Positions 1 through 55,776 of a stretch of 55,776 nt of DNA are shown here, piece after piece. How positions within the stretch are numbered: position 1 is the stretch's first letter; each line of letters begins with the position of its first letter. Position numbers and translations under genes: made by a program. Source of the stretch: a bacterium (lineage in GTDB: Bacteria; Hydrothermota; 32-111); NCBI GenBank assembly GCA_028698175.1, contig JAQVDU010000002.1:1-55776 (forward strand). The letters are read 5' to 3'. The notes beneath the pieces are model-generated. The model searched no databases. It saw only the letters and a program-made list of their open reading frames with translations, and was not told the DNA's origin.

Positions 1-1
1 C

Positions 2-1654
2 TTCTCCGAAAATGGCGAAAAGTACAATTCAACCTATAAGTATCATGAAGATGATTATATTTCATCATCAAGGAACGGCTATTATTTCAAGGCATATTCA
101 ACATTTTTTTTAAAGAATTCGCAGTCATTAAATCTGGCAGTATCAAGCGGATACACTCACGACAAGACTGCCCCCTCACATACAAAGGAGCGTGTAATCA
201 CCTACGGCGACTCCACTTCGGACACTCTCTACCCGAAGACAGACTCTCCCCTGGAGATTGTTCTCGACCCATTCAACCTCTTTGAGTATGATGATTTCAT
301 GAAACTCGAGTATGAGACTCTTTCCCTTTACAATGACTATCCGTACATGACTCTTTATGGATATGAGTATGGGATAAATGGTTATTATTTCGAAAAAGAC
401 GTGCTGACAAACTCGGCATGCATTGATTATTCAATGCCTCTTCCGGAAAACAACAGACTCACTGCCGGAGCAGGAGTGAAACAGAGAGACTATTCGCAGA
501 CAGATATCTATCTTCCATGGGACATGTATTATTTCAATGACACATATTCAACATCCTCTCTCTTCGCATACGGATTCTTAAGAAACTGTTTTGAAAGAAA
601 CAAAGTTCTTCTGGACATGAATGCAAAGGCTGATTTTGTTTCGAGAAGCGGAGTTCTCCTATCCGACTCTCTCGCCGGAGAATCTAAGAGAATTCTTCTT
701 TCATACAGATTCTCCATTCGCAGCATGATAAACGAATACTCTTCGATACGATTCTCCGCAGAGAAGGCAATTCAGCAGATTGATGAAACGTATCTCTTCG
801 CAAATGTCAATGAGGGGTTCGCGTCATCAGAGACAAGAGGGGACCCGTATTTGAATCAGCCGTCATCAGACCTCTATGATTTCGGGATTTCATTCGACCT
901 TCCTTCAGGGATATACCTCTCTACAAGCATATATTACAGAGAGATTCAGAATCTTGTGAATCTTGTAAGAATAGAGACAGTTCCATTCTCATATCGGATA
1001 TACAGCGCAAACGGAAGCCTTTACGGAAAGGGGTTTGAACTTCTCTGCGGTGCAAAGAGCCGCCATTTTGACATTGAGGCAAATTACACTTACACTACAG
1101 TAAACGAATCTCTTGACTCTTTGGGTTATTCAAGGTCATTCAGCCCGGATTATCTTTCAAAACACAAAATCAACATTCTCCATTCATTCAAACTGCCATT
1201 CTCTTCCGACGACAAGGATGACCTCTTGCTCTCATTAAACCACCAGTTCCGCTCAGGTTTGCCTGCCGACAGAGGGGTTGTGAATTATTACATACTTCCG
1301 AATCTTTATCTCGCAGACATGGCTTTGGTCAAGGAAATATCATTTGAAAACCGCAGGGCAGAGATTTACCTGAATGTTTCAAACCTCTTCAATGCAGCGA
1401 CTGTTCTCGATGTATATTCAAACACACTTGAACCGGACAAGGACTGGACCGAGGAGTTTGACCCTGACACTTTCGGCGAGTACAGAATCGGAGATGTCGG
1501 ATATGACGTGAGAAAGGATTCCGACAGGGACGGATTCGTCTCTTCTGAGGAGAACTGCGGCTTTACTCTCGGAATGTACTATGATGCTGCGTACGACCCG
1601 AACAACTATACAACGCCGAGGGAGTTTGCATTCGGAATCAGGATAACCATTTAA
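2..1654 (+). CDS. Outer-membrane beta-barrel protein, TonB-dependent-receptor-like C-terminal part (5' end lies outside the window)
   Basis: The frame of ORF 299..1654 stays open back to nt 2 with no stop, so the gene starts upstream of the window. It has a Tyr/Asn/Ser-rich alternating strand pattern, an NVSNLFNA motif and a terminal FAFGIRITI strand, typical of large OM barrels. Confidence 0.5.
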   Translation, partial: FSENGEKYNSTYKYHEDDYISSSRNGYYFKAYSTFFLKNSQSLNLAVSSGYTHDKTAPSHTKERVITYGDSTSDTLYPKTDSPLEIVLDPFNLFEYDDFMKLEYETLSLYNDYPYMTLYGYEYGINGYYFEKDVLTNSACIDYSMPLPENNRLTAGAGVKQRDYSQTDIYLPWDMYYFNDTYSTSSLFAYGFLRNCFERNKVLLDMNAKADFVSRSGVLLSDSLAGESKRILLSYRFSIRSMINEYSSIRFSAEKAIQQIDETYLFANVNEGFASSETRGDPYLNQPSSDLYDFGISFDLPSGIYLSTSIYYREIQNLVNLVRIETVPFSYRIYSANGSLYGKGFELLCGAKSRHFDIEANYTYTTVNESLDSLGYSRSFSPDYLSKHKINILHSFKLPFSSDDKDDLLLSLNHQFRSGLPADRGVVNYYILPNLYLADMALVKEISFENRRAEIYLNVSNLFNAATVLDVYSNTLEPDKDWTEEFDPDTFGEYRIGDVGYDVRKDSDRDGFVSSEENCGFTLGMYYDAAYDPNNYTTPREFAFGIRITI

Positions 1655-1657
1655 ACA

Positions 1658-2686
1658 TCAGCCGATTCTTTCCAAAAGCGCATTCTTCTCAGCTTTTGAG
1701 AGAAAACTTGCCTCTATTGAGTTCACGGCAAGTTTTTTAATGTGAGATTCGTTTAATGAAAGAGATTCTGCCACTGCAATGTAATTGTCATTAAGATATC
1801 CTCCGAAATATGCAGGGTCATCCGAATTGACTGTTGCCATAACTCCCGCATCAAGGAATATCTTCAAAGGATGCTCCCGGAGATTCTTCACGACTCCCAG
1901 CTTTAGGTTTGAAAGCGGGCAGAGGGTAAGCGGCATTTTCATTTCCGAAAGTTTTTTTAAAAATTCCCTGTCCCTGTGCGAAGCATTTCCGTGGTCAATC
2001 CTCGCTATGCCAAGAACCTCTATCGCCTCCTTCACATACTCCAAGGGTCCCTCCTCTCCTGCATGTGCGACAGTGAGAAAGCCCTCCCTTGCAGACCTTT
2101 CAAAGACTCCCCTGAATTTAGAGGGAGGATGGCCGACTTCACTCGAATCGAGCCCCACAGCAGTTATCCACCCTTTGTACTTCAATGCCTCTTCAAGTGT
2201 TTTAAACGCATCTTTTTCATCAAGATGCCTCAGGTATGACATTATCAATTTTGAGCTTATTCCCCACCTTCTCTCCCCTTCGACAAGTCCGTTTCTTATA
2301 CCGGTTATTACGGTTGAGAATTTTACTCCCCTTGACGTGTGGGTCTGCGGGTCAAAGAATATCTCTGTGTGTATTATGTTCTCATCCTTTGCCCTTGAAA
2401 GGTATGCAATCATAAGGTCGTAGAAATCCTCCTCCTGAAGAAGAACTCCGGCACCCTCATAGTAAATGTCAAGAAACTCCTGAAGATTGCTGAAATTGTA
2501 CGCCCTCTTTGCCTCTTCCGCGTCCCTGTATTTCAGCTCAAAATTGTTTCTCTTTGCCAGAGAGAGCATCATTTCACTTTCCAGGGTACCCTCAATGTGA
2601 AGATGAAGCTCAGCTTTGGGTATCTTTTTAATGAGCTTTTCTACGGAATTGTCCATATGGGATATTATACTCAAAAGGTATACCAT
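1658..2686 (-). CDS. add: Adenine/adenosine deaminase (adenosine deaminase superfamily, Aah1/PA0148-like)
   Basis: Motifs KAELHLHIEGT, VAHAGEEGP and NSDDPAYFGG. Full-length resemblance to adenine-deaminase-type members of the family. The true start may be the internal Met of MDNSVEK (nt 2656). Confidence 0.9.
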   Translation of the reverse strand: MVYLLSIISHMDNSVEKLIKKIPKAELHLHIEGTLESEMMLSLAKRNNFELKYRDAEEAKRAYNFSNLQEFLDIYYEGAGVLLQEEDFYDLMIAYLSRAKDENIIHTEIFFDPQTHTSRGVKFSTVITGIRNGLVEGERRWGISSKLIMSYLRHLDEKDAFKTLEEALKYKGWITAVGLDSSEVGHPPSKFRGVFERSAREGFLTVAHAGEEGPLEYVKEAIEVLGIARIDHGNASHRDREFLKKLSEMKMPLTLCPLSNLKLGVVKNLREHPLKIFLDAGVMATVNSDDPAYFGGYLNDNYIAVAESLSLNESHIKKLAVNSIEASFLSKAEKNALLERIG

Positions 2687-2761
2687 TTCAACGGTTTCAC
2701 TAAGATGCGGTTTGACATTTAACTTTTTATGTGATATGCTTTTTTAAAAAAAGGAGGATCC

Positions 2762-3727
2762 ATGAAAAAACTGTTTGTTCTCTTCTTGACAACTCTCTTT
2801 CTCTTGAGCTCATGCTCACTTATCGGATACAACACAATAAAGATCAGTATTCCTGCGGAGTACATCGACCAGATAGACAAACTCATCGTCTCAATTGCGA
2901 ACGGAGACGCTGTTGATGAAAAGGAGATTGAAGAGATATCCGAGGAAATCTCTTTCACTCACTTCGGATTTATAGACGTAATAATGGCATACGCTTACAA
3001 TGCGCAGGGTGTTCTTCTCTTCACCGGAAAGGGCGGAAAGAACGACCTTAACATAGAGCTTGACTATGCCGGAGCAAACGCGGCAAGCCACATTGTGATT
3101 TTTCAGGACGGACTTCCCTGGGGAACGACTTCAATGCAGGACATGCTCTTGGCAGAGGGATTCACTGAGGGAGACGGTGAGAACCAGTATGAATTCGTGA
3201 CATCGGACGAAATATCAGGATTCGGGCTCAATCCGTACACAGACCTTCTCATAATAGCCAATGACCAGGCGCAGACATTCTATGATGTTTTAGGCGCGGA
3301 CAACGGCAAAATAAATGATTTTGTTTATTCAGGAGGAACGGTTCTTTGGGAAGTGTGCGACAACGGTTGGGCGTACGGCGACATAAAATCTGCAGGAATA
3401 GAGCTTCCCGGCGGAATAGAGATAAATCTTCTCTATGAGTATTACAATACTATAATGCAGCCGGATCACAAGATGTTTGACGGCATAACTCTGACGGAAC
3501 TTTACAACAACTACGCAAGCCATGAGTATTTCACCCTTCTGCCCGCCGGAACAAACGTTCTGATGAACGGGTCGGACTCAGACCAGCCGACTCTTGTAGT
3601 GTATCCTCACGGAGCAGGAATCGTATTTATGACAGGACAGCCGCTTGAGCATGCTTACATATACAATCCGGAGTCAATGGGACTCATTCTTCCCCGTCTT
3701 GTCAAGCTTGTCTTGGGAAAACTCTGA
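2762..3727 (+). CDS. Lipoprotein with one ThuA/class-I-glutamine-amidotransferase-like module
   Basis: AAGGAGG SD upstream and a signal peptide with lipobox LLSSC. Residues ~110-305 (HIVIFQDGLPWG..LLIIANDQ..VYSGGTVLWE..ELPGG..GAGIVFMTGQPLEH) align motif by motif with the middle of the 767-aa protein at 13981. Confidence 0.8.
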   Translation: MKKLFVLFLTTLFLLSSCSLIGYNTIKISIPAEYIDQIDKLIVSIANGDAVDEKEIEEISEEISFTHFGFIDVIMAYAYNAQGVLLFTGKGGKNDLNIELDYAGANAASHIVIFQDGLPWGTTSMQDMLLAEGFTEGDGENQYEFVTSDEISGFGLNPYTDLLIIANDQAQTFYDVLGADNGKINDFVYSGGTVLWEVCDNGWAYGDIKSAGIELPGGIEINLLYEYYNTIMQPDHKMFDGITLTELYNNYASHEYFTLLPAGTNVLMNGSDSDQPTLVVYPHGAGIVFMTGQPLEHAYIYNPESMGLILPRLVKLVLGKL

Positions 3728-3750
3728 TAAGTTTTTTTTGTATAACTATT

Positions 3751-3779
3751 AGAGGCGCCTTTCGGCGCCTCTTTTTTTT
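3751..3779 (+). terminator. Intrinsic terminator after the lipoprotein gene
   Basis: Perfect 9-bp GC-rich stem agaggcgcc/ggcgcctct with a tttc loop, followed by a run of T. Confidence 0.8.
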
Positions 3780-3863
3780 GCCTGCATATTAATAAAGAAT
3801 TTTCTATTGACACTGAAACCTTTTGTGATAAGATAAAGTTTAATAGACAATTATGGAGGTTTT

Positions 3864-5660
3864 ATGAAAAGGATAATCCTTTTGGCATTGGTACTCACTT
3901 CATTTTTTTGCTATTCGCAAAATTTTGACAGCTTAAAAATCCTACTTATAGATTTTGACGAGGGAAAAACATTCGCAAACCCTGACAATTCTCAAAATAT
4001 AGGGTATGAATACAATTTCATAAAGGCATTCAAGGCTTTGGGGTTCAGCGAAGATTCAAACCTGGTTGTGAAGGAAAAGATACCGGAGAGTTTTGACTTG
4101 ATCAAGGACTATGCAGCAATCTTTTTCATTACAGGTCACAGACCTTATGTCGGAGTAGATTTAACTGTAGCCAATATAACAAACTTTGAATCCTATCTTG
4201 ATTCAGGAGGATGTTTGTACATTGAGGGAAACAATGCTCCAAGCGGAATTTATGACAAGGATTCCTTGTTCATGTTCAACTATTTTAACAATTCCTGCAC
4301 TGACAACGGAGGAACCGGATTTTCTGGAATAGACACGATAGTTTCAGATACCACAGACACCCTTGACCCGTTTTTCAGATTTTACAAATTTGTTTATCCG
4401 GCAAATACAAAACCGGATTCTTCAGTCGACGTCATAGGACCAAAGAACCCCAACCTTCTAAAAGTCAATTACAGAAACCTTCTGCAGTATGATGACCAGA
4501 CAAAGCTTTACAAGTCAACATCCTCTTCATACACCCCTCCGGAGACAAAGACATTCTATTTCCCCGGAAAGACAGTAATGCAGTCGGTGGCTTTCAGCGC
4601 CTTTGCCGACCCCCAGAATGCTCAGGATGCGCTTGATGATTCCCTTGAAAATCAATTGATAAGAGCGGCATATTTAAGGGACATTCTCAAATACTTCGGC
4701 ATAGGAAAAACGCTCCTTGTAAAAGATGACGGAGAGGTTGCCTTAAGCGATAAAAAAATCATTGAATCCTTGGATAAATTGGGAGTTGAATTTGATGAGA
4801 TTTCAGTTAAAACCGGAGGAGCTGGACCAAACTATAAAACTCTCGTTAAATATGCCAATGTTATCTGGTACACCGGCGAGGAGTCTACGCTCTCTCTTCT
4901 TGCGGCAGACACATTTGCATTAAGCAGGTACCTTGACTTCGGCGGTGACCTTCTTCTCTCAGGGGAGAATCTTGCTCAGGGTATAGGTGTCCCTGACACA
5001 AACACGCTTCTAAATGAAAACAGATTTTTATCAATGAAAATGAGGGTAGATTATATCGGAAACCCTTTCAAAGCTCCTGAAGGTTTCAATGCAAACGTTG
5101 ACGGGCATTTCTACGCAAACTTGGGCTCAAGAATCTGCTCCCTTGAAACAGTGACAACATCAAAACCGGACATGCTTAGGCCGTTTCTTATAGGGCACGT
5201 CGATTCTGCATTCTATTTCTACACACTCACAAAGGGCAATAATATTGTAGGCATAGCAAACGAGGGAATACTCAGAAAAACAATCTTCTGCGGTTTTTCA
5301 ATAGAAAATCTTTATCAGAGAGACCTTGATTCCGTTCTTGAGGTATCTTTTGTCGATTATTTTGACATGAACCTTGATTTCGAACCGAGGAAGTGGGATG
5401 ATGCAACCTCTTATTCAAAGAGGGATTCTGGAAAGATGTTTGTTAAAACAAACGAAAATTCCCCGAAAGTATTCTGCGTTCAGAGAACCCTATTTGTCGA
5501 AGGACTTTCAAAGCCAGAGCTTCTTGACATATCAGGGAGGAATCTGACAAACCTTGAAAGCGGGTATAACAAATTAACATCCGACATAAAAAGCGGCGTC
5601 TATTTTGTAAGAGGAGAGTATCGCGGTTCTTTCTATGTGAAAGTGATAACGGTTTTTTAA
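3864..5660 (+). CDS. Secreted T9SS-cargo protein, paralogue A (two ThuA/GATase1-like modules plus C-terminal sorting domain)
   Basis: GGAGG SD and a signal peptide. Internal duplication (KILLIDFDEG..LDSGGCLYIEGNN and KTLLVKDDGE..LDFGGDLLLSGEN). The C-terminus SGVYFVRGEYRGSFYVKVITVF fits the T9SS type-A CTD pattern. Confidence 0.85.
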   Translation: MKRIILLALVLTSFFCYSQNFDSLKILLIDFDEGKTFANPDNSQNIGYEYNFIKAFKALGFSEDSNLVVKEKIPESFDLIKDYAAIFFITGHRPYVGVDLTVANITNFESYLDSGGCLYIEGNNAPSGIYDKDSLFMFNYFNNSCTDNGGTGFSGIDTIVSDTTDTLDPFFRFYKFVYPANTKPDSSVDVIGPKNPNLLKVNYRNLLQYDDQTKLYKSTSSSYTPPETKTFYFPGKTVMQSVAFSAFADPQNAQDALDDSLENQLIRAAYLRDILKYFGIGKTLLVKDDGEVALSDKKIIESLDKLGVEFDEISVKTGGAGPNYKTLVKYANVIWYTGEESTLSLLAADTFALSRYLDFGGDLLLSGENLAQGIGVPDTNTLLNENRFLSMKMRVDYIGNPFKAPEGFNANVDGHFYANLGSRICSLETVTTSKPDMLRPFLIGHVDSAFYFYTLTKGNNIVGIANEGILRKTIFCGFSIENLYQRDLDSVLEVSFVDYFDMNLDFEPRKWDDATSYSKRDSGKMFVKTNENSPKVFCVQRTLFVEGLSKPELLDISGRNLTNLESGYNKLTSDIKSGVYFVRGEYRGSFYVKVITVF

Positions 5661-5695
5661 CTTTTATTGTTTATTCTAAATCATAGGGGAGTAAA

Positions 5696-7492
5696 ATGAA
5701 AAGAGTTCTTATTTTTGTGACTGCAATCTTTTCATTATCGGCATTGTGCCAGAATTTTACTGATCTGAAGATTCTCCTCGTGGATTCGGACGACGGAAAG
5801 ACCTTTCTGAATCCCGACAATAATTCAAAATCCATTGGCTATGAATATAATTTTTTCAAAGCATTTGAAATGCTCGGGTTTGACACTCTTTCCGGAAATT
5901 TAAAGAGGGGAAAGCTTCCTCTTGTTTTTAATGAATTCAAGCAATATGCTGCAATATTCATAGTTTTCGGACACAGCACCGTTGACGCTACAGACCTTTC
6001 TCTTTCTGATATCGACAATCTTGAGGGCTATCTTGAGTCCGGCGGATGCCTTTACATAGAGGGCAACAATGCCATAAGCCACATTCAGGGGTTGGACTCT
6101 CTCTTTTTGTTTCTTTACTTCAATAATTCCTGCTTGAGCGACGGAGGCGCCCTGTTCTCCGGAATTGATACGATAGTATCCGACACGACGGACACTCTTG
6201 ACCCTTTTTTCCGTCTGTATAAGTTTGTTTACCCGGCAAATACAAAACCGGATTCTTCAGTTGACGTCATTGGACCAAGGGACCCCGGTCTTCTAAAAAT
6301 ATATTATAAAAATCTTCTTAAATACGACGACCAGACAAAACTCTATAAATCAGTCTCTTCGTCTTACACTCCTCCGGAAACAAAAGTTTTCCATTTTAAT
6401 GGAAGAACCATAATGCAGTCTGTTGCTTTCGGAGCATTCTCAGACCCGCAGAATGACGATGACCGTTTGGATGATTCTCTTGAGAACCAGCTTGTCAGAG
6501 CTTCATATTTAAGGGATATATTGAAATTTTTCGGAATTGGAAAGACGTTACTTGTGAAAGATGACATGGGAGAGTCGGGCAGCGACACAATTATAAGAGC
6601 TTCGCTTGACAGTTTAAAAATCGACTATGACATTATTCCTGTCGCCTCTAAAGCGGATGGACCCGGATACAAAACTCTATCTGAATACAGCGCGGTTATA
6701 TGGTACACGGGCGATGCAGACACTTCATTCACTTTAACCAAGCAGGACACTTTTAATCTTGGGATCTTTCTGTCTTACGGCGGAAATTTGATTCTGTCCG
6801 GAGAAAATATCGCGACAGACATAGGATTTCCTGATACTAACTACAAGCTGGAAAATCCTTTTCTGGCAAAGAATTTCGGTATGGATTTCATCGGAAAGAA
6901 CAAGACCCTTACAAGTTCATTCAGGGCATTTGCCTCCTCCGACTCGGTGCTGAATCCGTATTATGAAAACGGATACACGAGAATCTGCTCCCTTCAATCT
7001 TCAAGCAAGCCTGACCTGATATTCCCCACAAACCTTCGGGGAACCCACGTTTATCCCACGTACTATTTTCACACTCTTACAAAAGGAGACAATATGGTCT
7101 CTCTCTTTTATGAGGGTGAGAACAAAAGAACAATTTTTTTCGGTTTTCCCATTGAGGATATCCTTGCGGGAATGCTTGATTCCACCTTAAAGGTTTCTTA
7201 TGAAGACATCTTTGACATAAATCTTGATTTCAAACCTATTGACAGTCTTCGCTGGTTGAATACTCAAAAGGATTTTCTGAAGTTCAGACAGAAGGAAAAA
7301 ACATCTTCTCCAATGATTTTTCTTTGGCAAAAGAGCTTGTTTTTATTCGGTGCATGCGAAGCGGATATAATTGACCCTGCGGGAAGATTCATGATGAAAA
7401 TTTATGAAGGGGAAAACAGCATAGAAAAACTTTCCCGCGGAATATTCTTTGTAAAGGGAAAGAGCTTTGCAAAAAAAATCAGCATTTTATAA
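5696..7492 (+). CDS. Secreted T9SS-cargo protein, paralogue B (tandem duplicate of 3864..5660)
   Basis: Same length (598 aa) and collinear with paralogue A. C-terminus RGIFFVKGKSFAKKISIL. The 41-aa block FSGIDTIVSDTTDTLDPFFRLYKFVYPANTKPDSSVDVIGP is shared with A at 40 of 41 positions. Confidence 0.85.
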   Translation: MKRVLIFVTAIFSLSALCQNFTDLKILLVDSDDGKTFLNPDNNSKSIGYEYNFFKAFEMLGFDTLSGNLKRGKLPLVFNEFKQYAAIFIVFGHSTVDATDLSLSDIDNLEGYLESGGCLYIEGNNAISHIQGLDSLFLFLYFNNSCLSDGGALFSGIDTIVSDTTDTLDPFFRLYKFVYPANTKPDSSVDVIGPRDPGLLKIYYKNLLKYDDQTKLYKSVSSSYTPPETKVFHFNGRTIMQSVAFGAFSDPQNDDDRLDDSLENQLVRASYLRDILKFFGIGKTLLVKDDMGESGSDTIIRASLDSLKIDYDIIPVASKADGPGYKTLSEYSAVIWYTGDADTSFTLTKQDTFNLGIFLSYGGNLILSGENIATDIGFPDTNYKLENPFLAKNFGMDFIGKNKTLTSSFRAFASSDSVLNPYYENGYTRICSLQSSSKPDLIFPTNLRGTHVYPTYYFHTLTKGDNMVSLFYEGENKRTIFFGFPIEDILAGMLDSTLKVSYEDIFDINLDFKPIDSLRWLNTQKDFLKFRQKEKTSSPMIFLWQKSLFLFGACEADIIDPAGRFMMKIYEGENSIEKLSRGIFFVKGKSFAKKISIL

Positions 7493-7571
7493 ACAACCGA
7501 ACTAAAGAACAACTCTTCCGGAAATCCAAATCGTATTGCATAATTGTTATTTTATGTTAAAATAACATATT

Positions 7572-9533
7572 ATGAAGAAAGTATTTCTTTTCATTTTTCT
7601 TCTTTATTCTATCAACCTATTTGCCGAAAGATACATTGTTGAATTTTCCGGCAAGCTTCCCGACAGAAAAGCAGACGGATTCGTCAAATCAAACGCAAAA
7701 TATAATTTCATTGTCATCGATTCCGATTTTGACAGAATAAAGTCAACCTATCCGGATGCGTCAAAAATCTACAGAGAGCCGAAAGTCCGCGCTTTCTATA
7801 CCCCGAATGACACATACTTCTCTTATCAGTGGTCTTTAAGCCCGGTCCACTATAATCTTTCCCACATTCTTGACAGAGGAATACTCGGCAGCAGGTCGGT
7901 TGTAATCGGCGTTCTTGACACCGGCGTCTCATTTGAAGATTATCCCATACCATCAAACGAACAGGGCCTTGTCGTCTCTGCAACCAATGAATATGAGATG
8001 TACTCGGATTTTGAATCAGTAAATTTTGTGCAGGGTTATGATTTTGTCTCCGACGACTCTCATCCTAATGACATGAACGGCCACGGAACGGCAGTGACAA
8101 GCGTAATTGCCTCCTCCATAAACAATGCTCTTGCCACATCGGGAATAATTATGGAGGCATCCATCATGCCGTTAAGGGTTCTTGACGAAACAGGAGCAGG
8201 CAACCTGACAGACATACTGGACGCGATTGAATACGGCGTTTCAAACGGCTGCGACGTTTTGAACCTCTCTCTCGGAGGAGAGCCGGGAGATTCAAACGGA
8301 TGGGACATTCTTCATTCCGCAATTATAGACGCGCGCAACAGCGATGTTATGGTTCTTGCGGCATCAGGCAATGACAACGTAAACATGCTCTCATACCCAG
8401 CGGGTTTTGAGGAGACTGTATCAGTCGGAGCAGTAGATTACTATTTTGAAAGAGCTCCATACTCCCAGTACGGAACCAATCTTGATTTTGTCGCTCCGGG
8501 AGGATACGTATATCAGGATATAAACGGAGACGGAGAGAATGAGGGCGGAATACTCTGCCCTATGCCCGAGCAGACGGAGAGCGGAGCAAACGTAAATGAT
8601 TTTTACCTTTACTTTGTGGAAGGAACCTCTTTCTCCACGCCCCACTTGAGCGCTCTTGCCGCTTTAATGTATTCAATGGGATATTCCACGGTTGATGAAA
8701 TAACATCGCTCATGATTGACGCTTCTCTGGACTTGGGCGGAACAGGATATGACCTTGTGTACGGATGGGGTTATCCCAAGCCCGAATCACTCTTCTCCCA
8801 GCCGGTCGCCATAAAAACCGTGGACTTTGACATTGCTTCAAATATTCTTTTTTTCTCCATGATTATCCTCAACGATTCATTCTCCCTTGATTCAATAACC
8901 ATTTCTTCGCTTCTGGTGAATGAAAAACTCAATTATGAAAGTTACGGAAAAATAATCATGACAGAGTTTTCTGCCTCAAAATCAGGTGTTTATACAATCA
9001 CAGTTTTCGGAAAGAAGAACGCGGAAGGATATCAATTCAAAAGGGAGATTGCACTCAAGAGCATGTCAGACCCTTCAAATTTTGTTTACCACGGAAACAT
9101 TCAGATGCTTTCAGATTCTCCGTTTGCATTGTTTTTTGACAAAGAGAATGTCATATCGCCTTTAAAGCAAAGCGTTAAGGTGGTCATTCCTTCAAAGAAC
9201 TCTTCCCGGAGCGAAGTTTTCTGCGGAGACATAAAGATAAAAGCTTCAAGATTCTCTGACAGAATCGAATTTATTGCCGACAGAAAAGGAACCTATAGAG
9301 TCTTGGAATCTTCATCTTCCGCATATCCCGCAGAGGATATCTTTTCGAGAAAGAGCATCCTGCTCTCCAATACGACTCTCGACCTTGAAGGACGAGAGGG
9401 AAACCTGTATGACAAAAGCGGACGCCTGCTCGCTAATTCAAGGAATTTCACAATCTCCTTTGAAAAACTTCCCGCAGGAATCTATTTTGTAACTTCAAAA
9501 AATATGCTATGGAAAATAACAAAACTCTTCTGA
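7572..9533 (+). CDS. Subtilisin-family (S8) serine protease with T9SS C-terminal sorting domain
   Basis: Catalytic motifs VLDTGV (Asp), GHGTAVTSVIA (His) and GTSFSTPHLSALAAL (Ser). Signal peptide present. C-terminal LPAGIYFVTSKNMLWKITKLF. Confidence 0.9.
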   Translation: MKKVFLFIFLLYSINLFAERYIVEFSGKLPDRKADGFVKSNAKYNFIVIDSDFDRIKSTYPDASKIYREPKVRAFYTPNDTYFSYQWSLSPVHYNLSHILDRGILGSRSVVIGVLDTGVSFEDYPIPSNEQGLVVSATNEYEMYSDFESVNFVQGYDFVSDDSHPNDMNGHGTAVTSVIASSINNALATSGIIMEASIMPLRVLDETGAGNLTDILDAIEYGVSNGCDVLNLSLGGEPGDSNGWDILHSAIIDARNSDVMVLAASGNDNVNMLSYPAGFEETVSVGAVDYYFERAPYSQYGTNLDFVAPGGYVYQDINGDGENEGGILCPMPEQTESGANVNDFYLYFVEGTSFSTPHLSALAALMYSMGYSTVDEITSLMIDASLDLGGTGYDLVYGWGYPKPESLFSQPVAIKTVDFDIASNILFFSMIILNDSFSLDSITISSLLVNEKLNYESYGKIIMTEFSASKSGVYTITVFGKKNAEGYQFKREIALKSMSDPSNFVYHGNIQMLSDSPFALFFDKENVISPLKQSVKVVIPSKNSSRSEVFCGDIKIKASRFSDRIEFIADRKGTYRVLESSSSAYPAEDIFSRKSILLSNTTLDLEGREGNLYDKSGRLLANSRNFTISFEKLPAGIYFVTSKNMLWKITKLF

Positions 9534-10069
9534 TTGCTTTTGTTCTTATTGCGATAGCCGCATGCTCTCTTGTGAATCCTCTATCGGAGGACGGCTGGGT
9601 TTACGTTAAAGAGGATAATCTGTCAAAGGCGCATGCAAAATTCCTTGAAGATTTTTCCAGATTTCCCGATTCTCTTGACATAATGGGCGGGCTCTCATAT
9701 ACGTTTTTGGTTTTTAACGAAATGGATTCTTCAAAGCATTATCTGGATTTGACAAGGGCAAAAGAAAAAGACAATAACTTTTTCATATTTGCATCTCTCC
9801 TATATTTCAGAGACGAACCCGATAGCGCATCTTTTCAATACAGAAAATTTGTATCCAAGTACTCTTCTTTTCCGCTCTATGCCGTGAGGGATGCAATAAA
9901 ATCAAACACGCTTCACAAACTTGGGCTCACAACGGAGATTTTAAGAGACAGTTTTGACTATGCTTATGGAGTTTTGAAGAGAATAACGGAAATTGATGAT
10001 TCATTAAACATGAATTTGGATGAAGACAGGTTTCTTGTTATAGAATACATAAATTCTCTGGAGGAATGA
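9509..10069 (+). CDS. Small helical lipoprotein, unknown function
   Basis: Signal peptide with lipobox IAACS. Its start overlaps the S8 gene by 25 nt and its stop overlaps the purE start (ATGA). No recognisable family. Confidence 0.6.
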   Translation: MENNKTLLIAFVLIAIAACSLVNPLSEDGWVYVKEDNLSKAHAKFLEDFSRFPDSLDIMGGLSYTFLVFNEMDSSKHYLDLTRAKEKDNNFFIFASLLYFRDEPDSASFQYRKFVSKYSSFPLYAVRDAIKSNTLHKLGLTTEILRDSFDYAYGVLKRITEIDDSLNMNLDEDRFLVIEYINSLEE

Positions 10070-10524
10070 TGGCTTCTAAAGTTGCGATTCTCATGGGTTC
10101 CGACTCTGACAGGGAGGCAATGTCCTCCGCAGAGACCGTTCTGAGGGATTTTGGTATAAGCTTTGATCTGTTCGTAATGTCAGCCCACAGAAATCCTGAC
10201 AAAGTCAAGGAGTTCGCCTCTTCTGCTAGGGAGGCGGGCTACAAAGTTATAATATGCGGGGCAGGCTATGCGGCGCATCTTGCCGGAGTGGTTGCGTCTC
10301 ATACGACGCTTCCGGTTCTCGCTGTTCCCATAGATTCATCTCCATTCAAGGGAATCGACTCCCTGCTCTCATCAGTGATGATGCCTGCCGGTGTTCCCGT
10401 TGCCGTATTCACAGTCGGCAGGGCAGGGTCAAAGAATGCAGCTCTCTTCGCCGCAGAGATGTTTTCAGCGGAAGATAAAGAGCTTGAAGAAAAGCTTAAG
10501 AAGATGAGAGATGGCTGGAACTGA
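10066..10524 (+). CDS. purE: N5-carboxyaminoimidazole ribonucleotide mutase
   Basis: VAILMGSDSD, SAHRNPDKV and GAGYAAHLAGVVA motifs over the full length. Confidence 0.93.
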   Translation: MMASKVAILMGSDSDREAMSSAETVLRDFGISFDLFVMSAHRNPDKVKEFASSAREAGYKVIICGAGYAAHLAGVVASHTTLPVLAVPIDSSPFKGIDSLLSSVMMPAGVPVAVFTVGRAGSKNAALFAAEMFSAEDKELEEKLKKMRDGWN

Positions 10525-11122
10525 ATTAGAGAAGATTGTCGATCTTTTAAATAAAGGCCAGGTGGTTGCATTTTCAACCGACACAGTGAACGGCATGGGC
10601 GCTCTTTGCAATTCAAACTCGGCGATTGAAAAAATATTTTCTTTGAAGAAGAGAAGTTCGGAAAAACCGTTTGCCCTGTTCTTTCATTCAAAAGTGCGGG
10701 CTCTCGAATACTTTGAAAGATCTCCTCTCCTTGAAAGGGTGATAGACGAATTTATGCCGGGACCCCTCACAATAGTCGCCAGAGTGAAAAAAAGAATAAA
10801 TCCTCTTTTGGCAAAAGACAATTTTGCGTCATTCAGAATACCGAAAGACAGAAAAATTCTTCTTCTCCTTGAATCCCTCGACAAACCTTTGGCTGTGACG
10901 TCCCTGAATCTGTCAGGAAAAAATGTCATCACCTCAAAAGAAGAAGCATTGAAAGTTTTCAAGGATGTAAAGATCTTTGGAAAGCTGAGCGAAAAGAGCA
11001 TTCCTTCCTCAGTCATAAGAATCTGCAACTGCGAAATTGAATTTTTAAGAGAAGGAGCAATCTCAAAAAGCGGATTTTTTAAAAGAATAAAAAACATCTC
11101 AAATAAGGAGATCATATGCTGA
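10511..11122 (+). CDS. tsaC: L-threonylcarbamoyladenylate synthase (YrdC/Sua5 domain)
   Basis: YrdC-fold pattern: VVAFSTDTVNGMGA, KKRSSEKPFALFF, PGPLT. About 200 aa, the single-domain TsaC type. Confidence 0.8.
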   Translation: MAGTELEKIVDLLNKGQVVAFSTDTVNGMGALCNSNSAIEKIFSLKKRSSEKPFALFFHSKVRALEYFERSPLLERVIDEFMPGPLTIVARVKKRINPLLAKDNFASFRIPKDRKILLLLESLDKPLAVTSLNLSGKNVITSKEEALKVFKDVKIFGKLSEKSIPSSVIRICNCEIEFLREGAISKSGFFKRIKNISNKEIIC

Positions 11123-12456
11123 CTAAAAGCAAAATCCATCAGTTTACGGAAAGGGTCATAAAGGATTCTGATGCCGATATGACAACGGTTTCAATCGCAG
11201 GGGAGAAGGAGGCGCTGACAAGGTTTTCCAACAATGAAATAACTCAGAACGTGGATTCCATAAGGTACACATTCTCCATCCGATGCGTTTACGGAGACAG
11301 GGTCGGGGTTGTCTCCGGAACCTCTCTTGACTTTAAAAACATTAAGAGGTTTCTTGAGACGGCAAAACAGATAGCTCTCAACCAGAGAACAGGAAAGAAG
11401 ATCTATCCGCTCTTCGAACCCCAGCAGTATAAAACATGCAAGGGGTATGACAAAGGAACGGAAGACGTGACACCGCAGACAAGGGCTGACATGGTCAAAT
11501 CTGCTGTGAAACTGTGCGCAAAGGAGAAGATGTCAGCCGCAGGAATAATGTCAAACGCGGCAATGCTTTACGCAATAGCAAATTCAAAGGGTCTCTTTGC
11601 AATCAATGAGAATTCAAATGCCACTTTTTCAATAACCGCTCAGACTAAGAATTCGTCCGGGTGGGCTGAGGATTCCCAGACAAGCATTAAAAAACTCAAT
11701 GTAATGAAAGACGCGGAGGTTGCGGTAAAAAAGGCGAAGCTTTCAAAGAATCCGAAATCAGCCGAACCAGGAAAGTACACTGTAATTCTTGAACCTGCCG
11801 CGGTTGCTGACATTCTCTCTTTTCTTTCATATACGGTCTTTAACGGACTTAGGTTTGCCGAGGGGCGCACGTTTCTCTCCGGAAAAATGGGAGAGAGGGT
11901 CGCTGACGCGAGGATAAACCTCTACGACGACCCTTTCGTTGACGGCATTGGAGGCATTCCTTTTGATATGGAGGGATTTCCCAAGAAGAGGCTTACTCTT
12001 ATTGAAAAAGGAGTTTTCAGAGAAATTCCCACTGACAGAAAGGTTGCGGAAATGCTCAAACTTGAAAATAACGGACACTCTCTCGGAGCTGACGATGAAT
12101 GGGGACCTCTTCCTTTGAACCTCCGTCTTGAAACAGGCAAATCTACCGTCGATGAAATGATCAAATCAACAAAAAAGGGAATTCTTGTAACTCAATTCCA
12201 TTACGTAAACATCCTTGACCCGATGAAGACCCTTGTAACAGGAATGACAAGAAACGGCATATTCCTTGTGGAGAACGGAACGGTTAAACACGGGCTAAAG
12301 AACCTCAGGTTCACTCAGTCAATAATGGATGCCCTTATGAACACAGAGATGGTCGGCGACAGAGCAATAGTCCAGAGCGGCGGATTCGGCGGAGGATTCT
12401 CTGTGCCTGCAATGAAGGTCAGGGATTTCCACTTCACCAGCAAAACAGAGTTTTAG
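11116..12456 (+). CDS. pmbA: PmbA/TldE-family metalloprotease subunit
   Basis: PmbA_TldD family length and C-terminal pattern (GILVTQFHYVN..GMTRNG, FGGGFSVPAM). Lacks HExxxH, as PmbA does. Adjacent to tldD. Confidence 0.85.
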   Translation: MLTKSKIHQFTERVIKDSDADMTTVSIAGEKEALTRFSNNEITQNVDSIRYTFSIRCVYGDRVGVVSGTSLDFKNIKRFLETAKQIALNQRTGKKIYPLFEPQQYKTCKGYDKGTEDVTPQTRADMVKSAVKLCAKEKMSAAGIMSNAAMLYAIANSKGLFAINENSNATFSITAQTKNSSGWAEDSQTSIKKLNVMKDAEVAVKKAKLSKNPKSAEPGKYTVILEPAAVADILSFLSYTVFNGLRFAEGRTFLSGKMGERVADARINLYDDPFVDGIGGIPFDMEGFPKKRLTLIEKGVFREIPTDRKVAEMLKLENNGHSLGADDEWGPLPLNLRLETGKSTVDEMIKSTKKGILVTQFHYVNILDPMKTLVTGMTRNGIFLVENGTVKHGLKNLRFTQSIMDALMNTEMVGDRAIVQSGGFGGGFSVPAMKVRDFHFTSKTEF

Positions 12457-12469
12457 GACAGGAGGAACA

Positions 12470-13921
12470 ATGTTTAAACTTGGAAATTTGGCGATTGAAA
12501 CCGCAAAGCACTATGGGGCTGACTATGCGGATATAAGGATAATCGAAACAAAGAACGAAGATCTTAACGTCAGAAACGGAAAGGTCAGCGCGGATTATTC
12601 GCAGACCCTTGGCTTCGGAGTAAGGGTTCTTTACAGGGGGTCGTGGGGATTCGCGTCAAGCGACACTCTGACAATGGAAGAGGTAAAGAAAGTTTCAAAA
12701 GAGGCTGTGCTCATAGCAAAGGCATCCAACACCCTTCAGGCTGCAAAAGTCAGGTGGGCTAAGGAGGATTCCTATAAGGACCACTGGTTCACTCCCGCAT
12801 TGAAGAATCCTTTCCGCATACCTCTCGAGCAGAAACTCGATTTAATGCTGAAAATAGATGAAATTCTCAGAAAGAAGCCGGAGATAAGGGTCTCCACGGT
12901 TGAAATGTCATTTCAAAACATAAGAAAATGGTTTGTAAACTCGCAGGGAAGCGAGATACTGCAGGACCTTATGAGAAGCGGAGCCGGATACTCGGTCACA
13001 TCCGTGGGAAACAATGACATGCAGGTTCGCTCATACCCGGCATCATTCGGAGGACAGTACTATTCAGGCGGCTATGAGATAGTGGAGCAGATGGAGCTTC
13101 TGCAAAATGCAGAAAGAGTGAGGGAAGAGGCGATTGAACTTCTAACCGCGGACGAATGCGAAGAGAAGGTCTCTGACGTCATTATAGGCGGTTCGCAGAT
13201 GGTTCTTCAGATTCATGAATCCGTGGGACACGCAACGGAGCTTGACAGGGTTTTGGGTTATGAAGCAAATTATGCCGGAACATCATTTGCCACTCTTGAA
13301 AAGTATAAGAAATTCAAATACGGCTCTCCGATAGTGAATTTGTTCGCCGACTCAACCATTCCTCTCGGCCTCGCCACGCACGGATACGATGATGACGGAG
13401 TCAAAGCTCAGAGGTGGGACATAGTCAAGAACGGTGTGCTTTCAGGTTATATGACCAACAGGGAGCTTGCTCACAAAATTAATGACACAAGGTCAAGAGG
13501 ATGCTCGCGCTCTCAGGGATTCTCATCGATCCCTATCATAAGGATTGCAAACCTCTCCCTGGCGCCCGGCGAATGGGAGCTGGATGATTTGATAAAGGAT
13601 ACAAAAAACGGCGTCTTCATGGACACGAACAAGTCATGGTCAATAGACCAGATGCGCCTCAACTTTCAGTTCGGATGTGAAATCGGCTATGAGATAAAGA
13701 ACGGGAAGAAGGGAAGAATGCTTAAAAACTGTTCGTATCAGGACATTACTCCCGAGTTCTGGGGAAAGTGCGACGCAATATGCAATGAAAACCATTGGGA
13801 CCTCTGGGGCGTTATAAACTGCGGAAAGGGACAGCCTGGACAGAGGGCTGAAATGTCCCACGGTTCATCTCCCGCAAGATTCAGAAAAGTTCATATAGGA
13901 ATAGGAAATAAAAAAAGGTAA
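12470..13921 (+). CDS. tldD: TldD-family zinc metalloprotease
   Basis: HESVGHATELD (HExxxH) motif and a GSCGKGQ-like CGKGQPG near the C-terminus. Paired with pmbA. Confidence 0.88.
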   Translation: MFKLGNLAIETAKHYGADYADIRIIETKNEDLNVRNGKVSADYSQTLGFGVRVLYRGSWGFASSDTLTMEEVKKVSKEAVLIAKASNTLQAAKVRWAKEDSYKDHWFTPALKNPFRIPLEQKLDLMLKIDEILRKKPEIRVSTVEMSFQNIRKWFVNSQGSEILQDLMRSGAGYSVTSVGNNDMQVRSYPASFGGQYYSGGYEIVEQMELLQNAERVREEAIELLTADECEEKVSDVIIGGSQMVLQIHESVGHATELDRVLGYEANYAGTSFATLEKYKKFKYGSPIVNLFADSTIPLGLATHGYDDDGVKAQRWDIVKNGVLSGYMTNRELAHKINDTRSRGCSRSQGFSSIPIIRIANLSLAPGEWELDDLIKDTKNGVFMDTNKSWSIDQMRLNFQFGCEIGYEIKNGKKGRMLKNCSYQDITPEFWGKCDAICNENHWDLWGVINCGKGQPGQRAEMSHGSSPARFRKVHIGIGNKKR

Positions 13922-13932
13922 TCTGCAATAAT

Positions 13933-13964
13933 TCAGTCGAAGCGGAGAAAACCGCTTCGACTGA
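13933..13964 (+). terminator. 13-bp perfect hairpin after tldD (possible attenuating terminator, no U-tract)
   Basis: tcagtcgaagcgg-agaaaa-ccgcttcgactga. It is followed by AAAAC rather than T's, so terminator function is uncertain. Confidence 0.35.
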
Positions 13965-13980
13965 AAACAAAGGAGGTTTT

Positions 13981-16284
13981 ATGAAGAGGGTGTTATGTTT
14001 TTCATTTATTCTGTTTGTGTTTTTGTCTTTATCAGCCTCTTCGGGAGGCTCTCCAAACAAAGAGAACAGCTCTTTCAACGGCTACCTTGTCTCCGACTCT
14101 GTCATTGACACACTGAACTATGGCAGAACAGGCTCAAACGGAATTGAATTCGACGGAAGGTATTTTTACATTGCAAATGCAGTGCCGGACCCCGCCTTTG
14201 TTTACAAATTTGACTACATATACGGGCTTCTCGATTCTTTTGTCATGCCGGCAAACGGAAACATTTTCGGCATAGGCATACAGAACAACAATTTGTACGT
14301 AGCGAACTGGACAAACGGCACCATCCACAAGCTTACGGTTGACGGAACCCCAATAACAACACTGACATCTCCTGCGGGCACAGGCACAAGGGGAGTGACA
14401 AGCGACGGAGCAAACCTATACATCGCCTCAACAAACGGCGGAACAAACACAGGCTTCATATTTGTCACTGATACCCTGATAAACATTCTCGACACAATTC
14501 ATATAGCATCCATTGTCGGATGGCCTATGGACATTGCATTCTGCGATGTTGATTCTACACTATGGGTTCTTGACGATACTGCAAACAAAGTGTGGAAACT
14601 CGACATATCGGTTGACCCTCCTGTGATTGTGGATTCCCTGCCTGTTCCTTTCGGAGGCTCCCTTACGGGCGAGGGCGTCGCCTTTGACGGAAATGACCTT
14701 TGGATTACAAATTACTCTGATACTTTTGCTTACAGGTATGACCTCGGCATAGCGAAGACAAGGGTGGCTTATTTTGAGGACCATGCTCCATGGACATCTT
14801 GGGCGAACGAGGATATTCTATGCAGAAACAGAGTTGCATTTCATTACTTCACATCCCTGGATCTGCCTACTGTTGATTTTTCAAAGTTCCAGAAGGCAAT
14901 ATTCGCAAGCCAGCAGGAAAACACATTTTATACTGCGATAACGGACAATAGGTCGATGCTTGAATCATGGATAAACAATGGCGGAATATTCCAGCTGAAC
15001 GGAGCAACTTATGATTCATATTCATGGGCGGGGCAGATTATGCCGGGAGGATTTTCAATGGTTCAGCAGATGATTGACACTGCGACAATAATGAGCGCAT
15101 GGCATCCGCTTTTGAATGAATTCTACACAGCAGATTCCGCCAGCCTTGTCGATTGGGGCAGCGTGATGCACGGAAGACTTACAAATCTGCCTGCAGATGC
15201 TTACAATGTGCTTTTAACTGGCGACTCTCTCAATGCGGGTCTTTCAATATTCAGAATGGGAAAGGGCGGAGTCATAGCCACTACGCTTACTGCGGAATAT
15301 GCTTTCGACAATGCCTTCTCAGAAATTGCAGAGAATATAGACATGTACTGGATAAACGGCTGCTCTCCAAATGTGCTTTGGGCCGTGGCCGATCCTCCTG
15401 CGCCGGTTATAACAAAGGCGATAGAGGAGTATCCTGATTTCGGCAACATTGACTATATGGATTCAAGGACCTTCATTCCAAGCCAGTTGGATATGTCAAT
15501 GTACGATGTCGTTTTAACATTTCCCGATTATTCATACGCTGACGCAGAGCTTATGGGAGATTCTCTTTTTGAGCATGTTCTTAACGGCAAATGGGTTGTG
15601 ACATGCGGATGGTCATGGTACACTACCGGAAATTACCTCGGAGGCGAGATAATGAATCCTACATACAATCCATTCTCTCCGCTTGACGGAACAAATCATT
15701 TGTCAAACGCGAATCTCGGAACATTTGTTGCGGGACATGAATTCATGAACAATGTTTCAACTCTCACATCATATTTCAGGGATTATCTTGTTCTCAATTC
15801 CGGAGCAGACACTGTTGCAAGGTGGAGCGATGACGAATGGCTCCTCGGGTACAGAAACCTTCCGGGAATCATGGGAGGCATAGTGGGTCTCAACATTGTG
15901 CCTTCTGATGATTATGTCTCCGGGGGAGAACTCGCTGGGGATTACGTTCAGCTTGTTCACAACGTTCTTTTGGTCTCTGAACTTACTCCTGTCGAGGAGA
16001 TTGCCCTTGATGGAAGATCAAATGAATTCAAGACAGAGGTAACTTCTATCACATCTGGAATTTTCAGGGCATCATTTTCTTCTCCAGTCATGGAACATAC
16101 GCTCATTTCTGTATATGACAAAACCGGAAGGGTTGTCTTTGAGAAAGATTTTTTCAATGCAAACGGTCTTAGAGAGGTCTCCTTTGACGCTTTAAAAGAG
16201 AATATTTCATCCGGAGTTTATTTCTTCAGAATCTCTTCCGGGAAAAATCTTGTAAAAGGAAAATTCCTTTACATTTCAAAGTGA
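13981..16284 (+). CDS. Secreted T9SS-cargo protein: NHL-like beta-propeller plus ThuA/GATase1-like module plus C-terminal sorting domain
   Basis: Signal peptide present. Repeated blades (GIEFDGRYFYIAN, NNLYVANWTNGTIHKL, GANLYIAS, STLWVLDDTANKVWKLD, GNDLWITN). The middle region is homologous to the 2762 lipoprotein. C-terminus SGVYFFRISSGKNLVKGKFLYISK. Confidence 0.85.
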   Translation: MKRVLCFSFILFVFLSLSASSGGSPNKENSSFNGYLVSDSVIDTLNYGRTGSNGIEFDGRYFYIANAVPDPAFVYKFDYIYGLLDSFVMPANGNIFGIGIQNNNLYVANWTNGTIHKLTVDGTPITTLTSPAGTGTRGVTSDGANLYIASTNGGTNTGFIFVTDTLINILDTIHIASIVGWPMDIAFCDVDSTLWVLDDTANKVWKLDISVDPPVIVDSLPVPFGGSLTGEGVAFDGNDLWITNYSDTFAYRYDLGIAKTRVAYFEDHAPWTSWANEDILCRNRVAFHYFTSLDLPTVDFSKFQKAIFASQQENTFYTAITDNRSMLESWINNGGIFQLNGATYDSYSWAGQIMPGGFSMVQQMIDTATIMSAWHPLLNEFYTADSASLVDWGSVMHGRLTNLPADAYNVLLTGDSLNAGLSIFRMGKGGVIATTLTAEYAFDNAFSEIAENIDMYWINGCSPNVLWAVADPPAPVITKAIEEYPDFGNIDYMDSRTFIPSQLDMSMYDVVLTFPDYSYADAELMGDSLFEHVLNGKWVVTCGWSWYTTGNYLGGEIMNPTYNPFSPLDGTNHLSNANLGTFVAGHEFMNNVSTLTSYFRDYLVLNSGADTVARWSDDEWLLGYRNLPGIMGGIVGLNIVPSDDYVSGGELAGDYVQLVHNVLLVSELTPVEEIALDGRSNEFKTEVTSITSGIFRASFSSPVMEHTLISVYDKTGRVVFEKDFFNANGLREVSFDALKENISSGVYFFRISSGKNLVKGKFLYISK

Positions 16285-16294
16285 TTTTGTTTGC

Positions 16295-16320
16295 AAAAGG
16301 GGGGCTTTGCTCCCCTTTTA
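16295..16320 (+). terminator. Intrinsic terminator after the 767-aa cargo gene
   Basis: aaaaggggggc-ttt-gctcccctttt hairpin starting 11 nt after the stop, ending in and followed by T-rich sequence. Confidence 0.75.
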
Positions 16321-16322
16321 TC

Positions 16323-16351
16323 TTGACTTTTTTTTTATAAAGATATAGAAT
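16323..16351 (+). promoter_or_regulatory. sigma70-type promoter TTGACT-17 nt-TAGAAT for the Tyr-rich barrel operon
   Basis: TTGACT at 16323-16328, a 17-nt spacer, TAGAAT at 16346-16351. Lies directly after the upstream terminator. Confidence 0.5.
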
Positions 16352-16436
16352 AAATCAAATACAAGGAGGTATTTGGGAATTGTATAAATCTATTAATGAT
16401 AAATCAAAAGAAACAATCAAAACAAAGGAGGAAAGG

Positions 16437-18062
16437 ATGACCTTTAAGAGAGTTTTGTTTTTACTTGCACTCTCGGTTCTCTGCATTTCCGTGTCTGCTC
16501 AGTTCGCATCATTCAGGAGCCTGTCGACTGCAGGACTTTTGGATGACAACATTGAGGCGATACTTGCGGTCACCGAGATGACCTATGTTGACGGATTCAA
16601 CATATTCACAAACCTTTCAAACTTCGACTATCAGTCGGAGGACATTTTTGACGGCTATTCTGACAATTATCTCATAGGATTCAAGGGTTCGATGATGGAC
16701 ATGCTCCACCTCGGATTCCTATCCGCGTCAGAGGGCTACAAATACGGCTACACAGACACTGTCACGTCGACAGAGTACATTGACAACAACGGCGACGAGC
16801 AGTATGACGAATTCATCACAGAGAATGAGACTGATGAATATTTTGAAGGAGATAACTACTCAACAAACTTCGTCGCATTCACATTCGGAAAGCCTGAAGG
16901 CGTCAAAGCCGGATTCTCCTACACCAATTACAGGGGCAACTATGCTTACGATGAGGTTTATACTGATGTCGTGAGGGATTCAAACAGAATCTCCGGCGAT
17001 TTGATGAGGCTTTACAATGAGTGGTATTATTATGATTATACTAATCCGTACACTGATAACGCTCTCACCCTTAACGGCGCATTTTCAACAGGCGCGATGG
17101 AGTTCGCACTCAACATAGGGCTTGAGTTCCTCAAGGGCAATTACTTTGACTATGAAGTGGACTCATTCATTGAGGACCTCTCACCTGCAAACCCCTCGAT
17201 GCCTTTCCAGTATAGCGGAGTTTACAATGACTCAACAGAGTACACTCAGAACGGCTTCGGTTGGAACGTGGGTCTTCAGATGTACTACAGAACTTCGAAT
17301 CAGGATTCAATAGAGTTCGGAGGATACGTCTCAAATGTAAACTACGGAAAAGCGCACTACACTTCAAACTATTCAAACCAGTATGATGCAATTTATCCCG
17401 GCATTGTTGAAAATGAAACATACTCATATGACTACAATGACTCTTACGGCGACTCAACAAGTTCATTTGCTGAAGCATACATGTCATGGGGCGTCGGCGG
17501 AAAATTCGTCAAAAAGCTTGAAAAGGCGCACTTTGCAATGGGAGCATTCTTCGGCCAGTATAAAAACAGCGAAATTGACACTTCAAATTATGACTACACC
17601 TACGAAGAGAGATACAATGACGGAAACGGAATGGATGACTTAGGCGACTATGAGTACTATGAAGAGGGTTCATACTCAAGAGAGTATGCCTACAATTCTC
17701 TTGGTACATACATTTACCTGCCGGTAGGCATTGAGTATAACTTCTGGGGTCCTTTGACGGGAAGGCTCGGAGCAGAGACGAACCTCAGTTGGTACAACTC
17801 ATACAGCTCTGAAAAGTTCTTCGCCTTTGACCCGGGAACATACACTATAACCTATGGCGACGGATCCGTCTATGAATACCTCAATGATCATGACTCATAC
17901 AGAGAGGATTATTCCTACGGATATTCGTCTTTTGACCGCTCAACATACTTCTCATACGGAATAGGATGGGAAATTTCAAAGAATGTCAAAGTTGATTTCA
18001 TGGGATTCTCAGACCTCACCGATATGACAGACTGGTCAATTTCAGCCAATGTCAAGTTTTAA
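16437..18062 (+). CDS. Tyr/Asp/Asn-rich outer-membrane beta-barrel-like protein, unknown family
   Basis: AAGGAGG lies 5 nt before ATG 16437, followed by signal peptide MTFKRVLFLLALSVLCISVSAQ. I count ~66 Tyr in 541 aa and no Cys after the signal peptide. Ends in an OMP-like terminal SISANVKF. The tracked ORF starts at TTG 16380, giving an in-frame 19-aa leader with its own SD. Confidence 0.75.
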   Translation: MTFKRVLFLLALSVLCISVSAQFASFRSLSTAGLLDDNIEAILAVTEMTYVDGFNIFTNLSNFDYQSEDIFDGYSDNYLIGFKGSMMDMLHLGFLSASEGYKYGYTDTVTSTEYIDNNGDEQYDEFITENETDEYFEGDNYSTNFVAFTFGKPEGVKAGFSYTNYRGNYAYDEVYTDVVRDSNRISGDLMRLYNEWYYYDYTNPYTDNALTLNGAFSTGAMEFALNIGLEFLKGNYFDYEVDSFIEDLSPANPSMPFQYSGVYNDSTEYTQNGFGWNVGLQMYYRTSNQDSIEFGGYVSNVNYGKAHYTSNYSNQYDAIYPGIVENETYSYDYNDSYGDSTSSFAEAYMSWGVGGKFVKKLEKAHFAMGAFFGQYKNSEIDTSNYDYTYEERYNDGNGMDDLGDYEYYEEGSYSREYAYNSLGTYIYLPVGIEYNFWGPLTGRLGAETNLSWYNSYSSEKFFAFDPGTYTITYGDGSVYEYLNDHDSYREDYSYGYSSFDRSTYFSYGIGWEISKNVKVDFMGFSDLTDMTDWSISANVKF

Positions 18063-18077
18063 TTTTAGGAGGAAACA

Positions 18078-19331
18078 ATGAAAAGATTTATACCATTGAT
18101 TCTTGCCATACTGCTGATTGCCGCAGGCTGCACATTCAAGCCCTATGACGGAACAGATTATTCGGCAGACTTTGAGCCGGCCACAACGGGAACTGTCGCT
18201 ATTCAGCTCACAGGTTCAAGTCCTGCTAACGGAGGCAACATTCAGGACACGGATTTCGACACCGGGGACATTGAAGGAATCATATACATTTACTTCAATG
18301 ATTACCTCAATTCAAGCGCCGCCACTGCGACAAACTTCGCCCTTAATCCAAACGGCTCTGCAGGAACGATAACTTCGATAACTGTGGCCTATGAGAAGAA
18401 TTTCAGAAGGGTAAAGCTTACAGGCACATTTGCAAATAATGCGACATACTCTTTGAAGATATCTGCAGACGGAGTCAAATCGGCAGGCGGATGCTACATT
18501 GACGGAAACGGAAACGGAATCGACGACGGTTCCCCGTATGATGACATCTACTTCCAGTTTGCAACAGGAACCGGTAACGACTGGGCAGACCATGACAACC
18601 CGCGCCTGAACGGCTTCTGGCCTGAGGGCGGACAGGTTGCGGTTGACGGCGGATTTCTTGTCACTTTTGATGAAGTAGTCGAATCAACTGACGTGGTAAA
18701 CGGAGTCACTCTTGTAAGAGAGAGCGACGGAATGAATATAAACCTTGAACTTCTTGTCTACTTCGGAACAGGTGCGTTATTCGGAGTCAACGGAGGAGAT
18801 TCGCTTGCGCAGAGACAGGCATACCTTATGACTGTCGAACTCAACACAATATCAGACTCAGCAGGAAACACTGCTCTTGCTTACAATGATCCATATACTG
18901 CAGAGACGCCTGACTTTGTGTCAAGGTTCGTCACAGAGTCCTATGAGGGAGATGATGACACCCCGCCGACAGTTTGGAATATAAGCTTCCCTTGGGGCGG
19001 CGACTTCATGACCATAAACTTTGACGAAGCAATGGACATTACAACACTCACTTCAAACAACATTAAATTCTATGCCGACTTCGGAAACGGACCGGTTTAT
19101 GTGCCCGGAGACCTTTATGTCAGGCCTGACACAACAGCTGTTGAGTATTCGCTCATAAACTTCAACTGGGATGATTTCAATCAGGGTCTTCTTGTTATTG
19201 AAAAAGAAGTCACGGACAACTCGGACAAGAAGTGGATGCTTGATGCAAACGGAAACGGAATCGGCGGAGAAGAGGCAGACATTACAAGACACGGCTATGA
19301 AGATTCCGATAATTACAACGAATGGTTCTGA
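18078..19331 (+). CDS. Lipoprotein with SbsA/Big_5-like Ig domains and DGNGNGIDDG calcium-site-like loops
   Basis: GGAGG SD and lipobox IAAGC. Repeated 'ATNFALNP..VKLTG..YSLKIS'-type Ig-like segments. Two D-x-N-G-N-G-I-(D/G) loops. Confidence 0.7.
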   Translation: MKRFIPLILAILLIAAGCTFKPYDGTDYSADFEPATTGTVAIQLTGSSPANGGNIQDTDFDTGDIEGIIYIYFNDYLNSSAATATNFALNPNGSAGTITSITVAYEKNFRRVKLTGTFANNATYSLKISADGVKSAGGCYIDGNGNGIDDGSPYDDIYFQFATGTGNDWADHDNPRLNGFWPEGGQVAVDGGFLVTFDEVVESTDVVNGVTLVRESDGMNINLELLVYFGTGALFGVNGGDSLAQRQAYLMTVELNTISDSAGNTALAYNDPYTAETPDFVSRFVTESYEGDDDTPPTVWNISFPWGGDFMTINFDEAMDITTLTSNNIKFYADFGNGPVYVPGDLYVRPDTTAVEYSLINFNWDDFNQGLLVIEKEVTDNSDKKWMLDANGNGIGGEEADITRHGYEDSDNYNEWF

Positions 19332-19352
19332 TTTTTGATTTAATGGCTTTAT

Positions 19353-19383
19353 AAAAAAGGGGGCTATAAGCCCCCTTTTTTTT
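19353..19383. terminator. Bidirectional intrinsic terminator between convergent genes
   Basis: A-run, then gggggct-ata-agccccc, then a T-run. Serves 18078..19331 (+) and 19392..22157 (-). Confidence 0.85.
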
Positions 19384-19391
19384 GCTGATAT

Positions 19392-22157
19392 TTAACGCAA
19401 TACGGAAACCTTCTTTAAAATTTCTTTATCCGATGTTTTTACTCTCACAAAATAGACTCCGGTCTTAAGATTCTGTCCCACATCTGCTGTAAAGGTCTCT
19501 TTATCGGCAAAAACCTTTTTCTTTGCTACGACTCTTCCGGAAACGTCTGTTATGGTTATCAATGCCTCGCCTGCGGAAGATCCAAGGAAAAGAACCTTTA
19601 CGCTCTTCATGTCGGAGTTTATCATTATTGAATTATCGGCTCTTTTTTTATCTTCAATGCAGACGGCAGAGAGGTCTCCGAAGAGGCCAAGAACATTTTT
19701 TACCAACTCGGCTGCATCTGCCGTATTCATGTAAAACAGAGGAACTGCCGCTACAACAGCAGAAGTGTCATTTGCTGCGAAGATAATCGGTTTCATGTGA
19801 AAGGCAGTGTCTCCCACTGTCGAATGGTAGAGTCCCAGAGGATAAGACGAACCTGTTAAACCGAATACTCCTCCATAATACATGTTTCCGTCTCCTCTTG
19901 GAAGCTTTTCTTCCACAAAGCGCGCAGTATCACTAACTCCGTTTATAGACCAGCTTACATATTCAAGCTGGTAGAGAGTGTTTCTGTTGTAATAATCTAT
20001 TCCAAGAAGAGTTCTGGCATCCGAAAGGGACTCTGAGAAAGCAGGGAATGTCGTCGGATTATCGAGGAGGGATTTTCCTATATTCCATCCGAAGAGAGCC
20101 ACTCTTCCGCCTGCCTCTATATAATCATAGAGGTCTTCATAGTCTATTTTGTTTGCGCTCAGATCATCATCGATGTAAAGAATTCTTTTGTAAAGGCCGA
20201 ATTCCATCATTGAAGTTGAAGCTATCGAATCGGCGTCTATAATTTCATATGCGAAATTGCCCATGATTGAATCATAAAATGCGTCAGTAGCGCCGTCAGT
20301 GGCGGTTCCTCCGTTGTTTGTCTCATCAATCACCAGGAGCTCTTTCACTCTGCTGACAATCCTTGTTTTTAAGGTGTCGGAGGGAGCAGACTCGTTCGAG
20401 TCAAAGTCGATTGCAGTCACATAGTAGCTGTATACGGCGCTGTCAGACAGAGAACCATCAACGTAAGTTGTATCCGACGTAGTGTCAACCGCAAAGAAGG
20501 AACCTTCTCCTATTCTTCTGTAGATTTTGTAATGAGAAAAATCGGCCGCCTTTGACGAATTGTAGAGAATCCTGATCTCAGAGGATGAACCGTATGCGTC
20601 TATGCACGAGATTTTGTTTGGTACAAACGAAGGCCTTACGGTGTCTGTCGCTTCGGAAAATGCCTCTATCCCTGACGTATCTATCGGAGTTATTCTGAAT
20701 GTATAAAGGAGACCCGGAATCAAGGATGAAACATTGTATTCGTTTGTATCGGGAGCGTCTGCAAACTGTTCAAAAGCATCTCCTTCTTTTTTATAGTATA
20801 TCCTGTATGAAGATATGTCATTGTTTATTGTTTTTATCCAGGAGACCGAGACGGAAGAGTCGCCATTGTCAACAATGGAAAAATCCGTCACGGGAAGCGG
20901 CATTTGGGAGAGATAGTAAGCGGTTGCTGTTCCGGTTTGCGCCAACTCTTTCATGAAGTCAAAGTTGAGAAGATGTATTGAATCCTTTGTAGAATGGTAT
21001 ACTGGGGAAAAGTCATATTCAATGGCGAATGCAGATTTGAATCCTGCCAGGTCGAAAGGATAGTGGTCGCTTCCGGAGCTTGAACCTCCGATATGGGTTA
21101 TCAGCGTTGTGAATGTGTCAGCCATCATCTTGAAAATGTTTTTAAGAGGGAGGGAGTGCGTCATTCCGTATAGGTCATACTGGTATGTTGAAGACGGGTT
21201 GTAACCTATCATGTCAAAGTTGACCATTCCAAGAACGTGCATGCTGTTTGGAATTATGTAATTGTTCACGAAATACTCTGAGCCGTAAAGGCCGAATTCC
21301 TCGCCTGAGAATAAAACAAAATATATATCGTAATCGCTTTCGACTGACATCAGAGACCTTGCGGCTTCAAGAACTCCGGCTGAACCGGAAGCATTGTCAT
21401 CCGCCCCCGGGGCTATGTAATAATTATTGGAATAATCGTCATAGTGGGCTCCTACAACAATGCACGTATCATGAGAGATGGTTCCTCTCTTAAGTCCGAC
21501 AACATTCTTCGTGTTGTAGACGCTGCCGTAAGAAAAAGAGAAGTTTTGAAAATATACAGAATCAAAACCCATGGAATCCATCACAGATTTCAGATAAACC
21601 GCGGCTGAATCAACCCATGTGGTGACTGAGACCCTCGAAGCGCTATAGGTCCCCTGCGGATACGGAATTTCTCCGCTGAGTATCGCCACTTTTTCATAAA
21701 GAGAATCTGCAGAAATAATGTTTATAAGAGAATCAATTTCGCCCATAAAGCTTTTTTTGCCGGGGAGGTAGGGATTATAATCATACTTATACGTTTCTTT
21801 TATAGGCCTTTCAAAATTCAGGTTAAATATTTCCCATTCTCCTCTTTCTTCTGCAGAGGGAATCCTGTCAAGAAGAAGAATTGAAGATTCAAAATCTGCA
21901 AAGAGATATTCTGGAATATTCTTTACTCTGTTTTTGTCGTGAGAAAGAGCAATGAAGTAGTCTTTTCCCTGATCAAAGGGAATTTTCATAATAATTTCGC
22001 CTTTGGCGGAATTATCTTTTGAAAGCCCTATTTTGAAAGCTTCAAGGTCATAGTAGGTTGTTGTGTTTTGAGCTTCTCCATTGAAAATGATTATTTCATC
22101 GGAAAAGGCAAAAATTGACACTGTTGCAAGAAACAGCAGAAGATAAAATTTTTTCAT
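19392..22157 (-). CDS. M28-family aminopeptidase with FN3-like repeats, a ThuA/GATase1-like module and a T9SS C-terminal sorting domain
   Basis: M28 metal ligand motifs GAHYDD, PGADDNASGSAGVLE, FSGEEFGLYGS, DMIGY. Then KELLVIDETNNGG..RILYIDDD..IEAGGRVALFGWN. C-terminus KTGVYFVRVKTSDKEILKKVSVLR. Confidence 0.88.
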   Translation of the reverse strand: MKKFYLLLFLATVSIFAFSDEIIIFNGEAQNTTTYYDLEAFKIGLSKDNSAKGEIIMKIPFDQGKDYFIALSHDKNRVKNIPEYLFADFESSILLLDRIPSAEERGEWEIFNLNFERPIKETYKYDYNPYLPGKKSFMGEIDSLINIISADSLYEKVAILSGEIPYPQGTYSASRVSVTTWVDSAAVYLKSVMDSMGFDSVYFQNFSFSYGSVYNTKNVVGLKRGTISHDTCIVVGAHYDDYSNNYYIAPGADDNASGSAGVLEAARSLMSVESDYDIYFVLFSGEEFGLYGSEYFVNNYIIPNSMHVLGMVNFDMIGYNPSSTYQYDLYGMTHSLPLKNIFKMMADTFTTLITHIGGSSSGSDHYPFDLAGFKSAFAIEYDFSPVYHSTKDSIHLLNFDFMKELAQTGTATAYYLSQMPLPVTDFSIVDNGDSSVSVSWIKTINNDISSYRIYYKKEGDAFEQFADAPDTNEYNVSSLIPGLLYTFRITPIDTSGIEAFSEATDTVRPSFVPNKISCIDAYGSSSEIRILYNSSKAADFSHYKIYRRIGEGSFFAVDTTSDTTYVDGSLSDSAVYSYYVTAIDFDSNESAPSDTLKTRIVSRVKELLVIDETNNGGTATDGATDAFYDSIMGNFAYEIIDADSIASTSMMEFGLYKRILYIDDDLSANKIDYEDLYDYIEAGGRVALFGWNIGKSLLDNPTTFPAFSESLSDARTLLGIDYYNRNTLYQLEYVSWSINGVSDTARFVEEKLPRGDGNMYYGGVFGLTGSSYPLGLYHSTVGDTAFHMKPIIFAANDTSAVVAAVPLFYMNTADAAELVKNVLGLFGDLSAVCIEDKKRADNSIMINSDMKSVKVLFLGSSAGEALITITDVSGRVVAKKKVFADKETFTADVGQNLKTGVYFVRVKTSDKEILKKVSVLR

Positions 22158-22174
22158 CTACACTCCTTTTTTTT

Positions 22175-22204
22175 ATAATATAACTCATTTTGTAATTATT
22201 TCAA
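22175..22204 (-). promoter_or_regulatory. Possible promoter TTGAAA-18 nt-TATTAT for the M28 gene
   Basis: Read on the minus strand inside the 55-nt spacer after the S9-like gene. Followed by an AAGGAG SD. Confidence 0.3.
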
Positions 22205-22212
22205 TGTTGAAC

Positions 22213-24627
22213 TTAATAAAACCCACATTCTTTGATTGCATTGTATCCTTCGCTTTCCACATCCTCCCCGAAAAGAGCATATTCCGGAAGATATACTCCT
22301 GAAGAAAGTGGCAAAATGGCTGTTGACCTCCCTTGGGACTCTTTGTTTTGCCCCAAAAATCCTGCGCAGAGATATTCATCGACTTTCTTGCAGAATATAT
22401 AAGAGGAATTTCCGGTTTCAAAGAATTTCTCTCCGTCTTTTATGCAAAAATCATCGATTTGTATCAGAGTCTTTTTGAAAATTTTCATGGCGGAAGAATT
22501 TTTATCAGGAACGCCTATAAAAACTATGTTTTTTTTCTGCGTGGAGTCAAAGAGTGTGTCAGGAAGAATTTCGCACGCGCCGAGACACTTGACTGTAAAG
22601 AGGTTGTGAATATAGAGCGCCTGTTCGTATGAAACATTGGAATTTTTCTTGTCTGTCGAGTAGACAATCGCGAAGGGCTTCATGAATGCATATTTGACAA
22701 GAGTGTAATCTTCCCTTTTCAACGAAGACTTGACTCTGACAAAATCTTTGTTTTTTAAGGCGAATGACTGATTTTTAGCGCCATCCGCCAAAAACTCTTT
22801 GCCGTCTATTACAAACTTTATTTTTCCGGAGTAGGCGCCTTTCGCATTTAGTATTGTAAACCCCTCCACGTTCTGTGTTGTGATGATTATTTCATTCGCC
22901 TTTAATTCAGCAGTTATGCTTGATTTTTCGTATTTATGAACCTGCCTGTCTATTCTCACAAAATCCGAAGAATCGGATTCATAGAGGGAATACGTGGTGA
23001 ATGAAGAGATTCTGTTCAAAACCTGTCGCTTGGATTTTTCAATGAAATTTCTTATAAAATCAGAGTCAATGCAGTCCACTCCCGAGGTCTCTTCAATGTC
23101 AAACCAGTGTCCCATTCCGGCGAATTCAATGAATTCGGATTCAATGCCAATCCTTTGCAACTCATTAAAAAACATCCTTGACTGATAAACCGGCACATTA
23201 TCGTCAATCTCTCCGTGCACAAGAAGAATCTTTGCATTCATAAGGTTGTTTAAAAAATTGAGAGGATTTTCAGAGCTTTTAAGCAGATTTACTATTCCGA
23301 ATGCTTTACCGTTTGAAAGAAGATTGATTCTCGAGTATGTCTTGGGAATATATGTTTCAAAGTTTATCCAACCGCTTGCAGGCACCACGCTTGAAAACAT
23401 CCATCCGTAAAGAGAACCCAGATACATTGCTCCGTGTCCTCCCATTGAATGGCCCGTTAGGGATATCTCAGAATCAATTATGCGATATTTCTCTTTGATT
23501 TTTTTTAAAACCTCCAGGAAATCAATTCTTCCTAAATCCTGCCAGTCGAATCCGAACTCTCCCCTGTTTGTGGGACAGACGAGAATATGCGTCTTCGAGC
23601 TTCTGTAAGCCATCGCCTGATTTTCCGCCTTTACTCCAGCTCCGTGAAGGGATACGGACAGTGGATAAAAGAGAGATGTTGAAAAATCTTCCGGAAGTCT
23701 GACAGCATAGTATTGAACCGATGAATCAACCTCCGAAACGAATGTCTCTTTTCTAACTTCATTAAGATTCTTCACTTTAAAATTCAGATTTGTTCTTAAA
23801 GTATCAGTCCCTGACTCTATCAGAATCTCTGCAAACTCCTCTTCACCTATAGACTTCTCTTTCATTGATATGGAAAGAGGTATGTTTTTAACTCCCATGG
23901 GCGGAAGAATGTCTGTGCGTTCTTCTACTGCAAAGAGAGAATCCCTTTCTGAGGAGAAGACCTTGACTCTCTGCCATTCTGCAGTTGAATTGAGAAGGCA
24001 GACCGAGACAACACCCTTCATGAGAGAATCTTTGATAATGTCAAAGACGAGGGTTGCATTTTGTAGGAAAACTATAATATTTTCAGGTTCATATATTTTA
24101 GTATATCCTTCAAAATATCCGTAATATCCGCTTGTTATAAAAGAAATGGAATTCTCCCCCTCTTTCACCAAAACAGGAATTTTGATTTTTCCAGTCTTGT
24201 ACGGATCGCCCGGATATTTAACCGAGTTAATATAGAAACCTGATACTCCGCCAACCTCGGCAAGAAGAACTTTCTCTTTCTTAGAATGGAAGCTTGAAAA
24301 ACAGTAATAGGATGTAAGGATTCCAGACAAACCCATCGCATCCCATGCGCTCTTCATCTTCAATGTATCAGAAGAGAGTGAAATAATCTTATTTTGAAAT
24401 GAGAATTCACTAAATTCAAGGAGTTCCTGATTAAAGAATCGATAATTGAATTTTTTCTGCCGGTAGTCGTTGAAGTCGGCATGAAACTCGACCGGAAGAG
24501 AAAAATCTTTTAAAGAAGCGTGCATCGGCCCCAGAACCTTCCATTCCTCAGGAAAGATTGTCTCTGCGCTCAACCCCGCCCGGACAATAAAAAGAAAAAC
24601 AAAAAGAAAAATCTGCTCTTTTTTCAA
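22213..24627 (-). CDS. Secreted alpha/beta-hydrolase (prolyl-oligopeptidase S9 / esterase type) with large N- and C-terminal extra domains
   Basis: Signal peptide present. Nucleophile elbow GHSMGGHG, then LLVHGEIDDNV (Asp) and GMGHWF (His) in the S9/esterase order. Confidence 0.75.
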   Translation of the reverse strand: MKKEQIFLFVFLFIVRAGLSAETIFPEEWKVLGPMHASLKDFSLPVEFHADFNDYRQKKFNYRFFNQELLEFSEFSFQNKIISLSSDTLKMKSAWDAMGLSGILTSYYCFSSFHSKKEKVLLAEVGGVSGFYINSVKYPGDPYKTGKIKIPVLVKEGENSISFITSGYYGYFEGYTKIYEPENIIVFLQNATLVFDIIKDSLMKGVVSVCLLNSTAEWQRVKVFSSERDSLFAVEERTDILPPMGVKNIPLSISMKEKSIGEEEFAEILIESGTDTLRTNLNFKVKNLNEVRKETFVSEVDSSVQYYAVRLPEDFSTSLFYPLSVSLHGAGVKAENQAMAYRSSKTHILVCPTNRGEFGFDWQDLGRIDFLEVLKKIKEKYRIIDSEISLTGHSMGGHGAMYLGSLYGWMFSSVVPASGWINFETYIPKTYSRINLLSNGKAFGIVNLLKSSENPLNFLNNLMNAKILLVHGEIDDNVPVYQSRMFFNELQRIGIESEFIEFAGMGHWFDIEETSGVDCIDSDFIRNFIEKSKRQVLNRISSFTTYSLYESDSSDFVRIDRQVHKYEKSSITAELKANEIIITTQNVEGFTILNAKGAYSGKIKFVIDGKEFLADGAKNQSFALKNKDFVRVKSSLKREDYTLVKYAFMKPFAIVYSTDKKNSNVSYEQALYIHNLFTVKCLGACEILPDTLFDSTQKKNIVFIGVPDKNSSAMKIFKKTLIQIDDFCIKDGEKFFETGNSSYIFCKKVDEYLCAGFLGQNKESQGRSTAILPLSSGVYLPEYALFGEDVESEGYNAIKECGFY

Positions 24628-26279
24628 ACGCTCCTCTTTTTAAGAGCATTCAGCCCCAAAGAGTAGAGAACGGCGAATATCGCGCCAGTCATGACAAAGA
24701 CGGCAGCAACGCCGTACAAGAAGTATATATTGCTGAACTCTATTCTCTTAAAGGCGTACTCAAAATAGGTTTTTGTAGGATTGGACATTATCCCCAGACA
24801 TAATCCTATGTAAGCGAGAGATGCAATGGCTGAGACTATTCCTCCGAAACCGCTGGCAATTTTCGAAGGATTTGTTTCGTTGAAATCCGGCAGAATCGCG
24901 CCCATGCTTGTGTTTATAACGGTGATTCCGAAAGAGACGATAAGGGTGACTGCCATTGAAACGAGAACGACGATTCTGTCAATGGAGAGAAATGCGTTTG
25001 TGCCAACCACAAGAATCTGCCCAAGAACGCTTATGACAATGAAATTAAAGGCAAGCTTTGCATTGAAATAATCTCTCATGTTGATGCTGCTCTTTATCAG
25101 CGGAAAGGTCTTTCCTTCAAGAGAAATCAGAGGGAAGACAAATCTTACCGAGAGAGTCGCCATTATATATGTCGAGAATCCGAGGTTGGCAAATGCAAGA
25201 ATATATGTATAGAAGGGCGACCTGAAGTATATGGGGCTTCTCACGACGCTTATTCCGTAAAACAGAAGGAGAAAAAGAAAGGTCACAGATTGTCCCCATT
25301 GGGAAGGGTCTCTCAAAAAGACAAGCATGTCCTTTTGAATGAGAAGAGCGATCTTGCTTCTCCTTAAAACTGTTGGATAACCCATCATGTTCTTCAGGCG
25401 CGAGCTTCTTTTCACTGTCTTTTCGTAAGAAAGGTATTTTTTGTCGTATGATTTCATCAGAAACAATGTTCCTGCCAGGGAGACGACAACGTAAAGAGCC
25501 AGGAGAATTATCCTTGCCAGTTTCATGCGGTTGAGTTCTGAAGAGAACATCATCTCTATTATTATTCCTGAAGGCAGGTTTCTGAACTGTTCCACCTCAA
25601 GCGAAGAAATAAACTTTTCCACCTCAAAAAGATTTGCGTCTCTGGGAAGGTTGAATATGTCGGACGATTTCATAAAAAAGATAACTGCAAATAAAAGCAA
25701 TGCCGATGCGGCGACTATTGCGACTATTTTTCCCGTTGAATGTTTTTTGAAAAACCCGGAGAAAAGAAAAGATGCAAATACGCCTATAAAAACGGCGATA
25801 AAGACCATAACAAAGAAAAGAAGAAGTGAAATAAAGGTAAAAGAGAGAGTGAATTTAAAAGTTCTGCTTATCGCCAGCATAAGAGGAATAGACACTATCA
25901 ATATCGCCCATGAGGCGAAAACTCCGTTTTCGTAAAATTTAATGAAAAATATTTTTTTCGGGCTTAATGGAGTCGTAAACAGATATTCAAGCTCTGGGGT
26001 GCGGAAAAACGTGGTTATAGAGGTCACTATGCTTGACATAAGAAGCATTATAAAAAAGCTTGAGAACATTATCGAAGAGATTCTTTTTGTGATGCTGTAT
26101 CCTATTTCAGAATCGGATTTAACAAGGTACGTGAAAATCTTAAGAAATATTGAATAGTTGAAGTAAAGAAATACGCTCATAACGCATATATAAGAGAGAA
26201 GACGGATGAAAGACCTGAAGTCGCTCACTATGAGACTTCTGTAAAAAGTCTTGAATCGAATGCGGATTATTTCAGTCAT
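24624..26279 (-). CDS. Polytopic ABC-exporter permease (putative ABC exporter family)
   Basis: More than 10 predicted hydrophobic helices. Start overlaps the ATPase gene by 8 nt and stop overlaps the hydrolase gene by 4 nt. Confidence 0.7.
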   Translation of the reverse strand: MTEIIRIRFKTFYRSLIVSDFRSFIRLLSYICVMSVFLYFNYSIFLKIFTYLVKSDSEIGYSITKRISSIMFSSFFIMLLMSSIVTSITTFFRTPELEYLFTTPLSPKKIFFIKFYENGVFASWAILIVSIPLMLAISRTFKFTLSFTFISLLLFFVMVFIAVFIGVFASFLFSGFFKKHSTGKIVAIVAASALLLFAVIFFMKSSDIFNLPRDANLFEVEKFISSLEVEQFRNLPSGIIIEMMFSSELNRMKLARIILLALYVVVSLAGTLFLMKSYDKKYLSYEKTVKRSSRLKNMMGYPTVLRRSKIALLIQKDMLVFLRDPSQWGQSVTFLFLLLFYGISVVRSPIYFRSPFYTYILAFANLGFSTYIMATLSVRFVFPLISLEGKTFPLIKSSINMRDYFNAKLAFNFIVISVLGQILVVGTNAFLSIDRIVVLVSMAVTLIVSFGITVINTSMGAILPDFNETNPSKIASGFGGIVSAIASLAYIGLCLGIMSNPTKTYFEYAFKRIEFSNIYFLYGVAAVFVMTGAIFAVLYSLGLNALKKRSV

Positions 26280-27015
26280 TGCTCTTTGTTATCTCCAGGA
26301 ATATCTCTTCAAGGTTGTTTTTCTTTATTTTGTCCTTAAGGTCGCCTATGCTTCCGAAATAGACAAGATTGCCTTTGTCCATTATTCCGATTTTGTTGCA
26401 CATCTCTTCCGCAAGTGAAAGAGTGTGGGTTGAAACGAAGAGGATTCTGTCTTCTCTCGCAACGTTTACAAAAAGGTCTTTTACTATTTTTCCGGATTTG
26501 GGGTCTAGCCCCACCATCGGTTCGTCCACCAGCAGAATATCTGGATTATGAATGAATGCGGATGCTATTACAATCCTCTGTTTCATTCCGTGAGAATATT
26601 CCTCGGTTCTTGAATCCATGTAGTCTGAGAATTCCATTATTTTCGAATAAAAATCAATTTCTCTCTCAACGTCGGATTCTTTCATTCCGTATATCCGTCC
26701 CACAAAATAAAGGAACTCCCTGCCGGTAAGCTTGTCATAAAGAAACGGCGAATCCGGAACATATCCCATTCTCTTTTTGCTTATGTCAGGATACAGAGCA
26801 GAATCTCTTTCATTGATTTGTATTCCGCCTTTCTCAAAATTCAGAAGCCCGGCTATGCACTTTATGGTCGTTGTTTTACCTGCGCCGTTGGGACCTATGA
26901 ATCCGAATATGTCTCCGCCTTTCAGGTCCAAAGATAAATCATTGACAGCGGTTGTCTTTCCGTAAGTCTTCGTCAGATTTTCGATTTTCAAACTCGTTTT
27001 TCTTTTTTCTTCCAT
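26272..27015 (-). CDS. ABC transporter ATP-binding protein (ABC-2/DrrA-like)
   Basis: Walker A GPNGAGKTT, a signature-like YSHGMKQR and Walker B ILLVDEP. Confidence 0.92.
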   Translation of the reverse strand: MEEKRKTSLKIENLTKTYGKTTAVNDLSLDLKGGDIFGFIGPNGAGKTTTIKCIAGLLNFEKGGIQINERDSALYPDISKKRMGYVPDSPFLYDKLTGREFLYFVGRIYGMKESDVEREIDFYSKIMEFSDYMDSRTEEYSHGMKQRIVIASAFIHNPDILLVDEPMVGLDPKSGKIVKDLFVNVAREDRILFVSTHTLSLAEEMCNKIGIMDKGNLVYFGSIGDLKDKIKKNNLEEIFLEITKSND

Positions 27016-28589
27016 TTTTTATTCACCTTCTCCATTTTTATTTTTCTCAATTTGTTGGCGAACCTGTGCGACTCATCCCTGATACCCTTTATAAGAGCGC
27101 CTGCAGGGCTTCTGCCGTTCAGCATTATCTCTTTTCCCTGAAAATCATACAGAATGTCAAATCTTTTTGCAAGAGCAAAGAGGTCACACTCCCTTCCGCT
27201 CTCGTCAAGGACCCTTCTGCATGCTGAAAGCTGCCCCAATCCTCCGTCAATCAGAATCATGTCGGCAGGATGTTTCTCAAGGTATCTTTTCAGTATGGTG
27301 CTTAAGGCCAGATAGTCATTGTTTCCTATTGATTCAAGATTATAATATCTGTAAGCGCTTTTGAGGGGTTTTCCGTCTTTAAAGGAGACAACCGCTCCGG
27401 AGGTCCACTCGCCGTTTACGTGGGAAATATCAAGACCTATAATATACTCCGGCATTTTTTTTAAATGCAGGTCTGCAGTAAGTTGCGCAATTCCCTTTGA
27501 AACAAATTTTCTGTTGAGAGAGATGCATAGTTCATTGCGTGCGTTTTCAAGCGCAATTTCATATAGCTGATAAGCATACGTGTTTTTGACTGCCTGTTTA
27601 ACGTTTAAATCATAATTTGAAAAAATCAAATTTTTTATATCATCCGTCTTTTGTGAAATCACAAATAGGGTTTTAAAGTCAAAATCCGTTGTGGTCTGAT
27701 AATAATTTCCGATTATTTCGATTATCACAGAATCATCTTCAAGAACCGCTCCCGCAGAGAATCTTCTGGTGATTATTTCATGTATGGTTCCGTTCCGCAG
27801 TTTAAGAACCGAGAATGCTCCGGCGGATTTTTCTCTTGACATTGCGAATACGTCCGCATTTAAACCCCGAAGCCCCGTCTTTTTGCCCCGCCTCATCTCT
27901 TTGCCTACAAAACCAATCGTATCCCGTATCAGCGCGGCAGATTCGAAATCTTCTCTCTCTGCGCAAATCCTCATTTCATCGTTTAAAGCAGTTAAAAGGT
28001 TCTTCGTTCCTCCGTTAAGAATGCTCTTCACTTTGGATATTTTCTCCGGATATCTTTGTCTTTCCTCCTCTGAAGCGCACACTCCTGCGCAGTTTGACAT
28101 TTGAAACTCAATGCACTTTTTGGCGGGAAGTTTTGTCTTGCACACCCTGAGAGAGAATATTTTGTTCAGTTTTTCGACAAGAGTCTTCACGTAAAGACCC
28201 GAAGTATACGGTCCGAAAAATACTCCTTCTTTGTTTATTGAATAGGTGTGCCAAAGATACGGATATTTCTCAGCTGACAGCATTATATAAGGATATTTGT
28301 TTGAATCCTTGAGTTTTACGTTATACTTCGGCTTATGTTTAGAAATAAGGTTGTATTCCAGTATCAACGCATCCTGCTCTGTCTCTGTAAGACGGTACTC
28401 AAGGGTAGTCGTCTCTTTCCTTATAAAATCAACCTGAGGCCTTGTGTCCTGATTTCCAAAAAAATACTGCTTGACCCTCTGTTTTAAAGAATTGGCTTTT
28501 CCAATATAGATTATTTTTTCTTCATTGTTTTTGAATATATAGACGCCCGTCTTGTCGGGAATTGACTCAAAATCAAGCATAAAATTCAT
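26988..28589 (-). CDS. uvrC: Excinuclease ABC subunit C lacking the C-terminal (HhH)2 domain
   Basis: GIY-YIG (GVYIFKN..IIYIGKANSLKQRV), a Cys-rich segment, a UVR-domain-like EDFESAALIRDTI, and an RNase-H-like endonuclease part ending in IRDESHRFA. The ORF stops ~25 aa later, inside the ABC ATPase gene. Confidence 0.88.
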   Translation of the reverse strand: MNFMLDFESIPDKTGVYIFKNNEEKIIYIGKANSLKQRVKQYFFGNQDTRPQVDFIRKETTTLEYRLTETEQDALILEYNLISKHKPKYNVKLKDSNKYPYIMLSAEKYPYLWHTYSINKEGVFFGPYTSGLYVKTLVEKLNKIFSLRVCKTKLPAKKCIEFQMSNCAGVCASEEERQRYPEKISKVKSILNGGTKNLLTALNDEMRICAEREDFESAALIRDTIGFVGKEMRRGKKTGLRGLNADVFAMSREKSAGAFSVLKLRNGTIHEIITRRFSAGAVLEDDSVIIEIIGNYYQTTTDFDFKTLFVISQKTDDIKNLIFSNYDLNVKQAVKNTYAYQLYEIALENARNELCISLNRKFVSKGIAQLTADLHLKKMPEYIIGLDISHVNGEWTSGAVVSFKDGKPLKSAYRYYNLESIGNNDYLALSTILKRYLEKHPADMILIDGGLGQLSACRRVLDESGRECDLFALAKRFDILYDFQGKEIMLNGRSPAGALIKGIRDESHRFANKLRKIKMEKVNKKWKKKEKRV

Positions 28590-29667
28590 TTATCTTTTTT
28601 ATTACGAATTCCTGCTCCTCTTCTGTCAGCTCCGGATAAATCGGAAGAGAAAGAACTCTTTGCGACAGATTCTCCGCGACAGGCATGCTTTTGAAATCAA
28701 TGAATGGCCTGAGCGCCTCCTGCAGGTGAAGGGGTCTCGGGTAGTATATCACCGAATCAATCTCGTTTTTTTTGAGATGTTCAAAAAGAGCATCTCTTTT
28801 TTCAGAGATTATCGTGTACTGGTGAAATACGTGGACAGAGTTTTTCCGTTGAATCGGTTTTCGCACTTTTTCCGTGAGCATTTTTGAATATCTTTCCGCA
28901 AGAAAAATCCTTCTTGCATTCTTTTTTTCAAGGTTTTGCAGTTTTACGCTTAAAATTGCCGCATGAAGGGAGTCAAGCCTTGAATTGAATCCTATTCTGG
29001 AGTGTATGTATTTTTTCTCTGAGCCGTGCTGCCTCAGGGAGGTGGCGATTTTAGCTATTTCTTCGCTATTTGTCACTATTGCGCCTCCGTCGCCTGCCGC
29101 GCCAAGATTCTTGGTTGGAAAAAAGCTTATTGTGCCTGCATTTCCAAATGTTCCGGTCTTCTTTCCTCTGTATTCAGACCCTATCGACTGGGCGCAGTCT
29201 TCGATGACGATAAGATTATGCTTTTCTGCAATGCCGCAGATTGCCTCCATATCTGCCGGATTTCCGTAAAGATGAACCGGAAGAATAGCCTTTGTTTTGT
29301 TTGTTATCGCTTTTTCTATCTCATCAACTCTTATATTGAAAGAATCTTCCTCAATATCTGCAAAAACCGGCTTTGCTTTGGCCTGAACTATCGTCTCGGC
29401 CGTGGCGAAAAAAGTGAATGGCGTTGTTATGACCTCGTCCCCCTCTTTTATTCCTGCCGCAAGCATAGCAATGAGAAGGGCATCCGTCCCGTTTGCCACT
29501 CCCACTGCGTAATCTGCTCCAATATAGCCGGCAAGATTCTTTTCAAAATCCTCAACATGCCTGCCGAGGATAAAGGATCCCTCGTCAAAGATTCTGTTTA
29601 CTGCGTCGATATAATCCTTTCTGTAAAGAGAATACTCTCTTCTCGGGTCAAGCATCTTTACTTTCAT
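28573..29667 (-). CDS. DegT/DnrJ/EryC1-family PLP-dependent sugar aminotransferase (WbpE-like)
   Basis: Family-typical [15 protein letters not shown] and [15 protein letters not shown] (PLP Lys) motifs. Confidence 0.9.
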
Positions 29668-30253
29668 TTATAAAAACCCCGTGTTCGGTCTTTTGGTAAA
29701 ATCTTCCGCACTTTAAGCATTTGTACTCTTCGTTTTCATTTGACATGCCGAATTTGTTCTTCATTTTTTCACCGCATTTGCACATATATCCGATTAATTT
29801 CGCCGGGTTTCCCGCTACAACTGCGAAAGCCGGAACGTTTTTAGTGACTACGCTTCCAGCTCCCACAAAAGCCCATTCTCCTATGGTTATTCCGCACACT
29901 ATTGTCGCATTTGCTCCGATTGACGCCCCCCTTTTAACCAAAGTGGGTATCCATTCTCCGTTCTTGGGATATAAAGCGCGCGGATTAAGGTCGTTTGTAA
30001 AGACCATTGACGGTCCCAGAAATACGTCGTCCTCTACAGTCACCAATCCGTAAACAGAGACATTGTTTTGAACTTTAACCCTGTCTCCTATAACGGCCCT
30101 GTTTTCAACAGTAACAGATTGGCCTATAACGCACCCTTTTCCTATTTTAGCTCCTGACATTATGTGGGAAAAGTGCCATATCTTTGTACCTTCTCCCACA
30201 AGAGCTCCTTCATCCACAAATGAAGATTCGTGGACAAAATACTTTTCTTTCAT
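29648..30253 (-). CDS. Left-handed beta-helix sugar N-acetyltransferase (WbpD/WlbB-like) with a C-terminal Cys4 ribbon
   Basis: Hexapeptide repeats and the WbpD-like string [40 protein letters not shown]-terminal CKCG...CLKCG. Confidence 0.85.
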
Positions 30254-31170
30254 TCCCTCTCCTTGAAATATTCGGCTGTTTTGCCTATTCCATCCTCAAT
30301 CGGAGTAAATGAGATGTTGTAGTCTTTTGATATTTTTTCAGGGGAAACTACGCTGTTCATAACCTCGCCTGTCCTGCTCTCCTTTAAAATCGGTTCTGCG
30401 GAGTATTTCGGAAAACTTCTCTTAAGAAGATTGAAAATGTCCTTAACGCTTGTTCTTTTTCCGGTGCCGACATTGTACGTTTCTTTGCTTCCGAGGGAAA
30501 CGGAGATTAAATTCGCCTCGGCAACGTCAGATACAAAGACGTAATCCCTGTACATTTCTCCGAATCCGTACAGGACGGACTGTCTGTTATGTTTCATGTT
30601 GTCTGCGAAAATCGCCACAACTCCCGCTTCACCCTTTATCGATTGCCTCGGGCCGTAAACGTTGGCATATCTGAGAATTGTGTAATCGACAGAAAAGCTA
30701 TCTGAAAAAAACCTTATGTAATATTCCGAAGCAAGTTTGGAAATTCCGTAAGGGGCCTTCGGATTCTTTTCATGATTTTCTTCAGCAGGAGAGTTTACGT
30801 CTCCGTAAAGAGCGCCTCCGGTAGAAGAAAAGACAATCTTCTTTGTTTTGTTTTTCTTCATTTCATTGAGAATGTTGATGGTTCCGACAATGTTTGTCTG
30901 GGCGTCTCTCTCTGGTTCTTCCGTTGATATCCTCACGTCTATCTGCGCGGCGAGATGAAAAACCATGTCAATATCAAAGCTTGAAAAGATATTTTTCACA
31001 TCGCTTGAGATTGAGACGTCTCCTTTTATAAACTCCGAAGCGGAGTTTATGTTTTTTTCGCTTCCGGTTGAAAGATTGTCGAAAACGATTGCCTTGTGGC
31101 CCGCCGCCAAAAGTTTCTCTGCAACGTGTGATCCGATGAATCCGGCGCCCCCGGTAACAAGCATCTTCAT
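30250..31170 (-). CDS. NAD-dependent nucleotide-sugar epimerase/dehydratase (GalE-like SDR)
   Basis: [11 protein letters not shown] Rossmann motif and YGISK (YxxxK). Confidence 0.88.
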
Positions 31171-32630
31171 ATCTTCACCATTATGCTTCCGGTTATTTCA
31201 TATTTGCTCTCGTTAACCACCGGCTCTTCGTTGTCGTCAAACCCGTTTCTCAAAGACCATTTTGCTGACATGGAAATTCCTCCCCATTTGAAAAAGTCAT
31301 ACTCCAAAAGCAGAAGCGCTGAGATTGTTTTATCTACGCTCCCGGACGGAAATCCGAGCTCGCTGTCCGGCATCTGCGATTCCCATGAAACGTCTAGTTC
31401 TCCGTCTCCCTGCCTTAAATAGGACACGTCAAGATTGATATTCAGTTTGCTGAAGCTCTTTGTGATGACTCCGAACGAAATGTTGTCCATGTCTGTTCCA
31501 GACATGTATGACATGGGCATGTTGTAGTATGAATAGGAGAGCGGCAGATACTCATGGGTGTTGGTATATGTGTTCAAAAAGCAGTATTCCGCGTAGAAAA
31601 TCGGGTTAAGAATCATGTCTGGTGAGTATGTCGCGTTTAGCAGAACTCCTATTTTGTGCGGTACATAATCGTAATCCTTGTCATACTGAAAGTCGTCTAT
31701 GAAGAACTCTCCTGAAAAGATGAATTTTTTAAATGTTTTGTTTGATGCTTCTATAGACCAAAAAATATTGTCATCAGAATGAGAGTTGTACTGGATTATA
31801 TAATAGAACATGGCCGGATTAAGATAGTAAAGCTGGGGAAGATTCGACCTGTAAAGCACAATCTCCTTAAAAGAGAGCTTTGTCTCTAAAGGCAATTTTA
31901 AAGAAACCATATGGCTTGAAAGGTATGCATTGTTCACGCTTCTTTTGTCTGAATAGTGGTATTCCTTCTTGTTTGCCGCAAAGAACGAAAATGATGCTCT
32001 CTCCCAGTCAAATGAGAAAAAAACTCCGTCCATGGGAAGGATTTTTCTTGAAAGAAAGATGTCATCCCTTATGCCCTGCCCCCATGCAGGCCTCATCCTG
32101 CCTGCAAGAAGACTCCACGAATCATCGTAAAAAGCCATATATGTGTTTTGGCAGTCGCTGCCTGTTTTTTTCCACTCATCCATCCTGAATGAAGTTGAAT
32201 CCGTATTTTCAAATGGCGCAAGGGTGATCATTTCAAATGCGATAATCCCGGACGGAATTCTTTTCATTGCATAAAACCTGTTCTTCATCTGAATGTCAAG
32301 AGATTCCCCGTGTGAGAGAGTCAGAGATGCATTGTCTTTTATCAAAAAATCTTTTTTAAGAGAGAATCTGTCAAGTATTGAATTTATGGCAAACAGCTCC
32401 TCCCGGGAAAAAGAATCAAGGGAATTGATTTTATCGAACCACCCCTCTTCAATTGCTTCAAGGACTTTGTCGGACCTGAGCGGAAGATTTGAAAAATCAA
32501 TGTTTATGACATTTCTTCTGGCAAGAAATTCTATGTCCGAATATATGGGGTCTTCGCGGAATATGAATTCCGATGAAAACAACTGCGACGCAAGCAACAA
32601 AAAGAAAACGCAGAACTGGAGTTTTTTCAT
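31167..32630 (-). CDS. Outer-membrane protein, probably Wzi-family capsule-assembly barrel
   Basis: The start was moved to MKKLQF, which begins the signal peptide, because that ATG shares one nt with the upstream stop (TGATG). N-terminal helical segment DPIYSDIEFLARRNVI followed by a Tyr/Phe-rich barrel-like body. The family call is tentative. Confidence 0.55.
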   Translation of the reverse strand: MKKLQFCVFFLLLASQLFSSEFIFREDPIYSDIEFLARRNVINIDFSNLPLRSDKVLEAIEEGWFDKINSLDSFSREELFAINSILDRFSLKKDFLIKDNASLTLSHGESLDIQMKNRFYAMKRIPSGIIAFEMITLAPFENTDSTSFRMDEWKKTGSDCQNTYMAFYDDSWSLLAGRMRPAWGQGIRDDIFLSRKILPMDGVFFSFDWERASFSFFAANKKEYHYSDKRSVNNAYLSSHMVSLKLPLETKLSFKEIVLYRSNLPQLYYLNPAMFYYIIQYNSHSDDNIFWSIEASNKTFKKFIFSGEFFIDDFQYDKDYDYVPHKIGVLLNATYSPDMILNPIFYAEYCFLNTYTNTHEYLPLSYSYYNMPMSYMSGTDMDNISFGVITKSFSKLNINLDVSYLRQGDGELDVSWESQMPDSELGFPSGSVDKTISALLLLEYDFFKWGGISMSAKWSLRNGFDDNEEPVVNESKYEITGSIMVKI

Positions 32631-34012
32631 CAGATTCCCCTTCCCTTTAGAACTATGGGTATTGTCCTGAGAATTATCGCAAAATCGTAAATCAAAGACC
32701 ATTTATCGATATACTCCATGTCTTTATACATCCAGTCAGTAAAGTTGATTTCATTTCTTCCGGAAATCTGCCAAAGACAGGTGAGTCCCGGCTTCATTGA
32801 GAGGCGTCTTCTGTGCCAAAACTCATACTCATTAACTTCATTTGGAAGAGGTGGTCTTGGTCCCACAAAAGACATTTCACCCTTGAGAATGTTTAGAAAC
32901 TGGGGGATCTCGTCGATACTGTACTTCCTGAGAAATCTTCCAAGAGGAGTAACCCTCGGGTCTTCAACTATTTTAAAGACTGGTCCGCTCATTTCATTTT
33001 TATCAACGAGCATCTCCTTCATCTCCTCAGCTCCGTTAACCATGGTTCTGAATTTTATCATCCGGAATGATTTTCCGTTCATTCCGAGCCTCTCCTGTAC
33101 GAAAAAAACCGGACGCCCCATGAAAAAAAGAATAATAATGTAGATGAGCGCATATGCCGGCAAAAGAATGACTATCAAAGCCGCGGCAAATATTTTGTCA
33201 AGAAAATATTTTATGTATATGAGCATGGGTTTTTCGCTGCTGTCTGAAAATTCGAGAAAGTCAAAGCCAAAGACAGTCTGCGTTGAAATGAAATTGCTCT
33301 TTTTTATATTGAACATGGAATCTATGTTGACCATAGTTTTGATGCCCGACTCGGCAAAAAGATTAACATAGGTTTCTATCTTTTCGGCATCTTCTTTTTC
33401 TCCCGCAAATATGACAAGGTCTATCGGCATTGATTTTATCCTCTCAGCAGTGCTTTTATCAAAAGTTTTTATATCATACTCCCTGGCAAGAATTATTCCC
33501 CAGTCCTTGTGGGTTTTTATCATTTGGATTATCTGCATGCAGGACTTTCCTTTGCCGACAACGACAATGTCGCTTAAACCCTCATTGTTTCTGTACTTTG
33601 ATATTTTATAAAACTGATACAGCTTTCTCTCTACAACCAGAAAAAAGGCGTCCGTCAACGAAAAAAAGAGAATAAAGAGCCTCGATATGATAAACCCCTT
33701 TATGAGAAATGTTATGGATAGTATTATAATTGTGCCTATAAAGACAGTTTTTATGACATTGTATGCCATCTCTTTAAATGACTTGTTCGGAAGAATCTGA
33801 ACGTCCTTGTCTTTTGAAAGAAGTATTGTCCACGTGAGGATAATCAGAAAAAAGAGAATAACGTAATACTGAGTATCTATAAGAAAGCTGTTGTTGTCTA
33901 TAACTACATATCTTCTCGCCAAAAAGGCGGCAAAGAAAGCCAGCACTGTCACCAGAATGTCAAGAAACGCAAGAGATATTCTTGTGTGCTCCTTCTTACT
34001 GCCCAGAAGCAT
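32630..34012 (-). CDS. Monotopic-type priming phosphoglycosyl transferase (WbaP/PglC 'bacterial sugar transferase' family, long form)
   Basis: N-terminal TM helices, a CoA-binding-like linker and a C-terminal Bac_transf motif set: RPVFFVQERLG, RPPLPNEV, KPGLTCLWQISGRN. Confidence 0.9.
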   Translation of the reverse strand: MLLGSKKEHTRISLAFLDILVTVLAFFAAFLARRYVVIDNNSFLIDTQYYVILFFLIILTWTILLSKDKDVQILPNKSFKEMAYNVIKTVFIGTIIILSITFLIKGFIISRLFILFFSLTDAFFLVVERKLYQFYKISKYRNNEGLSDIVVVGKGKSCMQIIQMIKTHKDWGIILAREYDIKTFDKSTAERIKSMPIDLVIFAGEKEDAEKIETYVNLFAESGIKTMVNIDSMFNIKKSNFISTQTVFGFDFLEFSDSSEKPMLIYIKYFLDKIFAAALIVILLPAYALIYIIILFFMGRPVFFVQERLGMNGKSFRMIKFRTMVNGAEEMKEMLVDKNEMSGPVFKIVEDPRVTPLGRFLRKYSIDEIPQFLNILKGEMSFVGPRPPLPNEVNEYEFWHRRRLSMKPGLTCLWQISGRNEINFTDWMYKDMEYIDKWSLIYDFAIILRTIPIVLKGRGI

Positions 34013-35036
34013 CTTCCTGCCTCCTGTAATTTTTCATCATTTTAATGAGAGAGTAGATAAAAAGCGCGGAGGTAAATATGACGTATGGAACAAACACTGC
34101 CGGCGAAGGAAGCAGATATGTTAAAATTGAGAATCCGGCGAAGATTATGTTTATTGCATAAATAAGAAGAACCACAGTGTTGTGTTTTTCTCTCTTTCCC
34201 ATAAGAATGTGGTGTATGTGATTTCTGTCAGGGGCAAAAAGGTTTTTGCGCCCAATTATTCTCCTGACTACGGCAAGAGAAAGGTCGAGAAGCGGGTACG
34301 TGAACAGTATAACAAACCCGTACCATGCTTCGGTCATATGGTATGACAGAAGCATTATTATCATCGAAAACATGCTTCCGAGAAACAGGCTTCCCGTATC
34401 GCCCATGAAAATCTTTGCCGGATAAAAGTTGAAAAAAAGGAAGCCCGCAAGGGACCCCATTATAGAAAGTATCAGAAATACAAGATACCATTTACCCGAA
34501 AGAATCGCAAAAAAGAATAGCGCGGAAGAGAGAATCAGGGAGACTCCGGCGCAAAGACCGTCAAGACCGTCTATGAAATTGATGCTGTTTATTATCACTG
34601 CAAAAAGCAGGGCCGAAAAGAGGGTCAGCGTCGCATTTGTGAAGACGATGTCATTGAAAAGAATTGCCAAATCGTTTTTGTTCCAGAGAAAGAAGAATGC
34701 TCCTGCCAAAAGCTGAGCGATAAACTTTGATTTTGCCGAAACTCCCCTGACGTCGTCTATCAACCCGATTACAAAAAAGAGTGTGCTTGATGACAATAGC
34801 CTAAGGGTGGATTTGTCGGCCTCAGCCACTCCCACCGCATTCAGAACAATCATTGTTATCCACGTCGCCCCGAAGAGCCCCACCCCGCCCATTGTCGGAA
34901 CCTTTGACTTGTGAACTTTTCTTTGGTTCGGCAGGTCGTGAAAACCGAAATCAATTGCGAGTCGCTTTATTATATTTACAAGCAACAAAGAGAGGACGCA
35001 GGATAAAGCCAATACCGGAATTATATATTTATTCAT
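33996..35036 (-). CDS. Polytopic priming transferase of the MraY/WecA family (glycosyltransferase family 4)
   Basis: About 10 TM helices with motifs VPTMGG, GLIDD, NFIDGLDGL and IFMGDTGSLFLG. Confidence 0.88.
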   Translation of the reverse strand: MNKYIIPVLALSCVLSLLLVNIIKRLAIDFGFHDLPNQRKVHKSKVPTMGGVGLFGATWITMIVLNAVGVAEADKSTLRLLSSSTLFFVIGLIDDVRGVSAKSKFIAQLLAGAFFFLWNKNDLAILFNDIVFTNATLTLFSALLFAVIINSINFIDGLDGLCAGVSLILSSALFFFAILSGKWYLVFLILSIMGSLAGFLFFNFYPAKIFMGDTGSLFLGSMFSMIIMLLSYHMTEAWYGFVILFTYPLLDLSLAVVRRIIGRKNLFAPDRNHIHHILMGKREKHNTVVLLIYAINIIFAGFSILTYLLPSPAVFVPYVIFTSALFIYSLIKMMKNYRRQEDASGQ

Positions 35037-35099
35037 AGTTTATTATTATATAACTTAAATTAAATTGTGTCAATAAATCAAAGATGGCAAATTATAATG

Positions 35100-35128
35100 T
35101 TGATTTTTTCTTTATATGCGGTTAAAAT
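35100..35128 (+). promoter_or_regulatory. sigma70-type promoter TTGATT-17 nt-TAAAAT for pepF
   Basis: Lies inside the 5'-extended ORF 35067. Followed by AAAGGAGG and ATG 35148, which supports the shorter pepF start. Confidence 0.45.
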
Positions 35129-35147
35129 CATTCTAAAAGGAGGCGCG

Positions 35148-36911
35148 ATGAACAAACGCTGGAATCTTGAATCCATATATCCATCATTCTCATCCCCGGA
35201 ATTTAAGGGCGACTTGGAAAAGTTGAATGATGACCTGGCAAGAATAAAATCTTTCGGAGAGAGTGATTTTTCGGCAAACCCGGACGATTCAATAAAAAAA
35301 TATATTTTTCTGGCGGAAGAGTTTCAAAACATCCTTTACCGGCTCTTTGCTTTCTGCTCCCTGACTTTGTCCGTCGATACTTCAAATCCGGACGGAATGA
35401 ACTATAAAGAGATTCTTTCAAAGAAATCCACACTATCCGTTGTTCCCTTTACAAAGTTTCGCCTGTGGCTGAAGGATTTTGATGATTTAGAATCTCTCGC
35501 TCTAAAAGATGATTTTATAAAATCGCGTTTTTTTCACCTTAAAGAAATACAAACTTCGGCAAAGAGGCTCTTCCAGCCGGAGATTGAAGACATTGTATCA
35601 GACATGCAGCGCACCGGGTCGTCCGCATTTTCATCTTTGCAGAATCAGCTGACAAGCAATCTGTCCGTCGAAGTCGAAATAAAGGGAAAGAAAGAGACTC
35701 TTTCGCTCGCAGCGGCCAGAAATCTTTACTATGACAAGGATTCGTCTCTCAGAGAGAGTGTCTATAAATCTGAATTGGAATCGTATGATAAAATCAAAAT
35801 TCCTTCGGCGGCATGCCTTAACGCTATAAAGGGAGAGGTATTGATGCTGTCAAAGAGGCGGGGCTATGCATCTCCGCTTGAAATGACGCTCGAGGAGAGC
35901 CGCATGGATATGGAGACTCTCAATTCTCTTCTTGATTCAATGAAGGATTCTCTTCCGATATTCAGAAAATACTATAAGCACAAGGCAAAGCTTCTTCGGG
36001 GAGCAGAAAAAATTCCCTACTTTGACGTTTCCGCTCCGGTGGGAGAGGTTGACATCAGATTCTCATATGAAGAGGCCTCGGATTACATAGTGAATGGACA
36101 AACTGCTTTTTCTAAAGAGACGGCGGATTTTATGAGAAAGGCCTTTAACGAACGCTGGCTTGATGTGGAGCCCCGCAAGGGCAAGCGCGGCGGAGCTTTC
36201 TGCAGCACAATTCACTCTGTGGGCCAGTCCAGAATACTCGCCAACTTCACGGGGTCGTTTGACAACATGACAACGCTCGCCCACGAGCTTGGCCATGCTT
36301 ATCACGGGTATGTTTTAAAAGACGAATCCATCCTAAACTCTGATTATCCGATGCCGCTTGCCGAAACAGCATCGATATTTTCGGAGACTGTTGTCATGGA
36401 TTATTCTTTTAAAAACTTTTCAGGCGCAACCCTTCTCACGCTTTTGGAAAATGACATTTCAAGCTCTGCCGCCGTCATTGTGGATATATATTCCAGGTAT
36501 CTTTTTGAAACGGAGCTCTTTAAAGAGAGGGACAGCTCTATTCTTTCTTATCAAAGACTCAACGAACTAATGGCAAAGTCTCAGCTTGACTCTTACGGAG
36601 ATGCACTTGACGAAAGATTCACCCATCCGTTTATGTGGGCCAACAAACCGCATTATTACTATTCAGGATCCAATTTTTACAATTTTCCTTACGCTTTCGG
36701 GCTTCTCTTCGCGAAAGGCCTTTATGCTCTTTACAAAAAACATCCTGAAAACTTTCTTGAAAAGTACAAAACCATTCTGAAAAATACCGGCTGCAATGAC
36801 ATTTACAATGTGGGGCTCTCTGCCGGAATAGACCTTCATAAGCGAAAGTTTTTTGATGACACGATTGAAATGATTTCGGGTGACATTGAAAAGTTCTTGA
36901 CAATGGGGTGA
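35148..36911 (+). CDS. pepF: Oligoendopeptidase F (M3B)
   Basis: HELGHAYH zinc motif and M3B length and layout. The start was chosen at MNKRWNLE after a strong SD. Confidence 0.88.
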   Translation: MNKRWNLESIYPSFSSPEFKGDLEKLNDDLARIKSFGESDFSANPDDSIKKYIFLAEEFQNILYRLFAFCSLTLSVDTSNPDGMNYKEILSKKSTLSVVPFTKFRLWLKDFDDLESLALKDDFIKSRFFHLKEIQTSAKRLFQPEIEDIVSDMQRTGSSAFSSLQNQLTSNLSVEVEIKGKKETLSLAAARNLYYDKDSSLRESVYKSELESYDKIKIPSAACLNAIKGEVLMLSKRRGYASPLEMTLEESRMDMETLNSLLDSMKDSLPIFRKYYKHKAKLLRGAEKIPYFDVSAPVGEVDIRFSYEEASDYIVNGQTAFSKETADFMRKAFNERWLDVEPRKGKRGGAFCSTIHSVGQSRILANFTGSFDNMTTLAHELGHAYHGYVLKDESILNSDYPMPLAETASIFSETVVMDYSFKNFSGATLLTLLENDISSSAAVIVDIYSRYLFETELFKERDSSILSYQRLNELMAKSQLDSYGDALDERFTHPFMWANKPHYYYSGSNFYNFPYAFGLLFAKGLYALYKKHPENFLEKYKTILKNTGCNDIYNVGLSAGIDLHKRKFFDDTIEMISGDIEKFLTMG

Positions 36912-36955
36912 TTTTGATTAGAATAATTCTCCCTTGAGTTATAATAAAAAATGAA

Positions 36956-38299
36956 ATGAAAACCTTAAATGACCAGTTGCACAAAATCCTTTCGGAGAAA
37001 GTGTCGTCTGCAGATTACAGCAGATGGCTCTCCTCTCTGCGCATAAAGGAGATAGACGAGAGAAGCATTACTCTTATCGTTCCGACAAACGTAATAAAAG
37101 AGATGATTGAGGATGACCTTTTTCAGGAGCTTATAGATTCAATCCGCTCTATAATGGACAGGGACCTTCAGGTTAGGATCGTCGCGGAAAAAGATATCCA
37201 CGATATACCGAAGGAGCTGAATCCATTCAAAAACAATGATATAGGCATAATTGACAATTCTTCTCTCAACACAAAATACACATTTGAAGAGTTTGTCGTC
37301 GGAAAGTCGAACGAACTGGCATACGCGGCCTCTTTCTCTCTTACCAAAACTCCGGGCGACCAGTACAACCCTCTATTTATATACGGTTCAAGCGGGCTAG
37401 GGAAGACTCATCTTCTCAATGCAATAGGAAATCAAATAAAGCAGAATGACCCGAAGAAAAAGATTTACTATTTATCGACCGAGAGGTTTCTGAATGAGTA
37501 TGTAATGGCCATCCAGGAGAAAAAAATTCTTGAATTCAGAAACAAATACAGGGCAATGGACGTCCTTCTTATAGATGACATACATTTTTTAAACAAAAAG
37601 GAAGGCACTCAGGAGGAGATATTCCACACTTTTAATGCCCTTTATGAAAACAACAGCCAGATTGTGCTGACGTCGGACAGACTCCCGAATGAGATACCCT
37701 CTCTTGAACAGCGTCTTGTGACGCGCTTTCAGTCGGGCCTCGTGGTTGACATACAACCGCCCGATTTTGAGACGAGACTTGCGATACTGAGAAAAAAAAT
37801 CGAGAGCGATAACATCCAGATAGGAGATGATTGTCTCATATATATAGCAAACAACATAAAGAACAACGTAAGACTTTTAATCTCTGCGATAATAAACATC
37901 CTCGCCCACTCATCTCTTCTTAAAAGAAATATTGACATTAACCTCGTGCGTGAAGTCGTAACTGGCATTGTGAAACCGACTCATGATTCGGTTTTTTACA
38001 GCAAAAAGATAATGCCTGCGGATATCATTAAAACCGTCTCTGAGTACTATAAGATTCCCGAATCCCAGATAACCGGAAAAAAGCGCACGGCATCCCTGGT
38101 TATTCCTCGTCAGATATCAGCTTATCTGATGAAAAAGTTCACGCAGCTCTCTTTGAAAGAGATTGCCGAGCACCTTGGAAAGAAGGACCATTCAACAATT
38201 ATCCACGCAGTCAAAAAAATAGAAGAGCTTGCGGCAAGGAATGATAGCAGGATAAAAGAGGACATCGAGAGCATAATAAGCCTTTTAAATATAGATTAG
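36956..38299 (+). CDS. dnaA: Chromosomal replication initiator DnaA
   Basis: AAA+ motifs GSSGLGKTHL and LLIDDIHF. C-terminal DNA-binding KKDHSTIIHAVKKI. Confidence 0.97.
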   Translation: MKTLNDQLHKILSEKVSSADYSRWLSSLRIKEIDERSITLIVPTNVIKEMIEDDLFQELIDSIRSIMDRDLQVRIVAEKDIHDIPKELNPFKNNDIGIIDNSSLNTKYTFEEFVVGKSNELAYAASFSLTKTPGDQYNPLFIYGSSGLGKTHLLNAIGNQIKQNDPKKKIYYLSTERFLNEYVMAIQEKKILEFRNKYRAMDVLLIDDIHFLNKKEGTQEEIFHTFNALYENNSQIVLTSDRLPNEIPSLEQRLVTRFQSGLVVDIQPPDFETRLAILRKKIESDNIQIGDDCLIYIANNIKNNVRLLISAIINILAHSSLLKRNIDINLVREVVTGIVKPTHDSVFYSKKIMPADIIKTVSEYYKIPESQITGKKRTASLVIPRQISAYLMKKFTQLSLKEIAEHLGKKDHSTIIHAVKKIEELAARNDSRIKEDIESIISLLNID

Positions 38300-38472
38300 C
38301 TGTGGATAAGTGTGTTATAAAAATCTCTTTTCCACAAAATTCTTTCACGGCGGTTATATGTGCATAATTCTGTTGATTTTAAACTGTAATTTTGATATAA
38401 TTTATTACGGTTATGAACATATTGACGCTTAATAATAAAAGTGATAGGTTAAAATAATACTATAAAGGAGGA
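38300..38472. other. Candidate oriC: DnaA boxes plus an AT-rich spacer between dnaA and dnaN
   Basis: TGTGGATAA (the reverse of the perfect TTATCCACA box) at 38301-38309 and TTTTCCACA at 38328-38336, followed by ~120 nt of AT-rich sequence. Confidence 0.55.
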
Positions 38473-39585
38473 ATGATGAAGTTTCGCGTTGACAAACAAG
38501 AGTTTCTGAAAAACCTCAATACAATTTCAAGCATTGTTCCGGCAAAACCCGTTGTAACCATAATTTCAAACATAATGATTGAGGCAAAGAAAGAGACGTT
38601 ATCATTCTCCTCCACTGATTTTGAAATCACAATGCACTCTGAAATGCCTGCTTCTGTGGGTGAAGACGGAGTGATTGTCATAAATGCAAAGACAATAGTA
38701 GAGCTTGTGAGAAAACTCCCAGAGGGTGAACTAAGCATTACTCTTTCAAATGACGAGGTCTCTATAAAATCAAAATCAGGCGTCTATAAAATGCCTGTTA
38801 TTAAAAAAGATGATTACGTTGAGATATCAAGAATTGAAAAAAACAAAATGTTCAATGTTGATTCTCTTCCTCTGAAAACAGCAGTCGACAACTCTGTTTT
38901 TGCAGTTTCAAAGGATGCGGTCAAGGTTGCCATTACCGGAGTCCTTCTTGAGGGTGCCGGAAAGAATCTGACATTTGTTGGAACAGACGGACACCGCCTT
39001 GCCCTCTATTCAATAAAAGACATATTTGAGAAACCATTATCAAATTCCGTTATAGTTCCTCCTAAAGTTCTGACGATTTTAAGGGACCTGATTGATGACG
39101 TTGACGAATTCAGTATGGGGTTTGATGAGAAGAGAATAATGTTTAAAGTGAAAACAATAGAAGTGTGGGCGAAGCTGATAGAGGGAACATTCCCGGATTA
39201 TAAGAGAGTTATACCGTCTGACAACAATAAAGTGATGATAGTTAAGAAAGATGAGCTTATAAATTCCCTGAACATTATAAACGTGTTCACTAATCCCAAC
39301 ACAAGGCTTGTAAAATTCGAGATAGAAAAAGGTAAGCTCATAATAAATGCCTATCAGAACCAGACCGGAGAGGGAACTGAATATCTGGACGTTGATTATG
39401 AGGATAAGGATAAGCTTGTGATAGGATTCAACAATAATTATCTGCTTGAAATTTTAAAGAGGATTGAGACTGAAAACGTGAAGTTTAAGTTCAAAGGAGA
39501 GATGTTTGCGGTGATAGTTGAAAATGAAATGAGCAAGGTTGATCAGGAGGCAGTTTATATAATAATGCCTCTTAGATTAAAATAA
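38473..39585 (+). CDS. dnaN: DNA polymerase III beta sliding clamp
   Basis: Three-domain clamp pattern (FVGTDGHRLA, KLIEGTFPDYKRVIP). AAGGAGG SD present. The second ATG (38476) is the better-spaced start. Confidence 0.95.
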   Translation: MMKFRVDKQEFLKNLNTISSIVPAKPVVTIISNIMIEAKKETLSFSSTDFEITMHSEMPASVGEDGVIVINAKTIVELVRKLPEGELSITLSNDEVSIKSKSGVYKMPVIKKDDYVEISRIEKNKMFNVDSLPLKTAVDNSVFAVSKDAVKVAITGVLLEGAGKNLTFVGTDGHRLALYSIKDIFEKPLSNSVIVPPKVLTILRDLIDDVDEFSMGFDEKRIMFKVKTIEVWAKLIEGTFPDYKRVIPSDNNKVMIVKKDELINSLNIINVFTNPNTRLVKFEIEKGKLIINAYQNQTGEGTEYLDVDYEDKDKLVIGFNNNYLLEILKRIETENVKFKFKGEMFAVIVENEMSKVDQEAVYIIMPLRLK

Positions 39586-39616
39586 TAGAATCAAAAAATC
39601 ATATATAATAATCATC

Positions 39617-39643
39617 GGGAGGGTTATAACCCTCCCTTTTTTT
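39617..39643 (+). terminator. Intrinsic terminator after dnaN
   Basis: gggaggg-ttataa-ccctccc hairpin followed by seven T's. Confidence 0.8.
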
Positions 39644-39689
39644 ATCTAATAAACCTTGTATGTGCAAAACCGTGAGTTGGCCCCTGCTA

Positions 39690-39718
39690 TTGACAATAAC
39701 ATACAAATATTATATATT
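39690..39718 (+). promoter_or_regulatory. sigma70-type promoter TTGACA-17 nt-TATATT just upstream of the PBP1A start
   Basis: Consensus -35 box and a good -10 box. The -10 ends 8 nt before ATG 39727, which implies a leaderless or near-leaderless mRNA. Confidence 0.45.
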
Positions 39719-39726
39719 AAAATATT

Positions 39727-41865
39727 ATGGTAAAAAATAAATTCAACAGTTTCAGAAAGAGCAAAAAAACAAAAAACGCTTTTAATACTACAGTATTTAT
39801 TATAGGCATACTGGTATTCATGGCTGTGTTTGCGGCTGTGGGATTTGCGGCAACAATGTACTTCAATCTGCAGAAAGAGATACCTTCAATGACGGACATG
39901 TTCGTCTACTCCGCACCGTCAGCCACTTTGATATATGACGACAACAACAGAAAAGTAACAGAGTTGTACCTTGAAAAGAGAATGCCTATAAGGCTGAAAG
40001 AGCTGCCTCAGTATGCTATTGATGCGGTGATAGCATTGGAAGACCAGCAGTTTTACTCGCACTGGGGAATTAATGTTGTGAGGTTTTTAGGCGCTCTGAC
40101 AAAGACTGTATTCACAATGAAAAAAGGGGCTGGAGCATCGACAATAACCCAGCAGCTTGCAAGAAACATGTTTTTGACAATGGAAAAGACCTGGACAAGA
40201 AAGATAAAAGAGGCACTGATAACAATAAATCTTGAAAGAAATTTTTCCAAAGATGAAATACTTGAAATGTATTTCAACCAGATAAATTACAGTTCCGGAG
40301 CATACGGCATTGAAGCGGCATCAAACATGTACTTCAACAAATCTGCGAGGGAGCTCACTCTTGCGGAGGCGGCGATGCTTGCGGGAATTCCCCAGATACC
40401 TGAAAAATTCAATCTCTTCAGACACTATGACAATGCAAAGAAGCGCCAAAGGATATGTCTTTACAGCATGCTTAAAGAGGGATACATATCAAAGGAGGAG
40501 TATGACGATGCGATTGACGACAGCGTAGTGGTTACAAAGGGCGAAAAAGACTCCGGGTACGGAAGGTATTTCATTGAGGAGGTTAGAAAGGATGTTATAT
40601 CCAGATTCGGAATGAACACTCTTTACAAAGGCGGACTGAAGATATACACGACAATGAATTCCGACATGCAGATGGAGGCGGAGAAAGTAATAGAGAAGAA
40701 GATGCTTTACTTTGAGAAAATGTACAGATTCAAATATACCAAAGAAAAGTATGAACAGGAAATGGCAAAGGATACTCTATCTGAAGCGGTGCCCCAATAC
40801 CTTCAGGCAAGCATGGTAATAATTGAAAACGAAACCGGAGAGGTGAAAGCCATAGTCGGAGGAAGGGATTTTGAGCATTCAGAATATAACAGAGCTCTCC
40901 AGTCTAAAAGGCAACCCGGGTCAATCTTTAAGATTTTCCTTTTTTCAGCGGCCGTAGAGAACGGAATGAACCCTGGTGACATAATAATGGACACTCCGGT
41001 GGTGCTTGATGACGGAAGCGACACCCCGTATAAACCGAGAAACTTTGACGGTGATTTTTTAGGTCCCATACCCCTGCGAAAGGCTCTTGCCCTCTCAAGA
41101 AACGTGACTGCAATACGCCTGATAAAGAGCATCGGACCAGGAACGGTCGTAAAGCACGCAAAAAAACTGGGAGTCGGATCCCAGCTTACTCCGGTTCTTT
41201 CTCTTGCTCTCGGCTCAAATGACGTGACTCTTTTCGAAATGGTAAGGGCTTTCTCCGTCTTTCCAAACAAGGGCGTATTGAAAGAAACAAGCACCATCCG
41301 CTATATTGAAGACGCTCAGGGAAACGTAATATATAAGAATGAAAACCTCGAGAACAGAGTGATGAACGATGACGATGCCTATATAGTCACAAATATGCTT
41401 GAGAGCGTAGTAAAAGAGGGCACTGCCGCCGGCCTTAAATATTATAAATTCAACGTTCATATTGGCGGAAAGACGGGAACCACGGACGATTATTCAAACA
41501 CATGGTTTGTGGGTTTCACGAAGGAATACACTGCAGGCGTCTGGGTCGGGTTTGACAGGCTCCGCACGATAGCGGATAAAGCCACAGGAGCAGTTCTTGC
41601 TCTTCCGATTTGGGCTGAGACCATGAAGCCGTTTGTCAACAGCGCCGACTCACTTCCCTTTGAACAGACAGACAGCATAATTCACGTCACTGTGTGCAGG
41701 GAATCCGGGCAGATAGCCACAAAATACTGCAAATTCATAAGAGATGAAATATACAAAAAGAATCGCGAACCGAAGATAAGCTGCGAAAAACATATACGGG
41801 GTTATTCAAACAATCAGGATTTTGATTTTTCAAAACAGGACATTCTTAAAGACGATGACCTGTAA
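39727..41865 (+). CDS. mrcA: Class A penicillin-binding protein (transglycosylase/transpeptidase, PBP1A)
   Basis: N-terminal TM helix. GT51 motifs EDQQFYSHWG and RKIKE. Transpeptidase motifs SIFK (SxxK), SRN and KTGT. Confidence 0.93.
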   Translation: MVKNKFNSFRKSKKTKNAFNTTVFIIGILVFMAVFAAVGFAATMYFNLQKEIPSMTDMFVYSAPSATLIYDDNNRKVTELYLEKRMPIRLKELPQYAIDAVIALEDQQFYSHWGINVVRFLGALTKTVFTMKKGAGASTITQQLARNMFLTMEKTWTRKIKEALITINLERNFSKDEILEMYFNQINYSSGAYGIEAASNMYFNKSARELTLAEAAMLAGIPQIPEKFNLFRHYDNAKKRQRICLYSMLKEGYISKEEYDDAIDDSVVVTKGEKDSGYGRYFIEEVRKDVISRFGMNTLYKGGLKIYTTMNSDMQMEAEKVIEKKMLYFEKMYRFKYTKEKYEQEMAKDTLSEAVPQYLQASMVIIENETGEVKAIVGGRDFEHSEYNRALQSKRQPGSIFKIFLFSAAVENGMNPGDIIMDTPVVLDDGSDTPYKPRNFDGDFLGPIPLRKALALSRNVTAIRLIKSIGPGTVVKHAKKLGVGSQLTPVLSLALGSNDVTLFEMVRAFSVFPNKGVLKETSTIRYIEDAQGNVIYKNENLENRVMNDDDAYIVTNMLESVVKEGTAAGLKYYKFNVHIGGKTGTTDDYSNTWFVGFTKEYTAGVWVGFDRLRTIADKATGAVLALPIWAETMKPFVNSADSLPFEQTDSIIHVTVCRESGQIATKYCKFIRDEIYKKNREPKISCEKHIRGYSNNQDFDFSKQDILKDDDL

Positions 41866-41874
41866 GGAGGCTCT

Positions 41875-42525
41875 ATGAGGTTTCTGGCAATTTTGCTTTT
41901 GTTGATAATAATAGCCATGTCGATTTACGGAGTTTACCACTACTATCAGTCATATAAACCCGCTCTTGATAAGTATTCAGAGCTTGTCAGCGAGAACAAA
42001 ACTCTGGCGGAATATATAAGCAGGCTTAGGAGCGATCAGATGAAAAAGGACAGCGTACTGTCGATTCTCGCAAACACAAAAAATGAAGTCGACACGCAGA
42101 TAATCTTTGACAACATAACCGGAACAAGGATAACCCTTGAATCTGAAAATCTATTTGAAAGCGGCGGATATGTTCTGAATAAAAAGGGAAAGGGGCTTCT
42201 TAAAAAGACAGCGGAAGTTCTTTTGAAAATGTCAGATGCTGAAATAGTCATTGAGGGACACACGGACAATCAAAAAATCGGCCCTTCAATAAAGAGCTTG
42301 ATTCCGTCAAACTGGGAGCTTTCTGCGCTCAGAGCGATAAATGTAATGAAATATCTGCGCGACTCATTGGGTATAGTGGAGAAGCGGATGTATGTCGCAG
42401 CTTACGGAGAGACCCGTCCGATAGCAGACAACTCCACAGAAGATGGAAGAAAGAAAAACAGAAGAATTGAAATATTTCTTAAAAGCTCCTCTTTCAATAA
42501 AATAGTTGAAGACACCATAGAGTAA
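41875..42525 (+). CDS. MotB/OmpA-family peptidoglycan-binding protein with an N-terminal TM helix and coiled coil
   Basis: OmpA_C-like motifs IEGHTDN, NWELSALRA and NRRIEIFL. Confidence 0.8.
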   Translation: MRFLAILLLLIIIAMSIYGVYHYYQSYKPALDKYSELVSENKTLAEYISRLRSDQMKKDSVLSILANTKNEVDTQIIFDNITGTRITLESENLFESGGYVLNKKGKGLLKKTAEVLLKMSDAEIVIEGHTDNQKIGPSIKSLIPSNWELSALRAINVMKYLRDSLGIVEKRMYVAAYGETRPIADNSTEDGRKKNRRIEIFLKSSSFNKIVEDTIE

Positions 42526-43400
42526 TGCAGAGAATTTTGCATCTCTTCTCCGGAGGACTGGATTCAATACTCTCGTATAAATTGCTTGAAAACGCCGGAT
42601 ATGAGGTTGAAGCGGTTTATTTTGAAACTCCATTCTTTCCCTCATCGCAGGCGATTGACTATGGAATAAAAAACAGTATCAAAGTCAGGAAAGTCAATAT
42701 TTTCAAAGAGTATATCGAAATGCTTAAAAGACCTAAGTATGGATATGGCAAGAACTTAAACCCATGCATCGACTGCAAGGCGCTTATGATAAACACTGCC
42801 TGCCGTCTGGCATTGAAAGAGAATTTTTCGCTTGTCTCTACCGGAGAGGTCTTGGGGCAGAGGCCCATGTCGCAGACATTGGCAGGGTTTCAAAAACAAA
42901 AAAAGCTTCTTGAGCACCCGGAGATGGTTGTGAGGGTTTTGTCGCGCGAAAAGAATGAAAATCTTTTAAAGAATATTGAGAGATTTGAAATATCTGGTAG
43001 AGAGAGAATTCTTCAAATGAAATTGAGCGTAAAACTTGAAATATCCCATTACAGCACGCCTTCCGGAGGATGCTTCCTGACATACAAGGAATTTTCTGCA
43101 AAGGCGAGAAGTTTGCTGAATAAGAACTTCACTGAGGAAAAATACTTTTACATGATAAAGAACGGAAGGTTCAGAGAATACTCCAACGGAGTTGCAATAA
43201 TCGGAAGAAGCGAGAATGACAATGATAATCTTTTAAAAACAAGGACCGACGAAAAAACTCTTCAGATTGTCGGCGGAAAGGGACCGGTAGCCTTGATCCT
43301 CGGGGTTCTTTCCAAAGAAGAGGAGGAGGACCTTAAAGAGGTTCTTTTGAAATATTCAAAGAGAGATGTAAATGAAAAAGATTCTATTCGCTCTATTTAG
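42525..43400 (+). CDS. PP-loop ATP pyrophosphatase, ThiI-like sulfurtransferase domain without THUMP
   Basis: SGGLDS PP-loop at residues 9-14, NPCIDCK, and TGEVLGQRPMSQT (ThiI-like TGExLGQvaSQT). There is no N-terminal ferredoxin-like or THUMP region. Confidence 0.6.
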   Translation: MQRILHLFSGGLDSILSYKLLENAGYEVEAVYFETPFFPSSQAIDYGIKNSIKVRKVNIFKEYIEMLKRPKYGYGKNLNPCIDCKALMINTACRLALKENFSLVSTGEVLGQRPMSQTLAGFQKQKKLLEHPEMVVRVLSREKNENLLKNIERFEISGRERILQMKLSVKLEISHYSTPSGGCFLTYKEFSAKARSLLNKNFTEEKYFYMIKNGRFREYSNGVAIIGRSENDNDNLLKTRTDEKTLQIVGGKGPVALILGVLSKEEEEDLKEVLLKYSKRDVNEKDSIRSI

Positions 43401-43707
43401 CATTCTTTGTTTTGTTTCACTCTCATCACAGGAGGTTTTCTTTCCTCCGGTTCTCTCTCTGCTTATTCCGGGCGGCGGCCAGTTCTACAACAAAGAATAC
43501 GTTAAGGGGGCTGTCATTGCGGCGGCAGAGCTGACCCTCTGCGCTCTTCTCTATGAAAACTGCAGGAAAGACGAACCTTCATCCTCTCTCTACAGGGATT
43601 TGCTTGTGGGAATAAAGCTCTTTTCTTCTCTTGACGCATACGTATTTGCAGAGCTTAAAGAGAATTTATCCGGGGAGGCAGAATCAGATACAATTCAAAA
43701 GAAATAG
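43372..43707 (+). CDS. Small secreted/membrane protein, DUF5683-like
   Basis: Signal-like N-terminus and a LIPGGGQFYNKEY motif resembling the Bacteroidota DUF5683 PGxGQxYNKxY signature. Confidence 0.5.
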   Translation: MKKILFALFSILCFVSLSSQEVFFPPVLSLLIPGGGQFYNKEYVKGAVIAAAELTLCALLYENCRKDEPSSSLYRDLLVGIKLFSSLDAYVFAELKENLSGEAESDTIQKK

Positions 43708-43757
43708 CAAATACCTTCAAACAGAGAGGCTTTGTATTAAAGAACGAAGAGGCTGAA

Positions 43758-44246
43758 ATGTTTCAATTATACCTTAACATGATTTTAAAATGGAACAAAA
43801 GCGTCTCCCTTGTTTCAAAGAGCAATGAAGAGACCCTCATTGAGGACCATCTTATAGATTCTGTTGAGGGATTGTTGGAGGCCGGCTTCTCTGAAAACGA
43901 TAAAATCGCAGATCTTGGGTCCGGAAACGGATTCCCCGCAATACCCATAAAGATAATGCTTCCCGGAGCATTTGTCACAATGATAGAATCAAACAAAAGA
44001 AAAGCATCATTTCTTCTTGAAGTTTTAAGAGAGCTTGGTCTTAAAAATGGAGAGGTTCTATGCAAAAGAATCGAAGAGTGTGATTTGAAGGATTTTGATA
44101 AGATAACGGCAAGGGCTTTTAAACCGGCAGAGGAGATACAGCAAATTCTAAATTCAAAACATTTCTGCGGAGAGGTTGTTGTGTGGGAAAAGAGAAGCGG
44201 CAAAAGGGTGTCAAAATACCATTGCTGCAATGTGGAAAAGTTGTGA
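43758..44246 (+). CDS. rsmG: 16S rRNA (guanine527-N7)-methyltransferase
   Basis: LKWNKSVSLVS, HLIDSV and the SAM motif DLGSGNGFPAIP. Only 162 aa from the first ATG. Homologous-looking N-terminal sequence continues upstream in frame (see findings). Confidence 0.85.
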   Translation: MFQLYLNMILKWNKSVSLVSKSNEETLIEDHLIDSVEGLLEAGFSENDKIADLGSGNGFPAIPIKIMLPGAFVTMIESNKRKASFLLEVLRELGLKNGEVLCKRIEECDLKDFDKITARAFKPAEEIQQILNSKHFCGEVVVWEKRSGKRVSKYHCCNVEKL

Positions 44247-44248
44247 AA

Positions 44249-44264
44249 TGTTCCACGTGGAACA
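44249..44264. other. parS centromere-like site 1 (TGTTCCACGTGGAACA)
   Basis: Perfect 16-bp palindrome, one substitution from the classic TGTTCCACGTGAAACA. Starts 3 nt after the rsmG stop. Confidence 0.85.
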
Positions 44265-44334
44265 TCCGTTTCCCATTTAATGTTTCTGTAAGTCCTTAAA
44301 ATATCAACACATTTGAATTTAAAACACAGGAAAG

Positions 44335-44343
44335 TTTTCCACA
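44335..44343 (+). other. DnaA-box-like TTTTCCACA between the two parS sites
   Basis: Same 9-mer as at 38328-38336. A reverse copy (TGTGGAAAA) sits at 44231-44239 in the last codons of rsmG. Confidence 0.4.
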
Positions 44344-44357
44344 AAAAAATATGTTAT

Positions 44358-44373
44358 TGTTCCACGTGGAACA
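44358..44373. other. parS centromere-like site 2 (TGTTCCACGTGGAACA)
   Basis: Identical 16-bp palindrome 109 bp from site 1 and 48 nt upstream of the parA ATG. Confidence 0.85.
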
Positions 44374-44420
44374 AAAAAAGACTTGAAATCTTTTTTTCTT
44401 TGTGGTAATATTCTGCTCTG

Positions 44421-45209
44421 ATGAAAAGAATAATTGCAGTAGCCAATCAGAAGGGCGGAGTCGGAAAAACGACAACCGCGGTCAATTTGGGAGCGGCCCT
44501 CGGGGTCGCCGAAAAGAAGACCCTTCTGATTGATATTGACCCTCAGGCTAACGCCACATCCTCTCTTGGATATTATGACAGAAACTTTCTCGGAAGAAGC
44601 GTTTACGACGTCCTTGCAAATAAGGTTTCCATAGAGGACACGATCGTAAAGACCGAACTTGAGTATCTTGACCTTCTCCCTTCAGACATTTCTCTTGCCG
44701 CCACAGACGTTGAGCTTGTCGGGCTTGAGAAGAAAGAGCATCTTTTAAAGCATGCGCTTCAGCCGATTTTAAACAGGTACGAATACATCCTTATAGATTG
44801 CCCGCCCTCTCTTCAGATTCTCACCCTGAACGCCCTTGTGGCAGCCCATTCTATTCTGATACCGGTGCAGGCTGAATTCTACGCAGTTGAAGGGCTTGCC
44901 AAGCTTCTCAATACGATAAACAGCGTGCGGCAGGCGCTAAACGACGACCTTGAAATAGAGGGAGTTTTAATAACCATGTATGATTCGCGGTTGACCCTTG
45001 CCCGCCAGGTTGCGGATGAGGTTCTAAATTATTTTAAGAGCTCAGTTTACAAAACATACATTCCAAGAAACGTGCGCCTTGCCGAGGCGCCGTCATTCGG
45101 AAAACCGATTATAATATTTGACCCTGTTTCAAATGGCTCTAAGGCGTATTTGGAACTGGCAAAGGAGTTGATTGAAAAGCATGAAAAAGGCTCTAGGTCG
45201 AGGTCTTGA
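44421..45209 (+). CDS. parA: Chromosome partitioning ATPase ParA/Soj
   Basis: Deviant Walker A NQKGGVGKTTT and ParA-typical DCPPSL. Confidence 0.95.
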   Translation: MKRIIAVANQKGGVGKTTTAVNLGAALGVAEKKTLLIDIDPQANATSSLGYYDRNFLGRSVYDVLANKVSIEDTIVKTELEYLDLLPSDISLAATDVELVGLEKKEHLLKHALQPILNRYEYILIDCPPSLQILTLNALVAAHSILIPVQAEFYAVEGLAKLLNTINSVRQALNDDLEIEGVLITMYDSRLTLARQVADEVLNYFKSSVYKTYIPRNVRLAEAPSFGKPIIIFDPVSNGSKAYLELAKELIEKHEKGSRSRS

Positions 45210-46023
45210 ATCTTTAATCTCAGGCACTGAACAGAGGGAGATACGCTCCCTCTCTACAAAGCAGATAAAGCCGAACCCCTTTCAGCCGAGAAAACTCTTT
45301 GCGGAAGAGGACCTCTCAGAACTTACCGAATCCATAAAGGCCAACGGCGTGCTTCAGCCGATTACAGTAAGAAGAAAGAATGATTTCTTTGAAATAGTGG
45401 CCGGAGAGAGGCGGTTCAGGGCTTCTGTTGCCGCAGGTCTTAAAGAGATTCCAGCCGTGATTAAAGAGGTTCCGGACGAGAAGATGCTGGAATTCGCTCT
45501 CGTGGAAAACATTCAGAGAAAGAATCTGAATCCGGTAGATGAAGCATCCGCATATAAGGATTTGTCGGAAAAGTTCAAGCTGACCCATGAGGCAATATCC
45601 GAAAGGGTTGGCAAATCGCGCTCGCACATCTCTAACATGCTCAGAATTCTTGAACTTGAAAGCCACATAAGAAAGATGATATCGGAAGATGCGATTTCAT
45701 TCGGACATGCAAAGGTGCTTGTCTCAATAAAGGATAAAAATAAAAGAATAATAATTGCGCAGAGGATAGCGAGAGAGGGTCTATCAGTAAGAGACATTGA
45801 AAATCTTCTCTCTTCAAAATCCGCGAATGTGAAACTGAAAGAAAAGAAGACCCAGGTCAAGTCAAGCTATATAAGGTCCCTTGAAAATAAAATATCGGAA
45901 CACTTGTCGAGGAAGACTGAAATATCGTATAAAAAAGGCAAAGGAAAAATCTTTCTTGAATTCTATTCGGATGATGACTTCAAGGTACTTCTTGAAAAAC
46001 TCGGAATTAAAAATTTTGATTAG
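45172..46023 (+). CDS. parB: Chromosome partitioning protein ParB/Spo0J
   Basis: LGRGLESLI, GERRFRA and an HTH region. The tracked start is TTG 45172 and the alternative is ATG 45181. Overlaps the parA 3' end. Confidence 0.93.
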   Translation: MKSMKKALGRGLESLISGTEQREIRSLSTKQIKPNPFQPRKLFAEEDLSELTESIKANGVLQPITVRRKNDFFEIVAGERRFRASVAAGLKEIPAVIKEVPDEKMLEFALVENIQRKNLNPVDEASAYKDLSEKFKLTHEAISERVGKSRSHISNMLRILELESHIRKMISEDAISFGHAKVLVSIKDKNKRIIIAQRIAREGLSVRDIENLLSSKSANVKLKEKKTQVKSSYIRSLENKISEHLSRKTEISYKKGKGKIFLEFYSDDDFKVLLEKLGIKNFD

Positions 46024-46031
46024 GAGTGAGA

Positions 46032-47069
46032 ATGAAAAGCATGCTTGAAACAATAAAGGCGCTTGCCGCTGCAGCCGGACCATCCGGAGCAGAGGACTCT
46101 CTCTTCAAGACCGTGAAGATGCTGGTAAAGGAGAGCGGAGCTAAGGTGGAAAAGGATAAGATGGGAAACATTATCGTAATTAAGAGGGGAAACAGAAGGG
46201 GCAGGGTCGCGTTTTTTACACACAATGACGAGATAGGCCTTATCATTACAAAAATAGACAGGGACTATCTGCGCTTTACCGAGGTCGGCGGATATGACGA
46301 GAAGGTTCTTCTCGGGCAGGAGGTCATTGTCTACGGAAAGAAAGAAATCCGGGGAATAATAGGAGCAAAACCTCCACATCTTCAAACAAAAGGCGAAAGC
46401 GATAAGTTTTTGAAATTTGAGGACTTATACATAGACGTCGGCATGAAAAACAAGGATATACTTAAGTATATAAATGTCGGAGACAGGGTTATCATAAGAA
46501 GCGATTTTACTGAGATGAAGCAAAATACAGTATGCGTCAAAGCTCTTGACAATAGGGCTTCGGGTGCAACGGTTCTTTATATGCTAAAATACCTTGAAAA
46601 TGTAAAAAACCACCCTGATGTTTATCTTGTTCTCAATTCCCAGGAGGAGACAACCATGGCAGGATCAAAAGTCTCTGCCCATGCCATTGATCCTGATGTG
46701 GCATTTGTTCTTGACGTCACCTTTGCCAAACAGACCGGTTTTGAGCAGGGGTACCCTCTTGACAGGATTGGCTTTGGAATGGGCGCGAATATCTGCAAGA
46801 GGATCTTTGATTTTGTAAAAAAGACGGCGGATGATAATAATGTGCAGTATTTTATAGAACCGCTTCCATCAATGTCAGGGACGGACGCCTATGCGGTTCA
46901 GACTGTCAAAAAGGGGGTTACGACAATGCTTATCTCCCTTCCCATAAGAAATATGCACTCTCCAGTTGAAATAGCAAGCGTTAAGACAATGGAGGAGGCG
47001 TCAAGGTTTCTCTCTCTTCTGATGTCCAACATTAAGACGGAAGAGTTTAAGGAAAGAATATTAAAATAA
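46032..47069 (+). CDS. M42-family (TET/FrvX/YsdC-type) aminopeptidase, copy 1
   Basis: AGGAG SD overlaps the parB stop. M42 pattern: PSGAED, FFTHNDEIG, ALDNRA, SQEET, NMHSPVE. Confidence 0.85.
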   Translation: MKSMLETIKALAAAAGPSGAEDSLFKTVKMLVKESGAKVEKDKMGNIIVIKRGNRRGRVAFFTHNDEIGLIITKIDRDYLRFTEVGGYDEKVLLGQEVIVYGKKEIRGIIGAKPPHLQTKGESDKFLKFEDLYIDVGMKNKDILKYINVGDRVIIRSDFTEMKQNTVCVKALDNRASGATVLYMLKYLENVKNHPDVYLVLNSQEETTMAGSKVSAHAIDPDVAFVLDVTFAKQTGFEQGYPLDRIGFGMGANICKRIFDFVKKTADDNNVQYFIEPLPSMSGTDAYAVQTVKKGVTTMLISLPIRNMHSPVEIASVKTMEEASRFLSLLMSNIKTEEFKERILK

Positions 47070-47078
47070 GGAAACAAT

Positions 47079-48089
47079 ATGAATACATTATTAAAAAGAC
47101 TCACTGAAGCAAGCGGAGTATCCGGCTGCGAAGAGAGCGTGCGCGACATCATTATTGAAGAGATAAAACCGCTTTGCGACACTCTAAAAATAGACAAAAT
47201 GGGAAATCTTATTGCCTTCAAAAGAGGTTCTTCGGAGAAAAGAAAGAAGGTCATGGTGGGCGCCCACATGGATGAAGTGGGTTTCATGATAAAATCCATC
47301 GACGACAACGGAGCTTTAAAGTTTATGACTGCCGGTTCGATAGACAGAAGAGTTCTTATCGGAAAGCGCGTTCTTGTTGGAAAGGAGAGAATCCCTGGAG
47401 CCATAGCATACAAAGCGGTTCATAATCAGAGGGGCGAATATGAAACTCTTCCTAAAGTTGAACAGCTCTCGATAGACATAGGCTGCTCGGAGAAAAAAGA
47501 AGCGGAGAAGTTTGTTTCCGTTGGCGACTATGCCGTATTTGCGACGAATTACGAAGAGCGCGGCGATATACTCAAGGGAAAGGCTTTTGACGACAGGTTC
47601 GGCTGCTATGCTATAATAGAGCTCTTTAAGACAAAACACAAGCATGACCTCTATGGAGCCTTTTTTGTTCAGGAAGAGGTCGGACTGCGCGGTTCTGCTC
47701 CCTCTGCCGTTTCAATTGAACCTGATTATGCAATAGTTCTTGAGGGAACCTCTGCCGCTGACATGCCTCATGAGAAAGACGAGGCGGATTTTCCGCAGAT
47801 GCAGAAGGGAGTCGTTGTGACAATTTCCGACAGAACTTTCTTTGCAAACAGAGATTTCCTGTCGCTTGTTAAAAAGACTGCGAAGGATAACAAAATAAAG
47901 ATGCAGTTCAAACAGCCTCAGATCGGAGGCACGGATGCAGGAATGATTCACGTGGCGAACGGCGGAATACAAACCATGGTCTTTGCCGTGCCGTCCAGAT
48001 ATATTCACTCTCCGGTCTGCTTTGCCTCCAAATCAGACCTCAACGGAATGATTGAGTTGGCCAAGAAAACAATTAACTCATTAAAATAG
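47079..48089 (+). CDS. M42-family aminopeptidase, copy 2
   Basis: VSGCEE, GAHMDEVGF, AFDDRFG, VQEEVGLRG, YIHSPV. Confidence 0.88.
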   Translation: MNTLLKRLTEASGVSGCEESVRDIIIEEIKPLCDTLKIDKMGNLIAFKRGSSEKRKKVMVGAHMDEVGFMIKSIDDNGALKFMTAGSIDRRVLIGKRVLVGKERIPGAIAYKAVHNQRGEYETLPKVEQLSIDIGCSEKKEAEKFVSVGDYAVFATNYEERGDILKGKAFDDRFGCYAIIELFKTKHKHDLYGAFFVQEEVGLRGSAPSAVSIEPDYAIVLEGTSAADMPHEKDEADFPQMQKGVVVTISDRTFFANRDFLSLVKKTAKDNKIKMQFKQPQIGGTDAGMIHVANGGIQTMVFAVPSRYIHSPVCFASKSDLNGMIELAKKTINSLK

Positions 48090-48099
48090 AGGTGATCAA

Positions 48100-49107
48100 A
48101 TGAAATCAATTATCAGAGATCTCACTGAGATAATAGGACCCTCATCCTACGAAGAGCTTGTCGCAGATGCGATAGAGAAGATGATAAAGAAAAACAAGAA
48201 TCTTGAAATCAAAAGAGATGTGATGGGCAACCTGATAGCAAGAAAAAGGGGGGGCGGAAAAAAAATAATGATTGCCGCTCACATGGATGAGATAGGCTTC
48301 ATGGTCAAGCACATTGATAAAAACGGATTTCTGCGTTTTGCCGTTGTCGGCGGCATTTTCAACCACAACATAATAGAGAATCACGTGAAATTCACGTCCG
48401 GCGTTGAGGGAGTGATCGGAGTGGAATCAAAGACCTTCAATTGGAAGGATATTCCTTCCGCAGATAAAATGTTTATAGACATTGGCGCAAAGAGCAAGGC
48501 GGAGGCTGAAAAACTTGTCTCTATAGGTTCGCTTGCTGGTATGAAGGCGACGTTCGTTGACATGGGAAAGAGAATTTCCACAAAGACGCTTGACGACAGG
48601 GTCGGATGCGCAATGCTTGTAAAGCTCGCCTTATCTGAAATAAAATCAAATAATGACGTTTATTTTGTCTTCACGACGCAGGAAGAGGTGGGGCTTCGCG
48701 GCGCAAAAACCTCAGCTTTCGGAATATCTCCCGACTTTGCCGTGGCAATTGACGTTACAGACACCGGAGACACTCCGGAGAGCCATGTGATGGAGGTCTC
48801 TCTCGGCAAGGGGCCGGCCATTAAGGTTATGGATTCTGGAATGGTCGTTAGAAAACCTGTGATTGATTTCATGAAGGAGACGGCAGAGAAAAACAAAATT
48901 CCTTACCAGCTTGAAATTCTCACCGCAGGGTCGACAGATGCAATGGTCATGCAGACCAACAAGGACGGAGTTCTCGCGGGAGTCATCTCAGTTCCGACGA
49001 GATACATTCACTCTCAGGCGGAGACATGCGACATGGATGACGTGGAAAACGGGGTGAAACTTTTAAAGGCAATGATTGAAACCGACCTTTCAAAAAAAGG
49101 ATTTTAA
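48100..49107 (+). CDS. M42-family aminopeptidase, copy 3
   Basis: AAHMDEIGF, TLDDRVG, TQEEVGLRG, YIHSQAE. Confidence 0.88.
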   Translation: MKSIIRDLTEIIGPSSYEELVADAIEKMIKKNKNLEIKRDVMGNLIARKRGGGKKIMIAAHMDEIGFMVKHIDKNGFLRFAVVGGIFNHNIIENHVKFTSGVEGVIGVESKTFNWKDIPSADKMFIDIGAKSKAEAEKLVSIGSLAGMKATFVDMGKRISTKTLDDRVGCAMLVKLALSEIKSNNDVYFVFTTQEEVGLRGAKTSAFGISPDFAVAIDVTDTGDTPESHVMEVSLGKGPAIKVMDSGMVVRKPVIDFMKETAEKNKIPYQLEILTAGSTDAMVMQTNKDGVLAGVISVPTRYIHSQAETCDMDDVENGVKLLKAMIETDLSKKGF

Positions 49108-49863
49108 TTGAAAAGACCTCACACAATTATCTACATAACTCCGGACGGAAAGGTAAAGAGAGAGTTCGCATTAAATCAGACGCTTTTTAAAATTATTGTT
49201 TACTCTTTGGCGTCTCTTGTCCTTCTTGTAATTGTTGCCCTTGTTTTCGTTGGAACAGTTTACTCTGATGCCATTCAGAAGAGGGTGTATGCAGACAGGG
49301 TCGTTAAGATGGAGCAGGAGATGAAGAAGATAGAGAAGCTGAAGCAGGACATTCTCTACCTCTATGATAAAAGCGAAAAAATAAAGGAACTTCTCGGCAT
49401 TGACATTCAAAACTCTATACTCAGGTCCCACTATGATGAAACAAGAAGGGTTACAATCGACACGATGGTGACAAAGGAATCCCTTACCAATCTTGAGAGT
49501 TCTGTACCCGACGTCAATCCCACTGAGGGGGAGATATCGAGAAAGTTTTCCAAAGAGCATCCCGCGATAGACATCGCGACCTCTGCCGGCTCTCCGGTGG
49601 TCTCTGCAATTGACGGCACAGTCAGCTCCGTCGGGTGGGATGAAAATTTCGGCAATTACGTGAAGATACGCAACAAAGATTTTGAGGTTTTTTACGGACA
49701 TCTTGAGAAGGCGTACGTAAAGAATCTTCAAAGCGTAAAGAAGGGCGAGATTGTCGGTTTGGTGGGCAATTCAGGAAAATCAACGGCGCCGCACCTTCAT
49801 TATGAAATTGTTGCTGACACATCTCTTGTGGATCCGGAAAAATTTCTTGTTAAAACAAAGTAA
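49108..49863 (+). CDS. Membrane-anchored M23 (LytM) metallopeptidase with a coiled-coil linker
   Basis: TTG start directly abuts the preceding TAA. TM helix IIVYSLASLVLLVIVALVF. M23 motifs HPAIDIA (HxxxD) and HLHYEI (HxH). Confidence 0.85.
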   Translation: MKRPHTIIYITPDGKVKREFALNQTLFKIIVYSLASLVLLVIVALVFVGTVYSDAIQKRVYADRVVKMEQEMKKIEKLKQDILYLYDKSEKIKELLGIDIQNSILRSHYDETRRVTIDTMVTKESLTNLESSVPDVNPTEGEISRKFSKEHPAIDIATSAGSPVVSAIDGTVSSVGWDENFGNYVKIRNKDFEVFYGHLEKAYVKNLQSVKKGEIVGLVGNSGKSTAPHLHYEIVADTSLVDPEKFLVKTK

Positions 49864-49879
49864 ATAAAGGAGCATAAAT

Positions 49880-50248
49880 ATGGAAAAAACAAACGTCGGC
49901 ATTACAAACATCATCGGAGAGGGAACGGAGGTAACGGGAAAGGTCTTTGTGCCCGGCTCTGTCCGGATAGACGGAAGGGTTGACGGAGAAGTCACGATCA
50001 CAGAGATGATGACCGTAGGCAGGAGCGGCAACCTGAAGGGCACAATAACCACGAAAGACGCAGTTGTGGGCGGAAGAATAGAGGGCACTCTCAACGTGAA
50101 AAACAGAATAGAGCTTCAAAAAACCGCAAAGGTCTCTGTTGACATGAACTGCAAGCTTCTGGTGATTGAAGAGGGAGTCGTCTTTGACGGTACATGCTCA
50201 ATGACAAAGGGAAGCGACAAACAGGAGCCGCTCAAGCCTAAGGCGTGA
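49880..50248 (+). CDS. Bactofilin (DUF583 polymer-forming cytoskeletal protein)
   Basis: Repetitive beta-helix pattern: GTEVTGKVFVPGSVRIDGRVDGEV..GNLKGTITTKDAVVGGRIEGTL. Confidence 0.88.
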   Translation: MEKTNVGITNIIGEGTEVTGKVFVPGSVRIDGRVDGEVTITEMMTVGRSGNLKGTITTKDAVVGGRIEGTLNVKNRIELQKTAKVSVDMNCKLLVIEEGVVFDGTCSMTKGSDKQEPLKPKA

Positions 50249-51066
50249 ATTTAAAAAAATTTTCTTTATCCTTGTTTCTGCTCACATCGTTTTTCTCCTG
50301 CGGAAAAAAGCTTCCTCCGCCTTCACCCGACATATTCCCGGCAAAAATAGTGAGCGGATACTATATCCCAAATTCCCAGATAAGAGTGGATTTCAACGAA
50401 CAGCTTAACAGCGACTTTGATTCTGTTCAGTGCGTCATAAACGGAAATCTGTATCCTGCAAAAGGATATGTCAAGGGAAGCTCTCTCTTTATTGATTATG
50501 ATTATGACTCCGCGGCAACCATGCTCCACCTCTTTGGAGTAAAGGATGAGAAGAAGAACAAAAAAAATTATCTGTCTGTAGCTATCAACGGAAAAATTCA
50601 AAGAGACACGATGCCGCCCGAAATAATCAAAAGGGTTCTTTCAGATTCTATTCTTCTTCTCGAGTTCTCGGAAGATATCGCATCATGCTCTCTTGAGCTT
50701 CTCCCCGAATACGTAAAATACACTTACGAGATATCCAAAAACCGGCTGATTGCAAAATTCACAGACACACTCGGTTATTATCCCCTGCAGATGTTTGTCT
50801 TTAAAGCAGAGGATATGAGAAAAAACAGAATTCTTTTTCCGATAGAATACAGATTTGCAAACATGGAAGACACATCTTCCTGCGTCTCTTTAAGAATCGA
50901 TTCACTTGAAAATTTTTCGACCATATCTCTTTATGATGCTGATTCAATGCTGATATACAAGAAGAATTCTGGTTTTTCAAGTTTTGTTCTCTTTGAAAAT
51001 CTAAAACAGGGAAGATATGATGTCAGGGGAGAATCTTTCTTTCTCGACACCCTGATTCTGAAGTAA
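50245..51066 (+). CDS. Lipoprotein, Ig-like, unknown function, translationally coupled to bactofilin
   Basis: GTG start overlaps the bactofilin stop (GTGA). Lipobox FFSC. Confidence 0.65.
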   Translation: MNLKKFSLSLFLLTSFFSCGKKLPPPSPDIFPAKIVSGYYIPNSQIRVDFNEQLNSDFDSVQCVINGNLYPAKGYVKGSSLFIDYDYDSAATMLHLFGVKDEKKNKKNYLSVAINGKIQRDTMPPEIIKRVLSDSILLLEFSEDIASCSLELLPEYVKYTYEISKNRLIAKFTDTLGYYPLQMFVFKAEDMRKNRILFPIEYRFANMEDTSSCVSLRIDSLENFSTISLYDADSMLIYKKNSGFSSFVLFENLKQGRYDVRGESFFLDTLILK

Positions 51067-51073
51067 AGAAAGA

Positions 51074-51090
51074 GGAGGACAATGTCCTCC
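51074..51090. terminator. Short hairpin between convergent genes
   Basis: ggaggac-aat-gtcctcc. A weak, 7-bp stem. Confidence 0.3.
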
Positions 51091-51112
51091 CCGCAAATTC
51101 CATATTAAAAAA

Positions 51113-51649
51113 TCAATAATTCTCTACAAAGAGCTCAAAGAATGCCTTCGGATGTTTGCAGACAGGGCATATCTCAGGCGCCTCCGACCCTTCGTGAATG
51201 TGTCCGCAGTTTCTGCATTTCCAGTAAACCTTCTTTGCGTTCTTAAAGACGATTTTCTTCTCGACGCTGTCAAGAAGCTTTCTGTATCTTGCCTCATGGT
51301 CCTTCTCGACGCTTCCTATGGCGTCAAACATCTTTGCGATATCTTCGAAACCCTCCTCTCTTGCCTCTTTTGCCATCTGCGGATACATCTGTGTGGTCTC
51401 ATGGTTCTCTCCGTCCGCAGCAGCTTTGAGGTTCTCTGTCGTGGTGCCGATGCCGCTTAAAGCCTTGAAGTGGAGCTTCGCGTGCTCCTTTTCGTTTTCC
51501 GCCGTTTCAAGGAATATCCCGGCTATCTGTTCATACCCCTCTTTCTTCGCCACTGATGCGAAATAGGTGTATTTGTTTCTTGCCATTGATTCTCCGGCGA
51601 AAGCATCGTGAAGATTCTTCTCTGTCTTTGTTCCCTTTAGATCTTTCAT
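51113..51649 (-). CDS. rbr: Rubrerythrin
   Basis: Ferritin-like diiron ExxH motifs (ENEKEHAKLH, EKDHEARY) plus a C-terminal rubredoxin-like CRNCG...CPVC. Confidence 0.95.
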   Translation of the reverse strand: MKDLKGTKTEKNLHDAFAGESMARNKYTYFASVAKKEGYEQIAGIFLETAENEKEHAKLHFKALSGIGTTTENLKAAADGENHETTQMYPQMAKEAREEGFEDIAKMFDAIGSVEKDHEARYRKLLDSVEKKIVFKNAKKVYWKCRNCGHIHEGSEAPEICPVCKHPKAFFELFVENY

Positions 51650-51680
51650 TATACCTCCGTTTGCTGTTTTGTTTCTGTTG

Positions 51681-51692
51681 ATATTGCAATAT
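51681..51692. promoter_or_regulatory. Perfect 12-bp palindrome ATATTGCAATAT upstream of rbr (candidate operator)
   Basis: Lies 32-43 nt upstream of the rbr start codon, in the 48-nt dfx-rbr spacer. Confidence 0.3.
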
Positions 51693-51697
51693 AAAAA

Positions 51698-52084
51698 TCA
51701 CGCCTTCCAAAGCATGTGTTTGTTGCAGTATTCCCGCACCTCTTTGACCTCTGATTTCTTTATGTTAAACATTGCAGACGGATTCTCTCCCGGTTTGAGC
51801 TCGCGCCTGAACACTTCACGCTCAGTCATCACCTCTATGAAGACTATGTAATGGTCGTTTTCCATCGGATGAGGGACAGAGCCGATTTTAACTATAATTT
51901 TGTCATCCCCGAGCTCTTCTATGACCGGAGTGTGCTTCTCTTTTCCTTCGTCCCCGCTCTTTGGAGTGAGCTTATTCATCGGTTTGCCGCAGCAGACCAG
52001 GGCGGGAGCTCCGGTGTTGACAATCTCAACCACATTGCCGCAGATTTCGCACCGGTAAATTTCTCTAAGTTCTGTCTTTGCCAT
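51698..52084 (-). CDS. dfx: Desulfoferrodoxin (2Fe superoxide reductase)
   Basis: N-terminal desulforedoxin CEICGN...CCGKPM. SOR centre residues in KHTPVIE, HPMENDHYI and CNKH. Confidence 0.93.
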   Translation of the reverse strand: MAKTELREIYRCEICGNVVEIVNTGAPALVCCGKPMNKLTPKSGDEGKEKHTPVIEELGDDKIIVKIGSVPHPMENDHYIVFIEVMTEREVFRRELKPGENPSAMFNIKKSEVKEVREYCNKHMLWKA

Positions 52085-52093
52085 TTTTCCTCC

Positions 52094-52582
52094 TTACTCT
52101 CTTTTTCCGAGTTGTTTGTCAAGCATTATAAGGCCATTGCCGGAATCCTTTATTTTCTGAAGAATCTTCACGATTTTATCAAATGAGGCCTCCTCTTCAA
52201 CCTGTTCATCAACATACCATTTGAGAAATGACTCTGAAGCATAGTCATTCTCTTTCTTTGCGAGAGCCATCAGATTGTTTATGTTCTTTGTCACAGTGAG
52301 CTCGTGGCCGTATGCGTATTTGAATACTTCAAGAACCGACTTGAAATCATTCTTCGGAGAATCTATCTTCTGAAGAATTACGTTTTCTCCTCTATCATAA
52401 AGAAATTCGAAGAATTTCATCGCATGCGAATGCTCTTCCTTTGCCTGGATTGTCATCCACTTTGCCATGCCGTCGAAATTTTCCCCTTTTAAAAACGCCG
52501 CCATCTGCAGATAGAGATACTCTGAAAAGAGTTCTCTCTGAATCTGGTCATTGATCTCTTTTGCCATCTTTTTGCTTATCAT
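52094..52582 (-). CDS. ftn: Non-haem ferritin
   Basis: Ferroxidase-centre pattern: ELFSEYLYLQMAA, QAKEEHSHAMKF. Confidence 0.9.
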   Translation of the reverse strand: MISKKMAKEINDQIQRELFSEYLYLQMAAFLKGENFDGMAKWMTIQAKEEHSHAMKFFEFLYDRGENVILQKIDSPKNDFKSVLEVFKYAYGHELTVTKNINNLMALAKKENDYASESFLKWYVDEQVEEEASFDKIVKILQKIKDSGNGLIMLDKQLGKRE

Positions 52583-53742
52583 GATATAACTCCTTTTAAT
52601 TTGTTTTTCATTTCAACCAAAGCTTCCTCCTTTAAAACAAACTGATGCTTGAAGGATGCTGTTATCTGGAAACCCGCCTTTGCAAGTACATCTTCCACGT
52701 CTTTCACGGATTCCCCGCCCCAGCCGTATGATCCGAATGCTATGCCTTTTCTGTTTTTCGGCGCAAGTCCCGAGAGGTATGTGAGAAATCCGCTTACAGA
52801 AGGAAGCATTCTTCTGTTTAGGGTGGGTGAGCCGACTGCAACATACTCTGCGTCGATTATCTCTGTCATAGCATCCGACATATGCCAGTTTTTAAGATTG
52901 CAGAGAGTTGCCTTATATCCTGAATCTTCAAAAGCTTCGTAAATGGCGAGAGCCATCTTTTGAGTCGATCCCCACATTGTGTCATAGACAACAACACCTT
53001 TTTTCCCGACTTCGTTTGAAGACCATTTTGAGTACTCTTTAAGAATTTCTCCTATGGATTTTCTCCAAATTATCCCATGGCTCGGGCATATTGTCTCTAT
53101 CTTCAGATTCTTGAGAACATCAAGGGCCGCTGAGACCTGCTGGGAGTAAGGAAGAACTATGTTTGCATAATATTTTTTCGCCTGAGTAATGACCTCATCC
53201 TGTGAGACCTCATCATCAAACCGCTCAATTGAGGCAAAGTGCTGACCGAAAGAATCATTAGAGAAGAGGATCCTGTGATTTTCAAGATACGAGACCATAT
53301 TATCCGGCCAATGGACCATGGGGGTCTGCTGAAAAATTATCTTGTTTTCTCCCATGTCGAGAGAATCCCCGCTCTTCACGACTCTGTATTTGATATCCTT
53401 AAAAAAGTGGTTTTTTAGCCCACGCTCCCCCTGAGGACACGTCACAACGTCAGCATCCTCTGCAATATCAAGAAGCATTGGTATTGAACCGGAATGGTCC
53501 ATTTCAACGTGATTTGAAACAATGTGGCGTATGTTTTTGGGTTCAATCACCTGTTTTATTCTTGAAAGCATCTCGTCAAACTTGTAATGCTTGACAGTAT
53601 CGATAAGTGTCGGTTCTTTGTCCAGAATAAGATATGAATTGTATGTTGAACCGCGTTCTGTTGTGTATCCGTGAAAATCCCGCAAATCCCAGTCGATTGC
53701 TCCAACCCAATAGATGTTCTCTGCTATTCTGACCGGCTTCAT
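52579..53742 (-). CDS. fprA: Flavodiiron protein (type A flavoprotein, O2/NO reductase)
   Basis: Start set at MKPVRI because that ATG shares one nt with the hrb stop (TGATG). Metallo-beta-lactamase HVEMDHSG motif plus a C-terminal flavodoxin domain (VVVYDTMWGSTQKMA). Confidence 0.92.
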   Translation of the reverse strand: MKPVRIAENIYWVGAIDWDLRDFHGYTTERGSTYNSYLILDKEPTLIDTVKHYKFDEMLSRIKQVIEPKNIRHIVSNHVEMDHSGSIPMLLDIAEDADVVTCPQGERGLKNHFFKDIKYRVVKSGDSLDMGENKIIFQQTPMVHWPDNMVSYLENHRILFSNDSFGQHFASIERFDDEVSQDEVITQAKKYYANIVLPYSQQVSAALDVLKNLKIETICPSHGIIWRKSIGEILKEYSKWSSNEVGKKGVVVYDTMWGSTQKMALAIYEAFEDSGYKATLCNLKNWHMSDAMTEIIDAEYVAVGSPTLNRRMLPSVSGFLTYLSGLAPKNRKGIAFGSYGWGGESVKDVEDVLAKAGFQITASFKHQFVLKEEALVEMKNKLKGVIS

Positions 53743-54452
53743 CAACTCTCCGGAGTGAAGTCCGACTTTCCGGCTCCGCAGACAGGGCACACCCAATCAT
53801 CAGGGATCTTTTCAAATGGCGTTCCGGGCGCAATTCCTCCGTCAGGGTCTCCCTTTTCTGGATCATAAACGTATCCGCACACGTCGCATTTATACTTTTT
53901 CATTCCACCCTCCTTTTTTTCTTCTTTTTTATTGTCCGACTGATATGTCGGTGCATTCTTCGGCGACTTTCCCTTTTTTACCAGATGGTAATAAGCATAA
54001 GTCATCATCTCTCTGTCGGAATAAACCTCCGCATCAATAAGCTCTCCGATGAAAATCGTGTGAGTGCTGACGTCTATCTTGTTTATAACTTTAAAATCGA
54101 GACCTGCAACCGCAAAATCAGTTACAATGGGGGCTCCGGTTGAAAGCTTCTTAAATTTCACCTTTTCGAATTTATCTGTCTCCCGTCCTGATTTGAATCC
54201 GAAATTTCCTATGAAGTTCATGTCTGCATCTTCCGAGATAACAGAAACGGCAAAGACCTTGCTTTTTTCAATGTATTCGTGTGTGAGGTTAAGTTTGTTG
54301 ATTGAAACTGCAACTGTGGGTGGTTCGGAGGTTATCTGAAAGAGCGTGTTTGCTATCTGTCCGTTCATTTTATCATTGTTAAGAGACGTAACGACGTACA
54401 TTCCGTACGAGACCTTGAAAAGCGCGCTCTTGTCCATCATTCCTCCTTGCAT
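53742..54452 (-). CDS. hrb: High-molecular-weight rubredoxin: flavin-reductase-like domain fused to rubredoxin
   Basis: N-terminal FMN split-barrel-like domain. C-terminal [13 protein letters not shown]...[13 protein letters not shown] rubredoxin. The exact start (M1, M5 or M6) is uncertain. Confidence 0.85.
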
Positions 54453-54856
54453 TTTTTACAGATTCCGTATAGATACATCTCACCGCTTAAAACTTTGTGC
54501 TCGGGTGAAGTTACTTTTGGAGAAGATTTTAATATGTCATAAACCTCTCCGCACTTTGTGCATTTGAAGTGCATATGGTCTGACGAATCTATGTCAAATC
54601 TCACCAGATTCCCATCTATGAAAAGCCTGCGTGCCATTCCCTTATCCGCAAAGAGGTTTAGCGTGCTGTGCACCGTTGTTCTAGAAAGCGTCGGAATAAA
54701 GCCGACAAGGTCAATGTAAACCCTCTCAGCCGAGGGATGGACTCTGTGGCTTATAAGATATTCGTAAATTTTTATTCTTTGAAATGAAGGAGCTATTCCT
54801 TTTTTTAAAAGGATCTCCTTTATTTCTTCGGAATAAACCAGATTTTCTCTCTTCAT
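54437..54856 (-). CDS. perR: Fur-family peroxide-responsive regulator (PerR-like)
   Basis: Winged-helix N-terminus. HxH-type metal motif ([11 protein letters not shown]) and a second CxxC (CKKC). The ATG at 54856 overlaps the ogg stop (ATGA). Confidence 0.8.
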
Positions 54857-55488
54857 TTGAATATCCTTCCCGCCTCCTTGTACCACAAAACAAAATCAAG
54901 GTGGCTTAAGGGAATCCGGGAGGCGCGTGAAAATTGAGCCATACTCTCTTCTATTTCCTGATATGATTTTTTTGTAAGCGACTTTGGCACTTCATCAATT
55001 ATACCCAATAATTTTAAATTTTTCAATATGTGTCTGTCGAGAATCGCAAGATTTTCACCCAGGCCGATATTCCTTAAAAAATGGCTTGCCTCTTTATATC
55101 CTATTCCCTTAACGTTTGTCACAAGAAATTCGCGCATTTTGAAAACATCCTTCAGGCAGACCATTTCGTCAAAGAGTCCGTTATTCCATTTTTTCTGAGC
55201 ATCTTCAAAGTACTTTGCCTTGTTATTCATAAACCGGACCTTTTTAATGTGCAAAAGAATCTCCGAACTCTTATGCTTCTTTTTCATGTTTTTTTTAATT
55301 GAGCAGATTGAATCCCAGCAAGAGGTCGCCTTTGACTGGGGCGTAAGAAGACAGAATCCCAGCTCGTAAAAGAGTTCGTCCCTGCTCATCTTTTCTCTTG
55401 TCTCAATGAATTCACAGAGCCGTTTCTCTATATCCGGCTTTACGGCAGAGTAGATTGCTTTTATTTCAGAGTAGAGTTTTTTGTCCAT
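54853..55488 (-). CDS. ogg: Archaeal-type 8-oxoguanine DNA glycosylase/lyase (Ogg2, HhH-GPD)
   Basis: FCLLTPQS, and GIGYKEASHFLRNIG (catalytic Lys) followed by LDRHIL (Asp), as in Ogg2-family enzymes. Confidence 0.8.
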   Translation of the reverse strand: MDKKLYSEIKAIYSAVKPDIEKRLCEFIETREKMSRDELFYELGFCLLTPQSKATSCWDSICSIKKNMKKKHKSSEILLHIKKVRFMNNKAKYFEDAQKKWNNGLFDEMVCLKDVFKMREFLVTNVKGIGYKEASHFLRNIGLGENLAILDRHILKNLKLLGIIDEVPKSLTKKSYQEIEESMAQFSRASRIPLSHLDFVLWYKEAGRIFK

Positions 55489-55517
55489 AATTTGTATTTA
55501 TTACAATGTTGAATTAA

Positions 55518-55532
55518 ATATAATAATTATTC
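55518..55532. promoter_or_regulatory. PerR/Fur-box-like site ATATAATAATTATTC upstream of ogg-perR
   Basis: Matches 11 of the 14 specified positions of the 7-1-7 PerR box TTATAATNATTATAA. Lies 30-44 nt upstream of the ogg start. Confidence 0.4.
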
Positions 55533-55776
55533 TTCTAAAGTCAAGTCCCATTGATGAAAACCTGTAAAAAATGCAGAATTGTGTTATTTTTATTTTCAAT
55601 TTTTATTTCAATCTGCTGTCTGTGGACATCCGTCTGTAAAATCATGGACGATAAAATTGGTGCCCCTTTAGAACTTATGTTGCATCTTCTAACATCCAAC
55701 AATTCACCAGCAAGCCTTTCCCGTCATTGCGACGAGTCTTCGAAGAAGCAATCTCTATGCTTCTATTCGGTGGTTT

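Follow-up and report, generated by a model that had tools for sequence, protein, structure and literature searches.

Five secreted proteins of a WOR-3-type bacterium carry two sequence families of predicted glutamine-amidotransferase-like-fold domains

The analysed window is a 55,776-nucleotide stretch of DNA from a WOR-3-type bacterium. Five secreted proteins encoded in the window (A321, B598, C598, D767 and E921) contain seven segments that are real domains without existing annotation. All five are real gene products and carry signal peptides. The recurring motifs quoted in the first-pass annotation are all present in the sequence at the positions claimed for them. They span H110 to H297 in A321 and R261 to Y440 in D767, and lie at K25, A84, L112, K281, A331, L357 and K470 in B598, and at K605, R658 and I680 in E921. 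By sequence, the segments belong to two families within one fold class: five copies are of the E/B type, found in B598, C598 and E921, and two are of the A/D type, found in A321 and D767.

The gene of the lipoprotein A321 (2762–3727, plus strand), delineated from its ORF, an AF2 model and homologues, encodes a signal peptide with an LSSC lipobox, a β-sandwich (residues 23–99), and an A/D-type GATase1-like module (residues 105–321; 3074–3724, plus strand), which was recognised by Foldseek and conservation. The N-terminus, MKKLFVLFLTTLFLLSSC, contains L-S-S-C at residues 15–18, and a lipobox is defined as a signal peptide ending in [LVI][ASTVI][GAS]C. As judged from this sequence, A321 is a bacterial lipoprotein. 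The LPAM_1 model matches six of the 31 A-family members, and the named homologues among these 31 come from WOR-3. D767 (13981–16284, plus strand) begins with an N-terminal region that weakly resembles NHL/SGL, followed by an A/D-type module (residues 258–445; 14752–15315, plus strand), an unassigned part (residues 456–680), and a T9SS C-terminal domain (CTD). The modules of A321 and D767 match each other in BLASTP (E = 1e-7). In hhalign, the A-family profile aligns with the single D767 sequence at 97.9% and with four D767 orthologues at 98.8% (E = 4e-17).

B598 (3864–5660) and its paralogue C598 (5696–7492), both on the plus strand, share 54% identity and the same architecture of two E/B-type modules and a T9SS-like CTD. 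The N-module of B598 (residues 24–282; 3933–4709, plus strand), identified by hhalign, a weak DUF4159 match and conservation, contains an E/B-type core and a β-rich insert. The C-module (residues 283–505; 4710–5378, plus strand), identified by hhalign and the E-family HMM, is nearest to the module of E921. The N-module of C598 (residues 24–282; 5765–6541, plus strand) is matched by the HMM of the B598 N-module at E = 1e-111 and by the E/B superfamily HMM over residues 24–234; the C598 C-module comprises residues 283–506 (6542–7213, plus strand). E921 (19392–22157, minus strand) consists of an M28 peptidase, an fn3 region, an E/B-type module and a T9SS CTD, with Pfam matches to M28 (1e-34), fn3 (8e-13) and Por_Secre_tail (29.4 bits). 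The E921 module (residues 599–837; 19647–20363, minus strand) is located immediately upstream of the CTD and was assigned from hhalign, position statistics and the family HMM, which spans residues 598–837. The two halves of B598 align with each other in hhalign at 97.6% (E = 3.7e-12), and the E-family profile aligns with the C-half at 98.1% (E = 8e-14) and with the N-half at 95.4% (E = 1.7e-8). In an iterative search, the E-family HMM matches residues 307–397 of B598 directly. No conserved neighbourhood was found for B-family genes, which is expected if they encode a stand-alone cargo protein.

A T9SS type A CTD was defined as a C-terminal β-sandwich of ~70–90 residues scoring above the curated cut-off of TIGR04183 or PF18962. 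Such tails had been attributed to four of the carriers, and two of them score above a cut-off. The tail of E921 exceeds the cut-offs of both models (TIGR04183 32.2 versus 23 bits; Por_Secre_tail 29.4 versus 27 bits), and that of D767 narrowly exceeds the cut-off of TIGR04183 only (23.7 versus 23 bits). The C-terminal β-sandwich of B598 (residues ~533–598; 5460–5657, plus strand) reaches 17.2 bits with TIGR04183, below the cut-off of 23, but resembles the CTD 8glk_D in Foldseek (TMt 0.67). The B598 family profile matches the PDB CTDs 8glk_D and 5hfs, and PF18962 matches 9 of the 17 B598 homologues. The tail of C598 has no match to TIGR04183 or PF18962, and the evidence for it consists of the alignment to B598 and a BLAST match to the CTD of an S8 peptidase (E = 0.003). 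A scan of window ORFs revealed no T9SS machinery (PorK/L/M/N, Sov, PorU/V).

Of the 65 representative clusters with the E-type module that an exhaustive search identified, 59 have it immediately ahead of the T9SS CTD, with its end 66–113 residues (median 95) from the C-terminus. Por_Secre_tail is present in 55 of the 65 representatives, M28 in 40, and fn3 in 41. M1, M6 and NHL/SGL (propeller) heads occur in single members each, which bears out the earlier proposal that the module is joined to varied heads. The proposed lineage specificity is also supported, in that all named homologues belong to the candidate divisions WOR-3 and TA06 or to unclassified MAGs.

The fold was evaluated using AF2 models of A321 (pLDDT 92.9) and B598 (pLDDT 74.6), which were compared with solved GATase1-like domains for the presence of a flavodoxin-like three-layer α/β core. 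D767, C598 and E921 were placed through sequence homology to the two modelled proteins. The model of A321 matches 2gk3 (5e-7, TMt 0.55), 3soz, the ThuA-like 4pxy (TMt 0.52), 3fij, SpuA 7d50, and GH42, GH164 and GH5 proteins. The model of B598 matches OST48 6s7t_G (6.5e-8), the IFT52 GIFT domain 5fmr/5fms (TMt 0.54–0.59), GH42 5xb7 and MetA 2ghr. The entries or enzyme complexes 7vkw/7x87, 6t5o/7oms and 5xb7 are common to both models, and both match aminodeoxychorismate synthases (8hx9 for A321; PabA 8rp2 for B598). Because both models match class-I-glutamine-amidotransferase-like folds, the original call of a ThuA/GATase1-like, GldG-type GIFT fold is right at the level of predicted structures, and weak matches to DUF4159 and IFT52_GIFT agree with it. 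The segments would fold independently as α/β flavodoxin-like domains. None of the seven modules scores above the cut-off of a Pfam or NCBIfam model. Both sequence families were previously without a profile model, in agreement with the first-pass annotation, which had left the function unassigned.

Catalytic class I GATases and C26 peptidases contain a Cys in a G-x-C-x-G elbow after β4, followed by a helix, and a His-x-Glu after the last core strand. At the elbow site B598 and C598 have E-G-N-N or S-G-E-N, E921 has F-G-W-N, and D767 has N-G-A-T. The His-x-Glu site is occupied by G-Q-P-L-E in the A family, V-P-L-F in the E family, F-S-I-E in the B598 C-module and T-L-T-A-E in D767. It is possible, but in our view rather unlikely, that the A family, the N-modules of B598 and C598, or both, are enzymes built on a GATase1-like scaffold, with the other copies as degenerate partners. 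The A family would then be a Cys-dependent C26/C56-type amidohydrolase or peptidase, and the N-modules would use a non-canonical Asp/Glu/Ser/Lys site. Such activity would be consistent with the near-invariant residues of the A321 module, C199, S253-H254-E255 and G292-Q293-P294-x-E296. C199, positioned two residues past β4, is kept in all but two of the 31 A-family sequences; S253 is invariant, with H254 and E255 at 90% each; and the invariant GQPxE immediately past the last core strand occupies the site of the GATase His-Pro-Glu. The Foldseek matches of A321 include the true hydrolases 3fij (C26-like) and SpuA, and many peptidases are encoded nearby (S8, TldD/PmbA, M28, S9 and M3). The conservation of the B598 N-module is enzyme-like, with 25 invariant positions among homologues merely 28–54% identical to B598 overall. 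These positions include D30, D32, D41, E49, N66, C117, D185, D189, K214, Y216, S218, R267, Y270 and D273. However, C199 is embedded in E-V-C-D-N instead of a small-x-Nu-x-small elbow, no helix follows it in the model, and Gln takes the position of the GATase His. The His-Glu is missing from three A-family members, and the Cys is missing from D767, which has Ala/Thr instead but retains His397 and Glu439, and from its orthologues. A His/Cys pair in the N-modules had been suggested to mark a catalytic subset, which the homologues and the model contradict: only 11 of 17 homologues have His at position 92, the others having Asn or Pro, and Cys117, although invariant, is the first residue of strand β4 in the model, with the site of the GATase nucleophile elbow at the other end. 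No similarity to PabA was found by hhalign, and no Pfam GATase or peptidase model matches the modules. Furthermore, the domains of the same fold in GH42, GH164, IFT52 and OST48 are non-catalytic.

The first-pass annotation described seven copies of one module. All seven are real domains, but they form two families, with within-family hhalign values of 95–98% for E/B and 98–99% for A/D. That they nevertheless represent a single lineage-specific, recently expanded domain family is unlikely. The order of motifs is common to all seven segments, both groups belong to the same fold class, and the A/D profile and a merged E/B profile can be aligned full length and in register over 173 columns (hhalign 49.6%, E = 1.7e-4). 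Outside their own family, the E/B HMMs scored A321 (E = 0.006) and D767 (E = 0.1) highest among the 294 ORFs of a six-frame window scan, with matching HMM positions. These similarities are suggestive of mutual homology of A/D and E/B, but A321 and D767 were never recruited in four rounds of iterative E/B HMM searches, and single hhalign comparisons are weak (A versus E 23.7%; A versus B about 1%; the single D767 sequence versus the B598 halves and E921 0.1–3%). The signatures (WEaCD, SHE and GQPLE in A versus VDET, DD, GW and PL in E) and the anchoring (lipoprotein versus CTD-proximal) also differ. The converse explanation, that A/D and E/B share only a common three-layer α/β architecture and that their motif similarity is convergent or due to chance, fits the inter-group hhalign probability of ≤50%, the frequency of strand-Asp and helix-GG-strand patterns in Rossmann-like folds, and the modest TM-scores per template (0.4–0.6), but is decidedly improbable, since both models match the same GATase1-like proteins and not other Rossmann-like folds, the alignment of the two groups is full-length and in register, and A321 and D767 specifically rank top among the non-family matches. 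The A/D family would be a second GATase1-like-fold family, at most remotely related to E/B, and the module of A321 is carried on a lipoprotein and not on T9SS cargo.

Among known systems, the fold of B598 resembles that of the GIFT domain (IFT52 N-terminal domain, GldG, OST48/Wbp1; PF23355, ABC_transp_aux) in Foldseek. The GIFT domain, like the E/B modules, is devoid of a catalytic triad, and OST48 carries its modules in tandem, as do B598 and C598. IFT52_GIFT matches 2 of the 17 B-family members at 1e-5, and the PF23355 profile has no match in any window protein. Unlike GIFT domains, which belong to ABC-transporter auxiliary proteins or eukaryotic complexes, the E/B module is found in T9SS cargo immediately before the sorting domain, and the large β-rich insert of the B598 and C598 N-module contains invariant residues of its own. 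DUF4159 (PF13709), a member of the GATase1-like clan for which we know of no function, is the best sequence-level relative. It weakly matches 15 of the 17 B-family members (best E = 1.6e-5) over β3, the following helix, GG and β4 (residues 87–123 of B598), and none of the 65 E-family and 31 A-family members. B598 and C598 score 14.2 and 13.7 bits, below the gathering cut-off for membership of 25.9.

The A321 module finds some of its best structural matches in ThuA-like and STM3548-type proteins (PF06283, PF07090), and the ThuA profile PF06283 has no match in A321, D767 or the 31 A-family members. According to their PDB titles, STM3548 and STM1381 are single-domain proteins of the cytoplasm, whereas A321 is a lipoprotein with an additional β-sandwich, and the A family has its own signature of Cys, SHE and GQPLE. 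Catalytic class I GATases and C26 peptidases (PabA, SpuA, lin1909; 8rp2, 8hx9, 7d50, 3fij) have the same fold, and the A family shares with them a Cys just past β4 and x-P-x-E after the last core strand. It differs in having Gln-Pro-Leu-Glu instead of His-Pro-Glu and no G-x-C-x-G elbow, and the E/B family and D767 have no Cys at the elbow site. The GATase1-like domains of GH42, GH164, Op5Man5 GH5 and Ignavibacterium β-1,2-glucosyltransferase are matched by both models. As is proposed for the window modules, they serve as accessory domains, themselves non-catalytic, next to the catalytic head of secreted or degradative enzymes, and GATase1-like domains of glycoside hydrolases mediate oligomerisation. 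However, the heads here are peptidases or propellers and not TIM-barrel glycosidases, and the module is C-terminal, adjoining the CTD.

Based on these comparisons, a role of the E/B module can be proposed. Its conserved residues are mostly acidic and are located in the loops after strands β1, β3, β4 and the last strand, just past the core strands according to DSSP of the models; in E921 they are D611-E612-T613, D664-D665, G690-W691 and P806-L807. Their secondary-structure positions suggest that they cluster into a crevice. With a little better than even confidence, we favour two families of GATase1-like-fold domains, of which E/B, devoid of the Cys-His-Glu triad, would be a non-catalytic, anchor-proximal pedestal. 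T9SS processing and surface attachment in WOR-3 and TA06 are extrapolated from Bacteroidota. Following removal of the CTD, the protein would be attached to the cell surface by its new C-terminus; since the E/B module directly precedes the CTD, it would become anchor-proximal. Domains of the same fold in GH42-type glycosidases have comparable functions. The proposed role can also be likened to those of GIFT domains, on which proteins dock in IFT52 (PMC9753473) and for which a role as a sugar-binding or docking platform has been proposed in Wbp1/OST48 (PMC7226087). Docking or ligand binding by the module is plausible, and the idea gains strength from the constant placement of the E-type module next to the T9SS CTD. 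The pedestal of B598 and C598 would be their C-module, and the duplicated N-module would be a far more conserved head that has acquired a specific site of its own. The E/B module would be a GIFT/DUF4159-like domain of WOR-3/TA06-type T9SS cargo, placed directly before the CTD whatever the head. At the outer surface of the cell it may mediate docking or oligomerisation of the cargo, or it may use the crevice of conserved residues to bind a ligand on the surface or a substrate.

The module under study is carried by five secreted-protein genes, named here by a letter and the protein length in amino acids. A321 (2762-3727, + strand) is a lipoprotein with an LSSC lipobox, and B598 (3864-5660, +) contains two modules followed by a C-terminal tail that resembles the T9SS sorting domain (CTD). 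C598 (5696-7492, +) is a paralogue of B598 with 54% identity. D767 (13981-16284, +) is composed of a weak NHL/SGL-like N-terminal region, the module, an unassigned region, and the tail, and E921 (19392-22157, − strand) of an M28 peptidase, fn3, the module, and the tail. The motif strings quoted in the first-pass annotation were all found where it had placed them.

Pairwise BLASTP among the segments detected only two relationships, that of A321 residues 107-299 to D767 residues 258-442 (E 1e-7), and the paralogy of B598 and C598. Single-sequence hhalign comparisons of the E921 and D767 modules with the other profiles were uninformative, and proper profiles were required. These were derived from 17 B-family proteins, 31 A-family proteins, and 65 representatives of the E921 module. 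The representatives were collected by exhaustive HMMER search, used instead of a word-indexed homologue search that returned zero matches to the E921 module, parent protein included. In hhalign, the N- and C-halves of the B family matched each other (97.6%, E 3.7e-12), and the E family matched the B C-half over 182 columns (98.1%, E 8e-14) and the B N-half (95.4%, E 1.7e-8). The A family matched D767 both as a single sequence (97.9%, E 3.5e-13) and with four orthologues (98.8%, E 4e-17). An E-family HMM, iterated for four rounds at a conservative database size of 1e6, directly matched the C-modules of C598 (2e-8) and B598 (1e-5) and recruited both N-modules at round three; the A321 and D767 modules were never recruited in the four rounds. 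Therefore, the earlier reading of seven copies of one module holds in that all seven are domains, but not as a single family, since the profiles separate five copies (E/B) from two (A/D).

It is likely, although not demonstrated, that the E/B and A/D families share a common, much older origin. The E and A families matched at 23.7% (E 8.5e-4) and the merged E/B and A/D profiles at 49.6% (E 1.7e-4) over 173 columns, in a full-length alignment with the register that the first-pass annotation had proposed. When the E/B HMMs were scanned against all six frames of the window (294 ORFs), the top non-family matches were A321 (E 0.006) and D767 (E 0.1), both aligned at corresponding positions of the HMMs, and the HMM scans found no further module copies. 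Residues 456-680 of D767 (15346-16020, +), between the A/D module and the CTD, display an alpha/beta-like order of elements (NVLWAVAD..YDVVLTFPD..NGKWVVTCGW) that is kept in three orthologues. As a candidate eighth copy, this region, aligned with four orthologues, lacked detectable similarity to any module profile, Pfam, or PDB; it may represent a third such domain that has diverged further.

The AlphaFold2 model of A321, calculated from a 31-sequence alignment, has a pLDDT of 92.9 and contains an N-terminal beta-sandwich followed by an alpha/beta domain. Foldseek matched the alpha/beta domain to PDB structures of STM3548 (2gk3, 5e-7), lin1909 (3fij), a ThuA-like protein (4pxy), SpuA, and a PabA-type domain, and the model also matched the glycosidases GH42, GH164, and Op5Man5. 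The model of B598 (pLDDT 74.6) resembles OST48 (6.5e-8), the GIFT domain of IFT52 (TMt 0.54-0.59), GH42, MetA, and PabA, and its tail matches the T9SS CTD 8glk_D. Several PDB entries are common to the matches of the two models. When the A- and B-family profiles were searched against PDB sequences, the sole matches were T9SS CTDs, and no Pfam or NCBIfam model fell on the A family, the D767 module, or the module of any of the 65 E-family proteins. DUF4159 matched 15 of the 17 B-family members weakly (best 1.6e-5) and IFT52_GIFT two of them; the window proteins reached DUF4159 scores of 14.2 and 13.7 bits, below the cut-off of 25.9. A literature search on DUF4159 or WOR-3 T9SS peptidases found nothing relevant. 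The agreement of the two models in Foldseek, together with the profile results, indicates that the proposed ThuA/GATase1-like fold is correct and the modules are unannotated. We regard the structural and family assignments as highly probable. The beta-sandwich of A321 (residues 23-99; 2828-3058, +) is confidently modelled with about seven strands, and PKD domains replace or join it in some family members.

Most of the 65 E-family representatives carry a Por_Secre_tail (55), fn3 (41), and M28 (40), whereas M1, M6, and NHL/SGL heads occur in single members each. In 59 of them, the sorting domain follows immediately on the module, whose end is 66-113 residues (median 95) from the C-terminus. Of the other six, five end at most four residues from the C-terminus, suggestive of truncated gene calls, and one has a 218-residue tail. 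B598 and C598 share the E-family layout, with the C-module in the CTD-proximal position. Gene neighbourhoods are not conserved in the B family. A close relative, the MAG L001 (JBFXGO010000002.1), whose A321 orthologue is 81% identical, contains one decayed B-like gene at the B/C locus (11113-12352). Recognisable sequence is confined to residues 15-151 and 302-522, distributed between ORFs of 90 and 272 aa that lack a CTD. Therefore, the B/C duplication is recent and the gene dispensable; the B family is undergoing loss in this relative, and the tandem pair is confined to the lineage of the window.

The close homologues are named after the candidate divisions WOR-3 and TA06, and the window thus originates from that kind of uncultured bacterium. 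Peptidase genes are dense in the window (7572-9533, 11116-13921, 19392-26279, and 35067-36911) and include an S8 peptidase with a T9SS-like tail (7572-9533), a TldD/PmbA pair, M28, S9, and M3, as would fit a bacterium that lives by degrading protein. Downstream of the S9 gene is an ABC_tran_2 gene. The end of the S8 gene shares 25 nt with a 186-aa ORF (9509-10069, +) whose N-terminus (IAACS) resembles that of a lipoprotein and which has no Pfam match; a 170-aa ORF occupies the same position in L001. Between D767 and E921 are a 560-aa signal-peptide protein (16380-18062, +), with an extremely high content of Tyr, Asp, Asn, and Gly and no Pfam match, which may be an outer-membrane beta-barrel, and then a lipoprotein with Big_5 Ig-like domains (18078-19331, +). 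The adjoining dnaA (36956-38299, +) and dnaN (38473-39585, +) genes and the minimum of the cumulative GC skew at about 32-38 kb show that the chromosomal replication origin is probably inside the window.

At the position of the nucleophile elbow, the modules have G-N-N (B N-module), G-E-N (B C-module), G-W-N (E), and G-A-T (D). The conserved residues of the E/B family follow the core strands: VDET after beta1, DD after beta3, GW after beta4, and PL after the last strand, plus further Asp. In the GATase1-like fold, residues after core strands form the ligand-binding crevice, and in GH42-type enzymes a domain of the same fold mediates oligomerisation. In Bacteroidota, cleavage of the T9SS CTD leaves a new C-terminus that becomes linked to surface lipopolysaccharide; after similar processing, the E-type module would become the anchor-proximal domain. 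The GIFT domain of IFT52 docks protein partners (PMC9753473), and those of OST48/Wbp1 were proposed to be sugar-binding or docking platforms (PMC7226087). The lack of a triad, the varied heads, the CTD-adjacent position, and these same-fold analogies favour the E/B module being a non-catalytic pedestal that would dock, oligomerise, or bind a surface or substrate ligand. In B598 and C598, one copy would have taken on the role of functional head after duplication. The statement as a whole, in which the function is inferred, appears somewhat more probable than not.

It is unlikely, in our estimate, that the B/C N-module, perhaps together with that of the A family, constitutes a new enzyme family with an active site rebuilt on an amidotransferase-like scaffold, displayed by a duplicated non-catalytic copy of itself serving as the T9SS anchor-proximal pedestal. 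The triad would have given way to invariant Asp, Glu, Lys, Ser, and Tyr residues in the B N-module or to Cys with Ser-His-Glu in A, and the E-type module would then be an unrecognised lineage-wide T9SS cargo component of WOR-3/TA06, required for surface attachment. The B/C N-module is exceptionally conserved, with 25 invariant positions, many of them in a beta-rich insert (e.g. YP..PD..VD and KLYKS..YTPPE). True amidotransferases carry His-Pro-Glu after the last core strand, as checked on E. coli PabA (reference sequence identical to 8rp1_A), where the A family has an invariant G-Q-P-x-E; hhalign of all profiles against PabA gave no signal. Among the other conserved A-family residues, Cys199 is near-invariant and falls two residues beyond beta4, S253 is invariant, and H254 and E255 are conserved at 90%. 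The sequence around Cys199 does not resemble an elbow and leads into no helix, His-Glu is missing from three members, and in D767 and its orthologues the Cys is absent but His397 and Glu439 are retained. The A family may be catalytic. The His/Cys pair of the B/C N-modules, suggested earlier as catalytic, is rejected on conservation and strand position, since position 92 carries His in 11 of 17 sequences and otherwise Asn or Pro, and Cys117, although invariant, opens strand beta4 (residues 117-121 of the model), at the end opposite the elbow.

The modules constitute new sequence families of a known superfamily, and the architecture in which they occur is new and very regular. Pfam and NCBIfam do not currently recognise these two or three domain families, of about 65, 17, and 31 clusters, respectively, which can now be defined and assigned to the GATase1-like/GIFT superfamily. 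Many T9SS cargo proteins labelled 'hypothetical' become more tractable for annotators. The advance is incremental, useful for annotation and for the T9SS biology of candidate phyla, and involves no new principle. T9SS research gains a candidate anchor-proximal domain. The strikingly fixed position of the E-type module directly upstream of the sorting domain, combined with varied peptidase heads, suggests a lineage-specific surface display of degradative enzymes in uncultured WOR-3/TA06 bacteria.

Follow-up and report, generated by a model that had tools for sequence, protein, structure and literature searches.

Positions 16323-19383 of the window, which is the whole 55,776-nt stretch of DNA analysed here, hold a bicistronic unit that is driven by its own promoter, flanked by a terminator at either end and highly expressed, abundance being read from assembled RNA contigs. 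The first gene (gene 1) encodes a predicted outer-membrane beta-barrel protein and the second (gene 2) an Ig-like lipoprotein, and both proteins belong to undescribed families (Table 1). The original prediction, made from the DNA letters, had the coordinates of the two genes and the 15-nt step between them exactly right, and the promoter, the strong bracketing terminators and the two AAGGAGG sites that it described are all present.

Table 1. Positions in the window of the genes, their protein features and the expression signals of the unit
Feature	Positions	Strand	Remarks
Intrinsic terminator of the upstream gene (13981..16284)	16295..16319	+	hairpin of -16.6 kcal/mol, z -3.4, then T-run; left boundary of the unit
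Sigma-70-type promoter, TTGACT-17 nt-TAGAAT	16323..16351	+	10 of 12 consensus positions
5' untranslated leader	16352..16436	+	AAGGAGG at 16363 with TTG 16380; AAATCTATTA; SD AAGGAGG at 16425-16431
Gene 1, predicted outer-membrane beta-barrel protein, undescribed family, 541 aa	16437..18062	+	no Pfam, NCBIfam or PDB match; AF2 model; RNA in 4 metatranscriptomes
Signal peptide, aa 1-21, ending ...SVSA\|QF	16437..16499	+	read from sequence; low-pLDDT helix in the model
Conserved N-terminal segment, aa 22-76	16500..16664	+	motif SFR..STAG..DD....DPA......G..YTNLSN; three short helices, one short strand
Twelve long beta-strands, 26-35 residues each, aa 90-512	16704..17972	+	secondary structure of the model
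Hairpin-tip loop DNNGDEQYD, aa 116-124	16782..16808	+	calcium-site-like; family consensus D.DG.G.YD
Hairpin-tip loop DGNGMDDLGDY, aa 395-405	17619..17651	+	calcium-site-like; family consensus Y.DGD...D..DYT
C-terminal strand SISANVKF ending in Phe	18036..18059	+	resembles the OMP beta-signal; W533, S536, K540 and terminal F conserved
SD of gene 2, AGGAGG	18067..18072	+	5 nt ahead of the gene 2 ATG; inside the 15-nt intergenic gap
Gene 2, lipoprotein with three tandem Big_5 Ig-like domains, 417 aa	18078..19331	+	Big_5 (PF13205) 2.7e-15; lipobox Cys18 at 18129-18131
Loop DGNGNGIDDGSPYDDI, end of Ig domain 1, aa 142-157	18501..18548	+	D142, G143, D150, G151, P153, Y154, D155, D156 invariant or at least 90% conserved
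Loop DANGNGIGGEEAD, end of Ig domain 3, aa 389-401	19242..19280	+	D389, N391, G396, G397 invariant
Bidirectional intrinsic terminator	19353..19381	.	-21.7 kcal/mol on the plus strand, -19.9 on the minus; A-/T-runs on both sides

Both flanking hairpins have z-scores near -3.5; the left one is also seen at the same place in relatives, and the right one is common to the unit and to the convergent gene of an M28 peptidase (19392..22157, minus strand). Five relatives, with proteins 43-74% identical over the best segment, all have the -35 element TTGACTT unchanged, and a TAnAAT-like form of the -10 element is kept in the six aligned loci, where the -35 is invariant. Judged from its homologues, the true start of gene 1 is the ATG at 16437, since six of the seven full-length ones begin with MTFKR or MxxK and the signal peptide begins there; by the same comparison the functional Shine-Dalgarno (SD) sequence is the second AAGGAGG, and the TTG extension is probably untranslated. 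A conserved motif, AAATCTATTA, lies in the leader at about 16386-16395. The SD of gene 2, placed within the short gap between the genes, suggests co-translation with gene 1.

RNA of gene 1 is found in all four metatranscriptomes. In run X7 the RNA contigs cover about 1610 nt within the 2.9-kb pair, against about 2100 nt in the remaining 53 kb, and in X25, X26 and X27 the genuine matches within an 18-kb stretch are to gene 1 only, both readings coming from assembled contigs, which are a poor measure of abundance. The codon monotony that had been predicted was real in part: the preference for C-ending codons (0.62/0.64) is among the top three of the window, but the claim was overstated, with TAC and TAT used 38 and 28 times in gene 1. 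ORFs in alternative frames within gene 1 are 63-106 aa long.

Composition and predicted fold of the gene 1 protein

Tyrosine makes up 66 of the 541 residues of gene 1, that is 12.2% compared with 4.46% in the 42 other ORFs of the window (binomial P 3e-13). The absence of Cys past the signal peptide, the runs WYYYDYTNPY (aa 196-205) and GDYEYYEEGSYSREYAY (aa 403-419) and the C-terminal SISANVKF, all noticed earlier, were confirmed together with the Tyr count. Acidic residues (82) outnumber basic ones (28), and the net charge of the protein is -54. The extreme Tyr content is real in gene 1, but it is a trait of the close clade and not of the barrel family, whose members have a mean of 6.8% (range 2.7-13.1%, 68 members).

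The AlphaFold (AF2) model of gene 1 is an all-beta meander (pLDDT 89.9, pTM 0.82) consisting, in order, of an N-terminal helical segment, two short strands, the twelve long strands and two more short strands, and its secondary structure suggests a barrel of about 16 strands. The signal peptide, amphipathic strands, short periplasmic turns (2-5 residues in the model) and C-terminal Phe are those of the outer-membrane barrel class, and the Foldseek matches of the gene 1 models are exclusively outer-membrane barrels, in agreement with the fold that had been predicted. In the long strands, only about 10 membrane-proximal residues look like transmembrane segments of outer-membrane proteins, with alternating hydrophobic residues (e.g., LHLGFLSAS, FTFAVFNT, and AHFAMGAFFG), while the rest forms an acidic, Tyr-rich extension, or turret. 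Of the 242 residues in these extensions, 21% are Tyr (52 of the 66 in the protein) and 19% are Asp/Glu (46 residues).

Two of the hairpin tips carry loops that resemble calcium sites. D116, Y123 and D124 of the first loop are invariant in A1 and A3; in the second, which sits in a loop of 10 residues between strands 364-394 and 405-437 of the model, G396 and D404 are invariant. The calcium likeness is a motif resemblance, and a weak match to EF-hand_5 (0.0039) occurs in 1 of the 68 family members. The best conserved block of the protein is the N-terminal segment, where S25, F26, R27, D37, L60 and N62 each reach at least 90% conservation across 68 sequences. Its helices (aa 26-30, 38-43, and 45-50) are modelled with pLDDT of 86-93 over aa 31-60, and the segment may plug or constrict the barrel from within the lumen or from beneath it.

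Gene 1 matches nothing in Pfam (E<=1), NCBIfam or, by sequence, the PDB, and 4 of the 68 family members show weak matches to OMP_b-brl_2. A match to a porin, FadL or PorV was looked for and none was confident, so the barrel is, as predicted, of no described family. The best local Foldseek matches are TonB-dependent barrels with long strands (E 8e-6 to 1e-3), with TM-scores of at most 0.25; this ceiling also applies to all matches of the better model, and therefore the global shape of gene 1 matches no solved barrel. Assignment to the TonB-dependent transporters, including SusC, is rejected by the lack of a match to Plug, a TonB box or TonB_dep_Rec; moreover, the model has about 16 strands instead of the 22 of SusC, and about 55 residues ahead of the barrel.

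The FadL family (Toluene_X, PF03349) was also rejected, with no match at E<=1 and a probability of 1.6% when the 68-sequence profile was aligned by hhalign with E. coli FadL; 1 of the 68 members has a weak Toluene_X match (0.0044). The FadL homologue 3dwo gives a TM-score of 0.17-0.20 with the first model and lies outside the Foldseek top 50 for the better one. Compared with FadL, TodX and PorV, gene 1 has about 16 instead of 14 strands, and these are two to three times longer in the model. Nevertheless, its pre-barrel [ST]AG...DD....[DN]PA-like motif recalls, in our own reading, the hatch of FadL, and a conserved G..E....R.G motif in the late strands is another likeness. A hatch-like plug is possible, since the model has an N-terminal helical segment. 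PorV itself is rejected by the lack of a Pfam or NCBIfam match, and a separate PorV-like protein in one relative (L028) implies that the barrel family is not the PorV orthologue. The omptins (OmpT/Pla) also have strands that extend well above the membrane, and OmpT and NalP are among the weak Foldseek matches; however, an omptin barrel is built of 10 strands, contains a known protease active site and is not paired with a lipoprotein, and gene 1 has no sequence similarity to omptins.

The lipoprotein partner and the distribution of the pair

Gene 2 exceeds the Big_5 cut-off of 23.6 bits with a score of 57.4 bits and is a bona fide member of the Big_5/SbsA Ig-like proteins, present as three tandem copies that hhalign relates to each other (D1-D3 97%, D1-D2 94.5%, D2-D3 87%). 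All 28 homologues keep the Cys of its lipobox LIAAG-C18, and the earlier reading of a Big_5-like lipoprotein with two D-x-N-G-N-G-I loops (aa 142-148 and 389-395) is borne out. It differs from other Big_5/SbsA proteins in that the domains are carried by a lipoprotein paired with a dedicated barrel, and in the conserved loops that close domain 1 (DGNGNGI..DGSPYDD) and domain 3 (DxNGNGIGGE). The net charge of the protein is -43. The acidic export signal of the Bacteroidota type was not found after the lipobox Cys, where gene 2 has CTFKPYDG and distant homologues have K-K-E-N-P or Q-K-A-E. To our knowledge, this export rule is known for Bacteroidota only, and thus the missing signal does not exclude surface exposure of the gene 2 protein. 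Neither gene 1 nor gene 2 has a C-terminal sorting domain (CTD; Por_Secre_tail or CHU_C).

The barrel family comprises 317 representative clusters and is found in WOR-3/TA06, Zixibacteria, Cloacimonadota, Edwardsbacteria, and FCPU426. In all of these groups, and in a MAG labelled Gemmatimonadetes, the two genes occur side by side. The Big_5 gene adjoins the barrel gene in 23 of 26 informative loci from several uncultured phyla, the opposite of frequent separation, and this is the conserved adjacency looked for in a barrel-lipoprotein complex of the SusCD, BamGH or LptDE kind; the two genes had been proposed as a pair. A profile of gene 2 homologues picks up the ORF beside the barrel gene with E values of 1e-51 to 1e-170, and this partner has Ig-type modules only, distant loci included. 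Further adjacent pairs occur in L027, L029 and L031, and in L032 the gene order is reversed, with the partner upstream and a 65-aa ORF in between. The adjacent partner is missing in one subclade (L028 and L030) and in one WOR-3 locus (L021). Clustering of the neighbours shows that the pair alone is common to all clades: its adjacency persists at phylum-level divergence, even where identity is down to about 20% and every other neighbour differs, and the identities of the two proteins drop in parallel over relatives. No locus of the genome scan could be clearly assigned to Bacteroidota, and a MAG labelled Bacteroidales (L013) has a WOR-3-type neighbourhood.

The arrangement recalls SusC/SusD, RagAB and BtuB-BtuG of Bacteroidota, in which a barrel gene likewise stands beside a co-conserved lipoprotein gene in a host of the FCB group; nevertheless, the partner here consists of Big_5 Ig domains and not of a SusD-like TPR fold. 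Another comparable pair is BamG-BamH, whose N-termini are the most conserved parts of both proteins and meet at the barrel wall, and of which BamG2-BamH2 form an operon pair (PMC12578637). It shares with gene 1 and gene 2 the combination of barrel and lipoprotein, the best conserved N-terminal segments and the occurrence in an operon. In contrast, BamG is a 14-stranded member of the Toluene_X/FadL family, which gene 1 does not match, and BamH, confined to Bacteroidota as reported, is described as a crescent-shaped scaffold (PMC12578637), unlike the Ig repeats of gene 2.

A proposed surface complex and the alternatives

The two proteins very probably form an outer-membrane complex of a new family, which in these organisms is probably the major outer-membrane protein. 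The best explanation overall, to which we give an even chance, is an abundant surface complex of barrel and lipoprotein, its turret stabilised by calcium and its channel passive and partly plugged; the role of channel plus surface scaffold is proposed tentatively, its chances being a little under even. In such a complex, the approximately 10 residues next to the periplasmic turns would cross the membrane, and the twelve long strands would run 16-25 residues further, building an acidic turret that may rise several tens of angstroms above the membrane, as estimated from secondary structure. The D-x-D-G-type loops at the hairpin tips of the turret, which in this clade is 21% Tyr, would probably bind calcium, going by motif resemblance. 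The N-terminal segment would fold back into or under the lumen and, along with three conserved residues of the lumen (E433, R443 and D520), narrow it. The lipoprotein would be carried to the cell surface and dock on the turret, where its DGNGNG loops may take part in calcium-mediated contacts between the two. The whole would act as a passive, TonB-independent channel, with turret and Ig-lipoprotein giving a stable, cation-cross-linked outer surface that also captures ligands.

A more specialised reading, in which the Tyr/Asp-rich turret nucleates or binds metal or mineral particles as part of a cation- or mineral-binding surface structure, was already suggested in the original prediction and would agree with the composition of the extensions, the net charges of both proteins and the several D-x-D-G-type loops. 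It is considered very improbable: no metal-related genes are linked to the pair, and extreme Tyr content is limited to the close clade, while members with 2.7% Tyr keep the architecture and the partner, and thus Tyr-richness cannot be the conserved function. A part in envelope biogenesis, either as a counterpart of the BamG/BamH canopy or as a Slam-like barrel that exports the neighbouring lipoprotein, is unlikely. The best conserved parts of the pair, the barrel N-terminus and the first residues past the lipoprotein Cys, are as in BamG-BamH, and with BamH reported from Bacteroidota only (PMC12578637), sister phyla might use something else; the BamG chain 9hiv_F is among the weak Foldseek matches of the first model (prob 0.92, TM 0.22-0.28), and in L029 the pair lies among housekeeping genes. 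However, gene 1 resembles FadL and BamG neither in sequence nor in global fold, neither bamA nor bamD stands beside the pair in any of the loci seen, and a near-consensus promoter and RNA dominance would be more in keeping with a bulk structural protein than with an assembly factor.

Compared with the preferred surface complex, a component of type IX secretion, with the barrel receiving or anchoring CTD proteins in the manner of PorV or of an attachment-complex barrel and the Ig-lipoprotein as adaptor, has a small chance. Both flanking genes encode Por_Secre_tail-like C-terminal domains, and 10 close loci share a conserved convergent neighbour that codes for an M28-fn3-CTD peptidase. In L028 a PorV-like gene lies 4 kb upstream and a CTD protein is encoded downstream, a Big_5-CTD protein lies nearby in L031, and the barrel family occurs only in phyla of the FCB type in which such domains are used. 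Yet CTD proteins are very frequent in the window (at least 5-6 genes), so that their adjacency to the pair is expected by chance, and the M28 neighbour is limited to one clade. The PorV-like protein of L028 is separate from the barrel, gene 1 itself lacks a PorV match in Pfam or NCBIfam, gene 2 has no CTD, and Bacteroidota, the model phylum of type IX secretion, gave no clear locus in the genome scan. It is about equally doubtful that a general porin and a periplasm-facing outer-membrane lipoprotein are adjacent for co-regulation only, with no complex between them. The lack of an acidic export signal past the lipobox Cys, the family members without an adjacent partner and the reversed order in L032 would suit such independence, but the adjacency outlasts phylum-level divergence, the gaps between the genes are short and contain an SD, and both proteins are strongly acidic and carry the same type of D-G-N-G loops.

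Signals and expression of the two-gene operon

The pair formed by the barrel gene (gene 1) and the Ig-lipoprotein gene (gene 2) is a strongly expressed operon for a beta protein of OMP type and a lipoprotein built of Ig domains, both from undescribed families, and it is kept together across phyla. The original prediction described the ORFs, the intergenic gap, the Shine-Dalgarno (SD) sites, the terminators, the promoter and the tyrosine content correctly. A start of gene 1 at TTG 16380, where it had noted a further SD, is rejected, since homologues begin at the downstream ATG (16437), and the codon monotony that it saw in this gene is only modest (TAC/TAT = 38/28).

Features of the operon (nucleotide positions in the window) and of the gene 1 model (residue positions)
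Feature	Position	Strand	Details
Upstream hairpin terminator	16295-16319		-16.6 kcal/mol
Promoter	16323-16351		TTGACT-17-TAGAAT
Gene 1 ORF	16437..18062	+	541 aa
Gene 2 ORF	18078..19331	+	417 aa; 15 nt past gene 1; AGGAGG ahead of start
Downstream bidirectional terminator	19353-19381		-21.7 and -19.9 kcal/mol; also serves the convergent M28 peptidase gene
Model, signal peptide	N-terminus		
Model, conserved segment	aa 22-54		three short helices
Model, short strands	aa 55-58, 77-86		
Model, twelve long strands	aa 90-512		26-35 residues each; turns of 2-5 residues alternate with tips of 5-10 residues
Model, short strands	aa 517-522, 534-540		terminal Phe

When the gene 1 promoter region is aligned with those of five relatives (barrel proteins 43-74% identical), the -35 element TTGACTT is invariant, a TAnAAT -10 element and the SD-ATG are kept, and each of the five loci has its own upstream hairpin. 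Because the -35 is invariant and the -10 and SD-ATG are conserved, the predicted promoter is no chance match. The 5' leader of gene 1 carries the motif AAATCT(A/T)T(T/C)A between the -10 element and the SD (16386-16395), kept in all six aligned relatives, which might be an mRNA-stability or regulatory element.

Assembled RNA contigs of the metatranscriptome X7, whose depth is a crude measure of abundance, span some 1610 nt within the 2.9-kb pair but only some 2100 nt in the other 53 kb of the window. Three more metatranscriptomes, which come from two other studies, have genuine matches to gene 1 alone within an 18-kb stretch. Taken with a C-ending codon preference of the pair that is among the highest in the window, and with a promoter that is conserved and close to consensus, these RNA data indicate high expression of the operon.

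Family and predicted architecture of the barrel

Gene 1 belongs to an undescribed family. It has no match in Pfam or NCBIfam at E<=1, and a Pfam scan of 68 family members gives only stray, weak matches to OMP_b-brl_2, Toluene_X and EF-hand, while the family profiles A1 and A2 find nothing significant among PDB sequences, the best match being an Opa protein (E 0.09). A word-seeded search of 5.8 billion proteins returns only 10 relatives, and the same 10 proteins when seeded with the 68-sequence alignment; when 1.84 billion cluster representatives were searched exhaustively by profile, 317 passed E<=1e-3, nearly all of 540-630 aa and matched end to end. Source names of the members looked up are all 'hypothetical protein', except for one automatic 'autotransporter barrel' label, and the family was not found in literature searches on WOR-3/TA06 outer-membrane proteins or on T9SS in Cloacimonadota or Zixibacteria. 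By membership tests gene 1 falls outside the TonB-dependent transporters, FadL/Toluene_X and PorV; a FadL identity is rejected by an hhalign probability of 1.6% against the E. coli protein.

The tyrosine excess that drew attention to gene 1 is real in this protein (66 Tyr, or 12.2%, against a background of 4.46% in 42 other window ORFs; P = 3e-13) but is confined to the close clade, the mean over 68 family members being 6.8% (range 2.7-13.1%). Being clade-specific, Tyr-richness is ruled out as the key to function. Acidic residues number 82 and basic ones 28, and the part that follows the signal peptide is free of Cys. The signal peptide ends in SVSA, followed by QF (16497-16505, aa 21-23), and the Gln that forms the first mature residue is kept in close relatives. 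This resembles the 'Q-rule' of Bacteroidota, in which Gln stands first in the mature protein and N-termini are pyroglutamate.

The AlphaFold model built from the 68-sequence alignment (pLDDT 89.9, pTM 0.82) supersedes an earlier one made from 9 sequences (pLDDT 75.8, disordered termini). Each strand was written out from its short-turn end, separating membrane part from extension. The first ~10 residues of each long strand read as membrane strands of the classical OMP kind (LHLGFLSAS, FTFAVFNT, AHFAMGAFFG and LTGRLGAETN are examples). The other 242 strand residues are polar; Tyr makes up 21% of them (52 of the protein's 66), and 46 are Asp/Glu. The model suggests a membrane barrel with about 16 strands. 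Twelve of these would rise well beyond the membrane and form an acidic turret, with a height that can be estimated from strand length at several tens of angstroms. Foldseek searches of the PDB, run twice, match outer-membrane barrels only, namely TonB-dependent transporters, BamG, NalP, OmpT and FadL homologues, and all TM-scores are <=0.25, so no solved structure shares the overall shape; nothing was found in BFVD. The absence of a global match or a Pfam/NCBIfam family, with barrels alone among the structural matches, agrees with the original prediction of a barrel-like fold from an unrecognised family.

The most conserved family positions form an N-terminal motif (S25, F26, R27, D37, L60, N62) and lie in the membrane part of the late strands (P429, E433, R443, G445, Y507, G508, D520), a distribution which suggests that the N-terminal segment may pack against the lumen as a plug or constriction. 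Two hairpin tips have conserved loops that resemble calcium sites in motif: aa 116-124 (D.DG.G.YD) and aa 393-405 (Y.DGD...D..DY).

The lipoprotein and the conservation of the pair

Gene 2 has the lipobox LIAAG-C18, whose Cys is invariant in 28 homologues, and is a true Big_5 protein (E 2.7e-15). Profile comparison of its thirds resolves three related Ig-like domains (97%, 94.5% and 87%), of which the first and the third finish with conserved loops, LDGNGNGI.DGSPYDD and LD.NGNGIGGE. With 62 acidic versus 19 basic residues the protein is strongly acidic; a T9SS sorting domain was looked for and is absent, and the gene 2 profile has no match in the PDB. At distant loci the partners consist of Big_5 modules only, one with an extra MAM-like domain and none with a catalytic domain. 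Since the residues past the Cys are unlike the acidic export signal of Bacteroidota, we infer surface exposure of the lipoprotein only provisionally.

A genome scan with the family profile A3 finds the barrel in MAGs labelled WOR-3, TA06, Edwardsbacteria, Cloacimonadota, Zixibacteria and Gemmatimonadetes, to which a further look-up adds FCPU426. A profile of gene 2 homologues matches the ORF directly downstream of the barrel in the scanned loci, except for L021 and three loci at contig ends; L027, L029 and L031 are three more adjacent pairs, and L032 has its Big_5 gene just upstream instead. Clustering of all neighbouring ORFs leaves the pair alone as common to all clades, while the convergent M28-fn3-CTD peptidase (CTD, T9SS-type C-terminal sorting domain) adjoins the barrel locus only in the ten closest loci and a PmbA/TldD pair in six. 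The view of the two genes as one unit is thus borne out by their adjacency in 23 of 26 informative loci (exceptions L021, L028 and L030) in several phyla, and it is unlikely that they are two independent neighbours. One WOR-3 MAG (JAXHVG01) has two barrel copies, L009 and L011, each ~33% identical to the window protein, and therefore paralogous pairs exist.

A barrel subclade of 586-589 aa, which follows NHL-repeat and SSB genes, is found without a Big_5 partner in L028 (5001-6770) and L030 (6001-7761). In L028 a PorV-like gene lies 4 kb upstream of the barrel and a 1139-aa CTD protein downstream; in L030 an unrelated 565-aa ORF of no known family is directly upstream. The TA06 32_111-like locus L001, otherwise syntenic, is without the 767-aa CTD protein upstream of the pair (13981..16284) and the S9-type peptidase past the M28 gene (22213..24627), which are lineage-specific insertions around the conserved pair.

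Proposed roles and surrounding genes

The structural identity of the pair is very probably an outer-membrane barrel with a lipoprotein of a new family. What appears to be new is the undescribed barrel family, the unusual tall-strand architecture suggested by the model and the dedicated Ig-lipoprotein partner. The two proteins would form one abundant outer-membrane complex, in which the barrel would anchor the lipoprotein and present it on a calcium-stabilised turret, while the lumen, narrowed by the N-terminal segment, would act as a passive, TonB-independent channel. This combined role as channel and lipoprotein-presenting complex is a tentative proposal, plausible if short of probable. In kind, the pair is similar to SusCD/RagAB, BtuBG and BamGH, barrel-lipoprotein complexes that are typical of the FCB group, and an accessory of BAM or of lipoprotein export like BamG-BamH (PMC12578637) is an improbable alternative.

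A T9SS-linked receptor or anchor has a similarly low probability: adjacency to CTD proteins is discounted because such proteins are very dense in the window, L028 has a separate PorV-like gene, and no clearly Bacteroidota locus is among those found. A mineral-binding surface is least probable of all, as Tyr-richness is not conserved in the family. A bolder and rather unlikely reading is that the pair could be a core envelope machine, so far unrecognised, of the FCB candidate phyla other than Bacteroidota (WOR-3/TA06, Zixibacteria, Cloacimonadota and relatives). It would have a new barrel architecture that holds the Ig-lipoprotein, with a closed extracellular turret of ~12 strands, clamped by calcium, standing on a wider barrel in the membrane. 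The pair would then serve as lattice unit in a surface layer anchored to the outer membrane, or else as a functional replacement of the Bacteroidota BamG-BamH canopy or T9SS attachment platform.

The outer membranes of WOR-3/TA06, Zixibacteria and Cloacimonadota, which are frequent in digesters, landfills and sediments, are known from genome predictions alone, and the operon seems to be among the envelope genes that they express most strongly. Digester and landfill runs X1-X5 contain the organism of the window. By our searches both proteins fall outside every curated family and every solved structure, yet gene 2 is a Big_5 member. If confirmed, the pair would extend the known barrel-lipoprotein complexes by a new family with an unusual architecture, help to explain how the cell surface of these uncultured bacteria is made and used (nutrient entry, phage receptors, surface display) and give an annotation name to several hundred 'hypothetical' protein clusters, which would be relevant both to the outer-membrane structure field and to the biology of uncultured phyla.

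Some other genes of the window deserve mention. dnaA, dnaN, a class A PBP, an OmpA-domain protein, gidB (rsmG) and parA/parB lie at 36956-46023, and the window therefore spans the chromosomal origin region. CTDs are unusually dense (3864-9533, 13981-16284, 19392-22157), being present in at least 5-6 of ~45 genes, several of them peptidases (S8, M28), which points to a secreted-protease lifestyle. Two tandem 598-aa paralogues (3864..5660 and 5696..7492; 54% identical) have signal peptides, no Pfam family and tails that resemble the T9SS sorting domain (SGVYFVRGE / GIFFVKGK). The 451-aa ORF at 299..1654 (9.3% Tyr), with faint TonB-dependent-receptor matches (E 0.03), resembles either the C-terminal barrel portion of a divergent receptor or another unusual OMP. 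A 321-aa lipoprotein-like protein (2762..3727; ...LLSSC), without a Pfam/NCBIfam match, exceeds all other genes of the window in C-ending codon preference (0.66), has X7 RNA contigs at 2838-3239 and 3423-3700, and is probably another abundant envelope protein.
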